Translations under genes and position numbers: made by a program
The notes under the pieces: generated by a model
What the model was told of the DNA's origin: nothing
The model's database searches: none
What the model saw: the letters and a program-made list of their open reading frames with translations, nothing else
DNA from: a virus
Lineage: Duplodnaviria; Caudoviricetes
Direction: 5' to 3' (one strand)
DNA length: 64,000 nt
Virus record (IMG/VR): IMGVR_UViG_2508501111_000003
Span: 1 to 64,000 of that record
Part shown: piece after piece, positions 1 to 64,000 of the stretch
How the letters are laid out: the number at the start of each line of letters is the position of its first letter
Position numbering within the stretch: the stretch's first letter is position 1

Positions 1-390
1 ATGAATCTCGAAACAGGTATGTTCTATAATACAATGATTAAGACACTCAAGGCGCTCTTACGCCAGCTTTTCCCCGACATTAATTGGAGCATTGCTGATT
101 ATGAAACGGTGATTAAACGCGGGTTTATTGATGCATTTGGTCATCCCAATGGGATTGTGATTACGGGTTCATTGCCCAATCGCCCAAAACAAACAGTCCA
201 CATCTCGAACTTAGTGCTCTATGATGCAACCCCGATGTCCGAGGATATGGCTATAACGGCATCCATGGTGGGTGCGCGGATGCGGATTCTGCTTAAGGAT
301 GATTCGTCTCTGCCAATTCCTGCGCATACCCCTGCGCAGAAAGCGCACTTGGGAATTTCCCAGGTGCGCTTCGGCCTAAGCATTTGCTAA
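1..390 (+). CDS. Hypothetical protein; may be 5'-incomplete, C-terminus runs into the phage terminator hairpin
   Basis: 129-aa ORF; last ~18 codons are read through the 341-371 hairpin; no recognisable motif. Confidence 0.35.
   Translation: MNLETGMFYNTMIKTLKALLRQLFPDINWSIADYETVIKRGFIDAFGHPNGIVITGSLPNRPKQTVHISNLVLYDATPMSEDMAITASMVGARMRILLKDDSSLPIPAHTPAQKAHLGISQVRFGLSIC
341..371 (-). terminator. Hairpin after relic tail-gene end
   Basis: AAGCGCACTTGGGA-ATT-TCCCAGGTGCGCTT, 14-bp stem with one G-U; same position as hairpins after the other tail-gene ends. Confidence 0.7.
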
Positions 391-944
391 CCACATATCC
401 AGCCGCTTGATCGGCGCTTCTGGCGTAACTGACACTTCGTCAGAGATCAAGTTAACCGAGGTTTCGGCCAGCGTGTAGCTGCGCTTATTAATTGCGCCGG
501 AAAAATCGCCAATGGTAATCACATCGCCTTGCGCACGTTGTACAATGTGCGCAAGGCCCGCACGCCTAGACTGGCGTGAAGGTAAAACACAGCGATCCGG
601 TTTGGGCTGTGCTATTTCCCAGGGCAATCGTGGTGGCTCCGACTTGGCTGCTGTAATCGCACTCGGCAGCGAGGAACGTGGCCAGCCAATTGGTTGGGCC
701 TTTGACTTTCCAATCGAACTGAATCACCTGAAAGCCTGCACTTTGCAGATTCGCTGGAATAAAGAGCGACTGGCAGCCAATCTCCTTGGCATTCGAGAAT
801 TGTTCGTTCTTGCGCGGGGATAAACTGATCGTGCCATCGTCGTGGCGCATCTCCCAGCGCTCGGGCGTGGACGAGGCAGTTTCCACGGGCAGCCGTCCAG
901 TTTGGTGACCCACCACCAGCCATCGTACTGAAGGTCATCGAGCG
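376..944 (-). pseudogene. Two fused fragments of the 559-aa tail gene
   Basis: Translations match 42640..44319: LDDLQYDGWW, TPERWEMRHDDGTISLSPRKNEQF, then GDVITIGDFSGAINKRSYTLAETSVNL; internal ~0.8-kb deletion near 575. Confidence 0.9.
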
Positions 945-1109
945 CTGGATTAAGAGCGTCCCGAGTACCTGTACTTGGGCAGGCCAGAGCGTAAAGGGCA
1001 TTGTGCATCTCCCATCCCCCAACCCTTGGGCATCGTCGATTAATCCAAAGTGGTGGGTGAAGTAGGCAGGGTCGGCATGGCATTTCGCCAATTCAACAGC
1101 ATTTGACAT
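943..1109 (-). pseudogene. terL: Terminase large subunit 5' stub
   Basis: MSNAVELAKCHADPAYFTHHFGLIDDAQGLGDG identical to start of 59395..60828; joined out of frame to the tail gene. Confidence 0.9.
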
Positions 1110-1750
1110 TGTTCCTCACGCCACTGCTGCAATTCCTTGGCAGCCTGTTCCAACGCTGGGCTATCAATCACAATCGGTGCGCTCCGATCGCCTTTATGCA
1201 CATGCTCTTGCTTCTGTTTGCGGCCTCCGGTTTCCTTGGCCAAGTCATCGAGCACCCCGCGATAATCACTAATCAGGGCCGAGTTATACCGATAAATCTC
1301 AACCTGCTCGGCATACTCGCCTGCCCCAATTTGTTTGACATCGCGCACCCATACATTCGGTCGCTTGTGCGGGTGATCGTCGTCAATCTCTTTAATTTGT
1401 TCTTCTAAATCCTTCGCTAACTCCTTGAGCTTGATCACCCGCTCAAAGTCGAGCGCGAGGCCTTCCTCAAACACCTCGCGGCGACGTGCAGCTAGCGCAT
1501 CATTTTTTGCTTGCTCCAGCTGCGCATCGTAGGCCTTGGCACGATCCTGCCAATTGAATTCGGTTGACCACCGTTCAAGACTTCTTAAATTAGGTTTTTT
1601 ACCCGACAAATCACCGTCATGTACCGATAAACGCTTGAGTGATCGGTTAATACCCATGCGCAGATAATCGTTGCAGGCCACCACGGCCTTATCTGATTCG
1701 TTGGCGTAGCGGTGGCCAATGATAAGTTGTACTGTTTCTTGCTTGGCCAT
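1040..1750 (-). CDS. terS: Putative terminase small subunit (relic 1)
   Basis: Paralogue of 60759..61478; overlaps terL start in the same way. Confidence 0.7.
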   Translation of the reverse strand: MAKQETVQLIIGHRYANESDKAVVACNDYLRMGINRSLKRLSVHDGDLSGKKPNLRSLERWSTEFNWQDRAKAYDAQLEQAKNDALAARRREVFEEGLALDFERVIKLKELAKDLEEQIKEIDDDHPHKRPNVWVRDVKQIGAGEYAEQVEIYRYNSALISDYRGVLDDLAKETGGRKQKQEHVHKGDRSAPIVIDSPALEQAAKELQQWREEQCQMLLNWRNAMPTLPTSPTTLD

Positions 1751-1774
1751 TGCTCGCCGCCTTGTACTCGCTGG

Positions 1775-1873
1775 TTAGATCTTGATCAAGGTCACGAAAA
1801 AAGCACCACAGATCCAGATTGATATAGAACAAAAAGCCATAGACAACACTGAGCCCAACGCCACCCAAATCAC
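1775..1873 (-). CDS. 32-aa hydrophobic peptide between endolysin and terS
   Basis: GTG overlapping amidase stop; MIWVALGSVLSMAFCSISIWICGAFFVTLIKI; positional analogue at 61523..61606. Confidence 0.4.
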   Translation of the reverse strand: MIWVALGSVLSMAFCSISIWICGAFFVTLIKI

Positions 1874-2430
1874 AGCACGGCTTTCAGGCCATCACGCAGT
1901 AGCCCATGTAACAAAGCCCAGTTGAACCCAGCCGGATCGTCTTTTCGTGCATCGACATGGCCGTGGCCAAGCACAGGCAGAAACCCATACTTGCCCCACC
2001 ACTCGCGAATCTGCCACGCAACCATGGTCATTTGCGGTAGCGGATAAGGATCAACCCCATTGCCACGATTTTCGATTTCAATATTGAGCGTGCATTCATT
2101 CAAGTTGCGCGGAACGCCCACTGGGTCACTGCCATCAGGATCGACAGGGCCAATCGTGCCGAATCCGGCGCAATAGGCGGTGTCTTCATCCTTAACCAGT
2201 TTGTGATTCATGCCCGACTTACTAATCAGCCGATGGGCACTCACACGCGGGTTGCTCGTGCGAGTCAGCCACAGCAAACTATTCGTGCCGCCTGTGTGGT
2301 GCAGCAGAATTTGCAGCGGTTGATAGCCAGCTCGTCCAACCGTGAAGTGGGTTGGGGCTGCTGGAAAATCCACGATCGAGAGATCAGGCGTGGTGAAGAT
2401 GCGCGACTGGGCGAATCGGAAAAGGCTCAT
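1870..2430 (-). CDS. Endolysin, N-acetylmuramoyl-L-alanine amidase (Amidase_2 type)
   Basis: ILLHHT, VSAHRLI, LNIEIEN, GHGHV...KDDP motifs; adjacent to holin. Confidence 0.85.
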   Translation of the reverse strand: MSLFRFAQSRIFTTPDLSIVDFPAAPTHFTVGRAGYQPLQILLHHTGGTNSLLWLTRTSNPRVSAHRLISKSGMNHKLVKDEDTAYCAGFGTIGPVDPDGSDPVGVPRNLNECTLNIEIENRGNGVDPYPLPQMTMVAWQIREWWGKYGFLPVLGHGHVDARKDDPAGFNWALLHGLLRDGLKAVL

Positions 2431-2855
2431 AGATGACCATCCTTTTCAATTCGCTCCAGGCCTTGTTCGAGGAGATCGGGGCGCTGGCTATTGTCCTTCG
2501 CTTGCTCAGCCAAGACCGACATAACCCGCTTGAGCGGAGCGGGGATAGGCACGCCGAGCTTTGCGGCATTTTCAATAATACTCAGCAGCTCAGCCAAGCA
2601 AAAGCCCAAGGCGATGCTTTCAGCGACTGGCGCGTTGCCGATAAAGCGCTCAAGGGCTGCGCCAATCATCACGAAAATAAGTTCCATGGCCTTGCGACGC
2701 ATCCCCTTGCCAGACATGCTGCTATTGATTTTGGCATTTTGACCCGCCAACAGCAGGCCAGTCAGGATGTCAAAAAACATCATGAGTAACAGCGTGCCAA
2801 TCGTTGCATTATTCGCAAACCAGTCTTGAAACCATTGCATAACCACCTGCCACAT
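2427..2855 (-). CDS. Phage holin (Phage_holin_4_1-like)
   Basis: DILTG...INSS..GKGMRRK...ELLSIIENAAKLGVPIP pattern; likely start ATG 2855 after GAAGGA. Confidence 0.85.
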   Translation of the reverse strand: MWQVVMQWFQDWFANNATIGTLLLMMFFDILTGLLLAGQNAKINSSMSGKGMRRKAMELIFVMIGAALERFIGNAPVAESIALGFCLAELLSIIENAAKLGVPIPAPLKRVMSVLAEQAKDNSQRPDLLEQGLERIEKDGHL

Positions 2856-2932
2856 AATCAATCCTTCAATCAATTGATAGCTCGCAGGCGAGTATACAAA
2901 AAACACCACGCGAAACGCGGGTTGAAACTAAA

Positions 2933-3250
2933 TCAACCCGCTCTCCGAGCGCGATGGCGCTGATACCGTTGATGGTCACAGGCACGGCACAGCCACGCAT
3001 GGCGGCGCTCATTCGTGCCACCACACACTTGGCAGCGGCGGTTAATGGGGTTTGTGCGTCGTTTGTAGGGATGTTCAAGTGGGTCGATGGCAATGCGGCC
3101 TATCGACTGGTGGATGAGATCGATAAAGCAGCTGATCACCAGGTCAGGGGCATCGTAAAGCAAGCGATAGAGGTGCTGTTGTTCCGCGTCAGTTAAGTAG
3201 GTGGCATGGCGATCCCAAAGGGCATCGAAGATGTGATCGAGGGTAGACAT
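2933..3250 (-). CDS. Small Zn-finger protein, possible late regulator
   Basis: CQVC...CRAC; SD (AGGAG) inside a leader hairpin 3256-3292; TG-TATACT upstream near 3311-3319. Confidence 0.5.
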   Translation of the reverse strand: MSTLDHIFDALWDRHATYLTDAEQQHLYRLLYDAPDLVISCFIDLIHQSIGRIAIDPLEHPYKRRTNPINRRCQVCGGTNERRHAWLCRACDHQRYQRHRARRAG

Positions 3251-3354
3251 GGGCAGCGCTCCTGATGGCACGACAAATCGTGCCGTGAGCGCGGCAGGGG
3301 CTACCCACATAGTATACCAGATTGAAGAGATTCGATATGGGTGAGTTTTGGGGT

Positions 3355-3625
3355 GGTGTTACTGGTTGCGTTACTGCTTTGTAACTGCATTTTCAAAAAA
3401 GCAGTTACGCTTTTTAGGGCTATCCAATCAGCTAAAAAGCCTGCTGTAACTGCGTAACTGCTTTTTCAGCGTAGCACTCACATGAGAAGAATATATTTTA
3501 GTAGTTCAATCGCATTATTCGTCCTATAAAAGCCTACAAAAAATATAATAAACAAAGACTATGTTAAAAAAGCAGTTACGCTACCAGTTACAGGCGAAAA
3601 AGCAGTTACGCCGTTTATTCCCGTT
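3355..3625. repeat. GCAGTTAC/GTAACTGC repeat cluster around an AT-rich core (origin-like relic)
   Basis: Copies near 3381, 3401, 3446, 3453, 3582, 3602 in both orientations; minus frame reads GVTAFSPVTGSVTAF. Confidence 0.6.
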
Positions 3626-3709
3626 GTTCCCGTTGATCGATGGTGAGCACCACATGTACCTTGTGGCAGCATGGTCAATGGCTGAATATCGGCTGAGCTG
3701 GGGGATAGC

Positions 3710-3838
3710 TCAGAGCTTCGTTTCAGACGAAAGCGTTATTTCAATGCCTTCAGGGGTTAACTGGGGTGTAGGCGGCTTAGCACTACCGCAGCTCCAGAGT
3801 GCAAGCATGACCACGATGAGACCGAGACGATGCAGCAT
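3710..3838 (-). pseudogene. Lipoprotein signal-peptide stub (42 aa)
   Basis: MLHRLGLIVVMLALWSCGSAK lipobox-like, SD GAGGAGG, then early stop. Confidence 0.4.
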
Positions 3839-4129
3839 AATCCCTCCTCAAAGATAATTGAGAAGAGTATAGAGCATTGGTAAAGAGGATCAATGGTTAT
3901 GTTAAAGTTATAGAGGCTACGCTACCAATCACATACAAAAAAAGATTCTAGTGAGTTAAATGAATGTAGCTCAGTAAAGTAATAGAAACTTTATTAATAT
4001 AGTTGTACGACAACGTTTAAACATGTTATACTCTGGTATATTATGATGCCTATTTCTGCTTAATTTTTTATTAATTATTTACACTTAGTAATGTAGTCTC
4101 ATGTAAGTAATTAAGACTGCTGTATTTCT

Positions 4130-5377
4130 ATGCCGATTACCCTTAAGACAATAGAATTATTTGCTGGAGCTGGAGGCCTCGGGCTAGGGTTTCTTCTCGC
4201 AAATCATCCAGGTGTCAATTTTAGGCCTTTATGTGCAGTCGATTTTAACGTAGACGCATGTACTAGCTATAATATGAATATGCAATGGCTGCATCAGAAT
4301 GCTCCTCATTTACAGACAACACAAGCTTCTAAGGCTTATCTGCGGAAAGTTGAATCCTTAAACGTTAATGCAGTGAAGAGGCTTTTCCAGTTACAACAAG
4401 GTGATCTCGATATTTTAATGGGTGGTCCTCCTTGTCAAGGATATTCATCTTCAAATCGCCAGGCATCAAAAGAAACACGCGATGAACTTAATAATATGGT
4501 GAAATCCTTTCTTGATCGAGTTCAAGATTTTTCACCAAAAATGTTTCTCTTAGAAAATGTCCAAGGAGTCACATGGACTGCCTCGACTGACGAAATGAGA
4601 ATACCTAGTGAGCAATTATCCTTTATAGATAATGAAGAGATTGCTGATGTTAAAGACTATTTAGTTCATAGAGCACGCGAGCTGGGTTATCACATATGGT
4701 ATTCGGTGCTTGATGCAGCGGATTTTGGTGTCCCTCAACATAGAAAACGATTTTTTCTTTTTGGTATTCGTACAGACTTGACAACTGACCCAAATATTCG
4801 GCTTGAAAAATTTATCAATCCTTATAGAACGAGCACACTTACAACAGTTGCCCAAGCTATTGAGGATCTTCCTGTTATTAATAATGGCGAGCATTGGAAA
4901 GGTAATAACTATAATCCGGTGGCGAATGGGTATATCACTATGATGCGTAGCTTTATGAATAATAATGTTTTATTTGACCACTTTACAACAAATCATCAAG
5001 AATATGTTCTTGAGCGTTTCAGAAATATTCCTGAAGGCGAAAATTGGAAATCTATAAAAAATATTATGAATACGTATAAAAATGTAAACAAAACCCATAG
5101 TAATATTTATAGAAGATTACAACGGAATGCCCCATCGCATACTATTAGTCATTACCGCAAAGCAATGACTATCCATCCTGTACAGAATAGAGGATTATCA
5201 TTTAGAGAAGCCTGTAGATTGCAGTCTTTTCCAGACTGGTATCGATTTAGTGGAACAAGAGAAAGTGCCCAACAGCAACTAGCGAATGCAGTGCCACCTT
5301 TGCTTTCGTCAAAGGTGGCACTGGCTATCGCAGATTATTGGTTATCTCTGCCACATAATGCTCTTATGAAAGATTAA
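4130..5377 (+). CDS. dcm: DNA (cytosine-5)-methyltransferase
   Basis: FAGAGG (I), GGPPCQG (IV), ENV (VI), QHRKR (VIII), RLQSFPD/LANAVPP (IX-X); AT-rich. Confidence 0.95.
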   Translation: MPITLKTIELFAGAGGLGLGFLLANHPGVNFRPLCAVDFNVDACTSYNMNMQWLHQNAPHLQTTQASKAYLRKVESLNVNAVKRLFQLQQGDLDILMGGPPCQGYSSSNRQASKETRDELNNMVKSFLDRVQDFSPKMFLLENVQGVTWTASTDEMRIPSEQLSFIDNEEIADVKDYLVHRARELGYHIWYSVLDAADFGVPQHRKRFFLFGIRTDLTTDPNIRLEKFINPYRTSTLTTVAQAIEDLPVINNGEHWKGNNYNPVANGYITMMRSFMNNNVLFDHFTTNHQEYVLERFRNIPEGENWKSIKNIMNTYKNVNKTHSNIYRRLQRNAPSHTISHYRKAMTIHPVQNRGLSFREACRLQSFPDWYRFSGTRESAQQQLANAVPPLLSSKVALAIADYWLSLPHNALMKD

Positions 5378-7439
5378 AGACAAAAGTATATTTGTCTTTT
5401 GTATCTGGAAATGTTATTGCAGGTATCCAAAAAGGTTTTCCATTCCAGTTTTCGCCAGTAACTTTGAATATAAATAAAGTTGGATATTCTCGGCTTGCTT
5501 TGGCTTTATAGCCGGGTGGTAATAAAGCACCAAATTTGTCTTTACTACCAATATTTCGATTACGGCTAACAATTAAAAGACCTCTCGTAATGTTTCCTGT
5601 CTTCATTAATTCCAGTGCAGATATAATTTTTTTGTCATTCCAAAGACTAAAAGTTCTAGGTACCGAATGGATATTATTTAATATATCTATCAGAATTTCT
5701 ATATCAACCTCTTTTTCCTCGGTCTTGATACCGGTAGTTGGATAGTCTTCCAATATGGCATCAATATTTTTAGTAGTTTTATCTATATCTGACTTATTGT
5801 AATATGGATATCTTTGTAAGTAATTCTTTCCAGAAACGTAATATCCTATACTAAACTTATTTAGAACATTGTTTCTTGTTGCTCTTACCGTGTTATTTAT
5901 AATAATACTGCGATAATTTTCATTAGGATATCTTTTTATTAAATCACGTAATGCTTTTTCTGATTCATAAATAACAGTAAATCTTTTTTCAATTTCTTCA
6001 GTTATAAATAGTCTTGTAACATCCATATGATTTTTTCTGTACCCATACATTCTTGCATGCTGAAGCATGGTATCCATGTTTGTTACTTTTGGTTGTCTCC
6101 CATAATATGTGACAATTAAATTTTTTATGGTGACCCCACGCGCTATTTTAGTTCCTCCAATGAAAATATTATATTTTCCTGAATATGTTGGTTGATAGGT
6201 CGTACTACTGTTAATTACACTTATATCTGTTTTTATAATAGACTCTCTTAATTCATTAATTATCGTTCCTAATGAAATACCATCCTCATATGTACTTATT
6301 ATGTCAGTATATATTTTTTCTAGATAATATATATCTTCACTTGTGATATTATTATCAACATAATCTATTAATGATTTTCTAAGTACTCCTATATATTTAT
6401 TTATTATTTGACTAATTTTATCATGATCTGCTTTTCTCGCACTAATATGACAAAGAAAAGAAAATCTAGTACTAGGTTCATCAACTATCTTGATAGTTGC
6501 TCCAATATAAAATGTTAGTAATGCATCTCGCAGACTATCTGGAATACTATCACCTTCTTGTTCAATCATCATATGGATATCATGCTGATCGATTCTTCGT
6601 ATAATTTTTGATTTACGTTCCTCTAATTCATTTTCATCATCATTTTCATAAATCATGTCAATTTCTTGTTTCAGCGCAAAAAACTGTTCGCTTCCAACAT
6701 AATCAGCCCCTGGTTCCAATAAAACAGTAAAACCAGGTCTTGATTCATGTCCAGAATCTTGAAGAAAGAGTGCTTGAGGAGTAGCTGTAACCTGTAATCT
6801 GACATGATTAGGAACTAAACGACGTATCTCTTCAATAGCACTGAACGTAGGCCCAGCCTCTATAAGAGGATTAACGCTTCTTCTTCGAGTATTAGTATCT
6901 AATCCACCCTCATCAGCTTCATCATCAATAATTAATGCTATAGGAAGGCCCATCTTGAGCTCTTCTTGAATTGTTCTAAGGGTTTGTTCTAACTTGTAAA
7001 GAATAGCAGTATTTTTTGTTGTAACTAATACTAAAACACCCTTAGGATCTTTAAGGGTTTGGGTCATCATTAGTATCTTTTGTTCCCAACTATCCTTCCC
7101 TTCCACTTCTATACTTTGTAAATCTTGTTTCAACCGCTCATCAATTGTCTGATTATAGAGTATAAGGTTATTAGAAGTAAGAATAATAAAGAGTCGATAT
7201 CCATTATCTGCCGCTAATGCTATAGCTGTAGTGAAAGCAAATGTTTTACCACTTTGAATATAGCCTAGAAGCAATCCATGTCGGTTTTGACTTCCTTCTT
7301 CGGCAGAAGGTAATTCTTGAATTAATTCTAGAATATTATTAATAAGCTTATCTGCACCATTCTCACCCATTGATTTTACTAAAACTGTGCGTAGTTGCGT
7401 AATATGTTTGCCATCGGTGATAATATCGTCAAGTTCCAT
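5364..7439 (-). CDS. Z1-domain SF2 helicase-like/endonuclease protein
   Basis: GYIQSGKT, IIDDEAD, TATP, KIARGVTIKNL, QHARMYGYR motifs; convergent with and overlapping dcm by 14 nt. Confidence 0.8.
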   Translation of the reverse strand: MELDDIITDGKHITQLRTVLVKSMGENGADKLINNILELIQELPSAEEGSQNRHGLLLGYIQSGKTFAFTTAIALAADNGYRLFIILTSNNLILYNQTIDERLKQDLQSIEVEGKDSWEQKILMMTQTLKDPKGVLVLVTTKNTAILYKLEQTLRTIQEELKMGLPIALIIDDEADEGGLDTNTRRRSVNPLIEAGPTFSAIEEIRRLVPNHVRLQVTATPQALFLQDSGHESRPGFTVLLEPGADYVGSEQFFALKQEIDMIYENDDENELEERKSKIIRRIDQHDIHMMIEQEGDSIPDSLRDALLTFYIGATIKIVDEPSTRFSFLCHISARKADHDKISQIINKYIGVLRKSLIDYVDNNITSEDIYYLEKIYTDIISTYEDGISLGTIINELRESIIKTDISVINSSTTYQPTYSGKYNIFIGGTKIARGVTIKNLIVTYYGRQPKVTNMDTMLQHARMYGYRKNHMDVTRLFITEEIEKRFTVIYESEKALRDLIKRYPNENYRSIIINNTVRATRNNVLNKFSIGYYVSGKNYLQRYPYYNKSDIDKTTKNIDAILEDYPTTGIKTEEKEVDIEILIDILNNIHSVPRTFSLWNDKKIISALELMKTGNITRGLLIVSRNRNIGSKDKFGALLPPGYKAKASREYPTLFIFKVTGENWNGKPFWIPAITFPDTKDKYTFVFNLS

Positions 7440-7561
7440 TATTCTAGACTCCTATATAGAAAAATATTAATCTGCTAGAAAAAATCTGAAATAACCCTTC
7501 CTCTCATATTTTAAGCACACTTGGGTTATATGTTGTCGGTCAACAGTCCAAGAATAATTAA

Positions 7562-8527
7562 CTAAATCCGATCACCCTTCGCCAGATTACATTTCCGACA
7601 AAGCAGCTGCACATTGCCGACGGTGTTTGCTCCGCCCTTGCTGTGCGGAATGATATGATCAAACTCAAGATAAGAGGCATCGCCACACTGGGTACACTTG
7701 CCCTGATCACGTTGCCACACTGCCAGTTTTACATCTTGGGGAATATAGCGGCTTTCTTGTCCAGTTTGGGGTGCAATAAACTCTCGTTTGGCCATACGCA
7801 CTAACACATCAAATACTGCTTCAGCCATGGTTGGATCTGCCACGCTATAGCGACCATTCCCACTTTTAACCGATAGTTCTAAGTAGATGCTGCCTGCCTC
7901 AGCGTTAATCCGCATGACCTTCTTCCAGTCGATGCTGCTTCCACCCGCTTGGGAAAGAAAATGCAGTTTCTTATTGGTAGCCACAAAACGCCCAGGTTGC
8001 AAGGTAGTGCCTTTGGCGGTGACTTTATGATAGCGGGCATCAGTTTCGAGATGGCAGATTTCGCCAGCATCGAGCCGAACGGTTGGTTGAATCGTTGGCA
8101 GATGACCTTGGCGCACATTACTAATGGTTTGCAAGTATTTGAGGCGCTGGAGCAGCGGTTGGGCTTGATGATCGGGGATGCGAAAGGCCTGTTGGAGTTG
8201 CTGAATATGGGCGGCTTCTTCATTCGTAATTACGCCATCGGTCGATGCAAAAGCCAGTGTGCGTTCAAGGAAGTTCAGTGCATCACCACGAATATAGTTC
8301 AGCGCCTCATCCCAGCTCAAGCCTTCTTGCTGCGAGCCTTGAATAAGGATCGTCCATTCTTGTGGCGATAAAAGCCCATCATTACAAAATTGCAGAAACG
8401 CCTGGCGAAAGCGCTGGAGTTGTTGTTGGACAACGCCGTCGCAGGGGCCGCAGCGATTGGTTTGACGATTGAAGCGTAAAGCACCCATAAGACCAGTATC
8501 TTGGTGGCAGCGCGTGCAAACTGGCAT
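7562..8527 (-). CDS. HNH endonuclease with N-terminal Zn ribbon, TerB-like repeats and PH-like domain
   Basis: CTRC..CGPC; DGLLSPQE/DGVITNEE; GRFVATNKKLHF; CTQCG..EFDHII..GG.N..N.QLLCRKCN; start 8527 after AGGAG. Confidence 0.8.
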   Translation of the reverse strand: MPVCTRCHQDTGLMGALRFNRQTNRCGPCDGVVQQQLQRFRQAFLQFCNDGLLSPQEWTILIQGSQQEGLSWDEALNYIRGDALNFLERTLAFASTDGVITNEEAAHIQQLQQAFRIPDHQAQPLLQRLKYLQTISNVRQGHLPTIQPTVRLDAGEICHLETDARYHKVTAKGTTLQPGRFVATNKKLHFLSQAGGSSIDWKKVMRINAEAGSIYLELSVKSGNGRYSVADPTMAEAVFDVLVRMAKREFIAPQTGQESRYIPQDVKLAVWQRDQGKCTQCGDASYLEFDHIIPHSKGGANTVGNVQLLCRKCNLAKGDRI

Positions 8528-8722
8528 GATCGTCTCACTCCTAGAAATCCAAAATACTCTGAGGTTAGGTATAGCTATATCCACATGAGGCTACAGCTAC
8601 TCTAGCGATCATGCTCGCCGCTGTCAAGAGGAGTTAGGGGGAAATCCCCCATGCGGTTTTCGATTGGTGACTAAAGGGCTTCTTGTAGGAAATATAAAGA
8701 GACTAGAGACTGGCCTTAAACA

Positions 8723-8750
8723 CAAATACCATCCAGTTGGATGGTATTTG
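8723..8750 (-). terminator. Intrinsic terminator
   Basis: CAAATACCATCC-4nt-GGATGGTATTTG perfect 12-bp stem. Confidence 0.65.
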
Positions 8751-8791
8751 CATGATCTTTGGCAGGATTGCGGTTACATCTAACGAATATG

Positions 8792-8985
8792 CTAGACGTT
8801 TAATTGTAGAACTGGTGCTGTCGGAATTTCATCCCACGTTCGTCCATCAAGCTTTCTCCCTGATGTTTTTTTACTTCCTGGACGCATGATTGTTTCGTCA
8901 TGAGGATCTGGACTCCATACATTATTAGGCTGATTTTTATAAATTGCTATGGTGTTTCTTGCGTCTCCGTAGATCAGCAGGGGTT
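8792..8985 (-). pseudogene. C-terminal remnant resembling phage Gp37/Gp68 (DUF5131) proteins
   Basis: Startless frame ending MRPGSKKTSGRKLDGRTWDEIP. Confidence 0.6.
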
Positions 8986-9620
8986 GGTATAGGTTTTAAG
9001 TGAAGCCGTTCATGACAATCTCGACAAAGCGTAATTCCATTCGAAACAACAAAACGTAGTTCTGGATATTTGGCAAATGCTTTAATATGATGAGCCTGTA
9101 AATTACCGCCGCGACGATCACCGCATGATTGACATGTGTATTCATCGCGTGCATAAACAGCATTTCGCCAGTCACGATATTCGGGGCTACGGCGTGCATC
9201 GTTCCTATGTATCCCCCCCTTCCAATTAGGGTTTCGTTCTCCGCGAGCCGCATTAACGCGTAAAACTTGGCTAATCTTTTGTCTTACCTCTTCGCTTCGA
9301 GGAATGCCACGAAGCGGGCTAATGCGTCCTATATGCGCCTCTCTCATACGTTGTTTTGCTTCTTCTGTATGGGTATGGCCTTTAAAAGTCGAAACCCTAC
9401 CTTTATGACTTTTACGAACTTTGACACGACTACATGCATGACAACGGGTTGATAAGCCATCACCACGAGTATGATCTTTATTAAACCACTCCCGTGGTTG
9501 CCATGATTTACATTTGCTGCACCATTTCAACCCTTGACTAAGATTTAATTTATACTCATCAAGTGATATACCTATTCTTTTGGCTGCTATTTTGAGTGAA
9601 CCTTCTAATGTCAGTGCCAT
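8937..9620 (-). CDS. NUMOD3 + HNH homing-endonuclease-like protein
   Basis: CSKC..CHAC; GHTHTEEAKQRMREA (NUMOD3); CQSCG...LQAHHI...NGITLCRDCH. Confidence 0.85.
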   Translation of the reverse strand: MALTLEGSLKIAAKRIGISLDEYKLNLSQGLKWCSKCKSWQPREWFNKDHTRGDGLSTRCHACSRVKVRKSHKGRVSTFKGHTHTEEAKQRMREAHIGRISPLRGIPRSEEVRQKISQVLRVNAARGERNPNWKGGIHRNDARRSPEYRDWRNAVYARDEYTCQSCGDRRGGNLQAHHIKAFAKYPELRFVVSNGITLCRDCHERLHLKPIPTPADLRRRKKHHSNL

Positions 9621-9921
9621 AATATAGCCTCGCTTTACTTCATGAACGTTTTTTCAAGCAATAGTAATATACTTAATTAGTTAAATTCTTTGGTACTTCC
9701 CAGTATTTTACAACAGATTCTATAATATTTGATAGTGTATATCGGGCGATTTTAATTTTAGGCTTATTAGGAAACAGAACCTCTTCAATAAGCCTCGGCC
9801 TATCGGCAGTAGAGTCAGATTTTCAACTTAGCAGTTCTGATAGCAGGAAAACCTATCTAAAATAGCGGATTAGTAGGTTTCTTTATTAATCTGTGGATAA
9901 TTTCCCTATGGAATTCTCTTT

Positions 9922-10785
9922 CTATTTAAACCATTTATCATAGAGGAAACTTGAAAATAAAGAAATAATTATAGCTATAATTACACCAAATAATATAAAG
10001 TTTTTTATATTTTTCTTTTTGTCATATTTTTTTATGTAATCTCCCTAATAAAAATTATATCTTGGAAAGAAATAATAAAATAATTTAATCAAAGGAAATA
10101 ATCCAAACATCATTATAAATGGTAGTACAAGAATAAATATCAAGCTTGAAGAACCTGTAAAAGGATTATCTATTATTGAAACCTTTTGAGATTCTATAAT
10201 TAATTTACCTAAATCTGTTATTTCTTTATTATTCCATCTATTTTCAACAGCATTAATCTTTTCTCTTCCAGAAGTTATCATTTCATTAAGTAGAATATAA
10301 AAAGATAAAAAAGATATTCCTAAAGCAGAAAATGTAATTGTTGATGATATAGTTTTATCTCTCAGAGGAACTTTTGATTTGATTCTTTTAATTCTTTCTT
10401 CCAATTGTGATGTTGTTATAAATACCCAATCCCTGTCATCACCTTCAATTTGGAATGATATAGAATGATTATTTGGTTCAGATAAGTATTTTGGATTTGA
10501 AAATGACATAAATATTCTATAATTATATGTATAAGATTCATCTTTATCAGTTAAATTTAATCTAATTCTATTTATAAGAGATGAACCATCATTCTTAAAT
10601 GAAAATATTGAATCTATATTTTCTATTTCACTAATAACTCCATTACCAAATAATACTTCTATATAGATTTCCGGATCGTTTGATTTGATTTTTATTTGTT
10701 GTAAACAAATATCAAGTAATCTTCTTAATTCTTGTTCATTTATAAAAAAACCGTTATCATATGATTTATTCAGTTCTGATCTCAT
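9922..10785 (-). pseudogene. AT-rich membrane protein with an in-frame TAG at 10045-10047
   Basis: Frame continues past TAG as GDYIKKYDKKKNIKNFILFGVIIAIIISLFSSFLYDKWFK, a further TM helix. Confidence 0.65.
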
Positions 10786-11023
10786 AAATCAAAGCCTCTG
10801 TCAACTTAATTCAAAGACAACAGGTATATAAGTAATATCCTTTAAGTTAATCCAACGAGTAGGTATAGCAAAGCTGGCATTTTGCAACACCCTTGCTTGG
10901 CTAATTGTCACTAAATTGTCATACTTAATTGAGCTATCTAATGTTAAAATAGAACATGGGTTCTAAAAGAGGGTATACATATGCTTGATGAAGATATCGT
11001 TGCACTAGCAAAATGGTTTGATA

Positions 11024-11425
11024 TTATTCTGACTTCAAGTGATGTTGCGCACGACGCTCACGAACAAGTCGTTGACCTTCAAGAAATGCCAACATACCCT
11101 CAATATCGTCAGGAGTTGCTTTCATCAAGCGCTCAAGACCCTCGTGAAAATCAGGAACAGCTTCAATGAGCGATGCAATCCGTTCAGCAATAGAACGTGA
11201 TGAATCACGAAATCCAAGATCGTAACCTGCCATCTCAACAACTCTCCATAAAGGCAGGGCGAAAGATCTACTAACTTTAACTAAAGTCTCTAAGTCAGGC
11301 TTTTGAGCATCATTAATCAAGTTAGATAGGGCTGTCTTTGATATCCCTGTCTCTTCTTCGGCAACACGTAAACTCCAGTTACGTTGCTTGAGTTGCTGAT
11401 CGACAAAAACGGATAGTTCAGACAT
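11024..11425 (-). CDS. XRE-family HTH prophage repressor
   Basis: LKQRNWSLRVAEEETGISKTALSNLIN...PDLETLVKVS; divergent from early operon. Confidence 0.85.
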   Translation of the reverse strand: MSELSVFVDQQLKQRNWSLRVAEEETGISKTALSNLINDAQKPDLETLVKVSRSFALPLWRVVEMAGYDLGFRDSSRSIAERIASLIEAVPDFHEGLERLMKATPDDIEGMLAFLEGQRLVRERRAQHHLKSE

Positions 11426-11454
11426 ATTTAATAACCCCAATTATTACAAATCGC

Positions 11455-11505
11455 AGTATAAATGATATATACACCGTTGACAATAGTATATACCTTTGAT
11501 ACAAT
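11455..11505. promoter_or_regulatory. Overlapping divergent sigma70-type promoters with candidate operators
   Basis: Plus TTGACA(11477)-17-TACAAT(11500) with TG extension; minus TTGTCA(11483)-17-TATACT(11460); GTATATAC and GATATATAC in the two spacers. Confidence 0.75.
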
Positions 11506-11542
11506 GTCCCCTAGAAAGTACAAACGGTCTTGGAGGTGTCCA

Positions 11543-11746
11543 TTGTCAAATCTTGCACGAACCCTTGTTCATATCCCGAAGGATGACTTGAAGGCAGTAA
11601 CATTAATGGCGAAACAAATGCAAGTTTCTCGTGCCGCTATTATTCGTTGGGCTATCAGTTCATATCTCCAAAAAAATTTATCTAATTGTCCCGAAAAAGG
11701 GACAAATGTACTTAATAAAAACCAATCCGACCAACAAGCAGCTTGA
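11543..11746 (+). CDS. Ribbon-helix-helix (CopG/Arc-like) regulator in Cro position
   Basis: RTLVHIPKDDLKAVTLMAKQMQVSRAAIIRWAI; TTG start 6 nt after GGAGG. Confidence 0.75.
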   Translation: MSNLARTLVHIPKDDLKAVTLMAKQMQVSRAAIIRWAISSYLQKNLSNCPEKGTNVLNKNQSDQQAA

Positions 11747-11773
11747 ATCCAATAAACCCAAGGAGTAATTCCC

Positions 11774-11935
11774 ATGTATATCGTCTATATCGATTCGCCA
11801 CCAAATCGTCCCCGCAAACATTGGGTCGGCGTGAAACGCAAATGCCAATTCCGTTTCCGCATGAGCCTGCGGATGCTGCATGACGTTCGTGAATACACCG
11901 CAGCTCACCATGCAATGTTTCACCAATTAACCTAA
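11774..11935 (+). CDS. Small early phage protein (53 aa)
   Basis: AGGAG SD; MYIVYIDSPPNRPRKHWVG...; fills operon gap. Confidence 0.45.
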   Translation: MYIVYIDSPPNRPRKHWVGVKRKCQFRFRMSLRMLHDVREYTAAHHAMFHQLT

Positions 11936-11969
11936 ATCCCAAACCCAATTCACCTAGGAGCGCACAGCC

Positions 11970-12470
11970 ATGACAGCAACAATCGCCGAACTGCAAAACC
12001 AATTACTAGAAGTCTTGCCCGAATCAGGCCGAACCGACCTCACGACCGAATCGCACGCTGCTGCTGGCGTGCAAGTCTGGATTGAACGTGATGGTGTAGG
12101 CTGGCATGCCTATCTGTCCACGCCCACGATCGAGCACCAATACATCAGCTCACGTTTCATTGAACGCAACCTCGAAAGCCTCAAAGAGCATGCCGTCTTC
12201 TGCGCTGATGAAGCCGTGCTTGACCTGACCCCGAAAGTTCCAGCCGCAGCCAAGCCCGCCAAAAAGACCCGCAAAACCAAAAAGCCGCTTTGTGCCTGCC
12301 CAAGCTGCACGAAGCAGAGCAATGCCAATGGTGTATTTCACTGCCTCAAAGGTAGGGAATACGTGATCTTTGCTGCTGGTCAATGCCTCGGTTATCGCAA
12401 GACCGAGAGCGCCGCCGATACCGTGCTGCGCGAGTATCGCTATGCCCAACTCACCAAAGCAGCCGCATGA
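11970..12470 (+). CDS. Early phage protein with Cys cluster
   Basis: AGGAG SD; CACPSC...HC; operon packing. Confidence 0.6.
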   Translation: MTATIAELQNQLLEVLPESGRTDLTTESHAAAGVQVWIERDGVGWHAYLSTPTIEHQYISSRFIERNLESLKEHAVFCADEAVLDLTPKVPAAAKPAKKTRKTKKPLCACPSCTKQSNANGVFHCLKGREYVIFAAGQCLGYRKTESAADTVLREYRYAQLTKAAA

Positions 12471-12557
12471 ATCACCGGAAGGCTCACGCGGCTGTAAGCC
12501 TCAATTACAGCGCCAGAGGCGTACCTGGCACCGACTTTCAATTGAGTGGAGGCTCCC

Positions 12558-12845
12558 ATGGGCAAAAAGCTCAACCTTGAACCAATCGCCTGTGAATCAT
12601 TTGGTGAGGCTCGCGACAAAGCAGCGCACATCGCCCGCTATAGCCAGTACCGCTACCTCGTTTGGGAACGCGGCGACGACCAATACTACTACGCACTGGC
12701 AACCCCACAAACCGTCAAGCAGATGATGCTTGATGCGGGAACGCAAGGGTTGATGCGAATTTACGATCGCACAGGATTCTTGAGATTGACGTGGTGGGTT
12801 GCGAATAACATCCGTCGCCAATTACTGAGAACCTGGCGTGGGTAA
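12558..12845 (+). CDS. Early phage hypothetical protein
   Basis: GGAGG SD before ATG 12558. Confidence 0.55.
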   Translation: MGKKLNLEPIACESFGEARDKAAHIARYSQYRYLVWERGDDQYYYALATPQTVKQMMLDAGTQGLMRIYDRTGFLRLTWWVANNIRRQLLRTWRG

Positions 12846-13205
12846 CCAACTAAAGGCCTGAGCAGCCCTACCTGCTCACCAGCCGTTGAGCGCGGCGCAC
12901 ACAAAAAAAGCCTGATCGGGAGGCTACCCCAATCAGGCAAACAACCAGTACAGCGAAGGCAACAGCACCTTTAAAAGTTCATACGCAGTCGTGGCATATC
13001 GTGCGCACCCAGCGCAGGATCGCATGCCTCAAGGACACAAGGCTATGGGCGAATACCCCACCTCGGCAGATACGCCGCGTCCTTCCCAGCAGCACCACGA
13101 TCAACGGGCAGGAAATCACGTAGGCCTGCCCACCCTAGCACCCACAGGAGGCGTTATAGACAGATCAATGCGCTGGAACAATCGCTCATCCCAGCGCACT
13201 CATGA

Positions 13206-14185
13206 TTGAGCTATCAATCACCACCAAGACTACACGATGTAATAGAGAGAGACAAGGCAATACTTGATCATTTTCAGCACGAATTGAGTACCAACACCAT
13301 GGCACGAAAATCAATGAGCGGCGCAGCCGAAGACATTGTGGCTGACGCACGCAATCAACTGCGGGAGGCTGATAGCGAATTAGAAACCGCGAAGAAAGTC
13401 AAAGATGAAACTGAGCGCAATCGCCTCATTGCCGAGGCGCAAATCAAAGTCAACCGCGCCGAAGCACGCTTAAGAGAGGCGATGCACCACGGGCGCGAGA
13501 AATGAGGTTCTATGGTTGCCCCCAAAGAATTCACCATGATCCGTGCATACGAACCAGTCACAGTTATTACGGCGACTGGGGTTCAAGTTGGGAATGTTGT
13601 TAGTGCAACTGCCACACAGGTAACCGTTCAAATCAATGGTCAGCGTTATACATTCAGCCGATCGAAGTCATATCGAACCCAGCTTGATCGGCTGGTAATA
13701 GATGAGGTATCACGCTGATGCTTAAATTACCGATTATCGAAACAACCAGCCCAAGCGACATGATCGCCGCAATCAAGCGCCATCGGCATGCTGAGTTGGC
13801 AATCCAACGGCTGAACTACAAGGCGCGGATGAGTGACTTCAATCGCACGCTGAACATGGAACATTACCACGATGCGCAGGCGATCAAGCCTGTTATTGAG
13901 CGTCTTGAGCAGCGTATCATCGAATTGGAGAACTAATCAATGTGGAATGTGATTGGCGAAATCGGGCAAGATACCCTGATCACGATGGGCGTGGGCTTGC
14001 CACTGGCTGAAGCGCTCGATTATCACCACCTCTTGCAGACAATGGCAATCAATGCTGCCGCAACTATGCAGATTCGCCCAAGCTTTGGGCTGATCACCTA
14101 CTGGATCGAGCCAGCAGGCGAAGCGATCATTCTTGATCGTCAGCCGATGCCCGTGTTAACGAATGAAACGGCGCTTGCCCACTAA
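13206..14185 (+). CDS. Four tightly packed small early phage ORFs (13206-13505, 13512-13718, 13718-13936, 13940-14185)
   Basis: Same-strand, 0-6 nt gaps or overlaps; first is coiled-coil rich. Confidence 0.55.
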
Positions 14186-14242
14186 GAGCAGCGCCGTTTC
14201 CGTTTCTTCAAAGCTGAATTAATTATACCACAAAGGGGAATT

Positions 14243-14697
14243 ATGGGATTCTTAGACGTTATCGATGATATTGACGTGCCAACCAGCGAGTTGGTTCCAC
14301 TGCCCAACGTCTATTGGTTCAACAGCCAAGATGGCCGCCCAGCGATGTTCTTTACCAATAACGATTACCTTGCCGATCCACCTAAAGCTCCGTGGAAACC
14401 AAGCGACCATTTCAATGATGGAAAAGCAGCCAGCTTTGTCGATGTCACCACTAAGCCGCTCAATGTCACGGTGATCGGGCTGCGTAAAAGCCCATTTTTG
14501 GAAATCGATACCGCCAATGGGAAGCGCAAACAATTTGCCGCTCAGTGGGAGCCAGGTATGCAGTTGCTGACTGAATCACTGTGCTTTTTCGAAGGCATTG
14601 ACGAGCCAGTTATTTGGAGCATGCGCGGGATGACGGGCAAGCACTTTCAAACCGAGATCGTCAACAAAGCCAAGTCAATCATTCTGAAGCAGGCTCG
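14243..14697 (+). pseudogene. Truncated early/replication-region protein (possibly SSB-like)
   Basis: AAGGGG SD; after KQARQ the DNA switches to tape-measure sequence. Confidence 0.55.
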
Positions 14698-14991
14698 CCA
14701 GGCATTAGCAACATTCCACGCGGCGCGGAGGTGTTTACCGCCGAAGAAACCAAGGGCATGGCCGCTCGCATGGTTGTACCCCAAGGCGGCATGGTCGGCA
14801 CGATGGCCAATGCGTTGCCAACGAATCAACCATCTGCGCCGTCGATCATCAATCAGATCACCATCGATGCGCGACAGGCCACCAATCCGGCAGCCATCAA
14901 AGCCGCCGTTGAAGAAGTCTGGAACAAGAAGATGAAAGATATTTTGGGCAGCGCCACCATCCGGCTCAAAACCAATCCATTTGGCAAATAA
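14698..14991 (+). pseudogene. 3' end of tape measure gene
   Basis: PGISNIPRGAEVFTAEETKGMAARMVVPQGG...KTNPFGK matches end of 45790..49833. Confidence 0.9.
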
Positions 14992-15027
14992 CCAACCAAA
15001 CCCTACCGCCTAAAGGAGGCGGCTTGT

Positions 15028-16401
15028 ATGACCACAATGCAACTTCTGCGCAATGGCAGTGTCGTGATCGACTTCATGCCTAGCGTAAATCCAACCGAAG
15101 GAACCACCTGTTATTGGCTTGTTGATGGCTCGTGGCAGCCGCAGGTTCCCCAACGCGACCGCCGCTTGATCTCCAATGGCGAACAATTAATGCCCAGTGT
15201 GCAATCGTTCGCCGTGAATATCTTTGGGGGAACCAATGAAGATCAGGCGTGGGCCGCCTACCACGCGCTCATGGTCTTGCTCGATGATGCCGAACGCTTC
15301 TATGAGGAAGGCTATAGCAGTGCTGTGGTGTGGCGCACCAAGCCCAGCGACAATACCGTCCATAGCGATATGCTGGTGATGGGCCGCGCTGGCGATACGC
15401 CCATGGTCGGTACATCGCCCACGCTGATTCAAGATAACGATGTCTGGTGGATTCTCAATGTGCCCGTGACGTTTCTCTGCCGCCCGCTGCGCTGCGCAAC
15501 CAGTAGCGTGAGCAGCAGCACCAGTGCCAGCGCCAATATTGCGACGATTCATCAGCCCACTTTCAGTGGCAGCGCCGCACCCATGGAAAGCCCAACCAAC
15601 CTGACCTTGAACGTGGCCGCAGCCACGAATGGGGCAACCATCAATGGCCTGATTGCCGTGGCTCCACGCGGTAAAATGGTCAAATCGGCGGCGTGGTTGT
15701 TTGCGCCCAGTCCCAGCGTGGGCGGCTGGTCACGCCAAATTCAAGCATCCGGCGTGTACGCCTCCGATAATCTGGTCTGTTTCTACAACTTCCCCAGTGT
15801 CACGCCATCCTATTCGCCCAACGGGGTCTTGACCGACATTGGCGCAATGAATTGCCGATCGGTGATTCAATGGGCCATGCTGCGCACGACCGCACCATTT
15901 CTCATTACGCCCGTGGTGCGCAGCAATGGCGCACTGATCGAAGGCCGTGCCACCCTCGTCGATAGTGCTACCCCAATCATTGTGCCACTTGGCCAAACCA
16001 GTTCACCCTACCTGATTAGCGGCCATCAGCTCAAGCTGACCAACCTAACCAACGCCGGAGCGATCTATATCAATGCCATCCTGACCATTGCCGCCGATGC
16101 AGGCGGCTGGAGTGTGATTCCCTTCGCGTCGCTGCCGCTGCCCAGCACGGCCACCACGATCATCGTCGATGCGCGCTATCTGAGCAATCCCGATGCGAGT
16201 TTGACGTGGACGAATGCCGGTGTAACCCAAGCCGTTCCGACCGATAGCAATCCCTTAGTGCTCACGAAGGATCTCCAGCTGGATGTCAACATCTTTGCCG
16301 TGAATGGCAATTCATGGAGTGCCACCGCCGAAGGTTCTGCCAGTGCTCGCACGATGACCGTCCAAGCATCACGCCTCAACAGCGCGATTATCCCACTCTA
16401 G
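15028..16401 (+). CDS. Putative distal tail protein (457 aa)
   Basis: Directly follows tape measure; near-identical to 44329..45705. Confidence 0.65.
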   Translation: MTTMQLLRNGSVVIDFMPSVNPTEGTTCYWLVDGSWQPQVPQRDRRLISNGEQLMPSVQSFAVNIFGGTNEDQAWAAYHALMVLLDDAERFYEEGYSSAVVWRTKPSDNTVHSDMLVMGRAGDTPMVGTSPTLIQDNDVWWILNVPVTFLCRPLRCATSSVSSSTSASANIATIHQPTFSGSAAPMESPTNLTLNVAAATNGATINGLIAVAPRGKMVKSAAWLFAPSPSVGGWSRQIQASGVYASDNLVCFYNFPSVTPSYSPNGVLTDIGAMNCRSVIQWAMLRTTAPFLITPVVRSNGALIEGRATLVDSATPIIVPLGQTSSPYLISGHQLKLTNLTNAGAIYINAILTIAADAGGWSVIPFASLPLPSTATTIIVDARYLSNPDASLTWTNAGVTQAVPTDSNPLVLTKDLQLDVNIFAVNGNSWSATAEGSASARTMTVQASRLNSAIIPL

Positions 16402-16410
16402 GAGGGGTTC

Positions 16411-18090
16411 ATGCAGTACGCAATCTCACTCTATGACCCCTTCACGAACGTGCAACTGGCACGGTTTGATCGCCAGGTCACCGACGCAACCCTGAGCACC
16501 AACGGACTGACCGCCAGTGTGCGACTTGCGCCCTTTATCGCGAAAACCTTGTACGCTCAAGCGCGGCTGTTGACTGCCGTGGTACAGCGCAGCGATGGTA
16601 AAATCCTGCGCTATCGCACCGTCACCCTACGCCTGATTGATCAGGGCTTGGCGCTTGAATGCCATACCCTGATCGTGGCGCTCGATGATCTGGAGTACGA
16701 TGGCTGGTGGTCAGTCACCACGCTGGATGGTTGGTTGCCCGTTGAAACCACTTCGTCCACACCCGAGCGCTGGGAGATGCGCCACGATGATGGCACGATC
16801 AGTTTGTCGCCGCGCAAGAATGAACAATTTAGCAACGCCAAGGGGATTGGTCGTCAGTCGCTCTTCATTCCGGCGAATCTGAACACCACCGGATTCCAAG
16901 TTATCCAATTCGATTGGCGCTCGAAAGGCCCCACCAATTGGCTGGCAACCTTCCTCGCTGCCGAGCGCGATTACAGCAGCCAAACCGGAGCGACCACGAT
17001 TGCCCTGGGTAATGGCACAGCCCAAACCGGATCGCTGTGCTTCACCTTCGCGGCGCGGCCCCTCGTCAGTGTTGCGATGTATTACAACGCCGCCCTCGCC
17101 ACCTATATCGGGGAAACAGGCGATGATTACCTGAAGATCAGCAACCTGCGCGTGGCCACGGTCACCACGAACATGGTCAACACGACCACCAGCGGTGCAA
17201 TTGCCATTGGCACGGCCTTTGTGCCCGTGGCGAGTACCCTCAATATCGCGGTTGGTCAACGCCTGACCATCGAAAGCGGTGGGGTGAATAGCGAGAGTGT
17301 GGTGGTCTTGGCCGTCACCGCAACCCAATTCCAAGCCACCTTTACCAAAACCCACGTCATCGGCAGCACCGTGCGCGGAATTGTGGTCACGGATAAAGAG
17401 ATTGTGGAGGATGTGTTGAGTAAGGCCCTGGCAACCAACCCAACGAGCGGGATCAAGCAGAGCAGTGCGCGGATCAGTAAGAGCAGCCGCGATTGTTTGG
17501 AAGCGGTGTGGTCAGCCGCATCCGGCTTAAGCGTGGTACAGGAGCTGGCTGCGCAGGCGCAATATGTGACGTATGTGGACGATGCGCAATACCTGTACTA
17601 TGGCCCCAAGGAAGTGGGCCGCACGTTCGCCTTGGTCGATGGCTCGATTGAACTGGAGAAAGCGCTGGGTGAGGCGACCAACCAAGTGCGGGTTGGCTAT
17701 AAAAACGCCAGCAACCAACCGCTCTATACCGCCTTCGCGGAACACGCCAGCGAGCGCTATGCCTTGGGCATCGTTCGCCAGCGCACGCTTGCCAGTGAAA
17801 CCACCGATGCAACCGAGGCGGCCACGTTGCGCAGCGTCGCATTGACCGATGCCGCGCCCACCGTTCGCGCCAGTCTGGGCGTGCGAGCCGTGCGCAATGA
17901 CTACAACGTGCGTGAGCCGCTGGATACGCTAACGCGGGGTGATGTGATTACCATTGGCGATTTGTCCGGCGCAATCAACAAACGAAGCTACACGCTGGCT
18001 GAAACCTCGGTTAATTTGGTCACGGGTGAGGTATCCGTAACGCCCGAAGCGCCGATTAAGCAGCTCGATCGGTGGCTGGCGCAGGGCTAA
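16411..18090 (+). CDS. Putative tail tip/Tal-like protein (559 aa)
   Basis: Last gene of virion operon; near-identical to 42640..44319. Confidence 0.65.
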   Translation: MQYAISLYDPFTNVQLARFDRQVTDATLSTNGLTASVRLAPFIAKTLYAQARLLTAVVQRSDGKILRYRTVTLRLIDQGLALECHTLIVALDDLEYDGWWSVTTLDGWLPVETTSSTPERWEMRHDDGTISLSPRKNEQFSNAKGIGRQSLFIPANLNTTGFQVIQFDWRSKGPTNWLATFLAAERDYSSQTGATTIALGNGTAQTGSLCFTFAARPLVSVAMYYNAALATYIGETGDDYLKISNLRVATVTTNMVNTTTSGAIAIGTAFVPVASTLNIAVGQRLTIESGGVNSESVVVLAVTATQFQATFTKTHVIGSTVRGIVVTDKEIVEDVLSKALATNPTSGIKQSSARISKSSRDCLEAVWSAASGLSVVQELAAQAQYVTYVDDAQYLYYGPKEVGRTFALVDGSIELEKALGEATNQVRVGYKNASNQPLYTAFAEHASERYALGIVRQRTLASETTDATEAATLRSVALTDAAPTVRASLGVRAVRNDYNVREPLDTLTRGDVITIGDLSGAINKRSYTLAETSVNLVTGEVSVTPEAPIKQLDRWLAQG

Positions 18091-18094
18091 ATAA

Positions 18095-18135
18095 AACAAG
18101 CGTGCAGGTGGGAACATCCCACCTGCACGCTTGTT
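18095..18135 (+). terminator. Terminator after tail gene
   Basis: AACAAGCGTGCAGGTGGGA-ACA-TCCCACCTGCACGCTTGTT perfect 19-bp stem. Confidence 0.85.
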
Positions 18136-18348
18136 TGTAAAATCCGGCCAAAACTACCACACCTTCAAGAGAAAATGTTTTCTTGGGTTGATTGATGGAG
18201 TGCTTTTTGCTACATCTCTTTTTTGTATAGTACAACCTCGCATATTACTCATGATATAGTAGGCATGGGTTCATTCGATTATATACATCCTGTGCGACAG
18301 GTTTGCCCATATATTCATTCACATCCCCTATGCACTTAAGCATCTAAG

Positions 18349-18735
18349 ATGGATAAGGAATTTCTAGCCATGACTACCCACATTCTCGTGGTTGACGACG
18401 AACCCTCCATACGAGAGTTGTTCGAAGACGTTTTAGGTGATGAAGGGTATGTCGTACACACGGTTGCAACCGGACACCAAGCCTTAGCAGTCTATCAGAC
18501 GATGCCTCTTGACCTTATTTTTATCGATATTATGATGCCTGAGATGGATGGCATAACCCTCTGTCGGCGCATTACCACTATTCCCGGGATGACTCAGCCT
18601 CCCATCATTCTCATGAGTGGAGGGACAACCGTGACCACGATTGATGGCCCGTATCAAGCATTTCTTGCCAAACCGTTTGACTTAACGAATCTTCTTCAGC
18701 TTATCCATACACTACTCAGTTCGGAACAATCATAA
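18349..18735 (+). CDS. Stand-alone response regulator receiver domain
   Basis: LVVDDE, LIFIDIMMPEMDG, IILMSG, FLAKPF. Confidence 0.9.
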   Translation: MDKEFLAMTTHILVVDDEPSIRELFEDVLGDEGYVVHTVATGHQALAVYQTMPLDLIFIDIMMPEMDGITLCRRITTIPGMTQPPIILMSGGTTVTTIDGPYQAFLAKPFDLTNLLQLIHTLLSSEQS

Positions 18736-18966
18736 TGCAACGCAGAGCACCAACCATACAGGAACAGTGGACAAATGTAGATGATTATCCCTCGTATGAA
18801 CCAAACACGCACGCTGGATTGTGGTTCATCCATCACAGGATCAAATACTGAGTCAATGAGTTCGCTTAAACGATCCGCCCAAGAAGAGCTTGTCATTCGT
18901 TGGCGCTATCTGATGTATTGCCGTCTAAAGACCAGTTATTAAGCAACTCGACCCATTGAAACAGTC

Positions 18967-19269
18967 TCATCCATGAGCACCTGCCCGCACTTTCTGATAG
19001 AAGGATAAATATAAATCCACAATCAACTCAAAACCTTCTACAGTTATCGCCCCAGCAAGCGGCTGATTGGCCCCACCACCCATACCGCCATAGAGCGCAA
19101 ACGCTCGGACTAAGGCATGATACTCATCGAGTAAATCCCCTACCACATCACGATTAACGAGGAGTAATTGCGCATAGGCTCCTCGCAAACGGTGCTCGTA
19201 CCGATATCCTAAACAGAGGCTCCGAATACCAGTCCACAGGCGGGCAACTTGATGTTCATAGGTGGGCAT
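18967..19269 (-). CDS. Conserved ~100-aa hypothetical protein (paralogue of 42211..42540)
   Basis: LVRAFALYGGMGG vs LVEAFAVHGGRGG; GFELIVDLYLSFY vs GFDTIAQLYLTLY. Confidence 0.75.
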   Translation of the reverse strand: MPTYEHQVARLWTGIRSLCLGYRYEHRLRGAYAQLLLVNRDVVGDLLDEYHALVRAFALYGGMGGGANQPLAGAITVEGFELIVDLYLSFYQKVRAGAHG

Positions 19270-19440
19270 AGCTCCCTCGCAGTCGATAGATCACCAAATA
19301 ACCGCATTACCCTCAGCCGTTTGGTCAATCCTTATCGGCCTTTCACACCCATAACAAGCAGTATGGTTTCACCATACTTTTACTCTCACGCTCACTCTAC
19401 CCGAGCATGTTCGAAGGCCATTTGAATAGTCCATCATTCT

Positions 19441-19821
19441 TTATACTGCGGCATTGTCGTTGGATACCCGAAGGAGTTGCTGGATCATCAGAAGCAGATG
19501 TCCAAGATCAAAGGGTTTCGCGAGAAAGCTACCCGCGTGGTGATCAAGGTTCAGGGCGAGTTCATTGTGGCCACTCATAACAATGATGGGAATCCCACGC
19601 GTCGCCTCGTTGCTCGCCAACAGTGATCCAATGGTACCGCCATCACCATCAGGGAGGTTGACATCCGTGAGAATTAACTGGGGTATCTGTTGCGCAAAAT
19701 AGGCCATCAATGCACCTACCGAGGTAAGACTGATGACCGCATAGCCTTCATCCGCTAAAAATTCCTCTAAAACGGCAACAATGGAATGATCATCTTCAAC
19801 AATGACAATGGTGGGCTGCAT
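19441..19821 (-). CDS. Stand-alone response regulator receiver domain
   Basis: VIVEDD, LILTDVNLPDGDG, IIVMSG, FLAKPF. Confidence 0.9.
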   Translation of the reverse strand: MQPTIVIVEDDHSIVAVLEEFLADEGYAVISLTSVGALMAYFAQQIPQLILTDVNLPDGDGGTIGSLLASNEATRGIPIIVMSGHNELALNLDHHAGSFLAKPFDLGHLLLMIQQLLRVSNDNAAV

Positions 19822-20060
19822 ACGACCTCATTGGTCTCGATGGTGCATTTAAGAATCTTCTTCGGGTTCTACTATGCCATAGATGTGCTCATGAATCAAG
19901 CACTGTCTAGCTAGAGGTATAGGAATACCACACAAACGCCATGGGTCGAACTGCAAGAGCGGAGCCAACACTCTTTGAAGGGCGCTATCAGTCTAGACAG
20001 AGACGTTCCGTCATGAACCAACCGACGATTATAGGCTATTCCCAAAGGCGCATAGGAGGT

Positions 20061-20522
20061 TTATTGAAACGCTGCGCAATCATCACGATAGGTGTGCACC
20101 CATCGCAGCGGTGAAGGCTGACAGGTATTATCCATCGAGCATATGAGGCAGCAACGGAAGGGGGTGGCTTGACAATGGCCACATTCCCAGCAGGTATAAC
20201 CAGCGCATAATCGCAAGATTGATTGTTCCATGAGATACCCATGATGCCTGTTGCGCTCAACCATCCAAAGGATGTGTGATTGTTCATTCATCACCGTGGC
20301 TGTTTTGATACCGGGGTTGGCCACGACTATCGTATCGACCAGCGCAATTAAGTGTTCAACTGATTCACTAGAATCAGGAATATAGTAGGTTAATGTTTCG
20401 TTGTACCGATACTGAATACACGCATAGGGTTTCCTTACTTTTGCCGCATTCATCGCCGTGCGAACGGCATTGATGCTCCCATCAGAGAAATCGCCTGCGT
20501 TGGCAATATCAAACGTTTGCAT
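20061..20522 (-). CDS. Hypothetical protein with Cys-rich C-terminus
   Basis: CWECGHC...CCLIC; 153 aa. Confidence 0.5.
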   Translation of the reverse strand: MQTFDIANAGDFSDGSINAVRTAMNAAKVRKPYACIQYRYNETLTYYIPDSSESVEHLIALVDTIVVANPGIKTATVMNEQSHILWMVERNRHHGYLMEQSILRLCAGYTCWECGHCQATPFRCCLICSMDNTCQPSPLRWVHTYRDDCAAFQ

Positions 20523-20798
20523 ACGCGCCTTTCCGCCATCGATTGCGATTTGTCAACCGACCGATCATCATTGATCCCACGCGGGGATAGTGTGCATTCA
20601 GGAGTTCTTTTTTGATCGCCGTAGTGGAGTAAACATCATGATCGCCCATTCCTAGTATGCCGTGTTGGTACGTGATGAGCCGTGATGCTCCACCCACGCT
20701 ACGTTAAGATCTCCCAACGGGTCAAATGAGCACTATCGGCTCTACCACGGCGGAATCAGCGAAGAAGTGCCTGGACATGGAACGACAAATCTGTTGGA

Positions 20799-20990
20799 AT
20801 GTGATCACTGTCGGCGATTTTTCTGGTGCAATCAATAAACGCAGTTACACACTAGCAGAAACCTCAGTCAATTTAGTGACAGGCGAGGTGAGTGTTACGC
20901 CGGAAGCGCCAATTTAGCAGCTGGATCTGTGGTTGTCGCAGGGCTAAAAACCAAGGAGCACGTGAAAAATTCCCACGTGCTCCTTGGTTT
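20799..20990 (+). pseudogene. Orphan tail-gene 3' end plus terminator
   Basis: VITVGDFSGAINKRSYTLAETSVNLVTGEVSVTPEAPI*QLDLWLSQG*; 17-bp stem 20948-20990 followed by T-run. Confidence 0.9.
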
Positions 20991-21012
20991 TTTTGTGCTT
21001 CAATGCTGGGCA

Positions 21013-22008
21013 TCAAGCATGGGTTGAGGGTGGTATGGTATCGGGAGTCATCGTCTGCGGATGTTCCCGTAGATCTCGCCATACATCATGGAGTTTCCAC
21101 CCAGTACTCAGAAGAATTATGCTCCATGCTCCCGTCATCATCAGCCAGTGTGCATGGTGATACACGGGATAGGTTAGTGCAATTGATTGCTTAAGTGATA
21201 TCGGGGTTGTTTTATTCGATTTTCGCTCGTGATAGGTATCAAGTGGGACACTCGTCGTAACCGTAATTAAGATCAGGACAACCGCACTCACCCAGAGTGC
21301 TGGTAATGCGCACGAGCGTGCGATATTCCACCACACAAGAGCGCTCATCCCAAGAATAAAACAAAAGAAGACGCTCATGATCATAAACTGGATGTGCGTC
21401 CAGAACCCAGCTTCAATAAATGACGCATCCACATGGAGTTGTGCTAGGATTGTATCAAACCACGCAAAGACTACAATCCCCACTGCAATACGCGTTACTC
21501 CAAGGAGCCAGAGTATCCACGTCCATCGGTAAGCACGTGGTTGCTGATTGGGGTCATAGGTTCCAACCCCAAGATAGAGAACACTGGCGATCAGGATTGC
21601 GATGGCTCCACCGATCATCCACTCCGGACCATCAAGCGAACGATGATAGTGTTGTGCCCATGTATTGTCAGATGGCTGCGGGATGAGCGAGATATCGAGC
21701 ATTCCACGAAAACGCCCGATCGGACGGCGCGATGCAACACCAGTCAATACCAGCAATCCAGCAATCCCCGCAATAGACATCCACCCAAGTCGCCAACGCT
21801 GATGATAGGCAATGCCACTAAAGACCAGTAGCAGGAGAAAGAGGATGTGTTCACCAAAATACAGGAGGATGTTATGATCGTAATACGAGGTGGTGAGCGG
21901 AGCCATAAACTGTGTATACCGAATAAGGCCAACCTGCATACCAATAACCCCAATGACCCAGAGAAGGCCAGCACACCAACGGATAGCGATACGCCAAGAA
22001 GTAATCAT
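21013..22008 (-). CDS. Polytopic membrane protein (331 aa)
   Basis: About 8-9 hydrophobic segments; AAGGAGG SD before ATG 22008. Confidence 0.7.
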   Translation of the reverse strand: MITSWRIAIRWCAGLLWVIGVIGMQVGLIRYTQFMAPLTTSYYDHNILLYFGEHILFLLLLVFSGIAYHQRWRLGWMSIAGIAGLLVLTGVASRRPIGRFRGMLDISLIPQPSDNTWAQHYHRSLDGPEWMIGGAIAILIASVLYLGVGTYDPNQQPRAYRWTWILWLLGVTRIAVGIVVFAWFDTILAQLHVDASFIEAGFWTHIQFMIMSVFFCFILGMSALVWWNIARSCALPALWVSAVVLILITVTTSVPLDTYHERKSNKTTPISLKQSIALTYPVYHHAHWLMMTGAWSIILLSTGWKLHDVWRDLREHPQTMTPDTIPPSTHA

Positions 22009-22131
22009 ACACAACCTCCTTCGTGTAGTGAGTATAGAAAGCCACTCGCTGAATGTGAATGATAGGATTATGAAATATCGAGTTGCGGGGGAACAGATGG
22101 TAAGCACTAAGGATGAGTTGATTGTGGCATT

Positions 22132-22240
22132 GAAGCTGCTGCAAGTATGTGCGCTATAGAGCGCATAGTTGGGTGGAAGCCGCCGATCTGCATTGACAGT
22201 GCCAGTCGGCGGCTCTTGTGTGCCCTGAGCGTGCTATACT
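22132..22240 (+). other. Conserved structured non-coding element X (inverted partner 40828..40941)
   Basis: Shared AAGCTGCT..TGCGC-loop-GCGCA-AGTTGGGTGRAAGCCRCCGATC..TTGACAGTGCCARTCGGCGGCTCTTGT. Confidence 0.75.
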
Positions 22241-22286
22241 AGCAAACCGTTGCCGCGTGCTTGCACCAGCATTCGGTAATAACTAA

Positions 22287-22343
22287 CAAACAGGCCACCC
22301 CTGATCAGACTGTGCTATCAACTGATCAGATGTGGCCTGTTTG
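22287..22343. repeat. Hairpin family Y, copy 1 (loop CTGTGCTATCAA)
   Basis: CAAACAGGCCAC..CTGATCAG-loop-CTGATCAG..GTGGCCTGTTTG. Confidence 0.75.
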
Positions 22344-22434
22344 AGTAACAAAAGTCCATTATCTTGAAAGATAATGGACAAAAGAAAAACCCACGCCGTG
22401 TGGTGTGGGTTTTGTGATCCTCGCGAGAGGATGT

Positions 22435-22536
22435 GGTGAGGTGGCGGTTACGCCCGAAGCCCCGATTAAGCAACTCGACCTGTGGCTGGCACAAGCCTAA
22501 AAGAAACAAGAGCACGTGGAAAATTTCCACGTGCTC
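22435..22536 (+). pseudogene. Orphan tail-gene 3' end plus hairpin
   Basis: GEVAVTPEAPIKQLDLWLAQA*; GAGCACGTGGAAA-A-TTTCCACGTGCTC. Confidence 0.9.
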
Positions 22537-22986
22537 CCTCGCATAGCCACCAACCCAACCATACCTGTTCGCACCTTACCAATTGAACAGGTTCGCGATG
22601 AATTCCCAACGAGCGATAGCGGCTCCCCATGGGGCATCCACGGTACTAGCACCCATGCTGGTGTCGTTCGGCTGCGCAGGGTTGGTATACTTCCTGCTGC
22701 ATCTGAGGGAACACCGAAGGAGGCTTTGCATGGACGTAAGACACTAGCTCCGCGCACGAACGACACCGCCGCACGAAACCGGATACAAGAGTGCACGACT
22801 CTTGCAGTGTGAGACAACGACGGTCATCTGCTCGGGAGGGATAGTGCTTGTCTGGCAAAGGATGTCGTGCCCATCGATGCAGGCGACAATGGGCATCGTC
22901 ACCTCGATGGAACACGACCACCACAGGCACGGTTGATGAGCAGCCCCGCACCGAGGCAGGAGACCGTCCCACCCAAGGAGCGATTA

Positions 22987-23229
22987 ATGCCCCGAAATAC
23001 GTTTCCATACCGCTTTCAGCCCGTCCGCCGTGGTGATGTGATTTACCTTCCCAACGGCACGACCGTGCCGATGATCCATGGTGGGTTGGTGGTTGTGTTT
23101 GGTGACTGTGTGCTTGGCCCTTTTCGTTCCCGCCATATTGCCGAGATCGAGGCCAGTTACCATTCCCAAAAGTTGCTCTTGCCTGATGCCATTCCTGCCG
23201 TTGGTGGTAGGTTTGGTCTGATCAGCTAA
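22987..23229 (+). CDS. Small hypothetical protein (80 aa)
   Basis: AAGGAG SD; protein-like composition; followed by long hairpin. Confidence 0.5.
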   Translation: MPRNTFPYRFQPVRRGDVIYLPNGTTVPMIHGGLVVVFGDCVLGPFRSRHIAEIEASYHSQKLLLPDAIPAVGGRFGLIS

Positions 23230-23237
23230 CCCGTCCA

Positions 23238-23297
23238 TGTGGCATCGTCATACCCATCATACGTCATCACGGGATGGATGGGTATGACGATGCCACA
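23238..23297. repeat. Perfect 21-bp inverted repeat with 18-nt loop
   Basis: TGTGGCATCGTCATACCCATC / GATGGGTATGACGATGCCACA. Confidence 0.85.
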
Positions 23298-23358
23298 CTG
23301 ACCTCTTGGTGTCTGGCCTGCGCATCAAGCAAGGAAATAGTTGGTGAACCTTTACATC

Positions 23359-23408
23359 ACACCACGCCCCTGATCGAACTGTGCTGCAACCGATCAGGGA
23401 CGTGGTGT
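23359..23408 (+). terminator. Hairpin family Y, copy 2 (loop CTGTGCTGCAA) with T-run
   Basis: ACACCACG.CCCTGATCG-loop-CGATCAGGG.CGTGGTGT-TTTTTAG. Confidence 0.75.
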
Positions 23409-23673
23409 TTTTTAGCGCCTCAATTTATGGATTCACTGGGCGGAGCCGCCAACTGCTGATTAATGATATCCATCAAAATATGTCGATGGGCTTCAGTCGA
23501 TAAGATGCGACCCTGCAACGCCAACTGCGTCGAAGAGTTCGCCATTTGAGAGATCGTCAATGATTGCCTCGATCTGGGCCAGTGCTTCATGTTTCTGCAT
23601 GATGGACTCCTTCTATAGATTCTTAGTAAGAGCCACACGAACGCGATTTCTGGCATGAATGGGGAAATATCCG

Positions 23674-23730
23674 CTAAAACCACAAACGGCTCGCAAATCG
23701 GAGCCGCTTGTGGGAGTGAAGAGAGAGGAG
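23674..23730 (-). terminator. Third copy of the Replic_Relax-module end/terminator
   Basis: CTAAAACCACAAACGGCTC-loop-GAGCCGCTTGTGGGAGTGAAGAGAGAGGAG matches 26094 and 34013 ends. Confidence 0.8.
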
Positions 23731-23915
23731 GATATGAATTTCGATAGTCCTAGTATACCCATCAGTTCGTGCCATAACGAGGCCTATCAGTCCTTAACAT
23801 TCATGACACTGGTACTAGCATTGTCTAGTCTTTTTTTATGGGAGCCATCTATAGCATCATTGAATGCACACCTGCGAACTCATACACTGCTATTTTGTCG
23901 CATCGCAGCCATCCA

Positions 23916-24416
23916 TCAGTACTGCGATCCATCGTGATCAAGCGGAATTCCAGCCAAGACTGATATTAATAGTTGCTCCATATCGGCCATGTTCAGCCAA
24001 AAGAAGCCTAAATTTGATTGCGATCTGAGGACGGTAATAACAATATGACTATGAATTGGTCGAATGCTACAAAACCCCTCTGCCGTTCGGATCAAACTTT
24101 CTTCGGTATGCCCTAATCCAACGCTCTGTGCCACCTTATCAGCAATGCGTAACCATGGCCCACTAATCGCCGTAACCTGCATCACATTCAGATGATCGGG
24201 TAACGTTGACGCAAGCACATCACCAGCACTATTCATTAAAACAGACCCAAGAACCCCTGGCGTGACATGGGCTAATTGGGTAAAGAGTGTTTGGACAACA
24301 CTGGTATGATCAAATGTTGGGAGTGGAACAATATAGTCGGTAGAATCGCCCTTATCCGACGAGAGGGAACCACCTAACGCAGTCATAATTTGATGCAATG
24401 AGTTTGGTTGAGTCAT
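23916..24416 (-). CDS. Roadblock/LC7 (MglB-like) domain protein
   Basis: PGVLGSVLMNSAGDVLAST...LGHTEESLIRTAEG...SNLG pattern. Confidence 0.8.
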   Translation of the reverse strand: MTQPNSLHQIMTALGGSLSSDKGDSTDYIVPLPTFDHTSVVQTLFTQLAHVTPGVLGSVLMNSAGDVLASTLPDHLNVMQVTAISGPWLRIADKVAQSVGLGHTEESLIRTAEGFCSIRPIHSHIVITVLRSQSNLGFFWLNMADMEQLLISVLAGIPLDHDGSQY

Positions 24417-24657
24417 AGCAGAACATCCTTGTTGCTACCGAGCAATTGCCGTATCCATTCGCGTGGTGATGGTAATCCTAGGAACTGCAACTAACGAACA
24501 ACCTTACGCACATTTGAGGAATCCAATAAGTACCTATATTAATATATACACGTCTCTATAAAACTATCTCTTGCCTCATTGAATCCATATCTTTCTAACC
24601 GAATCCTAGCCAGAATGGTTGTGCGAAGTCATATAATCACCTTTATTTGGAGGATGT

Positions 24658-26064
24658 ATGCCCTACACACGGCGCGATATCCTGAAACTTGCGGCACTCG
24701 TTAGCCTTAGTCCATGGCTGCCTGCTTGTACACCCAATGATCCGAATACACCAACCATCAAGCCAACCACTACATCGAATAGCCCAGTAACGAGTGACAG
24801 CACCCCACAGGTCATCGTAATTGGAGCGGGAATTGCTGGATTAGCCGCTGCCGCCAAACTCCAAGCAAACGGCTATCGCGTCCAGATCATCGAAGGGCGC
24901 GATCGGATCGGCGGGCGCATTTGGACAAGCCGCACCTGGAACGATATGCCTGTCGATTTAGGGGCTTCGTGGATTCATGGAGTCACACAGAATCCCCTCA
25001 CCGATCTGGCAGATACTGCTAGGATTGAGCGAACACCCACCGATTATGAAAATAGTCTGGTCTATACCATGGAGGGTGATGAACTCGACGATGCCGCTGT
25101 GGAACAGCTTGAGGAGCAGTTGGTCACACTGCTGGATGCTGTGGCTGAGTTGGTTGAAGATACCGATGATATGTCACTCGCAGCGGCGATGCAGCAGGTT
25201 CTCGTTGAACAAGCTGAATCAATCGATCAACCACGCTTGAATTTCAGCATCAATAGCACGATTGAACATGAGTATGCTGCCGATGTCGAGGAATTATCAG
25301 CCCAGTATTGGGACAACGATGGGGAAGTTGTTGGGGGTGATGTGATCTTTCTTGATGGGTATGATCAAATCCTTGATCAACTCACGGCGGGCCTCACGAT
25401 CCACACTGGGCAACCCGTTAACGCAATCAATTACACTGCTGAATCAATCACGATCACAACCGATACCACTACGTTTGAAGCGGAGCACGTCATTATCACC
25501 GTTCCGCTCGGTGTGCTCAAACAGGGCCGTATTCAGTTCACTCCACCGCTCGATACCATAAAAACCGATGCGATCACCTTGCTCAGATCAGGGCTGCTCA
25601 ACAAGACATGGCTGCGCTTTGCAAGCGCGTTCTGGCCCAAGGAACCGGAGATCATTAACTATATTGATGAACAAAAAGGCCGTTGGGCCGAATTCCTCAA
25701 CATCTATCACTATACCGATAAACCGATCTTGCTCGGCTTTAATGCTGGTTCGTATGCTCGTATGCTTGAATCACGCAGCGATGCGGAGATTATTGCCGAT
25801 GGGATGCAAGTCCTGCGAACGATCTATGGGCAGGAAATTCCTGATCCTGAGGCGTGGCAAATCACCCGCTGGGGCGCTGACCCCTATGCATTTGGTTCAT
25901 ACTCCTTTTTGGTCGTTGGCGCAACCGATGCCCTGCGTGATGACCTTGCACAACCGATTGCTGGACGATTGTTCTTCGCGGGAGAAGCAACAGAACGCAC
26001 CTATCCCTTCCATGGAGCCTACCTCAGTGGATTGCGTGCCGCCGATGAGGTGATGCAGGCATAG
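24658..26064 (+). CDS. Flavin amine oxidase family protein, Tat lipoprotein
   Basis: TRRDILK + LPAC lipobox; IGAGIAG, EGRDRIGGRI, GASWIHG, FAGEAT, HGAYLSG. Confidence 0.92.
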   Translation: MPYTRRDILKLAALVSLSPWLPACTPNDPNTPTIKPTTTSNSPVTSDSTPQVIVIGAGIAGLAAAAKLQANGYRVQIIEGRDRIGGRIWTSRTWNDMPVDLGASWIHGVTQNPLTDLADTARIERTPTDYENSLVYTMEGDELDDAAVEQLEEQLVTLLDAVAELVEDTDDMSLAAAMQQVLVEQAESIDQPRLNFSINSTIEHEYAADVEELSAQYWDNDGEVVGGDVIFLDGYDQILDQLTAGLTIHTGQPVNAINYTAESITITTDTTTFEAEHVIITVPLGVLKQGRIQFTPPLDTIKTDAITLLRSGLLNKTWLRFASAFWPKEPEIINYIDEQKGRWAEFLNIYHYTDKPILLGFNAGSYARMLESRSDAEIIADGMQVLRTIYGQEIPDPEAWQITRWGADPYAFGSYSFLVVGATDALRDDLAQPIAGRLFFAGEATERTYPFHGAYLSGLRAADEVMQA

Positions 26065-26199
26065 ATTGAACTCCAATGATTAACGTTCACAGCCTAAAAC
26101 CACAAACGACCCGCTGGGGTCGCTTGTGGGAGAGAAGAGAGAGGAGAAGGTTTGACTTCAGTATACCAGAAGATGTGGGTTATCACTATTAGAATGTTA

Positions 26200-26673
26200 T
26201 TAATGCGCTCCACCCTCAGCATCGGTTGATGGTTGGGGATTGCCTGCTTGGAGCGATTTCCAACGTGTATAGTTCCCTTGAAAGGTATCTTGGCACATTG
26301 GTGCAGCCTCAAGTCCCCAAAGCAGATGTCGAATCGTTTCGGCGCGATCGCGCGTTTTATACATAATTCGTGCGTGGGGCCATGGCGCAGTTGCTGGCTC
26401 CGCCCATGCTTCAACTGTATACGCCCCTTGCCAACCAATAATACAGACTGACTCTTGATCGGGGTATGCTTCACGACGAAACGTTAAGTACATCATGCTT
26501 CTTCCAACAAGTAATGGCGTTGGATAGGGGATGACCACGAGATCGGCAAGCAGATCAAGATACATTATATAGACAGCTCGATAGGGATCATCCGGTTCGG
26601 ACGTGCTTATTGAGAATGTTAATTCTTCTGTCACTGTGCGGTTTTTGGTATTTCGATATTGATGGAGTTCCAT
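26200..26673 (-). CDS. Hypothetical partner of Replic_Relax protein
   Basis: Paralogue of 33433..33873. Confidence 0.75.
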   Translation of the reverse strand: MELHQYRNTKNRTVTEELTFSISTSEPDDPYRAVYIMYLDLLADLVVIPYPTPLLVGRSMMYLTFRREAYPDQESVCIIGWQGAYTVEAWAEPATAPWPHARIMYKTRDRAETIRHLLWGLEAAPMCQDTFQGNYTRWKSLQAGNPQPSTDAEGGAH

Positions 26674-26772
26674 CGATGCTCCTCGCTCCTATTCAGACTA
26701 TTGGCAATCAAAAGTATAGCAGCATGATGTATTGGTGGATAGCATGTCTGGTAGCTGCAGTTGCTCCATTCC

Positions 26773-27711
26773 TTATGCGATGATCTTCTCAAACCACGCT
26801 GCCCGTAAAAAGCGATGCGGCTGCTGCATGCGTTGGCCTTGCTTGGTGTACTGGGCTGTCCAGATCGGCGTGAGAATACCCGACTCACGCACCTCGTCGA
26901 TCGTCGTAATCAGCAATTGACTGCCAGGCCAGCCGATTTCCCACGCATCGAGCACCGCCCGTTTGCGGCGTTCGCTCGGCACGGTAAAGGCAATCAGCGG
27001 CCAGTTGTAGCGCCCTTCCCAATACTTCGAGCGATACAACTCCCCATACGAATGCGCCTTCCCCGTGATAATACTCAATTCCTCAGTTCCGCGATCAATT
27101 TCAATCGCATAGAGTTGATCAATTTGCTTTGATTGTTGACCAATCCCCAGCCACGGATAGAGTGACGAGCGCTCACAGTCGGGCTGCGTTGCATCGGCCC
27201 AGCGGCGCACCACGACGATGCCATCGGCGCGTGGCCGTGCGGTTGGGCCTAAGTCCATCTCAATATAACTACTCATTCCCACAATGCCAGGCACATACGG
27301 CAAGGACTGAATCAAGCTAGTGATGACCTCGGCATATTCAATCTGGTGTTCAGCTTGATGCTGGAGATTGACCATGGTGGGAGCCAGCCGCTCACTGCCT
27401 TCTTCGAGCATCGGAAATGCCTGTTTGACGATCTCCCAGCCGAGCGGCGTGAGACTATACAAACGGCCATGGCGTGTCCAGCCCAGCGCACCACGCGGGT
27501 CATAGCCATGCGATTGAAAGTGTTCGCAATAGGTGAGCAGCTTGGCATCGACGAGCTTGGACAACGTGCGATTAACCGTCTGAATCGTCACGGTAAACGG
27601 ATGACCCCACGCGGTACGCAGGTGGCGAGACAGCAAACGCCCAAGCCGAGCAACGAGCAACAGGATGTGCAACTCGATGGGATTGAGGCCAATAGCGAGC
27701 GATGAAGCCAT
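26773..27711 (-). CDS. Replication-relaxation (Replic_Relax-like) protein
   Basis: N-terminal wHTH (LLLVARLGRLLSRHL), HQIEYAEV, RPRADG, AIEIDRGTE; start 27711 by SD GAGGAGG and paralogue. Confidence 0.8.
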   Translation of the reverse strand: MASSLAIGLNPIELHILLLVARLGRLLSRHLRTAWGHPFTVTIQTVNRTLSKLVDAKLLTYCEHFQSHGYDPRGALGWTRHGRLYSLTPLGWEIVKQAFPMLEEGSERLAPTMVNLQHQAEHQIEYAEVITSLIQSLPYVPGIVGMSSYIEMDLGPTARPRADGIVVVRRWADATQPDCERSSLYPWLGIGQQSKQIDQLYAIEIDRGTEELSIITGKAHSYGELYRSKYWEGRYNWPLIAFTVPSERRKRAVLDAWEIGWPGSQLLITTIDEVRESGILTPIWTAQYTKQGQRMQQPHRFLRAAWFEKIIA

Positions 27712-27959
27712 GAACAACCTCCTCAGGATGAAAATGGTGGCTATCCAGCCTGTTAAAGAATGTCGGCACGACCAAACGGCCAGTTTAGGCCATTCTGATG
27801 GGCTATTCTTTTTTTGGCGGTTTGTGGGTGATAGGAATGCGCTCTGAATGCAGAATGAACACGGTTTGAACACTGAGAACCGAGAATAACCAAATGACCG
27901 TATTCGCCCCTCCCCGATAAACAGCCGCGTCTCTGTTGTGAGGTGCGGCTGATCTTCAC

Positions 27960-28226
27960 TTAATGATGGCCGATAGATGTTTGTTCGCGGCGGTAGCTGT
28001 GGTAGAGCAGCAGCATGCATAGTTTCAATTGCTCGTGGTGATACTGCTCCTGCATGCGCTGGGTTCGTTTTAAGTACCGACGCTTCATCATGCGGATATT
28101 GATGGGCTGGCGTTTGATGGCGGGTGTGGATCGCGTGGGCATGACAAGCGGTTTCTGGCGACTGGTGATCACGATGACCGAAGCAACAATAGCTACCAGC
28201 GTAATAACAATGATCAGTCCTTGCAT
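27960..28226 (-). CDS. Small single-TM basic protein
   Basis: MQGLIIVITLVAIVASVIVITSRQK; overlaps upstream stop. Confidence 0.55.
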   Translation of the reverse strand: MQGLIIVITLVAIVASVIVITSRQKPLVMPTRSTPAIKRQPINIRMMKRRYLKRTQRMQEQYHHEQLKLCMLLLYHSYRREQTSIGHH

Positions 28227-28834
28227 GAGGCAGCCGTCCCTTTCAGCACATCGCGCACCCCACGCACAAATTGGCGAATCATTGGCTCGGCACTCAAGGC
28301 CACCAGCGCGGCCAGCAATCCGCTCACGAGCGCAAACCACCAGCGATACCCAAACACATCATTCAACACTGTTTGGATATACCAGCCGGTTGCCGTGGCA
28401 TCGAGTGAACTAACGATCACGGCACAGGTCAATCGCATGCGATCGACGTGCACGAAAAAGTAGGGTACTTGCTGATACCAGCGTAGCTCGTTTGGCACAT
28501 TTACCCCGCGCCAGAGATGTTGGCCAACAAATGAAACCACCACATGACTCAAGCATCCGATCACAAACCAATCGAGCACTCCAGCATGGACCCATATGCC
28601 GTGGTATTGAAGCCAAAGACCACCGAGCACGACGGCGCTCGCCGTGGCAATCCCATTGGCAATCCATAAGACCACCCAAATCAACAGCATGCTCGCCTCC
28701 GCAATTAAACGGCTGCGGTTTACGAACTGCCAGCGGGTTTTCACCGTCGCGTTTTGGGGCAAGCCTCGCGCAACCAACACACGGTTGCGATGGTGCATAT
28801 AGCCAAGTGGGCTTCGGGTTTTAAGACTCATCAT
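28214..28834 (-). CDS. Multi-TM membrane protein (206 aa)
   Basis: Four hydrophobic segments; AGGAG SD. Confidence 0.7.
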   Translation of the reverse strand: MMSLKTRSPLGYMHHRNRVLVARGLPQNATVKTRWQFVNRSRLIAEASMLLIWVVLWIANGIATASAVVLGGLWLQYHGIWVHAGVLDWFVIGCLSHVVVSFVGQHLWRGVNVPNELRWYQQVPYFFVHVDRMRLTCAVIVSSLDATATGWYIQTVLNDVFGYRWWFALVSGLLAALVALSAEPMIRQFVRGVRDVLKGTAASCKD

Positions 28835-28897
28835 TGCTCCTAAAACAGCGAAACCACATCACTCCGATGTGGTTTCGCGCAATATGCCAAGCTTTCG

Positions 28898-29776
28898 TTA
28901 GTTGATTGCGTTGGCATTCTCCCAAATAATTTCGTAGCCGCTTTCGCCAGCTTCGACCATCGCATACCGCTGCAAGGTATCAAAGGCTTTCGTGCCACTG
29001 GAGGTTGACGTAAAACCAAGCAAGCGGCGAAGGTCTTGTTTGGTTTTGAACTCGGTAATGTTCTTTTCGTAGAGAACTTTCAGGATTGCGTGAATATCAT
29101 CAGCACTGATCGCACTCTTGCCATTGGTGGTGCGCAGAGCGGCTGATTCATCTGGTTCAGGCAACATTGCGATGGTTTCGTTGTGGCTTTCTGATGGCTC
29201 AAAACGCTCCTGCATGGCCGTTTGTCGTTGCTGTTTGCGTTGGGCTTCGAGGCGCTTGCGCTCGTTCTCAGCATCAACGCGCTCAAGGTGTTTAATATAG
29301 TCGATGGTTTGGCGCAGGCGATTCGGGGCGGTTGCGCTGGCATAGATGATCAGGGCAACGAAAGAACCAAATGTGCCCGCAATCAGATAGCCAAAGAAGC
29401 CCATGCTTGGCGGCATGTGGATGATCAAGGATGCGGTATTGAAGGTAACTTCCACGGCCAACGCAATGATGAACGCAAGCCAGTTCCAAAAGCCAATGGG
29501 TTGTTTATGCTTGAGTTGAATGCCGATGTAAGCGCTCAACCACATCAAGGCCAAGTCAATGCCCAGCACCATGGCCATGGTTGCGCAGGCCACGATAAAC
29601 CACGCGAAACCAACTAAACCATGGGTGAACGCAAGCATGGTGAATGCCATATGCACAAACGAAACCGCAATGAACATGTTGTTGAGTCTACGAAAGTTGG
29701 TGATTAAATTCTGAATATCATTGTGTTCATCAGGTGGTGGTTTTTCATACTCAATCGCGCCTCGGAATTTTGTCAT
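28898..29776 (-). CDS. 4-TM + coiled-coil + C-terminal HTH-like protein (DUF2637/Spd-like architecture)
   Basis: TM block, ENERKRLEAQRKQQRQ, KQDLRRLLGF...; start 29776 after AGGAG. Confidence 0.6.
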   Translation of the reverse strand: MTKFRGAIEYEKPPPDEHNDIQNLITNFRRLNNMFIAVSFVHMAFTMLAFTHGLVGFAWFIVACATMAMVLGIDLALMWLSAYIGIQLKHKQPIGFWNWLAFIIALAVEVTFNTASLIIHMPPSMGFFGYLIAGTFGSFVALIIYASATAPNRLRQTIDYIKHLERVDAENERKRLEAQRKQQRQTAMQERFEPSESHNETIAMLPEPDESAALRTTNGKSAISADDIHAILKVLYEKNITEFKTKQDLRRLLGFTSTSSGTKAFDTLQRYAMVEAGESGYEIIWENANAIN

Positions 29777-29987
29777 AGACTGGTTGCTCCTGAAGCCTAA
29801 AACGAAAAACACCGCCATTGCTGACGATGTTTTTCTCACGCTTATTCGGTTTCAACCAGAACGTGTCGTTGGAGCGGGAGACGAGCCTGTCAACGGCTTA
29901 ATTCATCATACGATCATCTGTGAACGCTAGGATATTCGGCGAACAACACCACCGCAATGGGTGGTGTTGTTTGGTTTAGGAGCACCA

Positions 29988-30206
29988 ATGGATCAACTAA
30001 ATAAACACGGTCGTTGGTATTGCAGCACCTGTTGCCATGTGGCCACGACCGTTAGTGACTATAAAGCCCATAAAGCAACCCATGCGATGATTGGCGAACA
30101 GCATGACCCCACGGCCCAACCAGCCAGTTTGATTGAGCTGCCGATCGTGCGCGTCTGGCAACACGCCACCCGTTTAACCGTTGTGAAACAAAAGGGGGCC
30201 GCCTGA
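29988..30206 (+). CDS. Small protein with classical C2H2 zinc finger
   Basis: WY-C-x2-C-x12-H-x3-H: CSTC CHVATTVSDYKA H KAT H. Confidence 0.65.
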   Translation: MDQLNKHGRWYCSTCCHVATTVSDYKAHKATHAMIGEQHDPTAQPASLIELPIVRVWQHATRLTVVKQKGAA

Positions 30207-31063
30207 TGCTTGCTTCCCATAATCGTCAATCGATTAAGTCGTTGATCATTTTCGGTAGCGGCTTGGCCTATGTACTTTCGATCGTGATGATGGAGGTCTT
30301 GGTTGGCTTTGCCCTCGGTGATATCAGCGATTCACTGATCATGCAAGCCTTAGTTGGTATTGGAATTCTAGGAACCTTTCTGAGTGCTTGCTTGATTCCG
30401 TTGGCATTGCACTATTGGCTGGCACCGGGAACACAATTCATTGTAGGGATTCTCTTTTGGTTGATAGATGTGGTCGTTTTGGCGATTAATGCCACCACCA
30501 GCTACCAACTAATTAAGCAGCTTGAATTATCGAGCTTTTTTACGATGTGGCAATTAGCGATTCCCTTTATTGGTCCGGCGATTACGATTATCGGCTGGGG
30601 CTTGGTCTATCTTGCCGATGATGGACAAAAGGATCGTCAGTCAGATCGCTTGCTGGAAACATCAAAACGGGCTTTGATGCGTGAGGCGGAGTATGCGCGG
30701 GTGAGTGCTGAGCATGAGTTTGCCATGAAGCAAATTGCCCAGGTGAAGCAATCGCTAATGATGGCATTACAGGCAAGCGATATTGCCAAGGTTGCCGAGC
30801 AGGGCGCGTATAACAGTGCCTTGACTATTACGCGCCAAATTGTTGGATTGCCGATTGATACCACCATTCCACCATCACGATCAGCCGAGTTGCCACCAGT
30901 GCCACCAGCATTGCAGCCTGTTGTACCACCCATGCCACCACCGCGATCAACCGAATTGCCACCATTACCAGTATCATCGGTTCCCAATCAGCAGCCCATG
31001 CAGAACGAGGATGATCATTGGACATTGCTTTTTGAGCAGCAAGCTAACCACCCAAACCCATAG
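30206..31063 (+). CDS. 4-TM + coiled-coil + Pro-rich protein
   Basis: TM block, helical region, PPSRSAELPP/PPPRSTELPP repeats. Confidence 0.75.
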   Translation: MLASHNRQSIKSLIIFGSGLAYVLSIVMMEVLVGFALGDISDSLIMQALVGIGILGTFLSACLIPLALHYWLAPGTQFIVGILFWLIDVVVLAINATTSYQLIKQLELSSFFTMWQLAIPFIGPAITIIGWGLVYLADDGQKDRQSDRLLETSKRALMREAEYARVSAEHEFAMKQIAQVKQSLMMALQASDIAKVAEQGAYNSALTITRQIVGLPIDTTIPPSRSAELPPVPPALQPVVPPMPPPRSTELPPLPVSSVPNQQPMQNEDDHWTLLFEQQANHPNP

Positions 31064-31503
31064 TGCCAGTGATTGCCGTTGGTGGAAGTACAACACTTCC
31101 ACCAATGCCACCAATGCAGGAACTGGCAGATGTCGTGTCACCATTGGTGGCAATGAGGGTTGATGATGGTGGCAACATCGGATTTCTTGATCTTCCGCTC
31201 TTAATAGATACGTTCAATCCGTTGGATTGGCGTACCGAGGTGAAAGGTAATGGGCAATATTGGCAATGGCGAAAAGGCAGCGGGAGCAACCGTAGCAGTC
31301 GCTACGGTGGAACCTTCGACCAACTCAGTGACGAGCGCAAAGCGGCCTACGAAGCGCACAAACAACGCCGTGCTGCGACAGATCAAACCGGTGAGCCAAC
31401 AGGAAGCGCTGGAGATGTTGCGGAGCGCCTTGGTGTATTTACAGCTGAGCGGAGTGCAAGCGCGGTATCGGACGACCGAGGTGGGCTTACTGCTTCAGCT
31501 TGA
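31063..31503 (+). CDS. Downstream ORF, probable -1 frameshift extension of 30206..31063
   Basis: Pro-rich start, GQYWQWRKGSGSNRSSRYGG motif; no clear SD; slippery CCCAAAC at 31051. Confidence 0.55.
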   Translation: MPVIAVGGSTTLPPMPPMQELADVVSPLVAMRVDDGGNIGFLDLPLLIDTFNPLDWRTEVKGNGQYWQWRKGSGSNRSSRYGGTFDQLSDERKAAYEAHKQRRAATDQTGEPTGSAGDVAERLGVFTAERSASAVSDDRGGLTASA

Positions 31504-31634
31504 TGCGGTCTATCTCGATGGCGTGCGCTTCGCCGTGCGCGATTGCATCTGATAATGCAGCTATACATCTATTTGTATAATCTTAGGCTATCCACTAAAG
31601 TATGTGAGTGAACAGTGTATTTTAAGGAGGATTC

Positions 31635-32093
31635 ATGAAGTCGAATCGTCGGTTTATCTACTTATTGCTTTGTTTGATATGCCTTGGTAGTCTTTCAACG
31701 CCCTCATCATTTGCGAATGATTCAGAGCCTGTTGATGATGATGTCATTGTTGATGACACGCGAGGTTGTCCCGGTACAGGTTATGCGTATGTGGCCATCG
31801 AAGAAAACCAAGGTGGACAGCGTTATTGGAGAACGTCTGATCATTATGCCGATGGATGTATTAAAAACAATCGTATCAAGATCAAGATTACAACAGGCTG
31901 CTTAACCGTTCGGATTCGGCTTCTTGAGCGGTATACGAATCCACCAGTTACGGTTGGCGTATTCGATTATCAAACACGATGTGCTATGCTTAATAAGCCA
32001 TTCCAGTCATTTGGTGATCCTATTTTGCCGGGTACTCGGTATTGGCTGGAAATGTCGTATAAACCCCATGATTTACTGATTGTTCGTGATTAA
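31635..32093 (+). CDS. Secreted Cys-containing protein
   Basis: Signal peptide MKSNRRFIYLLLCLICLGSLSTPSSFA; AAGGAGG SD. Confidence 0.75.
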   Translation: MKSNRRFIYLLLCLICLGSLSTPSSFANDSEPVDDDVIVDDTRGCPGTGYAYVAIEENQGGQRYWRTSDHYADGCIKNNRIKIKITTGCLTVRIRLLERYTNPPVTVGVFDYQTRCAMLNKPFQSFGDPILPGTRYWLEMSYKPHDLLIVRD

Positions 32094-32393
32094 GTGGCAT
32101 TCATAATTCTCTTATGATGGGCTTGCGCTACTCTAGTAGCGCAATTTTATTTTTAGAACGAACTATAACAAGGTTTATGATTGAATAGTCCTTACTACTT
32201 AGGGCGGCCATTTGCTCCATTCCCCTAATAACCGTTCAAACCGTGTTCATTCTGCATTCAGAGCGCATTCCCATCACCCACAAACCGCCAAAAAAAGAAT
32301 AACCCATCAGAATGGCCTAAACTGGCTGTTTGGTCGTGCCGACATTCTTTAACAGGCTGCATAGCCACCGTTTTCATCCTGAGGAGGTTGTTC

Positions 32394-33332
32394 ATGGCAT
32401 TATCGCTCTCCGTTGGCCTCAATCCCATCGAGTTACACATCCTGCTGCTCATTGCTCGCCTTGGGCGCTTGCTGTCTCGCCACCTACGCACGGCGTGGGG
32501 CCATCCGTTTACTGTGACAATTCAGACGGTCAATCGCACGTTGGTCAAGCTCGTCGATGCCAAACTGCTGACCTATTGCGAACACTTTCAATCGCATGGC
32601 TATGACCCGCGTGGTGCGTTAGGCTGGACGCGCCATGGCCGCTTATATAGTCTTACGCCGCTCGGCTGGGAGATCGTCAAACAGGCCTTTCCCATGCTCG
32701 AGGAAGGCAGCGAGCGACTGGCTCCCACGATGGTCAATCCCCAACATCAAGCCGAGCATCAAATTGAATATGCCGAAGTCATCACCAGTTTGATTCAGTC
32801 ATTACCCTACGTGCCTGGCATTGTCGGGATGAGCAGTTATATCGAGATGGACTTAGGCCCAACCGCACGGCCACGCGCCGATGGGATTGTCGTAGTCCGC
32901 CGCTGGGCTGATGCGACGCAACCAGATTGTGAGCGCTCGTCACTCTATCCATGGCTGGGGATTGGTCAACAATCAAAGCAAATTGATCAACTCTATGCCA
33001 TTGAGATTGATCGCGGAACCGAGGAGTTGAGTATTATAACGGGGAAAGCCCACTCGTATGGGGAGTTGTATCGCTCGAAGTATTGGGAAGGGCGGTATAG
33101 TTGGCCGCTGATTGCCTTTACGGTGCCAACCGAACGGCGCAAACGGGCCGTGCTTGATGCGTGGGAAATCGGCTGGCCTGGCAGTCAATTGCTGATTACG
33201 ACGATCGACGCGGTGCGCGAGTCAGGCGTGCTTACACCGATTTGGACAGCCCAGTATACGAAACACGGGGAACGGATTCAGCAGCCGCATCGCTTTTTGC
33301 GGGCTGCATGGTTTGAAAAGATTGTGGCGTAA
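32394..33332 (+). CDS. Replication-relaxation (Replic_Relax-like) protein, copy 2
   Basis: 312 aa, same motifs as 26773..27711. Confidence 0.8.
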   Translation: MALSLSVGLNPIELHILLLIARLGRLLSRHLRTAWGHPFTVTIQTVNRTLVKLVDAKLLTYCEHFQSHGYDPRGALGWTRHGRLYSLTPLGWEIVKQAFPMLEEGSERLAPTMVNPQHQAEHQIEYAEVITSLIQSLPYVPGIVGMSSYIEMDLGPTARPRADGIVVVRRWADATQPDCERSSLYPWLGIGQQSKQIDQLYAIEIDRGTEELSIITGKAHSYGELYRSKYWEGRYSWPLIAFTVPTERRKRAVLDAWEIGWPGSQLLITTIDAVRESGVLTPIWTAQYTKHGERIQQPHRFLRAAWFEKIVA

Positions 33333-33432
33333 GAAATGGGTGGAGAATCGCATTGACTAAACCATGCGATTCATTGATATATCAAGCTGCTATACTGAAG
33401 GACGCACAGCCCACTATGAGCGAGGAAGATCG

Positions 33433-33873
33433 ATGGAACTCCATCAATATCGAAATAGCAAAAATCGCACGATTATTGAAGAATTAACGTTCTCGGTAAA
33501 CACGTCCGAACCAGATGATCCCTATCGAGCCGTCTATATCATGTATCTTGATCTGCTCGCCGATCTGGTGGCCGTCCCCTATCCAACGCCATTATTTGTT
33601 GGAAAGAGCATGACGAACTTAATATTTCGTCGCGAAGCATACCCTGATCAAGAGTCAGTCTGTATTATTGGCTGGCAAGGGTGGTATACAGTTCAAGCAT
33701 GGGCAGAGCCAGCGACTGCGCCATGGCCCGACGCACGAATTATGTATAAAACACGCGATCGCGCCGAAACGATTCGGCATCTGCTTTGGGGACTTGAAGC
33801 TGCACCACTGTGCCAAGATGCTATTCAAGGGAACTATACGCGGTGGAAATCGCTCCAAGCAGGCAATCCCTAA
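33433..33873 (+). CDS. Partner protein copy 2 (11 aa shorter: CAA to TAA)
   Basis: GNP* vs GNPQPSTDAEGGAH* in left copy. Confidence 0.75.
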   Translation: MELHQYRNSKNRTIIEELTFSVNTSEPDDPYRAVYIMYLDLLADLVAVPYPTPLFVGKSMTNLIFRREAYPDQESVCIIGWQGWYTVQAWAEPATAPWPDARIMYKTRDRAETIRHLLWGLEAAPLCQDAIQGNYTRWKSLQAGNP

Positions 33874-34132
33874 CCATCAACCGATGCTGAGGGTGGAGCA
33901 CATTAATAGTCTTCTAATAGCAATAAGCCGTATGTTCTGGTATACTAACGTCAAACCTTCTCCTCTCTCTTCTCTCCCACAAGCGACCCCCAGCGGGTCG
34001 TTTGTGGTTTTAGCAGACCATTGCCAAGAGTTTATCCTTCGCGATGCCTCTGGTTATAAAGTTTATCTCAATAACTACTGCAAACCGCGCTTCACTCCGA
34101 GGCGCGGTTTTGTTTTTAGGAGCAATCAGCCA

Positions 34133-34369
34133 ATGAGCGATATGACCGTTACCGATTTGTTTTGTAGTGCTGGTGGTAGTTCAACGGGCGTAGTCAATGC
34201 TGGGGCTACCGTGCGCATGGCACTCAACCACTGGAAACTGGTAATCGAAACCAATAATATGAACCACCCTGATACCGACCACGACTGCACCGACATTCAG
34301 GCTTGTGATCCGCGTCGCTATCCGCGCACGACAATCTTAATTGCATCTCCGGAATGCGTTAATGAGTAG
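34133..34369 (+). pseudogene. Truncated phage-type C5 methyltransferase
   Basis: DLFCSAGG (motif I), ASPEC (catalytic Cys), then stop; AGGAG SD. Confidence 0.85.
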
Positions 34370-34449
34370 GCCTACTATTGCAATATTACAGAAGCTACGA
34401 CCAATGGCTGAAAATTTTGGTATTGAGTGGTCAGACCAGTTATAGACAA

Positions 34450-35172
34450 TTAATTAGGATAATACTTTATTAAATCTTGCATGTTCGTTATTAATACAAA
34501 TAAATTGGTTGAAAATCCGATAAATTGAAAAACCAAATTTAACCATATTAGTAAGTTTTTTTTGCGCCTTAAGTTCTCTATAATGAGTAAAGGAGCATAA
34601 GCTACAACAGAAAATGTTATAAATATCAAGAAAACTACTGAGGATATAGATTTTTTCGGTATAGTTGTATCTTTTATGTTATTTATTCCAATTATTCGTG
34701 ATGATATATTTATATTTGATTGATTATTTATTAATATCTTAATTGTAATCTTATCCTCTGGGTTTAGTAATACAGGATCTAGTGTGATTCTTTTATTTGT
34801 TACGGATAAGGGTATTGTGAGATTTTCAGGGGAAACATCAACTATATTAGCAGAGAGGATTTGTTCTTGATTATCAATTTCTATAGTAATTGGCATTTCA
34901 TAATCAGATTTTATGATTGGAATATCACCATCATTAGTTATTTCTAAGAGAATGAGCCTTACATCTTCTACGGGAGTACCATCAAATGTAATCTGTATTT
35001 TCTCTTTGGCTTCTTCATTAATACTAACGATTTGACTACTTGATATGATTGCATAACTGAGACTCTTCACGTCTTTATCAATACCACTCCATACTATTGG
35101 AACTACCATACTAAGTGCAGCAAGAATTAATCCGATAGTACCTTGAAGGTTGCTTTGTTTTTCTTCTGTCAT
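34450..35172 (-). CDS. AT-rich membrane protein (N-terminal TM, beta-rich domain, two C-terminal TM)
   Basis: Hydropathy pattern; low GC. Confidence 0.65.
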   Translation of the reverse strand: MTEEKQSNLQGTIGLILAALSMVVPIVWSGIDKDVKSLSYAIISSSQIVSINEEAKEKIQITFDGTPVEDVRLILLEITNDGDIPIIKSDYEMPITIEIDNQEQILSANIVDVSPENLTIPLSVTNKRITLDPVLLNPEDKITIKILINNQSNINISSRIIGINNIKDTTIPKKSISSVVFLIFITFSVVAYAPLLIIENLRRKKNLLIWLNLVFQFIGFSTNLFVLITNMQDLIKYYPN

Positions 35173-35421
35173 TTGGTATCCCCTCTGATTAATTAATTTG
35201 ATTCTGGTGTTTTTTACAATAACTCTCAATAATGACCTATCAAAGAATTGTAAGGATTATAATAGTTTCTCCTTTTGACTTCAAGCAATATACTATAGTA
35301 TACCCAGTCAAAACCTTAAAAAATGGGAATATAGTTATGTAAATCATTCATTGAGGACGGCATCAATACTCTTTATGCAACAGAGCCGCTCTAGTCGATG
35401 ATGACTAGAGCGGCTCTTCAT

Positions 35422-35739
35422 CTAATTACCTGATTCTTCTCGTACTCGTGCAGCGATATAATTAAACTTGGTAACCGCTTCGTAATAAGGCAAGAACGGG
35501 TGAAGTACAGGGTTGAGTTTACTGCCCTGTTTCGGGTTGAATTGAACACACCATGCTTGATTCGCCGGAATATAAAAGGCAAGGAGATCACCATTAAACT
35601 CTAACAATGGTGGGGTTGGCGTTGAAACAAGTTTCAAGTTTTCTTCAAGGTTTGCGATTGCATCATGGATGTTATCGATTGCAATCCTGCCTGCTTGAAT
35701 GTCCACAATGTGTTGCTTGGCGTACTCTTCAAAAGTCAT
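35422..35739 (-). CDS. Hypothetical protein
   Basis: AGGAG SD; ends at 15-bp hairpin AGAGCCGCTCTAGTC/GACTAGAGCGGCTCT. Confidence 0.6.
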   Translation of the reverse strand: MTFEEYAKQHIVDIQAGRIAIDNIHDAIANLEENLKLVSTPTPPLLEFNGDLLAFYIPANQAWCVQFNPKQGSKLNPVLHPFLPYYEAVTKFNYIAARVREESGN

Positions 35740-35870
35740 AACAGCTCCTTTGTTGGATTATGACTATACCAGAGTATCACACAGAATTATAGTGAGCATA
35801 CAATTCAGCTTGACGTGCATGATAGGATAAATCATCGCTTATTGATCCTGCTTCATTAATGGAGGTAGTT

Positions 35871-35987
35871 ATGGGCAACAAGGCTTATGATCGAGCCAGA
35901 GGTTATTCTGATGCCATAAATAACAATACCACCGTTTCTTTCGTTGGATCACGCGAGTATTATGAAGGCTTCAAGGTAGGTATGTAA
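35871..35987 (+). CDS. 38-aa small ORF
   Basis: GGAGG SD; MGNKAYDRARGYSDAINNNTTVSFVGSREYYEGFKVGM. Confidence 0.4.
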   Translation: MGNKAYDRARGYSDAINNNTTVSFVGSREYYEGFKVGM

Positions 35988-36082
35988 GGATAATAGCTTA
36001 AGTTCTACTTCATCATCCTCAGAGTCTTCTCCCTACATAGACATGAGAAGTGAATCATCATATCAATAAAGCGACTCAGGTA

Positions 36083-36239
36083 TAAAGGGGAGCCGTCGAT
36101 CGTACAGACCGCTGCGATCCGGTGGTGGTTAGTCAATGAGCCAACGATCAACGCATCAGAGATCGCCCGGCGGCTGGGCGCGAATAAGAAAAATAGATTG
36201 CGCTGGGTTCGGGAGATTAATGTACAGGAAGAAAAATAA
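36083..36239 (+). pseudogene. C-terminal HTH remnant
   Basis: Startless EPTINASEIARRLGANKKNRLRWVREI. Confidence 0.45.
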
Positions 36240-36844
36240 TGGAAGCTTTTTTACTATCGTTTGGCAAAGAAATTATAGCCCTCGTCTCGATAGCCCTTGG
36301 AATGTCAGCATCATTCTATGGGCAAAGTATCGTAAAAAAAGAGATTGAAATCAAAAAAAATCAAATTCAAGAGGCTGATAAAAAAGCTGAAAAAGATCCA
36401 GAAAAAATAAAACCTTCGTGGGATGCTGCACGCACCCGACTAGAATTATATTTTGATATGAATATTCGACAAGTTAATTTTATTTTCTGGTTGAGTGTTA
36501 CAGTCATGATCCTTGGATTTGGTATTGTCATTTTTGGAATAACCCAAGCTATGACTTCAGAGGCAACTTTACCCGCCATTATTGCCAGCTCCGCTGGAAT
36601 TATTATGGAGATTATTGGCGCTACCTTTATGGTGATGTATAAATCAACGATGGAGCATGCTGGAAGTTATACAAAAACCCTAGAGCGGATGAACTCTGTA
36701 GGGATGGCAATGCAGATCTTGGATACGATGCCCGATGATCCCGATCAGGGAGCACTCAAAAACACGACTAAAACAGAGGTAATTAAAATATTAATGCAAC
36801 AGGCACATACGCCAGAGGAGCAAGCAACGTCGAAACAGCCATAA
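36239..36844 (+). CDS. Membrane protein resembling TRADD-N-associated 2TM domain
   Basis: LYFDMNIRQVNFIFWLSVTVMILGF...SAGIIMEIIGATFMVMY pattern. Confidence 0.55.
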   Translation: MEAFLLSFGKEIIALVSIALGMSASFYGQSIVKKEIEIKKNQIQEADKKAEKDPEKIKPSWDAARTRLELYFDMNIRQVNFIFWLSVTVMILGFGIVIFGITQAMTSEATLPAIIASSAGIIMEIIGATFMVMYKSTMEHAGSYTKTLERMNSVGMAMQILDTMPDDPDQGALKNTTKTEVIKILMQQAHTPEEQATSKQP

Positions 36845-36871
36845 ACCGATGATATAAGCAAGGAGACCTTT

Positions 36872-37390
36872 ATGAGTGACGATAATCAATATAGCGATAT
36901 TCCACATGCGGCCTTACGTTCCTATATTGAACAAAAGGGTTGGGTTCGCAGGTATCCAAATCTAACAGGTGGCAAACCGATAGGGTATGTTTACTTTGAC
37001 GATCGATATATCGATGCAAATATCTTGAAATTTGTCGAGCCTCTTAATCTAGCAAATGCTATCCATTTTGCTCCAAAAGTACCAAAACAAGTTGAACAAT
37101 TCATACCCAATAATCCAATGGGTTCTCTGCGTTTAAATATTCAAAATACCATCTTTTATTTTGTAATACCGAAGCAAGAACTTGAAGATTTATTCAACAA
37201 ATCGGGCATGTCTGTGGCAGAGGTTATTAAATCGCACAATGAAGAAAAAATTAGAGAGATGGGAATTATATATAGTGACCATCAAGGAGTGCTTGATAGT
37301 GCTATTGGTAAGCATGTTGTTATTCCTAAGGGTGGAGGGTTTGTTGATCTAGATGGCTCCGAAATACATCTGCCTACAGTTATTCGCTAA
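36872..37390 (+). CDS. Hypothetical protein (172 aa)
   Basis: AAGGAG SD; ends at bidirectional hairpin 37395-37428. Confidence 0.65.
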   Translation: MSDDNQYSDIPHAALRSYIEQKGWVRRYPNLTGGKPIGYVYFDDRYIDANILKFVEPLNLANAIHFAPKVPKQVEQFIPNNPMGSLRLNIQNTIFYFVIPKQELEDLFNKSGMSVAEVIKSHNEEKIREMGIIYSDHQGVLDSAIGKHVVIPKGGGFVDLDGSEIHLPTVIR

Positions 37391-37394
37391 AACT

Positions 37395-37545
37395 AAAATC
37401 CCAGTCAATAAATATTGGCTGGGATTTTCTTTCACTGAAACTACTTCAAATTTTCGCGCCGTGCCTCATAGCACGCTAACCGTGGGCCACGTGCTTCGGG
37501 TGATACGCGTAACTCACCACTGGCAGCATCATAGCTAGTTACGGC
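37395..37545 (-). pseudogene. Diverged orphan tail-gene 3' end plus terminator
   Basis: I*AVTSYDAASGELRVSPEARGPRL aligns ungapped to TLAETSVNLVTGEVSVTPEAPIKQL (10/25 identical); hairpin AAAATCCCAGTCAATA-AA-TATTGGCTGGGATTTT. Confidence 0.55.
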
Positions 37546-37832
37546 TTATATGACTGGCCATTAGACCTGTTGATTATTGATTATATTATCCGCAGTTTTC
37601 AAAGCATGCTTCTTTGGTTATAAGCCCTTCCAAGAACTCTGTTAATTAGTACTATGGTACGTAGTTATAGAACATATGTGATAGCTATTAGCTGTTAGGA
37701 AATTATTCTTATACTGGAGTATAACATCTGTCGGGGTATAAGGGGAAGAGCTGCATCTATTAATTAACTATCTGTACTTCTATGATAGGTCTCATATTCT
37801 TATAGTTCCACCATACTACATGTGAGGCCGCT

Positions 37833-40610
37833 ATGCAACCTCTTGAGTTTGTGCGAAAATGGCGAGGTATTCAGGTCAACGAACGACGTGCATATTATGA
37901 GCATTTTACCGACCTCTGTTCTTTAGTTGGTGCTAAAACCCCGCTTGAGGAAGATCCCACAGGAACATTTTATACCTTTGAGGCCGGTGTTACAAAACTC
38001 AATGGTGGAAAAGGATGGGCTGATGTTTGGAAAAAAGGGTACTTTGCAATTGAATATAAAGGCAAGCATGGGAATCTTAACCGCGCTTATGATCAACTTC
38101 TCCAATATCGTGAGGCTCTATTAAATCCTCCACTCCTAATCGTCTCCGATCTTGACAGTCTCGTTATTCATACAAACTTTACCAATACAGTCAAAAAGGT
38201 AACAACACTTACTTTAGATGAAACATTAACAAGAAATGGCCTTGATACAATTCGAAGTATTTTTTATGCTCCTGATACCTTTCGATCTCCAGTCACACCA
38301 GAGCGGGTAACCGAAGAAGTTGCTGCAAAGTTCGCCCGCTTAGCCCAGCTTATTACCCGCTATGAAAAACACACTTCTCCGCAAGAAATTGCACATTTTT
38401 TAACACGATTATTATTTTGTTTATTTGCAGAAGATGTCAATTTACTTCCAAAGGATATCTTCTCTCGTTTAGTGACTCAAACACGTGGGAAATCCTCTGC
38501 GTTTGCAGCCCAACTCAGCCAGCTTTTCAATGTCATGACTACAGGAGGATGGTTCGGCATTGAGGAGATACGGCATTTTAACGGGTCGCTCTTTGATAAT
38601 GCAACGGTTTTACCCATGGATAGTGAAGCACTTGATATTCTAGTGGATATCTGCTCCTATGATTGGTCATCGATTGAACCAGCAATTTTTGGAACTCTGT
38701 TTGAACGTTCACTCGATCCGGCGAAACGGAAGCAACTGGGTGCACACTATACCAGTAAAGATGATATTTTACTGTTAGTCGAACCAGTTGTTATTCAACC
38801 TTTAAGGGAAGAATGGAGTAAGCAAGAACAGGTTATCGAGGGATTAGTTACCCAGCGTAATGAAACAGTGGGTAATGATGTAACCAAAATTAATCGGCAA
38901 ATTGAATTCCATATCAATACCTTCTTGCATAAACTGAGATCAATAAAAGTCCTTGATCCTGCCTGTGGAAGCGGCAATTTTCTCTATATCGCATTAAAAT
39001 TGTTGCTCGATTTGGAAAAGGATGTTATTCGTTTTGGTGCTGATGCAGGCTTGCCGTTACAAATCCCACAGGTCAATCCAGAGCAATTTCTTGGGATGGA
39101 AGTTAATGCTTATGCTCATGAGTTAGCTCAAATTACGATTTGGATTGGCTATATTCAGTGGATGAAAGAAAATGGATTCGGAAATTTATCGGAACCTATC
39201 TTGAAGTCCCTCAAAACAATTCATCGTATGGATGCGATTTTAGCTTTTGATGCTGACGGGAATAGCATTGAGCCTGCCTGGCCTCAGGCGGATTACATTA
39301 TTGGGAATCCACCGTTTTTGGGTGGCAATAAGATTCGGCAAGAGCTGGGTGATGGCTATGTTGACGCATTGTTTAGCCGTTATGCGGATCGTGTTCCTGC
39401 ATTTGCTGATCTGGTGTGTTACTGGTTTGAAAAGGCTCGCGCAATGATTGGCAGTGACATAACTCGACGAGCTGGTTTTATTGCAACCAATTCAATTCGG
39501 GGTGGGTCGAATCGAAAAGTTTTAGAGCGTATCAAAACGTCTGGTGATATTTTTATGGGTTGGTCAGATCGCCCGTGGATTCTTAATGGAGCGGCAGTAC
39601 GGGTGTCAATGGTGGGATTCGATAAAGGCGAAGAAATAATACATAGTTTGAATGGGATGATAGTTCAATCCATTAATGCAAACCTAACCCAAGACATTGA
39701 TACAACTAAGGCTTTAATCCTTCCTGAAAATAAAAATATTATTTTTGGAGGAACAAAGAAAGGTGGAAAATTTGATATTACACAAGGTATATATGATGTA
39801 TTGATGCAGAGTCAAAATAATCCCCATGGCCGTCCCAATAGCGATGTAATTAAGCCATGGGTCAATGGACAAGCGTTATTAGGAAAGGGAGAAAAACGAT
39901 GGGTTATTGATTTTGGCGTAGATATGTCTCTGGAGGATGCAAGTCAGTATGAAAAAATATTTGAGTATATCAAAAAAGAAGTTTATCCTATTCGTATAAA
40001 TAATAGGATGGAGAGCAGAAGCAAGCATTGGTGGCTTCATTCTTTTACAGCCCCATCAATGCGGCATGCAGTCGCCACTATCTCAAGATATATCGCTACG
40101 CCTCGGGTATCAAAATACCGACTTTTTGTATGGGTTGATAGCAACACAATCCCAGATGATGGGACATATATTGTTGCCCGCGACGATGACTATTTTATGG
40201 GTGTGTTGCATTCAAAAATCCATGAGTTATGGGCATTGCGGCAAGGAACATTTCTTGGGGTTGGAAACGATCCACGCTATACCCCAACCTCAACCTTTGA
40301 AACCTTTCCCTTCCCATGGCCACCAGCGAAGGAACCCAAGGATTCACCGCTGGTTAACGCCATTGCCGAGGCAGCAAAAGAGTTAGTTGAGAAGCGGGAT
40401 CGGTGGCTGAATCCGGCTGGAGCAACCGAGGCCGATTTGAAAAAGCGCACGTTGACCAATCTCTATAACGAGCGGCCAACGTGGCTCGATTTGGCGCACA
40501 AAAAGCTGGACAAAGCGGTGTTTGCGGCCTATGGGTGGCCGGATACCTTGACCGATGATGAAATCCTTGGCCCTTTGCTGGTCCTCAATCACGATCGGGC
40601 GGCAGGCTAG
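37833..40610 (+). CDS. MmeI-like type IIL/IIG restriction-modification enzyme (N6-adenine MTase + nuclease + TRD)
   Basis: ADVWKKGYFAIEYK nuclease motif, LGAHYT, LDPACGSGNF, GNPPF. Confidence 0.88.
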   Translation: MQPLEFVRKWRGIQVNERRAYYEHFTDLCSLVGAKTPLEEDPTGTFYTFEAGVTKLNGGKGWADVWKKGYFAIEYKGKHGNLNRAYDQLLQYREALLNPPLLIVSDLDSLVIHTNFTNTVKKVTTLTLDETLTRNGLDTIRSIFYAPDTFRSPVTPERVTEEVAAKFARLAQLITRYEKHTSPQEIAHFLTRLLFCLFAEDVNLLPKDIFSRLVTQTRGKSSAFAAQLSQLFNVMTTGGWFGIEEIRHFNGSLFDNATVLPMDSEALDILVDICSYDWSSIEPAIFGTLFERSLDPAKRKQLGAHYTSKDDILLLVEPVVIQPLREEWSKQEQVIEGLVTQRNETVGNDVTKINRQIEFHINTFLHKLRSIKVLDPACGSGNFLYIALKLLLDLEKDVIRFGADAGLPLQIPQVNPEQFLGMEVNAYAHELAQITIWIGYIQWMKENGFGNLSEPILKSLKTIHRMDAILAFDADGNSIEPAWPQADYIIGNPPFLGGNKIRQELGDGYVDALFSRYADRVPAFADLVCYWFEKARAMIGSDITRRAGFIATNSIRGGSNRKVLERIKTSGDIFMGWSDRPWILNGAAVRVSMVGFDKGEEIIHSLNGMIVQSINANLTQDIDTTKALILPENKNIIFGGTKKGGKFDITQGIYDVLMQSQNNPHGRPNSDVIKPWVNGQALLGKGEKRWVIDFGVDMSLEDASQYEKIFEYIKKEVYPIRINNRMESRSKHWWLHSFTAPSMRHAVATISRYIATPRVSKYRLFVWVDSNTIPDDGTYIVARDDDYFMGVLHSKIHELWALRQGTFLGVGNDPRYTPTSTFETFPFPWPPAKEPKDSPLVNAIAEAAKELVEKRDRWLNPAGATEADLKKRTLTNLYNERPTWLDLAHKKLDKAVFAAYGWPDTLTDDEILGPLLVLNHDRAAG

Positions 40611-40724
40611 GCGGGGAATGGTGGGGGGCGTGCGCGTTTATCAAGCAGCACGCTCCGGCTTGGTAGCAGTGCGGGTTTTACTTTTGTCCACTATCCCTCA
40701 AGATGCTGGAATTTTATCGCTAAA

Positions 40725-40776
40725 ACACCACGACCCTGATTCGGGCTGTGCTATCAACCGACCAGGGTCGTGGTGT
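40725..40776. repeat. Hairpin family Y, copy 3 (loop CTGTGCTATCAA)
   Basis: ACACCACGACCCTG..loop..CAGGGTCGTGGTGT; T-run on minus strand. Confidence 0.75.
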
Positions 40777-40827
40777 GAATTGTCATTTTGCTCGTGAGCC
40801 TGCGCAGTATCCTACGAGCGATTGCAG

Positions 40828-40941
40828 TATATCATAGCGACTTTGGGGCTTACAAGAGCCGCCGATTGGCACTGTCAAGGCTGATCGGTGGCTTTCACCC
40901 AACTTGCGCTACGAGGGCGCACACGGTTGCTTAAGCAGCTT
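40828..40941 (-). other. Structured element X, copy 2
   Basis: Reverse complement aligns with 22132..22240. Confidence 0.75.
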
Positions 40942-40953
40942 GAGTGTCATAGG

Positions 40954-41904
40954 CTAGTCAACGAATTGGTTTTCGGATGTCTTACTCCGAATGATGCCTG
41001 CAAACAATAAGAGCGCTTCACGAAACTTGTCATGCTCGACTACAACGAGCTTGTGTAATCCGTCTAATGTGTGCGGTTGATTCGCGGATGTTGATATGGC
41101 TCCTATGGGTCGTGGCGATAACTCATGTATCAAGGCATTTCGCAATACTTTCAGTTCACTGGTCTTGCCTATATAAGCTATGCGTATCTTATTGAACGCG
41201 TCAAAAAAATAGCATTGGTTATCATTCCCTTTAATCTTTGTAGGGATACTTTCATCAAATAATGTTTTCCATTCACTATCTTTTTTAGGAGGTATCAGAC
41301 CAAAGTATGCGGGAAGCGCATATTTTGTAAGTCGCTCCCAGGATGATGTGATTCTTATAATACAGTTTTCTAGATACGTCCATGCTCGTAATATGCCAAT
41401 ATTAACTTGGCTCATACTGATTATATTTACATTGGCCCCTAATTTCTTTCTTCGGTTTTTATACCTCTGCAAATCTGATAGATTCAAAAAATCATAAACA
41501 CCTATATCTACCCACTGATTAAATAATGTATCAATCTGGGTTTCTGGGTACAAAAATCGCCCAAATCCCTCAAGGTTACAATTGATAAGCATAAACTGGC
41601 TGTCTATTTCCAGAGCTATTCCAACGGTTTTAATACGGTTTTTCATTTCATCATCAAATACGTGCCATGCACTAGGCCAAGACTTTTGGTATGTTATTGA
41701 TTTGCGGATAACCTTATTGTTGCCATCGAGCTTGGCCGGAAGCCCATAAAGATAGAGGGCATGGAGGTTTCTTAAATTTGCACGAATGCTCTCTGGTATG
41801 TCGATCACTGACTCTTCTTGTTTATGAGTTTCATGAGAGGTTTTCGTCCATCGTACTCCTATACCCATTACGGATTCATTTTCGTTGATATTGAGATCTT
41901 CCAT
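40954..41904 (-). CDS. Putative HEPN-domain protein (Cthe_2314-like)
   Basis: LENCIIRITSSWERL helix and R-x4-H motif RNALIH. Confidence 0.6.
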   Translation of the reverse strand: MEDLNINENESVMGIGVRWTKTSHETHKQEESVIDIPESIRANLRNLHALYLYGLPAKLDGNNKVIRKSITYQKSWPSAWHVFDDEMKNRIKTVGIALEIDSQFMLINCNLEGFGRFLYPETQIDTLFNQWVDIGVYDFLNLSDLQRYKNRRKKLGANVNIISMSQVNIGILRAWTYLENCIIRITSSWERLTKYALPAYFGLIPPKKDSEWKTLFDESIPTKIKGNDNQCYFFDAFNKIRIAYIGKTSELKVLRNALIHELSPRPIGAISTSANQPHTLDGLHKLVVVEHDKFREALLLFAGIIRSKTSENQFVD

Positions 41905-42086
41905 GATGCCCTCCCAGCATTATCCTGTCAGAACAACAATGCGGCGTTAATGATAAATATATGACATCTTCGCTTGACCTACTAGGCTGCATGAACCAAT
42001 ACATGCCGTTTAATACTCTATTAAGAGTGTTGGTACACTCAAATGGCCGCTAGGCCGCTCTGGCAGTGGTGCGAGGGGTGTTTGTG

Positions 42087-42141
42087 GTAGTGCAGTCGTA
42101 GTGAAGCTGTAGTGCAATGGTAGTGAAACGGTAGTGCAGTG
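42087..42141. repeat. Five tandem 11-bp repeats (iteron-like)
   Basis: GTAGTGCAGTC GTAGTGAAGCT GTAGTGCAATG GTAGTGAAACG GTAGTGCAGTG. Confidence 0.85.
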
Positions 42142-42210
42142 CGATTGAGGGATTGACCAAACGGCTGTGGCATGATTGAATTGTGGGGAAACATTTTGTT
42201 GGGGGTGGCT

Positions 42211-42540
42211 ATGACAAGGTACGAGCAACCTTTATTCCAGCTTCGAGACGGGGTAGGCCGTTTATGCTCTAGTGGTTCACTAGATGAGCGACTGGACGGT
42301 GCTTACGGGCATTTTGCCGCAACGTCCCTTTTCTTTACTGCAATAGATGATACAGCAATCGACACATTAGTTGCGGTGCGCGATGTCTATTCCCGTTTAG
42401 TGGAAGCATTTGCTGTTCATGGCGGGCGAGGTGGGTCTGACCATGAATCTATAAAAGGCGATTTAACACCAGCAGGTTTTGATACAATCGCGCAGTTATA
42501 TCTAACTCTTTATGATACACTACGAGGCCAAGACCTCTAA
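42211..42540 (+). CDS. Conserved ~100-aa hypothetical protein (paralogue of 18967..19269)
   Basis: MTRYEQ..L..G+..LC...RL.GAY pattern shared. Confidence 0.75.
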   Translation: MTRYEQPLFQLRDGVGRLCSSGSLDERLDGAYGHFAATSLFFTAIDDTAIDTLVAVRDVYSRLVEAFAVHGGRGGSDHESIKGDLTPAGFDTIAQLYLTLYDTLRGQDL

Positions 42541-42602
42541 ACGACAAAACGACGGTCGCCGGAGCGCACACGCCGTTTTGTGGAAGCATCACTTCATATC
42601 AA

Positions 42603-42631
42603 GGAGTACTTGGTACTACCCCAAGTGCTCC
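42603..42631 (-). terminator. Hairpin after tail gene
   Basis: GGAGTACTTGG-TACTACC-CCAAGTGCTCC. Confidence 0.65.
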
Positions 42632-42639
42632 CTTCTTTA

Positions 42640-44319
42640 TTAGCCCTGCGCCAGCCAGAGATCGAGTTGCTTGATCGGTGCTTCGGGCGTAACACTCACC
42701 TCACCTGTCACGAGATTAACCGAGGTTTCCGCCAGTGTATAACTGCGTTTGTTGATCGCACCGGATAAATCGCCGATGGTGATCACGTCGCCCCGACTGA
42801 GCAGGTCAAGCGGCTCTCTTACGTTGTACTCATTGCGCACGGCGCGGACACCCAAGCTGGCGCGAACGGTCGGTGCAGCATCGGTTAGGGCTACACTGCG
42901 CAACGTGGCCGCTTCGGTCGCGTCGGTGGTTTCGCTGGCAATGGTGCGCTGGCGGACAATGCCTAAGGCATAGCGCTCGCTGGCGTTTTCCGCAAACGCG
43001 GTATAGAGTGGCTGGTTACTCGCGTTTTTGTAGGCAAAACGTACCTGATTGGTTGCCTCGCCCAGTGCTTTCTCTAACTCAATCGAGCCATCGACCAAGG
43101 CGAAGGTGCGGCCCACTTCTTTAGGGCCAAAGTACAGATATTGGGCATCGTCAACATAGGTGACATACTGCGCCTGATCAGCCAACTCCTGCACCACGCT
43201 TAAGCCCGATGCAGCCGACCATACGGCTTCCAAACAATCGCGACTACTCTTGCTGATCCGCGCACTGCTCTGCTTGATCCCGCTACCCGGGTTGGTTGTG
43301 AGGTTGCGGCTTAAGACATCCTCCACAATCTCTTTGTCCGTGACCACAATCCCGCGCACCGTGCTGCCCAGAACGTGGGTCTTGGTGAAGGCGGCTTGGA
43401 ATTGGGTCGCGGTGACGGCCAAGACTACGACGCTCTCACTATTCGCGCCGCCGCTTTCGATGGTCAGGCGTTGGCCAACCGCGATATTGGCGGTACTCGC
43501 CACGGTCACAAAGGCTGTGCCGATGGCAATCGCGCCGCTGGTCGTGGTGTTCACCATATTGGTGGTGACGGTGGCCACGCGGAGGTTGCTGATCTTCAGG
43601 TAATCATCGCCTGTTTCGCCAATATAGGTTGCCAGCGCCGCGTTGTAATACATCGCAACACTAACCAAGGGCCGCGCCGCGAAGGTGAAGCACATGGAGC
43701 CAGTTTGGGCCGTGCCGTTGCCGAGGGCAATCGTGGTGGCTCCGGTTTGGCTGCTGTAGTCGCGCTCGGCAGCGAGGAAGGTCGCCAGCCAATTGGTTGG
43801 GCCTTTGAACCGCCAATCGAACTGAATCACCTGAAAGCCGGTAGTGTTCAGATTCGCCGGAATGAACATGGATTGACGGCCAATCCCCTTGGCGTTCGAG
43901 AATTGTTCGTTTTTGCGCGGAGACAGGCTGATCGTGCTATCGTCGTGGCGCATCTCCCAGCGCTCGGGCGTGGACGAGGCGGTTTCTACGGGCAACCAGC
44001 CATCGAGCTTGGTGACTGACCACCAGCCATCGTACTCCAAGTCATCGAGCGTGACGATCAGATTGTGGCATTCAATCGCCAAGCCCTGATCAATCAAGCG
44101 CAGGGTTACGGTGCGATAGCGCAAAACCTTGCCATCGTTGCGTTGCACCACAGCGGTCAATAATCGCGCTTGGGCATACAGCGTTTTGGCGATGAACGGC
44201 GCAAGGCGCACACTGGCGGTTAGGCCATTGGTGCTCAAGGTTGCGTCCGTGACCTGGCGATCAAACCGTGCCAGTTGCACATTGGTGAAGGGATCATAAA
44301 GCGAAATCGCGTACTGCAT
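42640..44319 (-). CDS. Putative tail tip/Tal-like protein (559 aa)
   Basis: Last gene of virion operon. Confidence 0.65.
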   Translation of the reverse strand: MQYAISLYDPFTNVQLARFDRQVTDATLSTNGLTASVRLAPFIAKTLYAQARLLTAVVQRNDGKVLRYRTVTLRLIDQGLAIECHNLIVTLDDLEYDGWWSVTKLDGWLPVETASSTPERWEMRHDDSTISLSPRKNEQFSNAKGIGRQSMFIPANLNTTGFQVIQFDWRFKGPTNWLATFLAAERDYSSQTGATTIALGNGTAQTGSMCFTFAARPLVSVAMYYNAALATYIGETGDDYLKISNLRVATVTTNMVNTTTSGAIAIGTAFVTVASTANIAVGQRLTIESGGANSESVVVLAVTATQFQAAFTKTHVLGSTVRGIVVTDKEIVEDVLSRNLTTNPGSGIKQSSARISKSSRDCLEAVWSAASGLSVVQELADQAQYVTYVDDAQYLYFGPKEVGRTFALVDGSIELEKALGEATNQVRFAYKNASNQPLYTAFAENASERYALGIVRQRTIASETTDATEAATLRSVALTDAAPTVRASLGVRAVRNEYNVREPLDLLSRGDVITIGDLSGAINKRSYTLAETSVNLVTGEVSVTPEAPIKQLDLWLAQG

Positions 44320-44328
44320 TGACCCCTC

Positions 44329-45705
44329 CTACAGTGGAATAATCGCGCCGTTGAGGCGTGATGCTTGGACGGTCATGGTGCGAGCACTGGCGGCATTTTC
44401 GGTGGTGGCACTCCAGGCATTGCCATTGACCGCAAACAAATTGACATCCAGCTGGAGATCCTTCGTCAATGCCAAGGGATTGCTATCGGTGGGCACGGCT
44501 TGGGTCACGCCTGCGCTGGTGTAGGTCAAACTGGCATCGGGATTGCTCAGATAGCGGGCATCGACGGTGATCGTGGTGGTCGTGCTCGGGAGCGGCAGCG
44601 ATGCGAACGGAATCACACTCCAGCCGCCTGCATCGGCGGCAATCGTCAGGATGGCGTTGATGTAGATCGCTCCAGCGTTGGTCAGATTGGTCAGCTTGAG
44701 TTGATGACCCGTGATTAAGTAGGGTGCGCTGGTTTGGCCAAGCGGGACAATGATCGGCGTGGCACTATCGACGAGGGTCGCACGGCCTTCGATCAACGCG
44801 CCATTGCTCCGCACGACAGGCGTAATGAGGAATGGTGCGGTGGTTTTGAGCATCGCCCATTGAATCACCGAGCGGCTATTGAGCGGCCCAATATCCGTCA
44901 AGACCCCGTTCGGTGAATAGGATGGCGTGACGCTGGGAAAGTTGTAGAAACAGACCAGATTATCAGTGGCATAGACTCCTGATGCCTGAATTTGGCGTGA
45001 CCAGCCAAAGACACTGGGACTGGGCGCAAACAACCACGCCGCCGATTTGACCATTTTGCCACGTGGCGCGACGGCAATCAATCCACTAATGGTTGCGCCG
45101 TTGGTCGCTGCGGCCACGTTCAGGGTGAGGTTGGTGGGGCTTTCCAGCGGGGCTGCGCTGCCGCTGAAATTCGGCTGATGAATAGTGGCAATATTGGCAC
45201 TGGCGCTGGTGCTGCTGCTCACACTACTGGCGGCGCAACGCAGCGGACGACAGAGAAAGGTGACAGGCACATTCAGAATCCACCAAACATCATTGTCTTG
45301 GATCAAGGTGGGCGATGTGCCAACCATGGGCGTATCGCCTGCGCGGCCCATCACCAGCATATCGCTATGGACGGTGGTATCACTGGGCTTGGTACGCCAC
45401 ACGACTGCGCTACTATAGCCTTCTTCATAGAAACGCTCAGCATCATCGAGCAAGACCATCAGCGCGTGATAGGCGGCCCACGCCTGATCTTCATTGGTTC
45501 CGCCGAAGATGTTCACGGCAAACGATTGCACGCTCGGCTGAAACTGTTCGCCATTGGAGATCAGACGGCGGTCACGCTGCGGCACTTGCGGCTGCCATGA
45601 GCCATCGACGAGCCAATAACAGGTGGTTCCTTCGGTTGGGTTTACGCCAGCAGGCATGAAATCAATCACGACGCTGCCATTGCGCAAGAGTTGCATGGTT
45701 GTCAT
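44329..45705 (-). CDS. Putative distal tail protein (458 aa)
   Basis: Follows tape measure; start 45705 by SD and paralogue. Confidence 0.65.
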   Translation of the reverse strand: MTTMQLLRNGSVVIDFMPAGVNPTEGTTCYWLVDGSWQPQVPQRDRRLISNGEQFQPSVQSFAVNIFGGTNEDQAWAAYHALMVLLDDAERFYEEGYSSAVVWRTKPSDTTVHSDMLVMGRAGDTPMVGTSPTLIQDNDVWWILNVPVTFLCRPLRCAASSVSSSTSASANIATIHQPNFSGSAAPLESPTNLTLNVAAATNGATISGLIAVAPRGKMVKSAAWLFAPSPSVFGWSRQIQASGVYATDNLVCFYNFPSVTPSYSPNGVLTDIGPLNSRSVIQWAMLKTTAPFLITPVVRSNGALIEGRATLVDSATPIIVPLGQTSAPYLITGHQLKLTNLTNAGAIYINAILTIAADAGGWSVIPFASLPLPSTTTTITVDARYLSNPDASLTYTSAGVTQAVPTDSNPLALTKDLQLDVNLFAVNGNAWSATTENAASARTMTVQASRLNGAIIPL

Positions 45706-45789
45706 AAATCCGCCCTCCTTTGGGCGGGGGTTTGGTTGGGTTAATGGTCGTGTGTGCAGGGTTGTTTCAGCCCTGCACACGGTCAATCG

Positions 45790-48700
45790 TTATTTGCCAT
45801 ATGGATTGGTTTTGAGCAGGATATTGGCGCTACCCAAAATATCTTTCATCTTCTTGTTCCAGACTTCTTCAACGGCGGCTTTGATGGCTGCCGGATTGGT
45901 GGCCTGTCGCGCATCGATGGTGATCTGATTGATGATCGACGGCGCAGATGGTTGATTCGTTGGCAACGCATTGGACAGCGTGCCCACCATGCCGCCTTGC
46001 GGGACGACCATCCGCGCAGCCATGCCCTTGGTTTCTTCGGCGGTGAACACCTCCGCGCCGCGTGGAATATTGCTAATACCTGGTGGCAGCAGGGCAAAGT
46101 CACCACCCCGCGTGCGCATGGCTTCGATGCCTTTCCACGGCTCGGACGCAAAGGCCAAACCGCCCGCCCAGTTTTTCACGCCGTCTGCTAAGTAGGGAAT
46201 CAGTGGAATACCACCGAAGCCCAAGGCGGAGCCAACGGTATTCGCGCCTTCAATGAGTTTGTTGACGGCGGTGATCATCAGGTTGAGTGGGGATTTAATG
46301 CCACTGAGGATGCCGCGAAAGGCTTCTACAATCCCGTTGGTAATTTCATCCCACACCGCAGCACTGGCATCCTTAATCCATTGCCATGCCACCGCAACCC
46401 CGTTTTTGAATTGCTCCAAAAAGCCATCAAGGTTGTCGAGCACACCGCCAAACATCGTGCGGAAGTAGTCGCTGATGCCATCCCACGCGGTGCTGATGCC
46501 CGTGCCAATGAGATCCCACGCCACCACCAAGAGGTTCCAGACGACCTCCAGTGCTCCCTTCACGATGTCGATGATGCCATTCCAGAGTCCAGCAAAGACA
46601 TCCTTGATTGCCGTCCATGCGCCTGACCAATCGCCCTGAATCACGGCGCTGACGGTTTTGATCACGCCTTGAATCACGCTCATGGCGGCTTCAACGATGC
46701 CCTTGATGATGCTCCATGCGCCACTGAGCAGGCCCGTGATCTGGTCTTTGTGGTCGCTGAGGAAGGTGGCGATGCCGTGGAAGAATGGAATGATCGCACC
46801 ATTGATCACATCCAGTGCGCCATCAATGACGACCTGAATGGTTTCCCACGCCATCGTCAGCACGCCTTTGATTTCTTCGCCGTGCTGCTCGAGGAAGGTT
46901 CGGATTGCGCCGAGTGCCGTTTGAATCACCGTGCCAACCGCGCCCAGCACCGTGCTGACAATGCCCTCAATCCGGCCCCACGCATTGCGGAGGAACGTCA
47001 CGATCTGCTCGCCGTTCTCGCGGAACCAGCTGGTGATGATGCCCCACGCGGTTTGTACCATGGACTGAATCGATGTAAAGACCTCGGTCGTGATGGTGCG
47101 AATAGTGGCGAAATTGGTTTGCCACGCCAATCCCAGCGCTGCGGCTCCAGCTACCAGCAAGCCCATCGGTGAAACGAGTGCGGCTACCGCTCCCGCCAAA
47201 CCGGAGAACAGGGACACCAGTCCCATACCCGTGAAGAGTGCCGCAATGCCCATGAATGCGCCTTTAACCGATTCAATAAACGGGGCGGCTTGGCTGAAGG
47301 CGTTGCGAATCCGGTCGATCAAGGACGGTACAGGCGCAGTGGCAGTCGCCATTTCGACTTGGCGATCCTTCAAATCAGCATAGCGATCGGCGGCTGCCTC
47401 GGCTCCGGTGGCTGCATCCTGCATGGATTGATTGGTTTCGTCCGCCCCATCCTTGACCTTGGTGAATGGTGGAACGAGCGCACCCACGCCTTTGGCTGCT
47501 CCCTTGGCGGCTCCGCCTACACCCTTCATCTTCTCGGCTGACGCTTCCAGCTCTTTTTGTTGCTGGGCTTCGAGCTGCAAAATCTGGGTTTTGATGCGCC
47601 AGTATTCGGATTGATCGGCGTTGGTATTGGCCAATTCACCTTGTAGGATTGCTAGTTTGCCAGCGGTGTCAGCGGTGGCATACTGATAATCCCGCTCGGC
47701 TTTGGCCGCTTCGTCCTGTTTGCGTTTGACTTCCTCCAGCTCGCGCTGGCGTTGTTTCTCGGCTTTGTTAATCTCCTGCTGAATGTCGTTGTATTCGGCG
47801 CTGCCCTCGGCATATTGACCCTGTTCTTGGCGCAAGCGAGCTAACTGATCCTCAGTGGACATGAGGCTTAACTCATAGTCGCGTTGCTCCTTGGCCAGTT
47901 TATTGAGTTCCGCCTGACGTTTCTGCTCTTCCTGATTAATCTGCCCTTGCAGTCGCCAATACTCGGCATCGGTCGTAGCATAGGCGGCTTGCTTGTCCTT
48001 GAGCATCTGCAAGCGATCGACAGTTCCGGCAATACTGAATGTGTATTCCCACTGCGCACGGGCCGCCGCTTCAGCGTTCTTGGCGGCATCGTCCATCGGG
48101 GATTTGCCACCGCCACCTCCGCCACCACTCGCTTTGGGCTTTTTGGTTTCTTGCTCGGCAGCTTTAGCCTGCTCCTCGCGAATCTTTTGGCGCAGCTTCA
48201 GCGCGGCCAATTCGAGCTTGGCCTGTTCGCGGTCGCTGTCTTTACCACCCGTGCTGTTGATCAGCGCCAAGAGCTGCTGTTCTTGGGCTGCTTCCTTGAC
48301 CCGCTGCTGCGCATCTTCAATGGATTTCAGTTCGGTTTCGAGATAGGCCAGCAAGCCATCGGTGGGCAGCCGCGCATCATTCCAGCCATCCATCCAGACT
48401 TGGGCGGTATCGCGACCCCATGTGTCGATGTTGGGTAATAACTTTGGTGGGGAGTGCGGTTCAAGCCAGTAGGTGATAAGGTCGCCAATGTATCCCAAGC
48501 TATCGACGACCGCACCAGCACCACCCATAATCCCGTTGGCTAACTGGGTGGCAATGTTGCTGCCCCATTGCACGGCGCTTGATGCGAGGTCAATGAACAG
48601 ACCAAAGGCTTCGCTCGCGGTGCTGGCAAAGTCAAGGAAATACGGGCCAACCATCTGAACCGCTGCGCCAATCCGCTCAAACGCTCCCACGACCACGGCG

Positions 48701-49833
48701 CTGATGCGGGGCATGGCTTCGGCCAACCAATCGGCAAAGGCTTGCACGGTGGGGGCTAACGCATTGCCAATATTCGTTTGCAGCACGGCAAACTGGGCAC
48801 GAATCCCGTCAAAGGCTCGCGCTAACCCCTGATCCATTTGGGTGTAGGCGGCCTCGGTGGCTCCGGCGCTGTTCTGCATCGCATCGAGCGCCCCCGTAAA
48901 CATCTCGGTGCCACGGCCTGTCAGGGTCAGTGCTGCACTACCCGCTTCAACACTACTAAATAAGTCATTGATGCCCACGCCGCTGGCATTGGCGTGCTGC
49001 TCCAGCAGTTGCAGCGCTTGTTGAACATTGCCACCACTTTCAATAAAGCTCTTGAACGACGTGCCCGATAACTGTTGGAAGAGGTCAGAAACCTCGCCAC
49101 CGGATTGCGATAACTCCACAAACAACTGGCGCAACATCGTGGTGGTTTGGGCCGTGGGCACACCTTGGGAAGTCATGGCGGCGATGGCTGCCGACACGTC
49201 GCTGAAGGATACGCCCAAGCTGGCGGCAATCGGGTTGACGTTGTAGAGCGTGCTCGCCAGTTCGGCAAAGGTGGTTTTGCCATAGGCCACGGCGGTGAAC
49301 ATCTGATCACTCGCGTCCTGCACGCTCAGCACGTCCGCGCCGTAGGCATTGACCACGCTGGTCAAACCGTCCACGGTGGTTTGGGTATCCGTTACGCCGC
49401 CGATAGCCGCTTTCTGTGCGGTTTCAAGGAAGGAAAATACATTGTCTTTGGGCACGCCGGACGAGAGGGCTTCATAGAGCGCGGGGATCACCTTTTCAGG
49501 CAGCGCTCCAAACTCCACCGCAAAGTCTTTGACCTGCTCACCCATCTGCTGCATGGCCTGTTGGGAGATACCAGGCAAGAGAGTGAACACGCTGTTCATC
49601 TGCTCTTGGAAGCCCGCAAACGCGTTGACCCCCGTGACCGCCAGTCCTGCCAAGGCTGCGCCTGCGGCAGCCACCGCGCCTGCAATGGCGGTGGTCAGTG
49701 CGGTACTCAGACTTTCGGCTAAGGATTGCGCGAAGCCTTTGGCTTTGGTTTCGGCGTTGCTGATCGAACGATCAAGCTCGGCATCATCCGCGCCGATTTT
49801 AATAATGGCTCGCCCTAATTCTTCATCGGCCAT
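45790..49833 (-). CDS. Tail tape measure protein (TP901-like core)
   Basis: Longest gene; MADEELGRAIIKIG start, AYGKTTFAEL, Ala-rich helical and W/F repeats. Confidence 0.92.
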   Translation of the reverse strand: MADEELGRAIIKIGADDAELDRSISNAETKAKGFAQSLAESLSTALTTAIAGAVAAAGAALAGLAVTGVNAFAGFQEQMNSVFTLLPGISQQAMQQMGEQVKDFAVEFGALPEKVIPALYEALSSGVPKDNVFSFLETAQKAAIGGVTDTQTTVDGLTSVVNAYGADVLSVQDASDQMFTAVAYGKTTFAELASTLYNVNPIAASLGVSFSDVSAAIAAMTSQGVPTAQTTTMLRQLFVELSQSGGEVSDLFQQLSGTSFKSFIESGGNVQQALQLLEQHANASGVGINDLFSSVEAGSAALTLTGRGTEMFTGALDAMQNSAGATEAAYTQMDQGLARAFDGIRAQFAVLQTNIGNALAPTVQAFADWLAEAMPRISAVVVGAFERIGAAVQMVGPYFLDFASTASEAFGLFIDLASSAVQWGSNIATQLANGIMGGAGAVVDSLGYIGDLITYWLEPHSPPKLLPNIDTWGRDTAQVWMDGWNDARLPTDGLLAYLETELKSIEDAQQRVKEAAQEQQLLALINSTGGKDSDREQAKLELAALKLRQKIREEQAKAAEQETKKPKASGGGGGGGKSPMDDAAKNAEAAARAQWEYTFSIAGTVDRLQMLKDKQAAYATTDAEYWRLQGQINQEEQKRQAELNKLAKEQRDYELSLMSTEDQLARLRQEQGQYAEGSAEYNDIQQEINKAEKQRQRELEEVKRKQDEAAKAERDYQYATADTAGKLAILQGELANTNADQSEYWRIKTQILQLEAQQQKELEASAEKMKGVGGAAKGAAKGVGALVPPFTKVKDGADETNQSMQDAATGAEAAADRYADLKDRQVEMATATAPVPSLIDRIRNAFSQAAPFIESVKGAFMGIAALFTGMGLVSLFSGLAGAVAALVSPMGLLVAGAAALGLAWQTNFATIRTITTEVFTSIQSMVQTAWGIITSWFRENGEQIVTFLRNAWGRIEGIVSTVLGAVGTVIQTALGAIRTFLEQHGEEIKGVLTMAWETIQVVIDGALDVINGAIIPFFHGIATFLSDHKDQITGLLSGAWSIIKGIVEAAMSVIQGVIKTVSAVIQGDWSGAWTAIKDVFAGLWNGIIDIVKGALEVVWNLLVVAWDLIGTGISTAWDGISDYFRTMFGGVLDNLDGFLEQFKNGVAVAWQWIKDASAAVWDEITNGIVEAFRGILSGIKSPLNLMITAVNKLIEGANTVGSALGFGGIPLIPYLADGVKNWAGGLAFASEPWKGIEAMRTRGGDFALLPPGISNIPRGAEVFTAEETKGMAARMVVPQGGMVGTLSNALPTNQPSAPSIINQITIDARQATNPAAIKAAVEEVWNKKMKDILGSANILLKTNPYGK

Positions 49834-49979
49834 GGCCGCCACCTCTGCTGATGGAATAGAACGCCCACGCGCCCATCCCACGATTGCGATTGTCGAATCG
49901 TGAAAAGCGGGCGCGTGGGCAATCCATCGCGGCGGCTTTGTTTCCTATGAAGCGGCGCAGCGGCGCGGGTTACATAGGA

Positions 49980-50102
49980 CTAGTCTTTTGTTTTGGGTTG
50001 CGCTTTGCGACGACCAGGCTTGATTTTGTAGGTGTCGATCGCTTTGGCAATGGCTATCAACGCGCGATGGATGGCGATCCACATCGTGGTATCTGCATCC
50101 AT
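49980..50102 (-). CDS. 40-aa basic small ORF between chaperone and tape measure
   Basis: GGAG SD; MDADTTMWIAIHRALIAIAKAIDTYKIKPGRRKAQPKTKD. Confidence 0.45.
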   Translation of the reverse strand: MDADTTMWIAIHRALIAIAKAIDTYKIKPGRRKAQPKTKD

Positions 50103-50118
50103 AGGGGTCTCCAATGAG

Positions 50119-50490
50119 TTATGGCCGGACCGATCGGGCTTTCATATTGGCGATAAGCTGGGATGCGCTGACGTAGGTCACCTCGGATCGGGTGCTGGCT
50201 GGTTGGGTAGTTGAGCCTTGCTTTTGCTTTCGCTTGCTTTTACCCTTTCCCTTGGTATCATCGCCAAACAACATCGTACCCACCTTAGTGGCAATCAGCA
50301 TGGCCTGCTGCTCGCGTTCGTTGTGCATGCGGCGCAGGTAGGATGGCAGCAGCTCCAGCACGGTTTCTTCATACAGCTCGTGGGGTGGAATGCTATACAC
50401 GGCATACATCACTTCTACCACATCATCAGTATGGCTGGCTTCCGTTAGCCAATGCTTGAAAAACCCGCTGCCAAGACTTGTAACTTTTTT
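50119..50490 (-). CDS. Tail assembly chaperone -1 frameshift extension (gpT-like)
   Basis: Overlaps gpG-like ORF in the -1 frame; slippery A AAA AAG (50490-50484) and G GGT TTT (50466-50460). Confidence 0.75.
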   Translation of the reverse strand, partial: KKVTSLGSGFFKHWLTEASHTDDVVEVMYAVYSIPPHELYEETVLELLPSYLRRMHNEREQQAMLIATKVGTMLFGDDTKGKGKSKRKQKQGSTTQPASTRSEVTYVSASQLIANMKARSVRP

Positions 50491-50846
50491 ATCGGGACAG
50501 CCGCATTGGCAATGCACAGGAAGGCATCAATGATTTCGTCATCAAGAATTTCTTGATCAAGCTCGTGTGAAAGCGTGCCACTGGCATAGGCAATAATGAG
50601 CTTGAATGCTTCTTCGAGCAGGCCATCAATGGACTCAAGCATGGCAACAATATAGGCCGTCAAGGCTTCGCCAGATTGCGTGCCAGCTTCATTGGTTGCG
50701 GGCGGTTTACTCATCTGATCGACTTGTGGCATCACCTTTTTGGCGACATCAATCAACTTCTTTTTGAAGTCTTGATTTTGACGAAACGGCAGCTTACGAA
50801 TTTCTTTGACCTCGCCGCCGATGGTCAGGGAAAGCATGACAGCCAT
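50445..50846 (-). CDS. Tail assembly chaperone (gpG-like)
   Basis: Between major tail and tape measure genes. Confidence 0.75.
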   Translation of the reverse strand: MAVMLSLTIGGEVKEIRKLPFRQNQDFKKKLIDVAKKVMPQVDQMSKPPATNEAGTQSGEALTAYIVAMLESIDGLLEEAFKLIIAYASGTLSHELDQEILDDEIIDAFLCIANAAVPIKKLQVLAAGFSSIG

Positions 50847-50903
50847 GGGTGTGTATCCTTTGCAAATGTTAATCAAACCAAACCTTCTCGCGCTCTCAAC
50901 CCC

Positions 50904-51500
50904 TTAGGACGCGGCCTCAACCACGCGGACTAATTGAAATAACCGCTCGCCCTTGGTGCGCGATAAGTCTTCCAAGGCGGACAGCTTCAGCGGGAGACCC
51001 GTCCAATCTTCTTTGCTAAATTCCAACTCGCCGCCTTCTTCCGCTGTGGCTTTCCAAATAAAGCCGCGCACCGGAAAGACATTGCCCTCCTCGTCCTCTT
51101 GTTCGGCTTCAAAGCCCCACATGCGGATGGGTAACTGGGCCGCGCCACCAATTTTGAAGGTTTCTTTGCCGACTTGGCCCACGCCCGAGGCCACCACGGT
51201 ATTGGTTCCACCCCATGTACTGGGCAATCCGGCGAAATCGAGCTGGGCCATGGTCGTTTCGGCGGTTAATTCTTCGCTGACCTTTTTGCGCTTGACTGCG
51301 CCCAAGGCTTCTTGGATTTCGGGTGCTTTGGTTTCGTAGCTATAGGCCACCACCAGTGGGGCACTGGTCAAGCCGTACTGTACCCAACCTACGGGCCACG
51401 CGGCCCCAACGGCCAGGCTATCAGCAGGCAGGGTTGTGCCCACAGGCGCATAGAACAACGTGGCATTACTCATCGTTACAGCAGCAACATCGGTTGGCAT
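50904..51500 (-). CDS. Major tail protein
   Basis: Position, size 198 aa, GW..YGLT and ELEF.K...TGLPLKL beta pattern. Confidence 0.8.
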   Translation of the reverse strand: MPTDVAAVTMSNATLFYAPVGTTLPADSLAVGAAWPVGWVQYGLTSAPLVVAYSYETKAPEIQEALGAVKRKKVSEELTAETTMAQLDFAGLPSTWGGTNTVVASGVGQVGKETFKIGGAAQLPIRMWGFEAEQEDEEGNVFPVRGFIWKATAEEGGELEFSKEDWTGLPLKLSALEDLSRTKGERLFQLVRVVEAAS

Positions 51501-51542
51501 TCCAACCTCCTTTGTAGTGAAATCGGTCGAAATCGATTTGAT

Positions 51543-51929
51543 CTAATAATTCTTGATATGGGCCGTCCAGCCCGACAAGGCGAACAGCCACAAGGTTGTT
51601 TGGGTGCGGAGCAGGCGCGGCATGGCGCTGCTATCGGGTCGTAGCCGCGTCACGCCATTGCCGCGATCCATCCACGCATCACAGCAGGTGCGCCACAGGT
51701 CGATGCACACCCCTTCGTCCGTGCCATACAGCTGCACATACAGTGATGGACTGAGGATTGTGCGGGTGTAATCAAAGCCACCACCGCGAATCACACACAG
51801 AATCGCGGGGCCAGTATCCGGCGTATAGCCCTGCGGCAAATCCGGCCCCACCCACACCCGATTGCTTACCAGTGCGGTCACGGCAGGTGTGCTCATGGCG
51901 GTGATGATGGCAGCAATCAGGTCAACCAT
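51543..51929 (-). CDS. Tail terminator-like protein
   Basis: Position before major tail; VSNRVW motif. Confidence 0.6.
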   Translation of the reverse strand: MVDLIAAIITAMSTPAVTALVSNRVWVGPDLPQGYTPDTGPAILCVIRGGGFDYTRTILSPSLYVQLYGTDEGVCIDLWRTCCDAWMDRGNGVTRLRPDSSAMPRLLRTQTTLWLFALSGWTAHIKNY

Positions 51930-52354
51930 TACAAGCCTCGCTTGCGGCGCACGACCTGCACGATGCTGCCAAAATCGGCCTTGACCTGATCGAGCGCGGG
52001 AAACAAAAAGGGTGCTCGCAGTTCGATGTAGATCGCATAGGTGGCTGCGCAGCCGACCGCGCTGGTGTTGTCGCCCATGGCAGGCAATCCAGCGGATGTA
52101 CGCTGCACCACATCGCCGTGCTTATCTGGCAGATCGGTCGTGGCCGCATCGACCCCTTGCCCATCGACCAATACGGCATGGATGCTATTCAAGGCAAAGC
52201 CGGTATCAATGCTGTTATTGGCCACCATATTTTGTTTGGCATGCCCTTCACCTGCCAGCGCCGCCTCGTTCAGCAGGTCGCGGGTTGCGCCATCAATGCG
52301 CACGCGAAAGCGCTTGGCAAAGGATTGGTACTGGGCTACGCCTTTCTTCGCCAT
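51929..52354 (-). CDS. HK97 gp10-like neck protein
   Basis: IDTGFALNSI, YAIYIE...PFLFPAL. Confidence 0.75.
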   Translation of the reverse strand: MAKKGVAQYQSFAKRFRVRIDGATRDLLNEAALAGEGHAKQNMVANNSIDTGFALNSIHAVLVDGQGVDAATTDLPDKHGDVVQRTSAGLPAMGDNTSAVGCAATYAIYIELRAPFLFPALDQVKADFGSIVQVVRRKRGL

Positions 52355-52357
52355 GAC

Positions 52358-52768
52358 TTAGACCTCCTCGCGGGTGACGGTGGCCAGCTCCACTACGATG
52401 GCCGTGCCAACGGTAGATGGATCGCCCACTATGTCGAATGCCAATGGACTGGTCAGTGCCTGCCCATTGCGGTGGGTGATGCGCACGCGCCATGACGCAC
52501 GAATCACGGTTCCAGTAGGCAGGCGCAGGGTTGGCTTGGTGATCACGACCGCCGTGCTGTCTAAAACTTCCTCGCTGGCAACGCCGTTGGCCGTGCTGGG
52601 ATTGAACCCACAGACCGCCGACCCTGCATCGGTATAGGTGATCACGGGTTTGTTGTTGCGGCCTGCGCTAGTCTGTGGCTCCATGAGCACACAGTGGTCG
52701 CGCATCGCGTCCGTGTGCGTGGCCTGCATCACCGTGAATTCGTTGGGTCGCATCGGCAACATCGGCAT
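52358..52768 (-). CDS. Head closure/head-tail adaptor
   Basis: Position; LRLP.GT.IRASWRVRI pattern. Confidence 0.6.
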   Translation of the reverse strand: MPMLPMRPNEFTVMQATHTDAMRDHCVLMEPQTSAGRNNKPVITYTDAGSAVCGFNPSTANGVASEEVLDSTAVVITKPTLRLPTGTVIRASWRVRITHRNGQALTSPLAFDIVGDPSTVGTAIVVELATVTREEV

Positions 52769-52771
52769 CTC

Positions 52772-53164
52772 CTACCAGCGACTAAAGGTGTCGAGCGTAC
52801 CACTCATGGGCGCTTCTTCGATCACCACGGGTTGATTGGTCACAAACTCGGCTTCGAGCTGCTTAACCATGCGCACCGCATGGTCGTGCATATCCTTGCG
52901 GTTGAATGTGCCGCCATCGGCTTCGAAGTTGATCGCGGTCACGGTCGCATTGGCCACGCTGCGCCACACTTCAATGATGGCCACGGTTTCCAGGAGCGGA
53001 TCATTGGTTGACGCTTCCGTGGTGGCGAGATTGAGTCGTCGTAAGGTTCTTCGTAAGGCGGCGTTGTAGCCTGCGTTACTCACATCCGTCCAGCCAAGGA
53101 CGGTCGCGGTTTCCAGCAGTTCTTCCAGCATCACTGCTTTGATCGTGGCATCGGTGTGTGCCAT
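52772..53164 (-). CDS. Head-tail connector
   Basis: Position; helical N-terminus. Confidence 0.55.
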   Translation of the reverse strand: MAHTDATIKAVMLEELLETATVLGWTDVSNAGYNAALRRTLRRLNLATTEASTNDPLLETVAIIEVWRSVANATVTAINFEADGGTFNRKDMHDHAVRMVKQLEAEFVTNQPVVIEEAPMSGTLDTFSRW

Positions 53165-53166
53165 GC

Positions 53167-53556
53167 TTAGGCCGCCTTGTACTCACGCAATTTCTTGATC
53201 GTCGCTTCGCCAATGCCATCGATGGCGCTCAACGTGGCATCATCGGCGGCCATGGCATCGCCATAGGTGGTATACCCCGCTGCGGCCAAGGTCGCTGCTG
53301 CCTTGCTTCCCACAATCGACTCTAGCGTTGGCTCGGCGGGTGGTTCGCCATTGGGCGTGCCTGCGTCGCCATCGTTGGATGGGGTGGGTGGTTGGACTGG
53401 CTCGGCGGCCACAGGCTCAATCGGCTGTGCGTCGGTGGTCGCTCCACGGGCAATCAACACATTGGCAATCGATTCGTCGAGCGCGTGAACACCCGGTAGA
53501 TAGGTGGTTCCTAAATACATCCATGAATCGGTTAATGTGACTTGCACTTTTGGCAT
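53167..53556 (-). CDS. Capsid-adjacent protein with C-terminal helix-hairpin-helix
   Basis: LSAIDGIGEATIKKL; start 53556 after AAGGAG. Confidence 0.65.
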   Translation of the reverse strand: MPKVQVTLTDSWMYLGTTYLPGVHALDESIANVLIARGATTDAQPIEPVAAEPVQPPTPSNDGDAGTPNGEPPAEPTLESIVGSKAAATLAAAGYTTYGDAMAADDATLSAIDGIGEATIKKLREYKAA

Positions 53557-53606
53557 GAAAACACTCCTTTGAATCAATTGAATGATTGCAACCTTCTCCT
53601 TACCCC

Positions 53607-54695
53607 CTAGATGTTCTTCAACACGCCAATCGCTTCTGGCTCGGTAATGACGGGGAAGCTGGTCTGCCATGCTTCGCCTTCAATGCGCGGTGGCTTGTTC
53701 GACTTGAACTCGGTATGAATCACGCGGCCCGATTCGCTTTGGCCTGCGGCTCGCCCAACGGCGGTATAGCCCAAGGTATCGGTAATCAACGATTGTTCGG
53801 CATCAGGCACATCCAACTCTTCGTTGCGGCCTGTGAGGGCCACCATCACGAAGGCTTGGGCGTGCAGAAAGCGGGTATCGCCCGTTTGGGTGCGATAACG
53901 CAAGTCATAGCGCTCAATCGGGGGTAAGCCATCCATTTGCAAGGCCATATTGACCCCCATCAGGCTGGCACGACCCGCCATAAGTTCTAAAGACCCACCG
54001 TTGTTGGTCACAAAGTGACTGGTGCGCGATGCAACCTTGGCATTCCGCGCCATTTTGGTCAGCACAGGCGTGCCCGTAATGATCCGGCCCACGGTGTAGC
54101 CTTTGCTTTGCAGCAAATCAGCCATGGCGTAAATATCTTCAAAGGGGTCGTAGGCATCGTCAGCCCAATCGCCCGCCACGTTGACGCGGTGGCCTGCGGG
54201 ATTGGTCAAGGCTACGGGTTTCCGAAAGGCGTTATCGCCTTCAATGATCACGCTGGCATCGACAATGGCTTGCCAGCGCCATGCTTCGTTGGTTTCGATC
54301 AAGGACAAATTGAGCGTAGTTTCGGCCCAGCTCGTGAGCGCAGCAATGGCTTCCATCGAGGCATTGCGTTCAAGGTGTCGCAACAGGATATCGTAGTCGC
54401 GGCCACTCAGCTCGCGGGCAATATCACTGTTGGCCAACTTGACATCGAACGTCCCGATCAGGTCGCCACCCTTCTTTTGGGCGGGGCCGTAACGCGTTCC
54501 CCCATTGGCCACCACGGTGCGGTAGCGAATGGAATCCTCGGTATATTGGTTTTCTTCGACCATGCGCTCGGGCAGTAACTCCGCGCCAAGGTAGCGCCGT
54601 TGTGGTCGCCCGAACTGAGCTAAGACATTGCGAGCAAGCCGGATCAGGGTTCCGTCCGCTCGCGCCTGATTGATTAAACTGGCAATATCAGCCAT
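53607..54695 (-). CDS. Major capsid protein (lambda gpE-like)
   Basis: 362 aa after decoration and scaffold genes; W.D...DP..DI motif. Confidence 0.8.
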   Translation of the reverse strand: MADIASLINQARADGTLIRLARNVLAQFGRPQRRYLGAELLPERMVEENQYTEDSIRYRTVVANGGTRYGPAQKKGGDLIGTFDVKLANSDIARELSGRDYDILLRHLERNASMEAIAALTSWAETTLNLSLIETNEAWRWQAIVDASVIIEGDNAFRKPVALTNPAGHRVNVAGDWADDAYDPFEDIYAMADLLQSKGYTVGRIITGTPVLTKMARNAKVASRTSHFVTNNGGSLELMAGRASLMGVNMALQMDGLPPIERYDLRYRTQTGDTRFLHAQAFVMVALTGRNEELDVPDAEQSLITDTLGYTAVGRAAGQSESGRVIHTEFKSNKPPRIEGEAWQTSFPVITEPEAIGVLKNI

Positions 54696-54752
54696 ACCAA
54701 CAAACTCCTAAACAGATTGATGATTGAATGAATAACGATGCCTTCGCCCTGC

Positions 54753-55373
54753 TTAGGCTCTGCCGACCGTGCATTGATAGTGGCTGCGCACAAAGGCCTT
54801 GAGCGTGCTACTCAACCCTGCCCAGCCAGGTACAAAGGTTTCTTTCACGATGCTGTTGTAGCGATACAAATCGGCATCGTTGTTTCTGCTGGCATCGCTG
54901 ATATCGAACGCCAGCAAATAGATCTCTTCATCAGCATCAGCAGCCGGACCAAAGGCTGTGCCGGCATCGCGCTCGGCCCAGGTGCGACCAATCAGCGTGC
55001 CCGAGACGATGGTGACGGGCTTGGTACCACTGCCCTTGTAGGTCGCTTTATCGCCACTCGTGAGGGCCACGGGCAACGCTTCAACGGCAATACTGGTTGC
55101 GCCAGCAGCAGCGGCAGCGGTCGAATAGGCATACTTGCCAGCGGCAAAGCGCAGCAACGTATTTGCCGGAATAGGATTCACCAAGGCGGTGACGGCGATA
55201 CTGGTCGCACTGACCAACGCATTGGCCGACAAGGTGACAATTGCGCCATCGGTTGCCAAGAACTGGCTTGCATCAACCGTGGCTCCGCCGGGCATTAAGT
55301 GCTCGCGGTCTAAGAAATCGCCTGCCCAAATTGGGCTGGTAAGTTGATTAACGGTACCGATTACTCCAGCCAT
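54753..55373 (-). CDS. Head decoration protein
   Basis: PGGATVD...IVSGTLIG; internal ATSIAV.AL duplication; precedes capsid. Confidence 0.65.
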   Translation of the reverse strand: MAGVIGTVNQLTSPIWAGDFLDREHLMPGGATVDASQFLATDGAIVTLSANALVSATSIAVTALVNPIPANTLLRFAAGKYAYSTAAAAAGATSIAVEALPVALTSGDKATYKGSGTKPVTIVSGTLIGRTWAERDAGTAFGPAADADEEIYLLAFDISDASRNNDADLYRYNSIVKETFVPGWAGLSSTLKAFVRSHYQCTVGRA

Positions 55374-55375
55374 GA

Positions 55376-56107
55376 TTAACCTCGCTTCGGAAGGCTATAG
55401 CCCATCCGTTGATTGTGAGTGGTGATGGGGTCGTCGTTCTTGGGATTGCCTGCACCTTGGCGGACAAAGCCCGTTCCCCGCCCTGCGGGGGCTGTATCAG
55501 TTTTGAGAGCGGGCATGAATTCACCCCAGTGTTTGTCGGCATAGGCATCGAGTGGGGTTTCCACGTCGCCATCCTTGACGGTGATCGTGGTCTTGTCGCC
55601 CTCGGTTTTGGTGATAAATGTGACATTGCCTGCTAAGCGCTCCAGCACACTCGACTTCCACTGCATTGCTTCAGCAACCGTGCGAATGGTGGCTTGTGTG
55701 CGGAGATTAGTCAGCTCGGTTTGCGCTTGCTCGCGCTCGGTCAAGCGGGTGCGCAATTCATCGAGCTGACCAAGCGCTTGATAGTCCCGCCAGCGCTGCA
55801 CATCGTCGCCGCTGAGCACCACGGCCCCATCAGGAACACGCTCGCGCAGCTGGCGATTCTGGTCGCGATACTGATAGTTTTCCTGCATGAGCAGCATCAG
55901 CGCAGCATCAGGGCTGCCTTGACGAGCAATCAGATTGGCAATTTGACCCGCAATATCGGGTTGATTTCCTCCGCCACTAGCGGGCGGATTAGCTGGTGGA
56001 TTCGCAGGCGGGTTGGCTGGCGCTGGATTGCCACCGCCGCCACTGCCGGAACCACCGCCGCCGTTATCAGCAGCAAACAATTTGATTGAGCGAAAAAAAC
56101 GAACCAT
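55376..56107 (-). CDS. Capsid scaffolding protein
   Basis: LFAADNGGG, G/P/N-rich linker, coiled coil, G-rich tail. Confidence 0.7.
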   Translation of the reverse strand: MVRFFRSIKLFAADNGGGGSGSGGGGNPAPANPPANPPANPPASGGGNQPDIAGQIANLIARQGSPDAALMLLMQENYQYRDQNRQLRERVPDGAVVLSGDDVQRWRDYQALGQLDELRTRLTEREQAQTELTNLRTQATIRTVAEAMQWKSSVLERLAGNVTFITKTEGDKTTITVKDGDVETPLDAYADKHWGEFMPALKTDTAPAGRGTGFVRQGAGNPKNDDPITTHNQRMGYSLPKRG

Positions 56108-56113
56108 CGGTAA

Positions 56114-56584
56114 TTACTCCTCTATTGCGTGCGCTGCCAGTGATTGCTGGAGCAGCGGGAAAATAATGCGTGTCAGTGCCGTAACAACCTGCTCTTCGGC
56201 ATGGATTTGCATTTCGTGCATAAACATGCCCCGCCGTTTAACAGGAATTTCGAGCAGCATGGCTTCAATCAAAGTCGTCAACGGTGCTACGAGAATATGA
56301 AGAAACTCATGTACCAAGACCCGTTTAAGTGGCTCTACTGGTTGTTGATCCCAATACTCAATCACGGCATTTGAATAACGATGATTGACGTGAGCAAGCC
56401 CCGCTGTCGTTGGCTCCTCGTCGTGTTGCTCTTTGGTCATCGGACGAACATAGATATCCCATCCTTGAAGGCTGAAGCAGTCACGCACCTGTTGTGCATA
56501 GGCTTCGACCCAAGCGGGGGGAAGTTGCCCGCTGTCACAGTCGTCTAGTGTTTCCGACGTGGCTGCCATCGCACTGACTCCCAT
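56114..56584 (-). CDS. HExxH metallopeptidase-like protein in head module
   Basis: RVLVHEFLHIL. Confidence 0.55.
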   Translation of the reverse strand: MGVSAMAATSETLDDCDSGQLPPAWVEAYAQQVRDCFSLQGWDIYVRPMTKEQHDEEPTTAGLAHVNHRYSNAVIEYWDQQPVEPLKRVLVHEFLHILVAPLTTLIEAMLLEIPVKRRGMFMHEMQIHAEEQVVTALTRIIFPLLQQSLAAHAIEE

Positions 56585-56826
56585 ACCTTTGGCTTTCGAT
56601 TCGGTGCCGCTTCACATCCCCGTGCGGGTGGATCACCAACGCGGGATGGATGGATGCATGGATGGGTGAAGTCATCAAAAGACAGCAACCGTGTGGTCAT
56701 TGGATACGGCCCGAGACTCAATGACCGAAGCGATTCGCGAAGCTGTTCCGCTTTCAACGCGAACGCTGAATCGACCTCCGCCTGTAGTGCTCGCATTGCT
56801 TGCGCGGCATCATTGAATTCCATCAT
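56545..56826 (-). CDS. Hypothetical protein (93 aa)
   Basis: ATGA overlap with minor-head gene stop. Confidence 0.45.
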   Translation of the reverse strand: MMEFNDAAQAMRALQAEVDSAFALKAEQLRESLRSLSLGPYPMTTRLLSFDDFTHPCIHPSRVGDPPARGCEAAPNRKPKVWESVRWQPRRKH

Positions 56827-57818
56827 TGCGCCATCCTCCGTAATGCTTCGACCGTGGTGACTTGGGTGTTTGCACCCCACACCCCACCGCTGTGGACGGT
56901 TGCTAAATCTTCAAACTGAAAGACACCCTTTTGCCATAAGGCGTAGCGCCCTGGACCAAGCATTGATCGTTGGGTTGCTGCGTCCTGTTGCAGAAACCAT
57001 TGCTTGCCCGTTGGGATCGCCAGCGGCTCGCGGCCTCTTAAAATGGGCACGATAGTGCATCTGCACTGAGGGTGTAGCGGCATCATCACATTGGTTGGAT
57101 AGACCGTACCATCGAGCGCCAAACATGCCAGACAGGTACGCCGCTGGCGTGCCGCGATGCGCATGTAAGCGTCGGCTAAGCCACTCGTTTGATACTGCTG
57201 CAACGCAGCCAAGCGTGCTGCTCGAATCGACTGATCACGGGTCAATAACAAGGCATGATTGAGACTGGTTGCTAAGCCGTCATTGACCATCATCCGCGCC
57301 GTGATGCGCGGATTCTTCCCTAACGCAAGGCCACTCAACAGGGCATCGGTGATGGCTTGGGCCGTTTCCGGATAGGCGTTGCTCAGCAAGAGCGCCAAGG
57401 GATTGTCAGCCCGTGCCAACGCGGCAATGTTTTCAAATGCGCCGCTGTTCAACTGCGTGAATGACCCTTGAATCGCGCCGGAATAGCGCAACCACGCCGT
57501 GGCCTGCTCCGCGCCCATACTGGCAAAACTCAACTGCTGGGCTTGCATGATGGCCGCTGCATCGGCGTTGTACTTGGCCAATTCCCGCTGGAGCTGCACC
57601 AACAACGCTTGGTAGCGCTCGTTCGCATACAGTTGCGATTCACTGACCGTTTGCCCATCAGCTTTGGTCTGACTCATTTGAAACGCCAACGCTTCCATTT
57701 CGGCCTGCAACGCCGCTTCGACCGTGCGCCAGCGTGTGGTCAGCGCGTCCATCGCACTCGCGTTCTGCGCCTGAAGCTCAGCACGGAATTGATTGGCAAT
57801 GGCAACCGCGTCGATCAT
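56823..57818 (-). CDS. Minor head/head morphogenesis protein (Mu F / SPP1 gp7-like)
   Basis: RTCLAC..LDG...P.HPQCRC motif; follows portal. Confidence 0.85.
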   Translation of the reverse strand: MIDAVAIANQFRAELQAQNASAMDALTTRWRTVEAALQAEMEALAFQMSQTKADGQTVSESQLYANERYQALLVQLQRELAKYNADAAAIMQAQQLSFASMGAEQATAWLRYSGAIQGSFTQLNSGAFENIAALARADNPLALLLSNAYPETAQAITDALLSGLALGKNPRITARMMVNDGLATSLNHALLLTRDQSIRAARLAALQQYQTSGLADAYMRIAARQRRTCLACLALDGTVYPTNVMMPLHPQCRCTIVPILRGREPLAIPTGKQWFLQQDAATQRSMLGPGRYALWQKGVFQFEDLATVHSGGVWGANTQVTTVEALRRMAQ

Positions 57819-59386
57819 GCGGGCTGCTCCAATCCGGTGCTAGCAGCACCACTATCAAGTCGCGCTTGCTGCATTGCCAAGGCTGCGCCTAAACTTCGAG
57901 CGCTACGAGCCTGCTTTTCTTCCTGCTCGGCAGCAATGCGAGCCTTTTCAGCATCGACATCTTCAACATCAATCAGACTCAAGAACAGGTCGTGACTAAT
58001 GGCCCCTTTTTCATAGGCGGCCAATAAAAAGTTGCGTTCCTCGCTGCTCAGGCTACCCAGCCACAACCGTGGCGTGACATCGGCGCGGAGACTATCAAAG
58101 GCTTGAGCACGACCTGCAAAATGCGCCGCCAACGCGAGGGCCGCTTCGAGCACCCAGCGCACCAGCTGCTTGAGGGCCGTGGCCGTTGGCCCAAGCGACA
58201 TCGCAAAATCCAACAACGCTTGTTTGCGGCTTTCCCCACTCGCCACCGCGTCACCACTCAGCAGCGCATGCAGTTGCTTGCACTCCTTGAGCATCCGGCT
58301 ATAAATCGCTGCGTCGGTATCGATGAACGTGCCAACGGGAACGGGTTCACGCCATTGCACCGATGGGGTGGTGTAACCCGTGATGCGCTCAATCTGCCCA
58401 TCTTTTTCACGCATCGGCAGCCCAATTAAATTGGTGGTTTTGCCCGGCCCGATGTCATACGGGCGATACACCCGCAACTTTTTACCCGGGTTGGCCGGGT
58501 CGTCTACTTCATCAAACGGCATTTGAGCATTGGTCATGACCCGCTCAACAAAGCCACTAATCACAATGTTGTGTTGGAGCATGGTCAGGGTCATATTGAG
58601 CGCCTTCTGCATTTGTTGCATGGACAACCCGATCAAGGGCTTGCAGACGATTTCGATCATCAGCAAATGACCCATCAGCGGTAGCCGTGTTTCGCCAGTC
58701 ATTGCCTCGCCTTCGAGCGTGCGCATCACGGTTTGGCCTTCATCGATAAAGGTCACTTCTGCGACTTCTTTTTTATTGTCATTCGTATAGACATAGACCC
58801 CACATGCCTGCATCGTGGCTTTATCACGGCTCACCCCTGCTTGCTCGGGCGCTAACCAATCGAGCCAAATCAGGTTCAAGGCATCGGCCAAGGTTTCTTG
58901 GACTTGAATCACGTTGTCTTCGACATAGGCGGGTGGAACAAACAAGCGGAGCACGGCGCGACCATGCACCACGGCGGTGGCAATGCTTTCTTGCAGGATA
59001 CCGAGTACATTGCGCTGATCCCACCAACTCGTCATGGCGGCTTCGGCCTCATCAAGCAAACCTTGCTCTTGGGGATTGGGTTGTTCCTCCTCTAGTAGCG
59101 GACGACGCACGGCATAGCTCCACTGGGGTTCACGGCCACACACGGCATTGGCGTGGCGCTCAATCACCTCGGCAATCACGTTGCTGGAAACAAACTCGCG
59201 CTGAATGCGAGTCATGACCTCGGTCGCGCCTTTATCCGTTGACGCAGGAGCTGGACCAGTCCACGCCGCCCCACCCTGCCAGTGATCGCCATCGCGAAAC
59301 AGCACCGCACTTTTGACCGCTTCCGGCGTAGTTGGCAAGCGTTTTTTGGCGACTTCGACCGAGAGATTGTCAAAGGCTGTTGGCAT
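57815..59386 (-). CDS. Portal protein
   Basis: 523 aa directly after terL; synteny. Confidence 0.8.
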   Translation of the reverse strand: MPTAFDNLSVEVAKKRLPTTPEAVKSAVLFRDGDHWQGGAAWTGPAPASTDKGATEVMTRIQREFVSSNVIAEVIERHANAVCGREPQWSYAVRRPLLEEEQPNPQEQGLLDEAEAAMTSWWDQRNVLGILQESIATAVVHGRAVLRLFVPPAYVEDNVIQVQETLADALNLIWLDWLAPEQAGVSRDKATMQACGVYVYTNDNKKEVAEVTFIDEGQTVMRTLEGEAMTGETRLPLMGHLLMIEIVCKPLIGLSMQQMQKALNMTLTMLQHNIVISGFVERVMTNAQMPFDEVDDPANPGKKLRVYRPYDIGPGKTTNLIGLPMREKDGQIERITGYTTPSVQWREPVPVGTFIDTDAAIYSRMLKECKQLHALLSGDAVASGESRKQALLDFAMSLGPTATALKQLVRWVLEAALALAAHFAGRAQAFDSLRADVTPRLWLGSLSSEERNFLLAAYEKGAISHDLFLSLIDVEDVDAEKARIAAEQEEKQARSARSLGAALAMQQARLDSGAASTGLEQPA

Positions 59387-59394
59387 CGATACCT

Positions 59395-60828
59395 CTAGTA
59401 GCTATTCCACGAGCCAGCCATGGCTTCGTCTTCGACTTCCATTGGTTGACTGGCAACCATCAGGGCAATGGCCCATGCCATCACGAAATCATCGTGATAG
59501 CCTGCGGGTGCGCCCGTCCCGCCGTTCTTCAAAATCCGATAAATCGCCAGTTCATTCAGCGCCGTTTGATTGCGAATTGTGACCAACACATCGCGCAGTG
59601 CCGTGGCGAACAAGTCAATCATTTGCGGCTTGGTCTGCGCATTGGTGAGCCACCCTGCTCGCCCATCAAGGCCATACACGATGCGGGTGAATCCGGCCAG
59701 TTTCATCGTGGTCAATACCGCGTGACCGTGATTGTTCCGCTCAACCGCAACCGTGGCCCCGTACACGTCTGACAAATTCATGAGAATGCGAGCGTATTCG
59801 TCCGGTTCCCATTTGCCGTGGACGCTGGCCATTTCTTCCCACGACACCGCATCGATCAAGGTGGCAGCGCAGAAGTCGCCGTGCTCCAGCCCTTCGGCCA
59901 CGTCCGCTGCCAGAATGTAGCGTCGTCCTTGCTGCGGCAGGTGGTAAACGGTCACGCCGTCCAGGAGCGAGAGCGATGCTGGAAGCTCATCGAGCGCAAG
60001 GCCATCGCTGGGATTTTGCTTCAGCAGCCATGGCATTTTGAATCGCGTGCGCCCTGACACCAAAAAGGCTTCTTGCGCGGTTGAGGGATATTCTTGCCGC
60101 ACCATGTCCGGGTCGGTATATTCCTCAAGCTGGTTGTGATACCACGCCGCATCCCGCGTTGGTCGTGCCCACCACGGTAAAAAGATCGTGGTAAAGCGAT
60201 TTTTGGCACTGATGGCCTTGAGCCACAGTTGATGAAACAGATTGCCAATCCCATTGGCCGTCGATAAGACAATCAGTTGGCCGCCGCCGTCGATCGTGGG
60301 CTTGAGCGCGGTATACAACTGGGTTGCCCAGAGCAGGAACGCGGCTTCGTCCAAAATCACCAGTGATGCCGTAAAGCTGCGACCTGCCCCTTTGGTCGCG
60401 GGGAGTGACTTGACCCGACTGCCATTGGCCCATTCCAGTTCGGTCGTGTTGTCCGTGACTAGCGCTGGCGAGGCCTCACGCATCCACTCGGGTAAGCGTT
60501 CATACAAGCGCTTGACCCGTTGCAGCATCTCATCGGCTTCGCCTTGGCCTTTGCTGAAGATCAGCACCACTTTGCCCGGTTGGAAGAGGCAGAGCCACAA
60601 CGCATAGGCGCAACACAACCAACTAATGCCTAATTGCCGTGCCTTGAGAATCAAGACCAAACGCTGGATTAAGAGTGTCCAGAGCACCTGTACTTGGGCA
60701 GGCCAGAGCGTAAAGGGCATCGCGCCGCTGCCATCCCCCAACCCTTGGGCATCGTCGATTAATCCGAAGTGGTGGGTGAAGTAGGCAGGGTCGGCATGGC
60801 ACTTTGCCAGTTCGACAGCATTCGACAT
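59395..60828 (-). CDS. terL: Terminase large subunit
   Basis: KARQLG, VILDEAAF, LSTANG, AADVAEG, VERNNHG, HDDFVMA. Confidence 0.95.
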   Translation of the reverse strand: MSNAVELAKCHADPAYFTHHFGLIDDAQGLGDGSGAMPFTLWPAQVQVLWTLLIQRLVLILKARQLGISWLCCAYALWLCLFQPGKVVLIFSKGQGEADEMLQRVKRLYERLPEWMREASPALVTDNTTELEWANGSRVKSLPATKGAGRSFTASLVILDEAAFLLWATQLYTALKPTIDGGGQLIVLSTANGIGNLFHQLWLKAISAKNRFTTIFLPWWARPTRDAAWYHNQLEEYTDPDMVRQEYPSTAQEAFLVSGRTRFKMPWLLKQNPSDGLALDELPASLSLLDGVTVYHLPQQGRRYILAADVAEGLEHGDFCAATLIDAVSWEEMASVHGKWEPDEYARILMNLSDVYGATVAVERNNHGHAVLTTMKLAGFTRIVYGLDGRAGWLTNAQTKPQMIDLFATALRDVLVTIRNQTALNELAIYRILKNGGTGAPAGYHDDFVMAWAIALMVASQPMEVEDEAMAGSWNSY

Positions 60829-61478
60829 TGTTCCTCACGCCACTGCTGCAATTCCTTGGCAGCCTGTTCCAACGCTGGACTATCAATCACAATCGGCGCA
60901 CTGCGATCCCCTTTATGCACATGTTCTTGTTTCTGCTTGCGACCTCCCGTTTCCTTGGCCAAGTCATCGAGCACCCCGCGATAATCACTAATGAGGGCCG
61001 AGTTGTAGCGGTAGATTTCAACCTGCTCGGCATACTCGCCTGCCCCGATTTGTTTGACATCGCGTATCCATACATTCGGTCGCTTGTGTGGGTGATGTTC
61101 GTCAACCTCTTTAATTTGTTCTTCTAAATCCTTAGCCAACTCCTTGAGCTTGATCACCCGCTCGAAGTCAAGGCCTAAGCCGTCTTCAAACACCTCACGT
61201 CGTCGAGCGGCCAGCGCATCATTTTTTGCTTGCTCCAGCTGCGCATCATAGGCTTTCGCACGATCGGTCCAATGGAATTCGGTTGACCAGTGAGCCAGTG
61301 TTTTGAAGCGAACTGTTGGCGGTTTGTTGGCGGTTTGTTGGCGGTAGCGCTCAAGCAAGATGCGTAACGAACGCCCACTCCCAAGGCGCAGATAATCGTT
61401 GCAGGCGACTACCGCCTTATCCGATTCGGTGGCGTGACGTTGACCTGTGATAAGTTGTAGTGGTTCGTGCGTGGTCAT
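60759..61478 (-). CDS. terS: Putative terminase small subunit
   Basis: Immediately upstream of terL; HTH-like W...F.W..RA..YD. Confidence 0.7.
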   Translation of the reverse strand: MTTHEPLQLITGQRHATESDKAVVACNDYLRLGSGRSLRILLERYRQQTANKPPTVRFKTLAHWSTEFHWTDRAKAYDAQLEQAKNDALAARRREVFEDGLGLDFERVIKLKELAKDLEEQIKEVDEHHPHKRPNVWIRDVKQIGAGEYAEQVEIYRYNSALISDYRGVLDDLAKETGGRKQKQEHVHKGDRSAPIVIDSPALEQAAKELQQWREEQCRMLSNWQSAMPTLPTSPTTSD

Positions 61479-61522
61479 TGCTCGCCGCCTCGGTCGTTTC
61501 GCCGCTGGCGCGGCGGATAATA

Positions 61523-61606
61523 TTAAGCGTCTTGCGATAGGTCATCGCTGATGACGATGAAGAAACACAGAACAAAGCCGATGGAGATCAGCGCACACCA
61601 GAGCAT
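61523..61606 (-). CDS. 27-aa hydrophobic peptide
   Basis: MLWCALISIGFVLCFFIVISDDLSQDA. Confidence 0.35.
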   Translation of the reverse strand: MLWCALISIGFVLCFFIVISDDLSQDA

Positions 61607-61609
61607 GGA

Positions 61610-61945
61610 TTATGCGGATTCCTGCATCTTTTTCTGCTTTTCAGCCATCACGAGATCGCGGAGCAGGGTTTCGCTGAATGGCAAGCCATACTGGGTAAGA
61701 TAGCCACTAGCAACCTGCACCGCTTTGGTCAATAGATCCTCAGCCTTAAGGCCGTGGGCTTCGGCTGCTCGCAAGCCTGCTTTCACTGCTCCATAAAGCG
61801 CGGCACGTTGCTCTGCCCCAAGATTGGCAGCAGCCCAAGTGTTCAAGGCGTTTGCCGCTTTGGGGGCAGCCGATTTGAGAAAACCAACAGCGAACGAGAG
61901 GGTGGTCACAATGACCAGCGCGATGGCGGTTTGAGTTAGGGTCAT
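61610..61945 (-). CDS. Putative holin (LL-H-like, single N-terminal TM)
   Basis: One TM then AVKAGLRAAE...K...A..YL helix pattern; lysis position. Confidence 0.55.
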   Translation of the reverse strand: MTLTQTAIALVIVTTLSFAVGFLKSAAPKAANALNTWAAANLGAEQRAALYGAVKAGLRAAEAHGLKAEDLLTKAVQVASGYLTQYGLPFSETLLRDLVMAEKQKKMQESA

Positions 61946-62391
61946 ACCGATGCTCCTTGTCCAAGGGGTGATAATAATTCATCAATGGGGTCAAGCCCCG
62001 TGTGTTGATCGTCGGTTCGTGGAGAGGTGGTTGGGCGATCAAGGCCTGCCCGCCGAGGCTTTTTGGGCAAGGGGATCTGATGGTGATGACAGGTGTCTTC
62101 GAGGGCTTGGATGTACAACTGGGCATCCATGAGCGCATAGGCATCGATCGTCCAGCGTTCACGGGCATTGATCACTTCACGCCGCAAGGCGCTCAGCGCC
62201 AAATCGAACTGGGCACTGAGTGCCGCCAGTTCGCGTTTAGCCGCATCACGCACGGCATGCAACTCGGCTTTCAAGCTAACGTTTTCGCGGACAACCGAGA
62301 GGTAGCCCCGCGCAAACATCCATGCCCCAACCATCACGACAATGGTGAGGCCGATCAGCCATACCACCGCACCAATCAGTAGACTATCCAT
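61942..62391 (-). CDS. TM + coiled-coil lysis-cassette protein
   Basis: N-terminal TM, long amphipathic helix; first gene of late operon. Confidence 0.55.
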   Translation of the reverse strand: MDSLLIGAVVWLIGLTIVVMVGAWMFARGYLSVVRENVSLKAELHAVRDAAKRELAALSAQFDLALSALRREVINARERWTIDAYALMDAQLYIQALEDTCHHHQIPLPKKPRRAGLDRPTTSPRTDDQHTGLDPIDELLSPLGQGASV

Positions 62392-62510
62392 AGATCCCCA
62401 ACCACATCAGGAGGAAGCGAAGGCCAGGCAAGAAGGGGTTTGCACAGAAAGGAGGAAAACAAAAAGCAACAGGTTAAATTGGTCTGTGCAGACCCCTGTT
62501 GCTTGCGAGG

Positions 62511-62538
62511 ATTATAGCACGTCTGTGCTGTTTGTCAA
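62511..62538 (-). promoter_or_regulatory. Near-consensus sigma70 promoter for late operon
   Basis: TTGACA-16-TATAAT with TG extension. Confidence 0.7.
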
Positions 62539-62741
62539 TGAAAATAAAGCGAATTATCCCAACTTATCCCACATATCCCACATCTTTAATAAAAATGATG
62601 TTGCAATTGAAATCCTTACATAGAGCGAATCTGATAATCTTCAATTATAGGCTCTGTCTATGATTCAATGTTGTAACATACAACATGAAACTCTAAATCT
62701 TTTTTTTCGTAAAGAGGCAAAGTTAAAATGGAAGGAATTAT

Positions 62742-63089
62742 ATGGAATGGCAAAATCTTACAATACAAATTCTATTTATGATTCTAGGACTATTGAGTTT
62801 TCTATATATGATTATTGGTCTATATAAATGGGTTGTATCAGGAGGAAATAGATATAATATTTATGAATCAATAAATATTATAAGTGATAGTATAATTATA
62901 TTGATTATTGTAATTTCCTCTATTATTTTAGGTTATATACTGAAAATGGAATTTAATCAAGAATGGGCTATTATGATATCACTATTGTTTATGATATTTA
63001 TGATATATTTGTATAAAAAAAGGATAATTTATTTATATAAATTTGATTACAAAAAAGATGATGAAGGAAATGGGGATATATATGAATAA
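62742..63089 (+). CDS. AT-rich 3-TM protein
   Basis: Hydropathy; GAAGGA SD. Confidence 0.6.
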   Translation: MEWQNLTIQILFMILGLLSFLYMIIGLYKWVVSGGNRYNIYESINIISDSIIILIIVISSIILGYILKMEFNQEWAIMISLLFMIFMIYLYKKRIIYLYKFDYKKDDEGNGDIYE

Positions 63090-63444
63090 AATAGAATTTC
63101 ATCAAGAAGCAAAAGAACTTGTTGTTAAATACAGAGAAGATTATGTAAAAGATATTATATTTCATTCGAGAAATAAAGCAATTATAGATAAAGATGAAAT
63201 TGTATTAAAAAAGCATGTCCTATTTGCTATTGATAAAATTTATGCTAATAAAGAGAAAAAATGGAAAGATGAAATGCTTAATATAATAGGTGGGATTTTT
63301 CTTGGTACCGGGCTGCAAGGTTTTATTAACGAATTAGGAATACCTGAAATTCGTATACCATTACTTATTATTTATGTAATTATGCTTATTATTGGTGCAA
63401 TATGTGTTTCTGTGGTAATAACATCATCTCGGCGACGCATATAA
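63082..63444 (+). CDS. Histone-fold-like helical region + two TM helices
   Basis: EAKELVVKYREDYVKDIIFHSRNKAIIDKDEIVLKKHVLFAI; overlaps upstream stop. Confidence 0.5.
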   Translation: MNKIEFHQEAKELVVKYREDYVKDIIFHSRNKAIIDKDEIVLKKHVLFAIDKIYANKEKKWKDEMLNIIGGIFLGTGLQGFINELGIPEIRIPLLIIYVIMLIIGAICVSVVITSSRRRI

Positions 63445-63501
63445 AATAATTAAGAATTATGAGATTATTAATATTTTATTTATATAGTTATACAATTGAT
63501 A

Positions 63502-64000
63502 TTATTCAGTGCGTTTGATTTCTCGTAAATAATAACTATTACCTCGCTTTTCGCAGAATACCTCCACTTTCTCACCCCACAATGGGCGAACAATATCATT
63601 CATCATTCCTGGGGGTACAATAATCTTTTGTTTTTTATTATCGGAGAATAGCAGTTGAATCGTGTTATTCGCTGATATTTCATCAGCATGTTTTAATTGC
63701 CCCACAAAGGTCTGATGTTTAGATTTATCCTTTTTCGTTGCTATATTACTCCCCGCGAGCGTACTTATTTCAGGTGGGGTTTTATCAAAAGCAACTGATA
63801 AGACCTCATTACTCCCGCTTTGAAGCGTAGTCAAACCAACCATACGTACATCTTGTCCATCAGGGGCTATTTTTTTTGCAAGAGCAACGAAATTATTATA
63901 GTAGGACTCATTAGGTATACGTTCTTTTAACGATTGAAAATCTCCTTTATTTACTAAACTAATATTCTGGATAACATCTTCGAGAACAATGCTAGAAAGA
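63502..64000 (-). CDS. Hypothetical protein, 5'-partial, possible C-terminal OB fold
   Basis: Frame stays open to the window edge (LSSIVLEDVIQ...APDGQDVRMVG). Confidence 0.65.
   Translation of the reverse strand, partial: LSSIVLEDVIQNISLVNKGDFQSLKERIPNESYYNNFVALAKKIAPDGQDVRMVGLTTLQSGSNEVLSVAFDKTPPEISTLAGSNIATKKDKSKHQTFVGQLKHADEISANNTIQLLFSDNKKQKIIVPPGMMNDIVRPLWGEKVEVFCEKRGNSYYLREIKRTE

Follow-up and report, generated by a model that had tools for sequence, protein, structure and literature searches.

The window, the whole stretch of 64,000 nucleotides that was analysed, contains three temperate siphovirus prophages of Herpetosiphon that are siblings of one another; the structural module looks complete in one, and the other two are relics. 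The three lie inside about 110 kb, and large internal deletions are found in two of them. The last conserved late gene of this phage family encodes a 559-aa tail-tip protein, for which the window holds two full genes (copies B and C) and the remnants of a third (copy A; Table 1). Copies B and C share 95% amino acid identity (tblastn), and the fold predicted for copy B is similar to those of the tail-tip proteins lambda gpJ and T5 pb3, together with a CBM-like sandwich. In the truncated prophage of arm B, early genes (11462-14185) are fused to the 3' end of the tape-measure gene (14243-14935), and the prophage of arm C retains a complete-looking structural module from terS to the tail genes (approximately 42640-61478). 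Ten proteins of this family, those of the tail tip and the Replic_Relax operon among them, were scanned without a PHROG match, and the present analysis gives the first description of this temperate phage family in Herpetosiphon (Chloroflexota).

Table 1. Tail-tip genes, their displaced 3' ends, and cargo features in the window
Feature	Position	Strand	Description and evidence
Copy A remnants	339-954	-	aa 87-213 at 575-954; aa ~490-557 at 385-534; hairpin 343-369
Tail-tip gene, copy B, full (559 aa)	16411-18090	+	ORF; last gene of truncated prophage
Hairpin of copy B	18100-18130	+	Directly 3' of stop codon; alignments, covariation
Cassette 1	18136-20800		Receivers 18349-18735 (+) and 19441-19821 (-); 100-aa gene; 153-aa gene 20061-20522 (-)
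Orphan B_o1	20801-20947	+	Last 49 codons and stop, aa 511-559; tblastn 88%; nhmmer E 3e-54
Hairpin of B_o1	20953-20985	+	Stop codon of convergent 364-aa gene ~30 nt further on
Cassette 2, 364-aa polytopic membrane protein	21013-22107	-	Convergent with tail gene; ~7-8 hydrophobic segments
Conserved non-coding linker (X and two hairpins)	22125-22415	+	Again at 40650-40980 (-) and in cargo regions of related prophages
Orphan B_o2	22435-22500	+	Last 21 codons and stop, aa 539-559; tblastn; nhmmer E 3e-27; local alignments
Hairpin of B_o2	22510-22536	+	Scored as intrinsic terminator, minus strand
Replic_Relax gene, arm B	26773-28020	-	Pfam; in conserved convergent operon 26200-29839, which bounds the cargo region
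Replic_Relax gene, arm C (mirror copy)	32388-33332	+	Pfam
Candidate very decayed orphan, arm C	37459-37545	-	Between MmeI-type gene and 172/201-aa genes; support from position
MmeI-type restriction-modification gene, arm C cargo	37833-40610	+	Pfam; antisense to tail gene
Hairpin of copy C	42603-42632	-	3' of stop codon; alignments
Tail-tip gene, copy C, full (559 aa)	42640-44319	-	ORF; last gene of prophage with complete-looking structural module

The cargo slot

The cargo was first taken to be carried at the phage end. Instead, it occupies a slot of 2.8-8.5 kb between the tail-tip gene and a conserved convergent operon, the Replic_Relax gene of which shows 86-95% amino acid identity in six arms. 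As for an invariant cargo order, which the first-pass annotation had set against its own reading, the cargo is almost wholly different among the eight arms compared. Restriction and other defence genes are frequent in it, with MmeI-type, Eco57I-like, GmrSD, OLD-like ATPase-TOPRIM, MTase-Mrr, PIN_8, and NACHT genes found in the slot. Both receivers of cassette 1 are of the single-domain response-regulator type (n = 2, Pfam), and the 364-aa protein of cassette 2 gave no match in Pfam or PADLOC. Neither a tyrosine nor a serine recombinase gene lies in or beside the cassettes, in line with the suggestion that no integrase is needed; no tyrosine recombinase was found within several hundred kb, and a serine recombinase comes no closer than about 40 kb, at the other prophage end.

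Orphan ends of the tail-tip gene

Downstream of copy B, the 3' end of the tail-tip gene occurs again in B_o1 and B_o2, both on the plus strand and hence oriented like the nearby full gene, as originally noted. The full genes and these two orphans are supported by tblastn, blastn, and a genome-wide nhmmer profile (E 1e-27 to 1e-56). The reading frame of B_o1 is interrupted by an in-frame TAG at 20915-20917. The first-pass annotation counted six copies in the window, which is an over-count; its array is largely real, with two full genes and two clear orphans, and the over-count lies in 341-520 and 37395-37545. The former, on the minus strand, is not an orphan but the 3' end of copy A, which also keeps aa 87-213 and runs into remains of terS/terL (943-1762, matching 60662-61490). 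The copy A locus is a degraded prophage with several internal deletions. At the latter, also on the minus strand, the match is insignificant (21/28 nt, z ~2.3 against shuffles), the hairpin is unlike the others, and the genome-wide nhmmer profile search gave no match at E<10. Relative to a shared MmeI-upstream sequence, however, 37459-37545 is placed like a significant decayed orphan at 3.18 Mb (G000:C1:3179317-3179420; E 5e-8), and because of this position it is probably a very old copy.

Further orphans lie outside the window. Two pieces 3-5 kb to its left, C1:1536189-1536291 and C1:1534674-1534758 (both minus strand), belong to a single orphan that a 1.43-kb IS interrupts, and the related genome G006 has two more. 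As had been claimed, the orphans stand at cargo boundaries, each setting off a different cargo block. Clear orphans are seen only beside the relics (A and B) or without a phage (the left array of G006 and the 3.18-Mb locus). They are absent from the complete-looking prophages D (this genome), G005, and the main prophage of G006, and from two lineages of related tail genes (38% and 25% identity); arm C has only the doubtful one. The independent examples are few, and all belong to one phage lineage in two genomes.

Over its 49 codons, B_o1 differs from the full genes by 19-25 synonymous and 4-8 non-synonymous codons, which bears out the earlier statement that the copies differ synonymously and come from different sibling phages. 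Because the differences are mainly synonymous, the orphans derive from diverged, once-functional sibling genes. The full gene nearest to B_o1 among those sampled is only about 86% identical, so its donor is an unsampled sibling. There are five distinct 5' breakpoints (aa ~486, ~502, 511, ~533, and 539), all in the last 73 of 559 codons; uniform breakpoints would do so with a chance of approximately (73/559)^5 = 4e-5, a figure to be read with the five breakpoints being not fully independent.

The junctions also show traces of recombination. The IS-split orphan is a mosaic, its first half 94% identical to copy B (with 60 nt identical) and its second half 92% identical to copy C. The junction between the 153-aa gene and aa 511 is common to arms A and B (83% nucleotide identity), with a 146-aa gene next in arm A and the 364-aa gene next in arm B; the segment 20046-20901, comprising the 153-aa gene and the orphan, occurs again at C1:1537051-1536189 with 83% identity. 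Similarly, an orphan with a convergent alpha/beta-hydrolase gene at C1:3179366-3180488 is alike in G006 at 80% nucleotide identity. Upstream of this unit at 3.18 Mb is MmeI sequence, and the same MmeI-upstream sequence (83%) stands beside 37459-37545 with other downstream cargo.

The hairpin that follows the gene end is conserved in structure, with 89.5% of the alignment cells paired and compensatory changes in six pairs; in 500 shuffles, neither the covariation score nor the paired percentage ever came up to the observed value. Counted over the 10 nt that follow the stem, T occurs 5-8 times on the antisense strand in 14 of 15 copies and 0-3 times on the sense strand in 10 of 15. On this sequence pattern, the hairpin is predicted to terminate mainly antisense transcription, with a U-tract that would be templated by the tail-gene stop codon and the A-run following it. 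Convergent genes stop 12-44 nt past the hairpin at B_o1, the IS-split orphan, one orphan in G006 (G6o_1), and the 3.18-Mb orphan; beyond the hairpin of B_o2 there is no convincing convergent gene, and most full tail genes are followed by co-oriented genes. Since the usually convergent cargo gene ends so close behind an antisense terminator, a working cargo unit would have to carry the hairpin together with a piece of the tail gene. The hairpin without the gene end is also found 3' of co-oriented cargo genes (an OLD-like gene in arm D and an RNase H gene in L021), and for this reason it may simply be the standard terminator of the phage family. Promoter-like sites are no commoner than in shuffles.

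Proposed displacement between sibling phages and its alternatives

We consider it probable that the orphans are the scars left when sibling phages recombined illegitimately, most likely in a homology-facilitated way, and thereby gained cassettes. The tail gene would act as a homologous anchor between two sibling phage genomes, and a second joint would form in the partner's tail gene, a few dozen codons short of its stop codon. The outcome would be a duplicate gene end that is displaced downstream with its hairpin and adjacent cargo (sequential displacement). Later, the 70-190-nt repeats could offer patches of homology through which orphans undergo gene conversion with resident full genes and cassettes are reshuffled or deleted; the mosaic orphan and the combinatorial junctions show that the patches are reused in recombination. 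The layout and the clustered breakpoints fit this process. The first-pass proposal of recombination at the gene end thus finds support in the mosaic orphan and in the same 5' junction with different cargo. That cargo accrues in viable phages, rather than through decay of prophages stacked in the chromosome, is inferred, as are the recombination pathway and the direction of the events.

Decay in the chromosome would mean that repeated lysogeny of one region by sibling phages was followed by large spontaneous deletions, which took out nearly all of a prophage and left the last few dozen tail codons and the cargo beside that of the neighbour, so that the arrays are graveyards neither built nor carried by viable phages. 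We regard this as rather unlikely, even though three sibling prophages are crowded together with large deletions in two, the clear orphans keep to relics and phage-free loci, the complete-looking prophages have none, and decay of the orphans themselves is visible as an IS, a nonsense codon, and frameshifts. Random deletion end-points would seldom fall five times in the last 73 codons. The junction of the 153-aa gene with aa 511 in arms A and B is at 83% about as diverged as the tail genes of the A relic and B (83-88%), which points to inheritance along diverged phage lineages. Moreover, orphan-plus-cargo units are found again, with differing partners, in the genome of another species and at a distant locus. 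Retention for function, in which the gene end and hairpin form an insulator or terminator that keeps antisense transcription from lysogen-expressed cargo out of the late operon and of adjacent cassettes, the coding sequence being incidental, agrees with the antisense T-tracts, the minus-strand terminator prediction for B_o2, the convergent genes ending just past the hairpins, and the hairpin-only copies. A terminator, however, needs no coding stretch of up to 73 codons, and the idea accounts for retention rather than origin and is compatible with displacement; as an explanation of its own it is improbable.

We find it still less probable that the gene end and hairpin are an attachment site, resembling attC or a tRNA end, at which a recombinase inserts circular cassettes and duplicates the site, the candidates being the adjacent Replic_Relax protein or a phage serine recombinase. 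Hairpin-bearing repeats do punctuate co-oriented cassettes, their structure is conserved with compensatory changes, every array is bordered by the Replic_Relax operon, and other conserved linkers (X and a 110-nt element) also lie at cassette borders. Yet the 5' ends of the repeats vary from aa ~486 to 539 with no fixed core, the single apparent common start (GGTGAGG) is partly due to a 20-bp IS target duplication, the cassettes hold no recombinase and the serine recombinase is distant, and most arms have cassettes without any orphan. Very improbable in our view is a version in which the tail-gene end, hairpin, and other linkers are a true cassette recombination site whose single-stranded hairpin is handled by the neighbouring Replic_Relax-type protein; if true, the slot would be a phage-borne, integron-like system of defence-gene capture without a tyrosine or serine integrase. 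A diversity-generating retroelement, with the downstream copies as template repeats that rewrite the 3' end of the tail gene, has a negligible chance. Its layout, a short co-oriented downstream repeat of a tail gene 3' end, is present, but it is refuted by mismatches that are mainly third-position transitions and not adenine-specific; the encoded C-terminus is conserved rather than variable, and Pfam scans of the neighbouring genes found no reverse transcriptase.

Comparison with known systems

In tRNA-end islands or tycheposons and in integron arrays, cargo is likewise punctuated by short gene 3'-end repeats or hairpin sites. Those systems have a fixed core and a dedicated integrase in or beside the array, whereas here the breakpoints vary and there is no such integrase. 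Prophage and satellite defence hotspots of the P2/P4 type are fixed slots, flanked by conserved phage genes, with different anti-phage systems in each relative, and the variable defence genes that related phages carry from the tail gene to the Replic_Relax gene agree with that pattern. The differences are another phage group with a Chloroflexota host, other flanks (the Replic_Relax operon and the tail-tip gene), and recombination scars within the slot. Morons are reportedly extra genes that are usually inserted cleanly between adjacent genes. The cargo resembles them in lying downstream of the late operon, in being variable among similar phages, and in a deviant base composition (36-53% GC versus 55-59% for the structural genes). 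Morons also have terminators of their own; in the cargo, hairpin terminators are supported. In contrast to clean insertions, duplicated flanking-gene ends are strung along the cargo here; to our knowledge, such strings marking successive additions are absent from the usual description of morons.

The closest likeness is to Rhs and T6SS arrays, for which a displacement model by homology-facilitated illegitimate recombination (HFIR) has been published (Kirchberger et al. 2017, PMC5361080, where the C-terminal displacement arrays of Rhs genes described by Jackson et al. 2009, PMC2935791, are cited). In both cases, fragments of the 3' part of a gene, truncated at their 5' side and here made up of its last 21-73 codons, lie downstream of a full copy in the same orientation, each with its old downstream neighbour; the proposed origin combines a homologous anchor in a conserved gene with an illegitimate joint, and arrays are subsequently exchanged by ordinary homologous recombination. 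The resemblance to Rhs/CDI arrays drawn in the first-pass annotation therefore holds for the mode of array formation, C-terminal displacement and possibly HFIR, but not for membership or function, because there are no toxin/immunity pairs. All displaced ends encode one conserved C-terminus, 82-91% identical in amino acids to the full genes and without variable toxin domains, and what follows the orphans is a membrane protein, an alpha/beta hydrolase, and small ORFs rather than cognate immunity genes. Recombination would alter only the cargo and not the tail protein. Moreover, a phage tail-tip gene serves as the anchor here, and most of the cargo consists of defence genes. The process is known for toxin loci and little described for phage cargo. 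Gain and exchange of cargo at phage and prophage defence hotspots are mostly inferred from comparisons of end states; here intermediate scars can be read, as displaced flanking-gene ends that mark the joints between blocks. If our reading is true, hotspot turnover in these phages obeys the displacement logic of Rhs and T6SS arrays.

Prophages and copies of the tail-tip gene

The Herpetosiphon genome that contains the window (G000) comprises a 6.35-Mb chromosome and two plasmids with a GC content of ~51%, and no photosystem reaction-centre gene was found in it. On this chromosome (C1) the window covers 1539375-1603374. The nearest relatives with the same tail gene are Herpetosiphon geysericola DSM 7119 and an uncultured Chloroflexia MAG. 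The protein search yielded only six close relatives, with usable DNA for three, and a scan of public metagenomes found none. The window gave no match in megablast against a phage database and no hits in Rfam and tRNA scans, and the tail, Replic_Relax-operon and cargo proteins were without match in PHROGs and PADLOC.

The window holds three sibling prophages, A and B (both relics) and C. The siphovirus structural module of prophage C runs on the minus strand from ~61500 to 42640 and ends with the 559-aa tail-tip gene. The encoded protein has no match in Pfam or PHROG searches. Modelled with AlphaFold (pLDDT 73), it is similar to tail-tip proteins of phages lambda (gpJ complex), T1, T5 and Sf11 and includes a carbohydrate-binding-module-like sandwich. 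The last 46 residues were modelled with very low confidence; residues 514-559 (window 42640-42780), equivalent to the part found in orphans, have a pLDDT of about 30 yet are highly conserved in sequence, and may fold only within the assembled tail tip. In relic B, the stretch 11024-14935 holds a cI-like HTH repressor gene (11024-11440, -) and a divergent early operon that runs straight into the final 295 nt of the tape-measure gene; a single ~30-kb deletion has thus spared the repressor, two intact tail genes and the cargo. Relics A and B are separated by a low-GC (25-40%) island (3400-11000) with a Dcm methylase gene converging on that of a Z1/ResIII protein and with two HNH endonucleases, one carrying NUMOD3 motifs.

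Coordinates of tail-gene copies, linkers and structural genes (bare numbers, window; C1, genome G000)
Feature	Position	Strand	Remarks
Full tail-tip gene (B)	16411-18090	+	tblastn/blastn/nhmmer
Full tail-tip gene (C)	42640-44319	-	tblastn/blastn/nhmmer
Full tail-tip gene, outside window	C1:637903-639576	-	tblastn/blastn/nhmmer
Orphan B_o1, aa 511-559	20801-20947	+	downstream of, co-oriented with + copy; in-frame TAG 20915-20917
Orphan B_o2, aa 539-559	22435-22500	+	downstream of, co-oriented with + copy
Third-copy relic (A), gene end	341-534	-	retains aa 87-213 (575-954); adjoins terS/terL remains
Decayed orphan (3.18 Mb)	C1:3179317-3179420		nhmmer profile, E 5e-8
Probable old orphan	37459-37545
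Two orphan pieces left of window	C1:1536189-1536291, C1:1534674-1534758		continue relic A's array; split by an insertion sequence (IS)
X linker, ~300 nt, non-coding	22125-22415; 40650-40980		short stem, AGTTGGGTG box, two hairpins
~110-nt element	26094-26203; 33900-34013		GC-rich hairpin, purine-rich run, TTGAC...TATAC box; about 16 genomic copies
terS-like gene and large terminase (C; position of the latter)	59395-60828	-
Portal, Mu-F-like protein (C)		-
Major capsid protein (C)	53607-54695	-
Tape-measure protein, 1363 aa (C)	45790-49881	-
485-aa protein, then tail-tip gene (C)	42640 end of module	-

The tblastn, blastn and genome-wide nhmmer profile searches agreed on the tail-gene copies. 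The full genes at both window sites and the two orphans of arm B (5'-truncated copies of the gene's 3' end), each trailed by a hairpin of the type seen after the full genes, were thus found as the first-pass annotation had described them. The supposed free orphan at 341-520(-) turned out to be the end of a third copy; the adjoining terS/terL remains (943-1762) match 60662-61490, and the relic is a third prophage with several internal deletions. The proposed diverged copy at 37395-37545(-) fared less well, with a 21/28-nt match (z about 2.3), a different hairpin and no profile hit at E<10. A decayed orphan at 3.18 Mb lies directly beside a homologue of the sequence upstream of the MmeI gene (37645-38435 matches C1:3179305-3178525), and because 37459-37545 occupies the same position relative to that sequence, we regard it as a probable, though unproven, old orphan. 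A weak tblastn match at 3566-3643 was attributed to chance.

Left of the window, the first piece of the arm-A orphan ends, and the second starts, with an identical 20 nt (GGTGAGGTGAGCGTTACCCC). Between them (C1:1534758-1536187) lies a 1.43-kb IS with inverted ends TAGGCATCAACCTTA and a DDE_Tnp_1 transposase of 444 aa, whose other copies (C1:3487732-3489164, C1:5760786-5762217, C2:252586-254015) make four that are 100% identical, each flanked by its own, unusually long ~20-bp direct duplication with the left copy ending in CCC(C)A. Taking out the IS restores an orphan of 49 codons, complete with its stop codon and hairpin, and the two pieces are one orphan, not two. A fixed att core, considered for the GGTGAGG start shared by two short orphans, was rejected, one of these starts being the ~20-bp target duplication of the IS; the other orphan has a possible 12-16 nt upstream extension with a 6-nt insertion, read from the alignment and not recovered by the local aligner.

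The related genome G006 contributed two further orphans. No orphans of the related tail-gene lineages with 38% and 25% identity were found, and every example belongs to a single phage lineage, seen in two genomes.

Breakpoints, junctions and the origin of the orphans

Five distinct 5' breakpoints were mapped, at aa ~486 and ~502 (G006), 511 (arms A and B), ~533 (3.18-Mb locus) and 539 (B_o2). None lies outside the final 73 of the 559 codons, and every orphan so mapped keeps the stop codon followed by the hairpin. The junction between a 153-aa gene and aa 511 is common to arms A and B at 83% identity. The tail-gene sequences of relic A and B are similarly diverged (83-88% identical), and the junction was therefore inherited rather than made twice. 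Beyond this shared orphan, arm A carries a 146-aa gene whereas arm B carries a 364-aa membrane protein. Likewise, an orphan with a convergent alpha/beta-hydrolase gene is common to the 3.18-Mb locus and G006 (80% nt identity) with different upstream partners, and the MmeI-upstream partner of the 3.18-Mb orphan recurs in arm C, where the downstream cargo differs again. The reconstituted arm-A orphan is a mosaic: its first 84 nt match copy B at 94% identity, with an unbroken run of 60 identical nt, and the rest matches copy C at 92%. Its identity to B_o1, its true homologue, is only 78-85%. Shared junctions with different cargo, together with this mosaic, appear to be the marks of gene conversion and crossing-over inside the repeats.

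Compared with seven full genes, B_o1 shows 19-25 synonymous and only 4-8 non-synonymous codon differences, and the closest sampled full gene is no more than about 86% identical, which points to divergence built up within a functional gene, evidently that of an unsampled sibling, and not by local duplication and drift. The sibling origin proposed in the first-pass annotation from synonymous differences is thereby supported. Today the orphans decay, by a nonsense codon in B_o1, by the IS in arm A, and in one G006 orphan (G6o_1) by indels, with synonymous and non-synonymous changes about equal. A diversity-generating retroelement was rejected, as the mismatches are not adenine-specific and Pfam scans of the surrounding genes showed no reverse transcriptase.

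Hairpin and other linkers

The hairpin stem is 89.5% paired over 15 copies, and 6 of its pairs show compensatory changes, including one formed by G-C in seven copies but by U-A in another seven; pairing collapses to 29-54% in slid registers. In the 10 nt past the stem, 14 of 15 copies have 5-8 T on the antisense strand, and usually 0-3 on the sense strand; the terminator scan classed that of B_o2 as a terminator on the minus strand. The tail gene's stop codon and the A-run behind it serve as template for the antisense U-tract, and a convergent cargo gene that retains the terminator must therefore retain the last codons of the tail gene, which offers a straightforward explanation for every scar being the gene's extreme 3' end. 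Antisense genes stop 12-44 nt past the hairpin at B_o1, the IS-split orphan, G6o_1 and the 3.18-Mb orphan; after most full genes the next gene is co-oriented. Copies of the hairpin alone also occur 3' of co-oriented cargo genes (arm D, a G000 prophage outside the window, and the ENA contig L021), so the hairpin also serves this phage family as a general terminator module.

Further conserved non-coding linkers, the X linker and a ~110-nt element, recur at cassette borders. The former is common to arms B and C and is also present in the cargo regions of G005, G006 and L021, adjoining unrelated genes. The latter is found where each Replic_Relax operon has its outer end, as well as at cassette borders of related prophages; it may represent either a terminator-promoter module or a small mobile repeat.

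The cargo slot and formation of the array

Eight arms (A, B, C, D and the distant E of G000; G005, G006 and L021) were compared from the tail-gene end onwards. Seven could be traced to a conserved opposite-strand Replic_Relax gene (86-95% aa identity) belonging to an operon that converges on the tail gene. The slot between the two genes spans 2.8-8.5 kb with almost no sequence shared among arms and a GC content below that of the phage backbone. Most of the cargo that could be recognised relates to defence. Arm C carries an MmeI-type enzyme, which is broken in arm A; arm D has an OLD-like ATPase-TOPRIM protein together with GmrSD and an Eco57I-like enzyme; G005 encodes an MTase-Mrr fusion as well as a PIN_8 protein; and L021 has NACHT and AAA_15 proteins. 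Receivers, sigma factors, an amine oxidase and membrane proteins occur too. The cargo, previously assigned to the phage end, is thus internal to the phage genome, and the slot is comparable to known defence hotspots.

The flavin amine-oxidase genes of arms A and B (G000:C1:1527943-1529537 and 24658-26064) are 95-97% identical, far above the 83% of the surrounding phage DNA, which suggests recent exchange or conversion between the arms. Arms B and C meet tail to tail in a 7.9-kb unit (26094-34013) with inverted ends (1.78 kb, 89% identical) and two divergent operons, each comprising membrane proteins, a Replic_Relax gene and a partner gene. In G006, the ~54-kb prophage is inverted relative to G000 (G000:C1:1624012-1624282 against G006:C1:1379691 and 1433532), with one breakpoint within the gene for the large serine recombinase, the N-terminal part lying at one end of the inverted segment and the C-terminal part at the other.

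The layout, a full gene followed by co-oriented 5'-truncated ends each with its old neighbour, is best read as sequential displacement. The main rival is decay of stacked prophages within the chromosome, consistent with clear orphans lying beside relics or alone and with the complete-looking prophages D, G005 and G006-main having none; however, the breakpoints are clustered, the aa 511 junction is inherited, and orphan-cargo units recur in another species. A site-specific, integron-like mechanism would suit the Replic_Relax operon bordering every array, but is unlikely given that the repeat starts vary and the cassettes have no associated recombinase. In keeping with the first-pass proposal of recombination without an integrase, none lies in the cassettes. 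Large serine recombinases at C1:1623396 (the far end of prophage C) and at C1:609590 are the only ones in the vicinity of these prophages, and no tyrosine recombinase was found within several hundred kb.

Displacement has been proposed for Vibrio T6SS effector-immunity arrays, with homology-facilitated illegitimate recombination as the suggested mechanism and later exchange of whole arrays by homologous recombination (PMC5361080), and, according to the account given there, for Rhs genes too (PMC5361080, citing PMC2935791, PMC122324, PMC122325). The first-pass annotation had read six gene-end copies as an Rhs/CDI-like array accreting moron cargo. That observation was partly confirmed and extends to copies outside the window, and its interpretation is partly supported: the orphan array and Rhs are alike in how the array forms but differ in function, as the displaced tail-gene ends offer no alternative protein tips and toxin-immunity pairs are absent here.

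Follow-up and report, generated by a model that had tools for sequence, protein, structure and literature searches.

The first 64,000 nt of a tailed-phage record from a Herpetosiphon chromosome (IMGVR_UViG_2508501111_000003; this whole stretch is the window hereafter) raise the question of how some 31 kb of phage genes came to lie as concentric mirror pairs, with different cargo in each arm. Our analysis indicates that the arrangement is very probably the product of serial site-specific integration with opposite attP polarity, which would have stacked three sibling prophages at the 3′ end of one tRNA-Gly(TCC) gene. Positions outside the window are given in window-equivalent numbering.

Landmark pairs and the axis of the mirror

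The earlier note had described landmarks that keep their order and mirror orientation while the fillers differ, and this description holds, the hot-spot cargo being unlike between the arms. Inverted repeats are formed by the tail module (14698-18095 / 46083-42636; 85% nucleotide and 93-95% amino acid identity), the Replic_Relax block (26094-27871 / 34013-32234; 89% and 95%) and element X (22125-22225 / 40949-40846; 80% nucleotide identity), and such repeats across the mirror are far above chance expectation. The ~100-aa paralogues exist as a pair (18985-19272, minus strand / 42208-42525, plus strand), but their likeness is low (35% amino acid identity). An orphan tail end proposed for each arm was recovered at 22435-22537 in the left arm, but its counterpart at ~37545 was not found by blastn-short or tblastn; both orphan fibre 3′ ends (20799-20989 and 22435-22537) are confined to the left arm. 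The divergent membrane-protein operons do converge on ~29.9 kb, but homology between them was undetectable.

The axis coincides with a 17-nt sequence, TTGGAGCGGGAGACGAG, whose sole second copy in the genome is at 84908-84924. Across the 6.79-Mb genome there are exactly two instances of its 15-nt core, GGAGCGGGAGACGAG, one starting at 29871 and the other at 84910 (about 0.01 extra copies expected by chance genome-wide), and no third copy appeared within 130 kb when up to three mismatches were allowed. The copy at 84910 lies inside an intact tRNA-Gly(TCC) gene (84909-84983, minus strand), 55 kb to the right of the axis; a tRNA search of the window returned none. The right prophage is flanked by these two cores as perfect direct repeats, with 29869-29885 as its left att site. 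A blastn-short search with the tRNA-Gly region overlooked the 17-nt core, which was detected by an exact-pattern search. When attP and attB, as reconstructed, were scanned for dyad symmetry, none was clear.

The claim that the window contains no integrase is literally so; a large serine recombinase (LSR) gene lies outside it, abutting the tRNA-Gly gene 19.5 kb past the window end (~83518-85041; L037:1892-3415). Its product has Resolvase (PF00239, 6.7e-36), Recombinase (PF07508) and Zn_ribbon_recom (PF13408) domains, and the LSRs of the sibling prophages at tRNA-Lys and in the relative G006 have the same three. The LSR frame (83497-85038) continues across the core and on into the tRNA gene; with attP lying inside the integrase frame, the last ~25-45 integrase codons would be altered upon integration. 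Tyrosine integrase (PF00589) and rve transposase were absent near the right prophage and near the tRNA-Lys copy, and the only Resolvase-domain matches on the chromosome stretch searched were 500-aa integrases. From these domains and positions we infer that the LSR catalyses the integrations. Targeting a tRNA with 17 bp of att identity is commoner among tyrosine than serine integrases, and there is a remote possibility that a very divergent recombinase missed by the searches is the actual catalyst.

The elements on either side of the axis

Gene content and boundaries identify the right arm as the left third of a complete 55-kb siphovirus-type prophage, here called type B (29869 to 84924; Table 1), which continues past the window end to 84.9 kb. 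Three hallmarks of a prophage were found: an LSR at one end, a direct-repeat att core, and virion together with lysogeny/replication modules. It is collinear over its full length with the tRNA-Lys copy. The TerL, MuF-like, major capsid, tail tube and tape-measure proteins all matched Pfam, and the portal, which has no Pfam match, was assigned from gene order only. The lysogeny/replication part comprises five HTH_3 regulators (74.6-77.2 kb) and a divergent early operon whose products include AAA_24 and a DnaC/IstB-like loader. Among ten cargo proteins examined with PADLOC, only the MmeI-like Type IIG enzyme and a Z1/helicase protein were recognised. Pfam and PHROG gave no family for the 457/485-aa and 559-aa tail genes, the 100-aa paralogues, L313, L206, R285 or R146; R285 fell in the ESM Atlas into just unnamed viral or Chloroflexota clusters. 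Rfam gave no family across the whole window, element X included.

Table 1. Features of the third remnant (E3), the left arm, the axis and the right arm, with window positions.
Feature	Position	Strand	Remarks
E3 fragments of the 559-aa fibre gene fused to TerL 5′ end and TerS at 943-945	389-1762	-	sequence matches
E3 amidase endolysin	1870-2430	-	PF01510
E3 holin	2427-2909	-	PF05105
E3 Cro/CI-type HTH regulator	11024-11440	-	paralogue of the right prophage's five HTH genes
E3 early operon	11970-14697	+	ends abruptly at 14697/14698, fused to left arm
Tape-measure gene remainder	14698-14991	+	last ~97 codons; 95% aa to 45793-46083
Intact 457-aa distal tail gene	15028-16401	+	93% aa to right copy, dN/dS 0.06
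Intact 559-aa last tail (fibre-like) gene	16411-18090	+	
Fibre gene's own 3′ end and hairpin	17942-18136	+	
100-aa gene	18967-19269	-	paralogue of 42172-42540, 35% aa identity
Two orphan fibre 3′-end copies	20799-20989, 22435-22537	+	bracketing cargo cassettes
Element X, left copy	22125-22238	.	
Left Replic_Relax block	26094-27871	-	Replic_Relax gene 26773-28020; small ORFs 26200-26673 and 26094-26474
Type A att-proximal membrane genes	28214-29839	-	L206 28214-28834; L313 28898-29839
Terminal arm of left (type A) element	29798-29868	.	orthologous to tRNA-Gly-abutting sequence in G006 and G005
Mirror axis / att core	29869-29885	+	17 nt; antisense of tRNA-Gly(TCC) 3′ end
Type B att-proximal genes	29961-32093	+	R81, membrane protein R285 (30206-31063), R146, R152
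Right Replic_Relax block	32234-34013	+	repeat match
Right-arm cargo	34014-42639	.	C5-methylase fragment, TRADD-N-associated membrane protein, MmeI-like Type IIG restriction-modification enzyme
MmeI-like Type IIG restriction-modification enzyme	37833-40610		in right-arm cargo
Element X, right copy	40833-40949		within right-arm cargo
122-aa paralogue	42172-42540		within right-arm cargo
Right tail module	42640-49881	-	559-aa gene 42640-44319; 485-aa gene 44329-45786; full tape-measure gene 45790-49881
Remaining structural module	50119-62391	-	tail tube, major capsid protein, MuF-like protein, portal, TerL, TerS, two upstream genes

The left arm (14698-29868) reads as what is left, from tail to att, of an older sibling prophage, type A, in reverse orientation. 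Its L206 gene is collinear with the prophage end in G006. The Replic_Relax gene has homologues on both plasmids. Element X also lies downstream of the fibre gene in two relatives (G006 1423850-1424123 and L026:14032-14226) and is a conserved backbone element 3′ of the fibre gene in this Herpetosiphon phage family. Positions 16762-17219 of the left fibre gene share 100% identity with the copy at C1:~638-639 kb; these 458 nt are a recent gene-conversion tract whose partner was an intact prophage 900 kb away.

Beyond the left arm, matches to the right prophage point to a third and oldest remnant, E3, spanning -11.4 to 14.7 kb and type-B-oriented. Positions 575-944 match 43678-44051 and positions 943-1762 match 60662-61490, the stretch 389-1762 lying in direct orientation relative to the right arm; the fusion at 943-945 amounts to a 16.6-kb internal deletion. 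Positions 12259-13133 match 77.6-78.15 kb as well as the tRNA-Lys prophage (copy 4) at 619.9-620.2 kb. To the left of 14698, the HTH gene and early operon of another element are oriented, in the one assembly, as a single deletion predicts. The earlier note had missed the integrase and att sites, the apparent nature of the left arm as a deletion remnant joined to yet another element, and the lack of a landmark at 37545.

Probable serial integration and its alternatives

Single-arm versions, which the earlier note had suggested seeking in relatives, are present in the source genome (at tRNA-Lys) and in relatives (at tRNA-Gly, in both orientations). The sibling in the source genome occupies C1:608943-659005, with 17 nt of the tRNA-Lys(TTT) 3′ end repeated at its two boundaries (cores at 608943 and 658989); it has the same layout as the right prophage, and its LSR is only 29% identical. 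G006 harbours a single type A prophage between cores 1379386 and 1433534, with its membrane-gene end abutting the tRNA and a terminal arm orthologous to window 29798-29868. A single type B prophage, with cores 52.8 kb apart, is collinear with the right element in G003; the seam of type A arm, core and R81 recurs at its far junction, which is homologous to window 29804-30206 (82.7% identity). In G002, the type B integrase end is located at the tRNA.

In G001 and G004 the tRNA-Gly site holds a single core without a prophage; the flank consists of ~125-135 codons from the 3′ end of a degraded integrase gene, and these sites are an integrase-gene scar rather than a clean attB. The G001 flank sequence had no matches in G000 (the source genome), G002, G003, G005 or G007. 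Because Herpetosiphon genomes are rearranged at this locus, no virgin attB with both host flanks was recovered among those compared, and the left host boundary is undefinable from G001.

The repeats, the att cores, the LSR domains, the collinearity with stand-alone copies and the two orientations in relatives are direct observations, and serial integration would account for them as follows. Each phage would carry an LSR whose gene spans attP, and attP would hold the last 16 nt of the tRNA. The genus has two integration types: in type A the core is tRNA-sense relative to the integrase gene, so that the membrane-gene/Replic_Relax end adjoins the tRNA; in type B it is antisense, so that the integrase end does. 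A type B phage would then have entered the tRNA end regenerated by an earlier type A insertion. The orientation would be mirror rather than tandem because core polarity is opposite in the two attP sites, and concentric pairs would surround 29869-29885 because the same gene order (tail, cargo hot spot with element X, Replic_Relax, membrane genes, att) runs in opposite directions. A later single deletion of ~40 kb would have removed the type A tape-measure-to-integrase part and the E3 integrase end, creating the fusion at 14698. We infer this order of events and the single deletion from the present layout.

It is improbable that tandem (direct) prophages, or a prophage and a partial duplicate, were the starting point and that one was later inverted by homologous or LSR-mediated recombination. 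Many Herpetosiphon rearrangements do break at the tRNA-Gly locus, inverted repeats of 3.4 kb and 1.8 kb offer good substrates for inversion, and ectopic exchange between copies occurs. However, the right prophage has its cores in perfect direct repeat and its integrase enters the intact tRNA as in G002 and G003, which makes an inversion unneeded; furthermore, the orientation and terminal arm of the left element agree with the single type A prophage of G006, and the integrase C-terminal tails show that core polarity differs between the types.

Between the two origins offered in the earlier note, two sibling elements joined end to end stands, with the att core at the join, but an old inverted duplication does not. 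A single inverted segmental duplication of ~15 kb (tail, cargo, Replic_Relax), after which the arms diverged and each replaced its cargo independently, is very unlikely, even though the landmarks retain their order and mirror orientation and the copies within the source genome are more alike (85-89% nucleotide identity for the three) than those in other species (78%). Uniform divergence across landmark pairs had been expected to favour one duplication, and the values are non-uniform: left-right dS is 0.77 for the 559-aa gene, 0.71 for the 457-aa gene, 0.46 for Replic_Relax and 0.26 for orf151, and the tape-measure ends are 96% identical at the nucleotide level. For the tail genes, left and right are the most distant of the three pairs in the source genome (dS 0.71-0.77, versus 0.41-0.52 between left and copy 4 and 0.58-0.65 between right and copy 4). 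Divergence is a mosaic, and neither arm has its closest copy in the other; the closeness within the genome and the observed gene conversion blur phylogenetic inference.

Further points against duplication come from the architecture. The axis is an att core with its partner in a tRNA 55 kb off; the right arm runs on into a complete prophage, whereas the left appears to be left over from a deletion and joined to a third element; and the two sets of att-proximal genes are non-homologous, matching two integration types found singly in relatives. Values of dN/dS are 0.05-0.1, and strong purifying selection (dN/dS about 0.05) on the capsid-less left copy would be hard to explain had it been resident since a duplication. 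Finally, although repeated prophage DNA often causes mis-assembly, a false palindrome-like layout from mis-joined repeats can practically be dismissed, since 11-15% of positions differ between the arms, which are therefore not collapsible repeats, the assembly has 3 contigs at 99.99% completeness and the seam was found independently in G003.

Other kinds of element were considered and rejected. A phage-plasmid was set aside as the element is chromosomal and att-bounded, with no partition genes in the subset of ORFs scanned; a Gin/Cin-type tail-fibre switch, as the only Resolvase matches are the 500-aa integrases and the tail-module arms are 24.5 kb apart. A Mu-like transposable phage was likewise rejected.

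Known systems and the Herpetosiphon prophages

Defective prophages are recombination partners of intact phages, as known from work on Rad52-like recombinases, and prophage inverted repeats drive inversions in Streptococcus pyogenes and E. coli O157. The Herpetosiphon remnant is similarly capsid-less with intact tail genes and a 458-nt exchanged tract, and synteny with relatives breaks at the prophage locus; in contrast to prophage-mediated inversions, no inversion isomer was observed between the arms, and the exchange is of the gene-conversion rather than the crossover kind. Inverted tail-fibre copies on one chromosome also recall the Mu G and P1 C segments (Gin/Cin), but near the arms neither a small serine invertase nor short crossover sites were identified, and the arms comprise whole genes of two prophages.

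The closest parallel is with Mycobacterium abscessus prophiT36-2a/b, tandem prophages in which an incoming attP recombined with a resident attL or attR at a tRNA attB (PMC9934374). Both cases involve two related, distinct temperate phages at one tRNA site by successive integrations, with the newer prophage beside the regenerated tRNA end and the att core repeated at the prophage-prophage junction. Unlike that tandem pair with tyrosine integrases, the Herpetosiphon stack, known from sequence alone, has LSRs, mirror orientation and three layers, of which the older two are truncated. With the phage large serine integrases of the phiC31, Bxb1, A118 and TP901-1 type (reference 37 as cited in PMC8092301), the LSR shares the Resolvase-Recombinase-zinc-ribbon architecture, an integrase gene at the prophage end by att and a short shared core; it differs in its tRNA 3′-end target, the 17-bp identity rebuilding the tRNA and the frame running through attP.

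The apparent puzzle of a 31-kb 'palindromic' architecture with no integrase would therefore resolve as textbook serial integration, that is, ordinary prophage biology in an unusually tidy pattern. More speculatively, and with rather low confidence, the flipped core in attP may be a selected strategy for stacking at one tRNA without long direct repeats, the mirror arms an exchange reservoir, and the swap of the integrase C-terminal tail an integration-state switch. If so, recombination between co-resident prophages would invert or convert DNA rather than delete a prophage, mirror arms, including capsid-less remnants, would supply tail-fibre and cargo exchange, and the tail swap could signal integration state.

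These elements belong to an undescribed family of ~50-55-kb temperate phages of Herpetosiphon, a predatory Chloroflexota genus whose prophages are barely characterised; for a sister species, only one incomplete PHAST hit has been reported (PMC6210107). Worth noting are serine integrases that would target and rebuild tRNA 3′ ends with a frame crossing attP, two sibling types whose opposite att polarity at the same tRNA would lead to mirror stacking, and a layered locus in which the older prophages appear farther from the tRNA and more degraded, with recent conversion between remnant and intact fibre genes. The integrases and their att sites are possible tools for a phylum that is genetically little developed.

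Mirror landmarks and their divergence

The window lies at C1:1539375-1603374 in a genome (G000) of 6.79 Mb, made up of one chromosome (C1) of 6.35 Mb and two further replicons, 340 kb and 99 kb long. A search with the 559-aa protein identified Herpetosiphon geysericola DSM 7119 and one Chloroflexia MAG as close relatives. Self-comparison of the window recovered the large mirror pairs claimed in the earlier note (see the table). The concentric mirror as a whole was largely correct: the large pairs, element X and the divergent operons stand, but the partner claimed for an orphan tail end at 37545 does not exist. The operons of membrane genes do meet near 29.9 kb, but without homology to each other. 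Element X matched no Rfam family and is a backbone feature, kept in another Herpetosiphon genome (G006) and in H. geysericola.

The earlier note left two readings, sibling elements joined end to end or an old inverted duplication, and suggested comparing the landmark pairs, left (L) versus right (R), where uniform divergence would favour one duplication. The values varied, from dS 0.26 to 0.77, with dN/dS 0.05-0.1 throughout, and among the three intragenomic pairs L-R was the furthest apart in the tail genes; both results count against the inverted duplication, which is wrong. The divergence pattern is that of phage mosaicism, not of one duplication.

Over a 458-nt run (16762-17219) the left arm is identical to the copy at tRNA-Lys, while the two arms differ there at 58 sites; the run is a tract of recent ectopic gene conversion between remnant and intact prophage. 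The left-arm fibre gene (16762-17300) and C1:~638.7-639.2 kb, 900 kb apart, share 539 nt with one mismatch, in surroundings that are 12-16% divergent. At the C-terminal segment of the tape-measure gene (14790-14978 versus 45800-45990) the similarity pattern is opposite to that of the adjacent tail genes, with a sharp mosaic boundary.

Features of the locus; positions past the ends of the window continue its numbering
Feature	Position	Strand	Details
Tail module pair	14698-18095 / 46083-42636	inverted	85% nt, 93-95% aa (self-comparison)
559-aa gene, L-R			dS 0.77
457-aa gene, L-R			dS 0.71
Tape-measure end, L-R			96% nt identical; ~58% versus tRNA-Lys copy
100-aa paralogues, L-R			just 35% aa identical
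Element X pair	22125-22225 / 40949-40846		80% nt
Replic_Relax pair	26094-27871 / 34013-32234	inverted	89% nt; PF13814 protein 95% aa; dS 0.46
orf151, L-R			dS 0.26
Left-arm cargo			two response regulators, membrane protein, Roadblock/LC7 protein, amine oxidase
Right-arm cargo			C5-methylase fragment, TRADD-N-associated membrane protein, MmeI-like Type IIG enzyme
485-aa and 559-aa genes, right		-	close the structural module
Tape-measure protein, right	45790-49881	-	
Tail tube, right	50904-51500	-	
Major capsid protein, right	53607-54695	-	
523-aa gene at portal position, MuF-like protein, right		-	
TerS/TerL, right	59395-61478	-	
DDE_Tnp_1 transposase gene (IS)	66367-67809 (L013:2367-3809)		GC 0.61; between packaging genes and HTH cluster
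Five tandem HTH_3 regulators	74626-77172 (L013:10623-13172)	-	paralogous, Cro/CI-type; upstream of early operon
Divergent early operon			AAA_24, DnaC/IstB-like loader
Large serine recombinase	~83.5-85.0 kb (L037:1892-3415)		integrase
tRNA-Gly(TCC)	84909-84983	-	overlaps 3' end of recombinase frame
E3 low-GC island	4130-9620		GC 0.32-0.36
C5 cytosine methylase, E3	4130-5377		
Z1/ResIII helicase-like protein, E3	5364-7439		PADLOC: Helicase_II
HNH endonucleases, E3	7562-8584, 8937-9620		

The attachment core and two insertion polarities

Neither a tyrosine integrase nor an rve transposase turned up near the locus when the whole genome was searched. The searches detected two large serine recombinases, one at the tRNA-Gly gene and the other at C1:608.9-610.4 kb, both with Resolvase, Recombinase and Zn_ribbon_recom domains. 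The 15-nt sequence GGAGCGGGAGACGAG, the tRNA 3' end in antisense, has exactly two sites genome-wide, one within the tRNA and one at 29871; the identity is 17 nt in full, and no degenerate copies occur within 130 kb. The second site falls within the ~120-nt gap separating the divergent operons, the axis of the mirror. Because the core is found only at the axis and in the tRNA, the right-hand element is a 55-kb prophage (29869-84924). Its siphovirus-type structural module is complete, on the minus strand, and the right arm forms the end of that module. The IS, the HTH_3 cluster, the early operon and the integrase lie in the part of this prophage past the window. The left arm keeps the tape-measure gene only as its last ~97 codons, with the 457-aa and 559-aa genes intact. 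The transposase gene marks an IS that has inserted into right-prophage DNA which looks intact in other respects. Cro/CI-type HTH_3 genes occur as single copies in G006 and in E3 (11024-11440), the remnant of a third prophage at the left of the locus.

The conserved part of both integrase types closes at ...RI(K/R)PTAAFAPLFP, with divergence thereafter. Type B integrases (the right element, G002 and G003) read the core as GGAGCGGG..., tRNA antisense; type A integrases (G006, and the left element as assigned via its orthologous arm) read its complement. The circular form of both runs integrase, core, membrane genes, then Replic_Relax. Since their core polarity is opposite, types A and B insert in opposite directions, and such insertion of two syntenic genomes therefore yields a mirror around the core.

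In all three integrase types a reading frame crosses the att core (83497-85038, C1:608870-610393 and G006 C1:1379309-1380847), so the last ~25-45 codons differ between prophage and circular form. Counted from the first Met at 83518, the type B integrase has 507 aa with a tRNA-antisense end as a prophage and ~483 aa when circular. The tail swap may be a state-dependent switch, or it may be incidental.

Single-arm versions, which the earlier note had proposed to seek, were found in G000 at tRNA-Lys(TTT) and in G006 and G003 at tRNA-Gly. The first (C1:608943-659005) is a sibling collinear with the right element, with structural genes 86-89% identical in nucleotides; 17 nt from the 3' end of tRNA-Lys(TTT) are repeated at its two ends. 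The integrase of this sibling, just 29% identical, likewise reads into its tRNA, and membrane genes like R285 and R146 of the right arm lie at the opposite end. G006 has one prophage between tRNA-Gly cores at 1379386 and 1433534, its Replic_Relax/membrane-gene end adjoining the tRNA and the integrase distal; ~70-90 nt beside the tRNA have their orthologue in window 29798-29868, and matches to the left arm continue in the neighbouring genes as far as 28784. The prophage of G003, between cores 52.8 kb apart and collinear with the right element, has its integrase at the tRNA; the far junction of this prophage, a short type A arm scar, core and R81-like gene, is 82.7% identical to window 29804-30206. 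G002 also has the integrase end at the tRNA, and G005 just a short type A arm scar. In G001 and G004 the core is single, and next to it stand the final ~125-135 codons of an integrase gene that has degraded. With the att core at the axis and single-arm versions of both polarities, the reading of sibling elements end to end is right.

Herpetosiphon synteny (G001 C11:~306.9-326.9 kb and G006 C1:1.37-1.454 Mb versus G000) breaks exactly at the tRNA-Gly prophage locus. The flank of G001 corresponds to 1.92 Mb in G000. In G006 the junctions are changed reciprocally at 1.6446 and 2.0000 Mb, and the stack of prophages may be a hot spot for rearrangement.

Cargo, module joints and the E3 remnant

A variable hot spot extends from the fibre gene to the Replic_Relax block. 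In the left arm the final ~100-190 nt of the 559-aa gene recur there as orphan copies, at 20799-20989 and 22435-22537, and every copy has a hairpin. Stacked orphan ends of this kind bracket cargo cassettes in the left arm (the gene's own end being 17942-18136), in E3 (-4702..-4616, -3185..-3083) and in the G006 remnant (1376.6k, 1378.1k), and are not present in the intact right prophage or the tRNA-Lys copy. Both Replic_Relax blocks have at their outer edge (26094-26204, 33896-34013) a repeat of 57-125 nt, which recurs at 23674-23730, in relatives' prophage cargo and at more than 10 other chromosomal sites (C1:339.8k, 430.8k, 589.6k, 766.0k, 1527.9k, 3181.8k, 3712.1k and others); this repeat could be MITE-like or terminator-like and serve as a module joint.

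The Replic_Relax family combines wHTH and PD-(D/E)XK and has been linked to the replication and relaxation of plasmids (PMC3424549). Both plasmids of the strain carry homologues (C2:156422-157060, C3:332-1000), and a fourth chromosomal copy (C1:768597-769178) has tyrosine integrases in its vicinity, at 744 kb and 778 kb; plasmids and phages of the strain share this family.

At the window start, 575-944 matches 43678-44051 and is fused at 943 to 60662-61490, with holin and amidase genes directly upstream. This third copy, part of E3, is a prophage that an internal deletion of 16.6 kb has shortened; relative to the right arm it is in direct orientation. The low-GC island within E3 is likely a restriction or defence cassette in the phage's second cargo hot spot.

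Probable layered insertion at one tRNA gene

We infer that E3, in type B orientation, came first, followed by the left element (type A) and then the right element (type B), each inserting into the tRNA end rebuilt by the preceding insertion. A single deletion, with its ends in the early operon of E3 and in the tape-measure gene of the type A element, would give the 14698 junction and its strand arrangement. G006, with a remnant, integrase scar, core, full type A prophage, core and tRNA, would represent the state that lacks both the last layer and the deletion. Decay grows with distance from the tRNA (right element intact-looking, left truncated, E3 gutted), and age appears to track that distance.

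In M. abscessus, it has been reported as unusual for a second phage to integrate at the attL or attR of a prophage already resident at a tRNA (PMC9934374), and for tyrosine integrases an attB overlapping a tRNA, with the 3' end rebuilt, is the norm (PMC8092301). Unlike those cases, the recombinases here are large serine recombinases, attP is crossed by the integrase frame, the sibling types are opposite in polarity, giving a mirror instead of a tandem, and there are three layers. We regard the mirror as an explained variant of polylysogeny.

Follow-up and report, generated by a model that had tools for sequence, protein, structure and literature searches.

The mirrored architecture in the 64,000-nt stretch of DNA analyzed here (the window) is made up of two related temperate siphovirus-like prophages, inserted successively and in opposite orientation into the same tRNA-Gly(TCC) 3′ end in the chromosome of a filamentous Herpetosiphon. 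Each carries a gene for a Replic_Relax/MOBC-family protein (RR), and we consider the chances evenly balanced that these belong to plasmid-derived relaxase/oriT cassettes making the phage DNA mobilizable in trans. Two divergent gene sets run outward from 29839 and 29961, as a preliminary description of the region had stated, and the mirror centre coincides with the 3′ end of tRNA-Gly:

29870-29885, minus strand: att core, 16-nt copy of the tRNA-Gly(TCC) 3′ end; left boundary of prophage B and right boundary of remnant prophage A

The exact 16-mer occurs at two sites in the 6.8-Mb genome, here and in the full tRNA-Gly(TCC) at C1:1624283-1624298. The complete tRNA lies ~55 kb to the right of the 29870-29885 copy and adjoins a large serine integrase, a 507-aa ORF at the far end of prophage B that overlaps the tRNA-Gly and matches PF00239 (E 2e-36). 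Since the 16-mer is found only at 29870-29885 and in this integrase-side tRNA, the right arm represents the left end of prophage B, a 55-kb element spanning 29886 to about 84908 in window numbering. The left arm forms one end of prophage A, an older remnant oriented opposite to B. The tRNA 3′-end repeat at both ends of prophage B and the large serine recombinase at one are features of serine-integrase phages integrated in a tRNA, and in a Chloroflexia MAG the same prophage A-type end (gene L1, below) lies 36 nt from an intact tRNA, with a syntenic flank. With the two prophages back to back in tRNA-Gly, both arms are thus integrase-distal prophage ends; once the phage genome is circular, such an end would come directly after int-attP, on the early strand. 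This resolves the mirror and corrects the earlier view of a module standing in the place of a missing integrase: the integrase is at the other end of prophage B, beside the tRNA-Gly and outside the window. The order of prophage B is att, R0-R3, the RR cassette, defense cargo, tail to terminase genes on the opposite strand, a CRISPR/XRE region, early genes (XRE, AAA_24, DnaC/IstB-like and MazG), the large serine integrase and the tRNA. As had been described, both arms converge on phage tail genes; these belong to related prophages and lie at a distance of 8-8.6 kb.

The central protein of each arm, and the ORFs that follow it, are as follows:

26773-27711, minus strand: RR_L of remnant prophage A, 312 aa (ATG at 27711), Replic_Relax/MOBC-like (PF13814), with a wHTH and a predicted PD-(D/E)XK domain
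32394-33332, plus strand: RR_R of prophage B, 312 aa, Replic_Relax/MOBC-like (PF13814)
26200-26673, minus strand: Partner_L, 157 aa, a Herpetosiphon-restricted ORFan following RR_L
33433-33873, plus strand: Partner_R, 146 aa (169 aa from an ATG at 33364)
34133-34369, plus strand: remnant of a C5-cytosine methylase, truncated to 78 aa, cut off by low-GC defense cargo

RR is a true member of the Replic_Relax/MOBC family, as had been suspected for both arms: RR_L and RR_R score 34-35 bits against the PF13814 HMM (gathering cut-off 25.3, E 2-4e-8), which has six matches in the genome. The segments comprising RR and partner form inverted repeats (26094-27871 and 32234-34013) with 89-90% nucleotide identity. 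In the AlphaFold model (pLDDT 84.9), N-terminal residues 5-103 align to wHTH proteins of the MarR/PadR type with Z scores of 10-12 and an rmsd of 1.8-3 Å. The C-terminal model (pLDDT 89.6) has the element order alpha-beta-beta-beta-alpha-beta, and its best PDB matches, at modest Z, are mostly restriction-type nucleases: Cdn1 and BstEII (both Z 7.0), SdaI (6.5), and Cfr10I, Can2, NucS and N.BspD6I (about 6), pointing to a predicted PD-(D/E)XK nuclease fold. H122, D163 and E204 are the same in all 25 aligned homologues, and E151, D206, K218 and Y222 in nearly all. The gene is under strong purifying selection, with dN/dS of 0.04-0.09 over four diverged chromosomal copies. The conserved partner reported earlier is indeed present after RR in both arms (dN/dS 0.225 between Partner_L and Partner_R); Partner_L had no Pfam, PHROG or PADLOC match.

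A protein with this fold could pair with a C5-cytosine methylase as the nuclease in type II restriction-modification, as a Dcm-type gene lies directly 3′ of RR in loci L004, L006 and L010 (full length in L004 and L006) and as the remnant at 34133-34369. We give this reading scarcely any credence. The methylase is truncated in prophage B, and prophage A has no annotated methylase next to RR_L, whereas both RR genes are intact and under purifying selection; the methylase occupies the same position in phages that lack RR, the plasmid paralogues of RR have no methylase, and RR satisfies the Replic_Relax HMM.

Each RR gene is preceded by a cis region:

27718-27896, minus strand: RR_L cis region with a CATTTGG box, four TTCA repeats at 11-nt spacing (27835-27870), a 27-nt core (27750-27776) and an RBS
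32208-32393, plus strand: RR_R cis region with the box (one mismatch), four TTCA repeats at 11-nt spacing (32235-32270), the 27-nt core (32329-32355) and a GAGGAGG RBS

The TTCA/TTC repeats and their 11-nt spacing are invariant in nine aligned copies, and the pattern has two matches in the window against none expected. The four phased direct repeats adjoin an A-rich tract, and the 27-nt core follows at about 60-90 bp from the array. This core occurs five times in the genome, each time upstream of an RR gene, including the copy on megaplasmid C2. The conserved unit is the RR protein with its upstream four-repeat array and 27-nt core. A direct-repeat array with a distant core suggests a candidate oriT, and the layout matches the pAD1 TraX binding site as presented in PMC12857230, where five direct repeats lie 70-120 bp from nic. 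By this analogy, the wHTH of RR would bind the four 11-bp-spaced repeats upstream of its own gene, and the nuclease domain would nick in or near the invariant core some 60-90 bp away, as TraX of pAD1 does at oriT.

The relatives of RR connect the cassette to conjugative plasmids. On the 340-kb megaplasmid C2 of the host, a sister relaxase with the 27-nt core upstream is encoded inside a T4SS cluster that includes a VirD4-like T4CP, a VirB4-like DUF87 ATPase and NlpC/P60. The RR gene of C3 lies directly 3′ of a T4CP gene, as does the distant homologue P0023, and C2-type RR and C2-type T4CP occur together in the same five of eight Herpetosiphon genomes. Phage RR is sister to C2-type RR in the tree (support 100/99). 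Box, repeats and core are laid out in the same way in the C2 and H. gulosus plasmid-type loci, where the 11-bp repeats are different. Because this layout and the same core precede the C2 sister relaxase, the RR cassette most likely derives from the C2 megaplasmid lineage. At the same time, the phage linkage of RR homologues held up in other Herpetosiphon and Chloroflexia genomes and IMG/VR: in nine of 11 loci, RR lies 6-9 kb from a gene clearly homologous to the 559-aa tail gene and converges with it, and in the remaining two the match to the tail gene is only weak.

Mobilization is the best reading of the putative role of RR, in which a coupling protein and T4SS supplied by a plasmid might transfer phage or prophage DNA in trans. 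As had been noted for the window, no FtsK/T4CP gene was matched: searches for FtsK_SpoIIIE (PF01580), PF12696 and T4CP gave no match in or near any prophage RR copy, window included, and none of the prophages has a T4SS gene; a helper could act only in trans. Phage-type RR is accompanied by no detectable C2- or C3-type T4CP in three of eight Herpetosiphon genomes, so a resident helper would not always be there. The lack of coupling ATPase and T4SS genes in the prophages counts against mobilization, as do the iteron-like repeats, which fit a replication origin or an autoregulatory operator equally well, the modest nuclease matches (Z of 7 or less) and a weak match of RR to phrog_9381, ‘replication initiation by nicking’ (E 0.0015). 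Also on this side is the Bacillus phage 0305phi8-36, in which a cassette deletion mutant had no laboratory phenotype (PMC3357382).

Several of these observations would suit a phage replication protein that recognizes the iteron-like repeats and introduces a nick in the core to start replication, either of the excised phage in a rolling-circle or plasmid-like mode or of the prophage in situ. The Replic_Relax family name covers plasmid replication (PMC3424549), the four phased repeats stand beside an A-rich tract, the phrog_9381 match points the same way, and RR is kept in all eight Herpetosiphon genomes, including the three with no detectable T4CP. We nevertheless regard replication as unlikely. 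The early genes of prophage B already include a replication/recombination set with a DnaC/IstB-like loader and AAA_24, and close phage relatives of the same architecture that lack RR use a Prim-Pol/D5 primase-helicase. The nearest non-phage relatives of RR are found in T4SS clusters or beside a T4CP, not at recognizable replicons, and the cassette is terminator-bounded and located in an accessory region.

The surroundings of the cassette raise a further alternative, namely that the lysogen expresses RR for interference or regulation, as a DNA-binding nuclease or repressor against incoming conjugative plasmids or rival phages that share the core, or as an autoregulator of the cargo. The cassette borders a defense-rich cargo region (MmeI-like RM, CyanoTRADDas_TM), RR is retained intact in remnant prophage A, and the 27-nt core is common to the megaplasmid. 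However, the repeat arrays that should give specificity differ between phage and plasmid, so each RR should act on its own element; the core is always in cis to an RR gene, and RR has no PADLOC family match. Interference is accordingly rated as improbable, below replication.

The preliminary description had joined RR with neighboring membrane proteins into one module. The remaining genes of the two arms and the terminator-like hairpins are the following:

28898-29776, minus strand: L1, 292 aa, four TM segments with conserved polar residues, charged coil and C-terminal HTH-like domain; first gene of prophage A, beside att
28848-28878, minus strand: terminator-like hairpin (14-bp stem and T run) that splits L1 from L2-L3-RR_L
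28214-28834, minus strand: L2, 206 aa, 3-4 TM protein
27960-28226, minus strand: L3, about 88 aa, single-TM protein
29988-30206, plus strand: R0, about 72-81 aa, zinc-finger-like protein (C-x2-C-x12-H-x3-H); first gene of prophage B
30206-31063, plus strand: R1, 285 aa, four TM segments, coil and proline-rich tail; no sequence relation to L1
31063-31503, plus strand: R2, 146 aa, soluble
31635-32093, plus strand: R3, 152 aa, signal peptide, probably secreted
32123-32144, plus strand: terminator-like hairpin that splits R0-R3 from the RR cassette
34082-34110, plus strand: terminator-like hairpin closing the RR cassette

The earlier picture of these genes needs revision in several respects. Further TM or secreted proteins are present as described (L2, L3 and R3), and both L1 and R1 have about four TM segments and a charged coil, but a plausible C-terminal HTH is found in L1 only, R1 ending in its proline-rich tail. 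A terminator follows the partner in the right arm, and none was found at this position in the left. The arms are not single operons, as the strong hairpins at 28878-28848 and 32123-32144 divide them. L1, R1 and L2 have no detectable mutual homology; homologues of L1 follow a serine integrase in phage contigs without RR, and in other prophages RR stands behind soluble early-type genes without TM genes. L2 and L3 are conserved upstream of RR in loci L004-L006 and L010. An 82-aa gene with one faint Pfam match that follows the integrase in L022 and L023 resembles R0 by position alone. Each arm combines accessory units that are independent of one another: membrane or secreted proteins at the att end and a terminator-bounded RR cassette. 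The small att-end proteins are probably expressed in lysogeny or early, and exclusion or DNA anchoring would be a guess at their function.

A single Spd-like machine, in which RR would act together with the TM-coil-HTH and remaining membrane proteins to spread phage DNA particle-free from cell to cell along the filament, is very improbable on these grounds. The domain order of L1 and the filamentous host would suit it, and propagation by translocation was proposed for phage MobC operons (Pathria et al., PMC3357382). In an Atlas structure search with L1, DUF2637 clusters ranked first, with one SpdB_N cluster by features, but TM-scores were only 0.42-0.46. The DUF2637 HMM gave no match for L1, L2 or R1 at E below 0.1, and 11 members of the L1 family were likewise without a match at E below 5; it found nothing in 41 related genomes but equally nothing in 14 named control genomes, which makes that search uninformative. 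The Spd-like identity proposed for the TM genes is not upheld. Terminators also part them from RR, each occurs without the other, and L1, R1 and L2 are mutually unrelated. Nor is a self-contained spreading machine supported, as the prophages encode no TraB/FtsK motor or other such ATPase.

Returning to mobilization, the widest form of this reading is that temperate tailed phages of filamentous Chloroflexota captured a relaxase/oriT cassette from the host megaplasmid lineage, with the same nic-core and a repeat specificity of their own, and that their genomes, together with decayed remnants carrying defense cargo, could conjugate through a plasmid T4SS without a phage DNA pump. We put this forward tentatively, as a doubtful proposal. 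If true, the phage would double as an integrative mobilizable element, conjugation of phage DNA would blur the line between transduction and conjugation, and the continued movement of defense-rich prophage remnants would be explained. The cassette is in any case an unusually clean test system: it is minimal, with one relaxase gene, one facultative partner and one defined cis site, has four diverged copies under purifying selection, and has its core in common with the relaxase region of a conjugative-type cluster on a co-resident megaplasmid.

Known systems resemble different parts of the arms. The phi29 protein p16.7 is a membrane-anchored, coiled-coil, DNA-binding organizer of phage DNA replication, with one TM helix and a much smaller size than L1; the TM, coiled-coil and C-terminal DNA-binding architecture on the early strand of a phage is alike, by analogy only. 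The Streptomyces Spd/DUF2637 proteins (PF10935) share with L1 four TM segments, a coil and a C-terminal HTH-like domain, and likewise belong to mobile elements of a filamentous bacterium. L1 differs in having no HMM match, weak structural similarity and no TraB partner, and its family is a phage gene located just after a serine integrase, with or without RR.

TraX and oriT of pAD1/pAM373 (Francia et al. 2013, as related in PMC12857230) and MobC of CloDF13 share with RR an N-terminal wHTH and a restriction-endonuclease-like catalytic domain. Going by the same account of TraX, further likenesses are a short direct-repeat binding site separated from a conserved segment in which nic might lie, repeats that vary while the core is conserved across related elements, and, in Herpetosiphon, plasmid paralogues that adjoin a T4CP. 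Sequence similarity to RR is at the Pfam-family level only, the RR array has four repeats rather than five, the nic region of RR is predicted only, and the RR cassette resides in a phage without its own T4CP.

The closest parallels are found in Bacillus phages. A ‘DNA translocation operon’ with a MobC-like relaxase was described in 0305phi8-36, SPO1, GBSV1, BV1 and Gamma/Cherry/Fah/Wbeta (Pathria et al. 2012, PMC3357382), and Replic_Relax, FtsK and TrbC cassettes are present in Bacillus siphoviruses (PMC9658697). There as here, a MOBC/Replic_Relax wHTH-nuclease is a non-structural accessory gene of tailed phages, near the integration module in temperate members and with membrane proteins nearby. 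The operon of Pathria et al. has the relaxase beside a coupling ATPase and membrane proteins in one transcription unit; in Herpetosiphon, the relaxase is present and no coupling or FtsK-type ATPase adjoins it. The host phylum is Chloroflexota instead of Bacillota, the membrane genes are separable from RR by terminators and by their independent distribution, and there is a clear cis site common to a resident conjugative megaplasmid. The notion of a phage/ICE hybrid, raised in the preliminary description, is accordingly not new, having been proposed for the Bacillus phages by Pathria et al. (2012, PMC3357382). Phage MobC cassettes have been known since that year, and the Herpetosiphon cassette is a new variant of them.

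Two divergent gene sets flank a mirror center around 29839/29961, as the preliminary description had claimed and as the ORF listing and Pfam searches bear out. The left arm (minus strand) reads L1, L2, L3, RR_L and partner_L, and the right arm (plus strand) R0, R1, R2, R3, RR_R and partner_R, where RR denotes a Replic_Relax (PF13814) gene, partner the ORF after it, and the remaining labels the genes between center and RR.

Features of the two arms and the adjoining cargo
26200-26673, minus strand, partner_L (ORF listing)
26773-27711, minus strand, RR_L (PF13814 match)
28878-28848, terminator-like hairpin between L1 and L2
28898-29776/29839, minus strand, L1, left arm (ORF listing)
32123-32144, terminator-like hairpin between R3 and RR_R
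32394-33332, plus strand, RR_R (PF13814 match)
33433-33873, plus strand, partner_R (ORF listing)
34082-34110, terminator-like hairpin after partner_R
34133-34369, truncated dcm, cargo
36239-36844, CyanoTRADDas_TM protein, cargo
37833-40610, MmeI-like RM enzyme of 925 aa, cargo

Both RR proteins exceed the curated PF13814 cut-off (34-35 bits vs 25.3), confirming their Replic_Relax identity. The inverted repeats at 26094-27871 and 32234-34013 are the RR+partner segments, which are 89-90% identical, while the center-proximal genes show no similarity between the arms. A hydropathy scan indicated approximately four transmembrane (TM) helices each in L1 and R1, three to four in L2 and a single one in L3; R3 carries a signal peptide. 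An amine-oxidase gene beside the left arm (window 24617-26204) has a duplicate with 95% identity at C1:1527943-1529537 on the host chromosome (C1), 10 kb upstream of the window.

The host belongs to the genus Herpetosiphon, and RR proteins with 87-91% identity are found in H. geysericola, H. giganteus, H. llansteffanensis, H. sp. NSE202 and a Chloroflexia MAG. Related prophage copies within the window comprise a complete one (tail-to-terminase genes at 42620-62400) and remnants at 14243-18090 and 1-1762, and an additional full copy (copy 2) is located at C1:609-659 kb. Neither a tyrosine integrase nor an rve transposase was found near the prophages. Two large serine recombinases, mutually 29% identical, are encoded at C1:1622892-1624412, 19.5 kb past the window end, and at C1:608867-610393. 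Their ORFs run antisense through the 3' ends of tRNA-Gly(TCC) and tRNA-Lys, respectively, which places attP across the end of the int gene. The 3' end of tRNA-Gly(TCC), TGGAGCGGGAGACGAG, has exactly two copies in 6.8 Mb, in direct orientation, one between L1 and R0 (window 29870-29885) and the other in the tRNA gene itself (C1:1624283-1624357, equivalent to window coordinates 84909-84983), which delimits prophage B as window 29886 to ~84908 (55 kb). The integrase, in whose expected place the two arms had been read, thus adjoins tRNA-Gly at the far end of prophage B and is not missing. Five XRE repressors are encoded between the window end and this integrase, together with an early operon comprising AAA_24, a DnaC/IstB-like loader and MazG.

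The Chloroflexia MAG locus (L004) carries a complete tRNA-Gly 36 nt from the start of its L1 homologue, separated by the same spacer that the window has, and the 1 kb past the tRNA is syntenic with the right flank of prophage B. From this layout it follows that remnant prophage A, which carries RR_L, adjoined the tRNA first, and that prophage B, carrying RR_R, later inserted at the tRNA end once this had been restored. Each arm is thus the prophage end away from the integrase, with the two prophages oppositely oriented, and in the circular phage the arm comes after int-attP, on the early strand. A mirror generated by inversion between the two RR repeats was rejected, the tRNA-end copies being direct repeats as simple integration predicts. 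With A and B oppositely oriented at one tRNA-Gly(TCC), the att cores of A-type and B-type phages must be inverted relative to their gene order, which could reflect mosaic attP-int modules or orientation-free recombination by the serine integrases. Compared with B, copy 2 (C1:608.9-659 kb) has the RR-cargo-tail-terminase block reversed with respect to the integrase and to the homologues of R1/R2, which consequently lie upstream of terminase and not upstream of RR.

The proposal that each arm is a single operon did not hold, since strong terminator-like hairpins split the arms and the TM genes and RR also occur separately. Homologues of L1 in metagenomic phage contigs (38-45 kb) directly follow a large serine recombinase and an 82-aa gene, are followed by methylases and are convergent with tail genes, and these contigs have no Replic_Relax gene. 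Conversely, in copy 2 and in prophages of H. giganteus and H. llansteffanensis, RR stands behind ~8 kb of soluble early-type genes, without TM genes. The described convergence on the tail genes was retained, the constant order being RR, variable cargo and convergent tail genes; a clear homologue of the 559-aa tail gene is found 6-9 kb from RR in 9 of 11 loci, and the other two gave only a weak match. Low-GC, defense-type DNA makes up the cargo that separates the RR cassette from the tail genes (34450-42620). R0 (window 29988-30206; also L005/L006, 7678-7923) is a small, conserved, zinc-finger-like protein (C-x2-C-x12-H-x3-H) encoded by the first gene after attP/int, a position taken by the 82-aa gene in RR-less phage contigs (L022/L023). 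R0 is a candidate recombination directionality factor or regulator.

The membrane proteins had been described as Spd-like, a view that the profile searches do not sustain: the DUF2637 HMM matched neither L1, L2 and R1 nor 11 L1 homologues. It also had no match in 41 related genomes, a result that counts for little as there was none in 14 control genomes either. The sole support for the Spd idea came from an Atlas structure search, in which DUF2637 clusters ranked first with TM scores of 0.42-0.46; look-alikes selected by feature were mainly viral clusters bearing HTH_24. The architecture of TM helices, coil and HTH recalls that of phi29 p16.7. No homology was detected among L1, R1 and L2 (the L1 family was compared with R1 and L2 by hhalign), and a profile search of PDB sequences with L1 returned nothing meaningful. 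In PHROGs, the TM genes, partner and the ORFs of 316 and 122 aa had no match, and PADLOC gave none for RR, partner or TM genes. The L1 family is conserved, with invariant polar residues inside the TM helices (H42, D74, Q87, Q92, E109, N113, Y145, S147 and T149), a pattern suggestive of a role beyond anchoring in the membrane, perhaps as a channel or enzyme.

The RR family is small, with only 97 representative clusters in an exhaustive HMMER search. H122, D163 and E204 are invariant in the alignment, and E151, D206, K218 and Y222 nearly so. AlphaFold models were of high confidence, with pLDDT 84.9 for full-length RR and 89.6 for its C-terminal domain (the latter was modelled separately as full-length fold searches were swamped by wHTH proteins). 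The modelled N-terminus is a MarR/PadR-like wHTH (Z 10-12), and the best matches of the C-terminal model are mostly restriction-type PD-(D/E)XK nucleases, with Z scores of 7.0 for Cdn1 and BstEII, 6.5 for SdaI and ~6 for Cfr10I, Can2, NucS and the nickase N.BspD6I; Foldseek ranked PaqCI first. No solved relative of the nuclease domain was found in a profile search of PDB sequences. These matches agree with the published placement of PF13814 in the PD-(D/E)XK superfamily (PMC3424549) and as the MOBC relaxase family (PMC5357655, PMC12857230). RR as a restriction-modification nuclease acting with the neighboring methylase is unlikely, because the methylase is truncated in prophage B, is not annotated beside RR_L in prophage A, and occupies the same position in phages lacking RR. 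The four chromosomal RR copies are diverged (dS 0.47-0.76), with dN/dS of 0.04-0.09. The partner, a genus ORFan with homologues only in Herpetosiphon, is facultative (present in 3 of 11 loci and replaced by a Dcm methylase in three others) and evolves under purifying selection (dN/dS 0.225); it showed no similarity to the gene that follows RR on the 340-kb megaplasmid C2.

Approximately 170 nt before every phage-type RR are conserved between species, in the order CATTTGG box, four TTCA/TTC motifs, A-rich tract, near-invariant block and RBS. The four motifs are invariant with an exact 11-nt spacing and variable spacers, and the repeat pattern has two matches in the window against zero expected. 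The genome holds five copies of the 27-nt core, TTTGGTCGTGCCGACAYTCTTTAACAG, all of them upstream of RR genes (four in prophages, one on C2), and a reversed control has none. The same box-repeats-core layout is found on C2 and at a plasmid-type locus of H. gulosus, but the 11-bp repeats differ (three copies of GAACCTTGTCC, and repeats of the GTTGCA type). In copy 3 (C1:769298-770485), the core and RR are set apart by a 1.1-kb insert that encodes a 6-TM protein. Phased cis repeats would be compatible with an operator or an origin of replication as well, and the only PHROG match for RR, a weak one, is to nicking-type replication initiation. No significant structure emerged when the cis region was folded as a single strand (z -0.22). 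A role for RR as an interference factor is weakened because the repeat arrays of phage and plasmid differ. TraX of pAD1 binds five direct repeats located 70-120 bp from nic (PMC12857230), a layout paralleled by the phage RR site with its repeats apart from the core.

The C2 RR is 55% identical to the phage RR and carries three perfect 11-bp repeats. Its cluster, also found in H. gulosus, encodes a VirD4-like coupling protein (T4CP; PF02534), a VirB4-like DUF87 ATPase and an NlpC/P60 hydrolase; this T4SS-like region (C2:141874-162500) comprises a T4CP of 991 aa, a DUF87 ATPase of 729 aa and an 878-aa protein, with a peptidase C25 neighbor. The cluster is kept in 5 of 8 Herpetosiphon genomes, and C2-type RR and C2-type T4CP are both present in the same 5 of 8. 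The cell has a second transfer module of MOBC type on the 99-kb plasmid C3 (C3:62-2927 and 92207-93721), where a divergent RR paralogue comes directly after a TraG/TrwB-type coupling protein. The T4CP gene overlaps this Replic_Relax gene, and an FtsK-like ATPase is encoded at a distance of 6.5 kb. GC skew was monotonic in both plasmids and gave no pointer to an origin. A distant RR homologue also adjoins a T4CP-like gene, and in a maximum-likelihood tree the phage-type RR is sister to the C2-type (100/99), in a clade with a T4CP-adjacent sequence.

The RR cassette, comprising the RR gene and its cis site with or without the partner, is most probably a relaxase/oriT module taken from a plasmid lineage. 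RR would bind its repeats specifically and nick at the core, in cis on phage DNA, and transfer would proceed via a helper T4CP/T4SS supplied in trans. Counting against mobilization are the lack of an ATPase in the prophages and three genomes with phage-type RR in which neither C2- nor C3-type T4CP was detectable. The phased repeats and the weak PHROG match noted above weigh on the same side.

Bacillus phages are known to carry MobC-like relaxases together with membrane proteins and a coupling ATPase; in temperate members the relaxase genes adjoin integration genes, and propagation by translocation was proposed (Pathria et al. 2012, PMC3357382); later work on Bacillus phages described Replic_Relax + FtsK cassettes (PMC9658697). 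Unlike these, the Herpetosiphon prophage cassette comes without a coupling ATPase and from another host phylum. The present case is therefore a variant of this theme, and what is new is the combination of a Chloroflexota host, the absence of an ATPase, and a cis site that shares its core with a resident conjugative megaplasmid.
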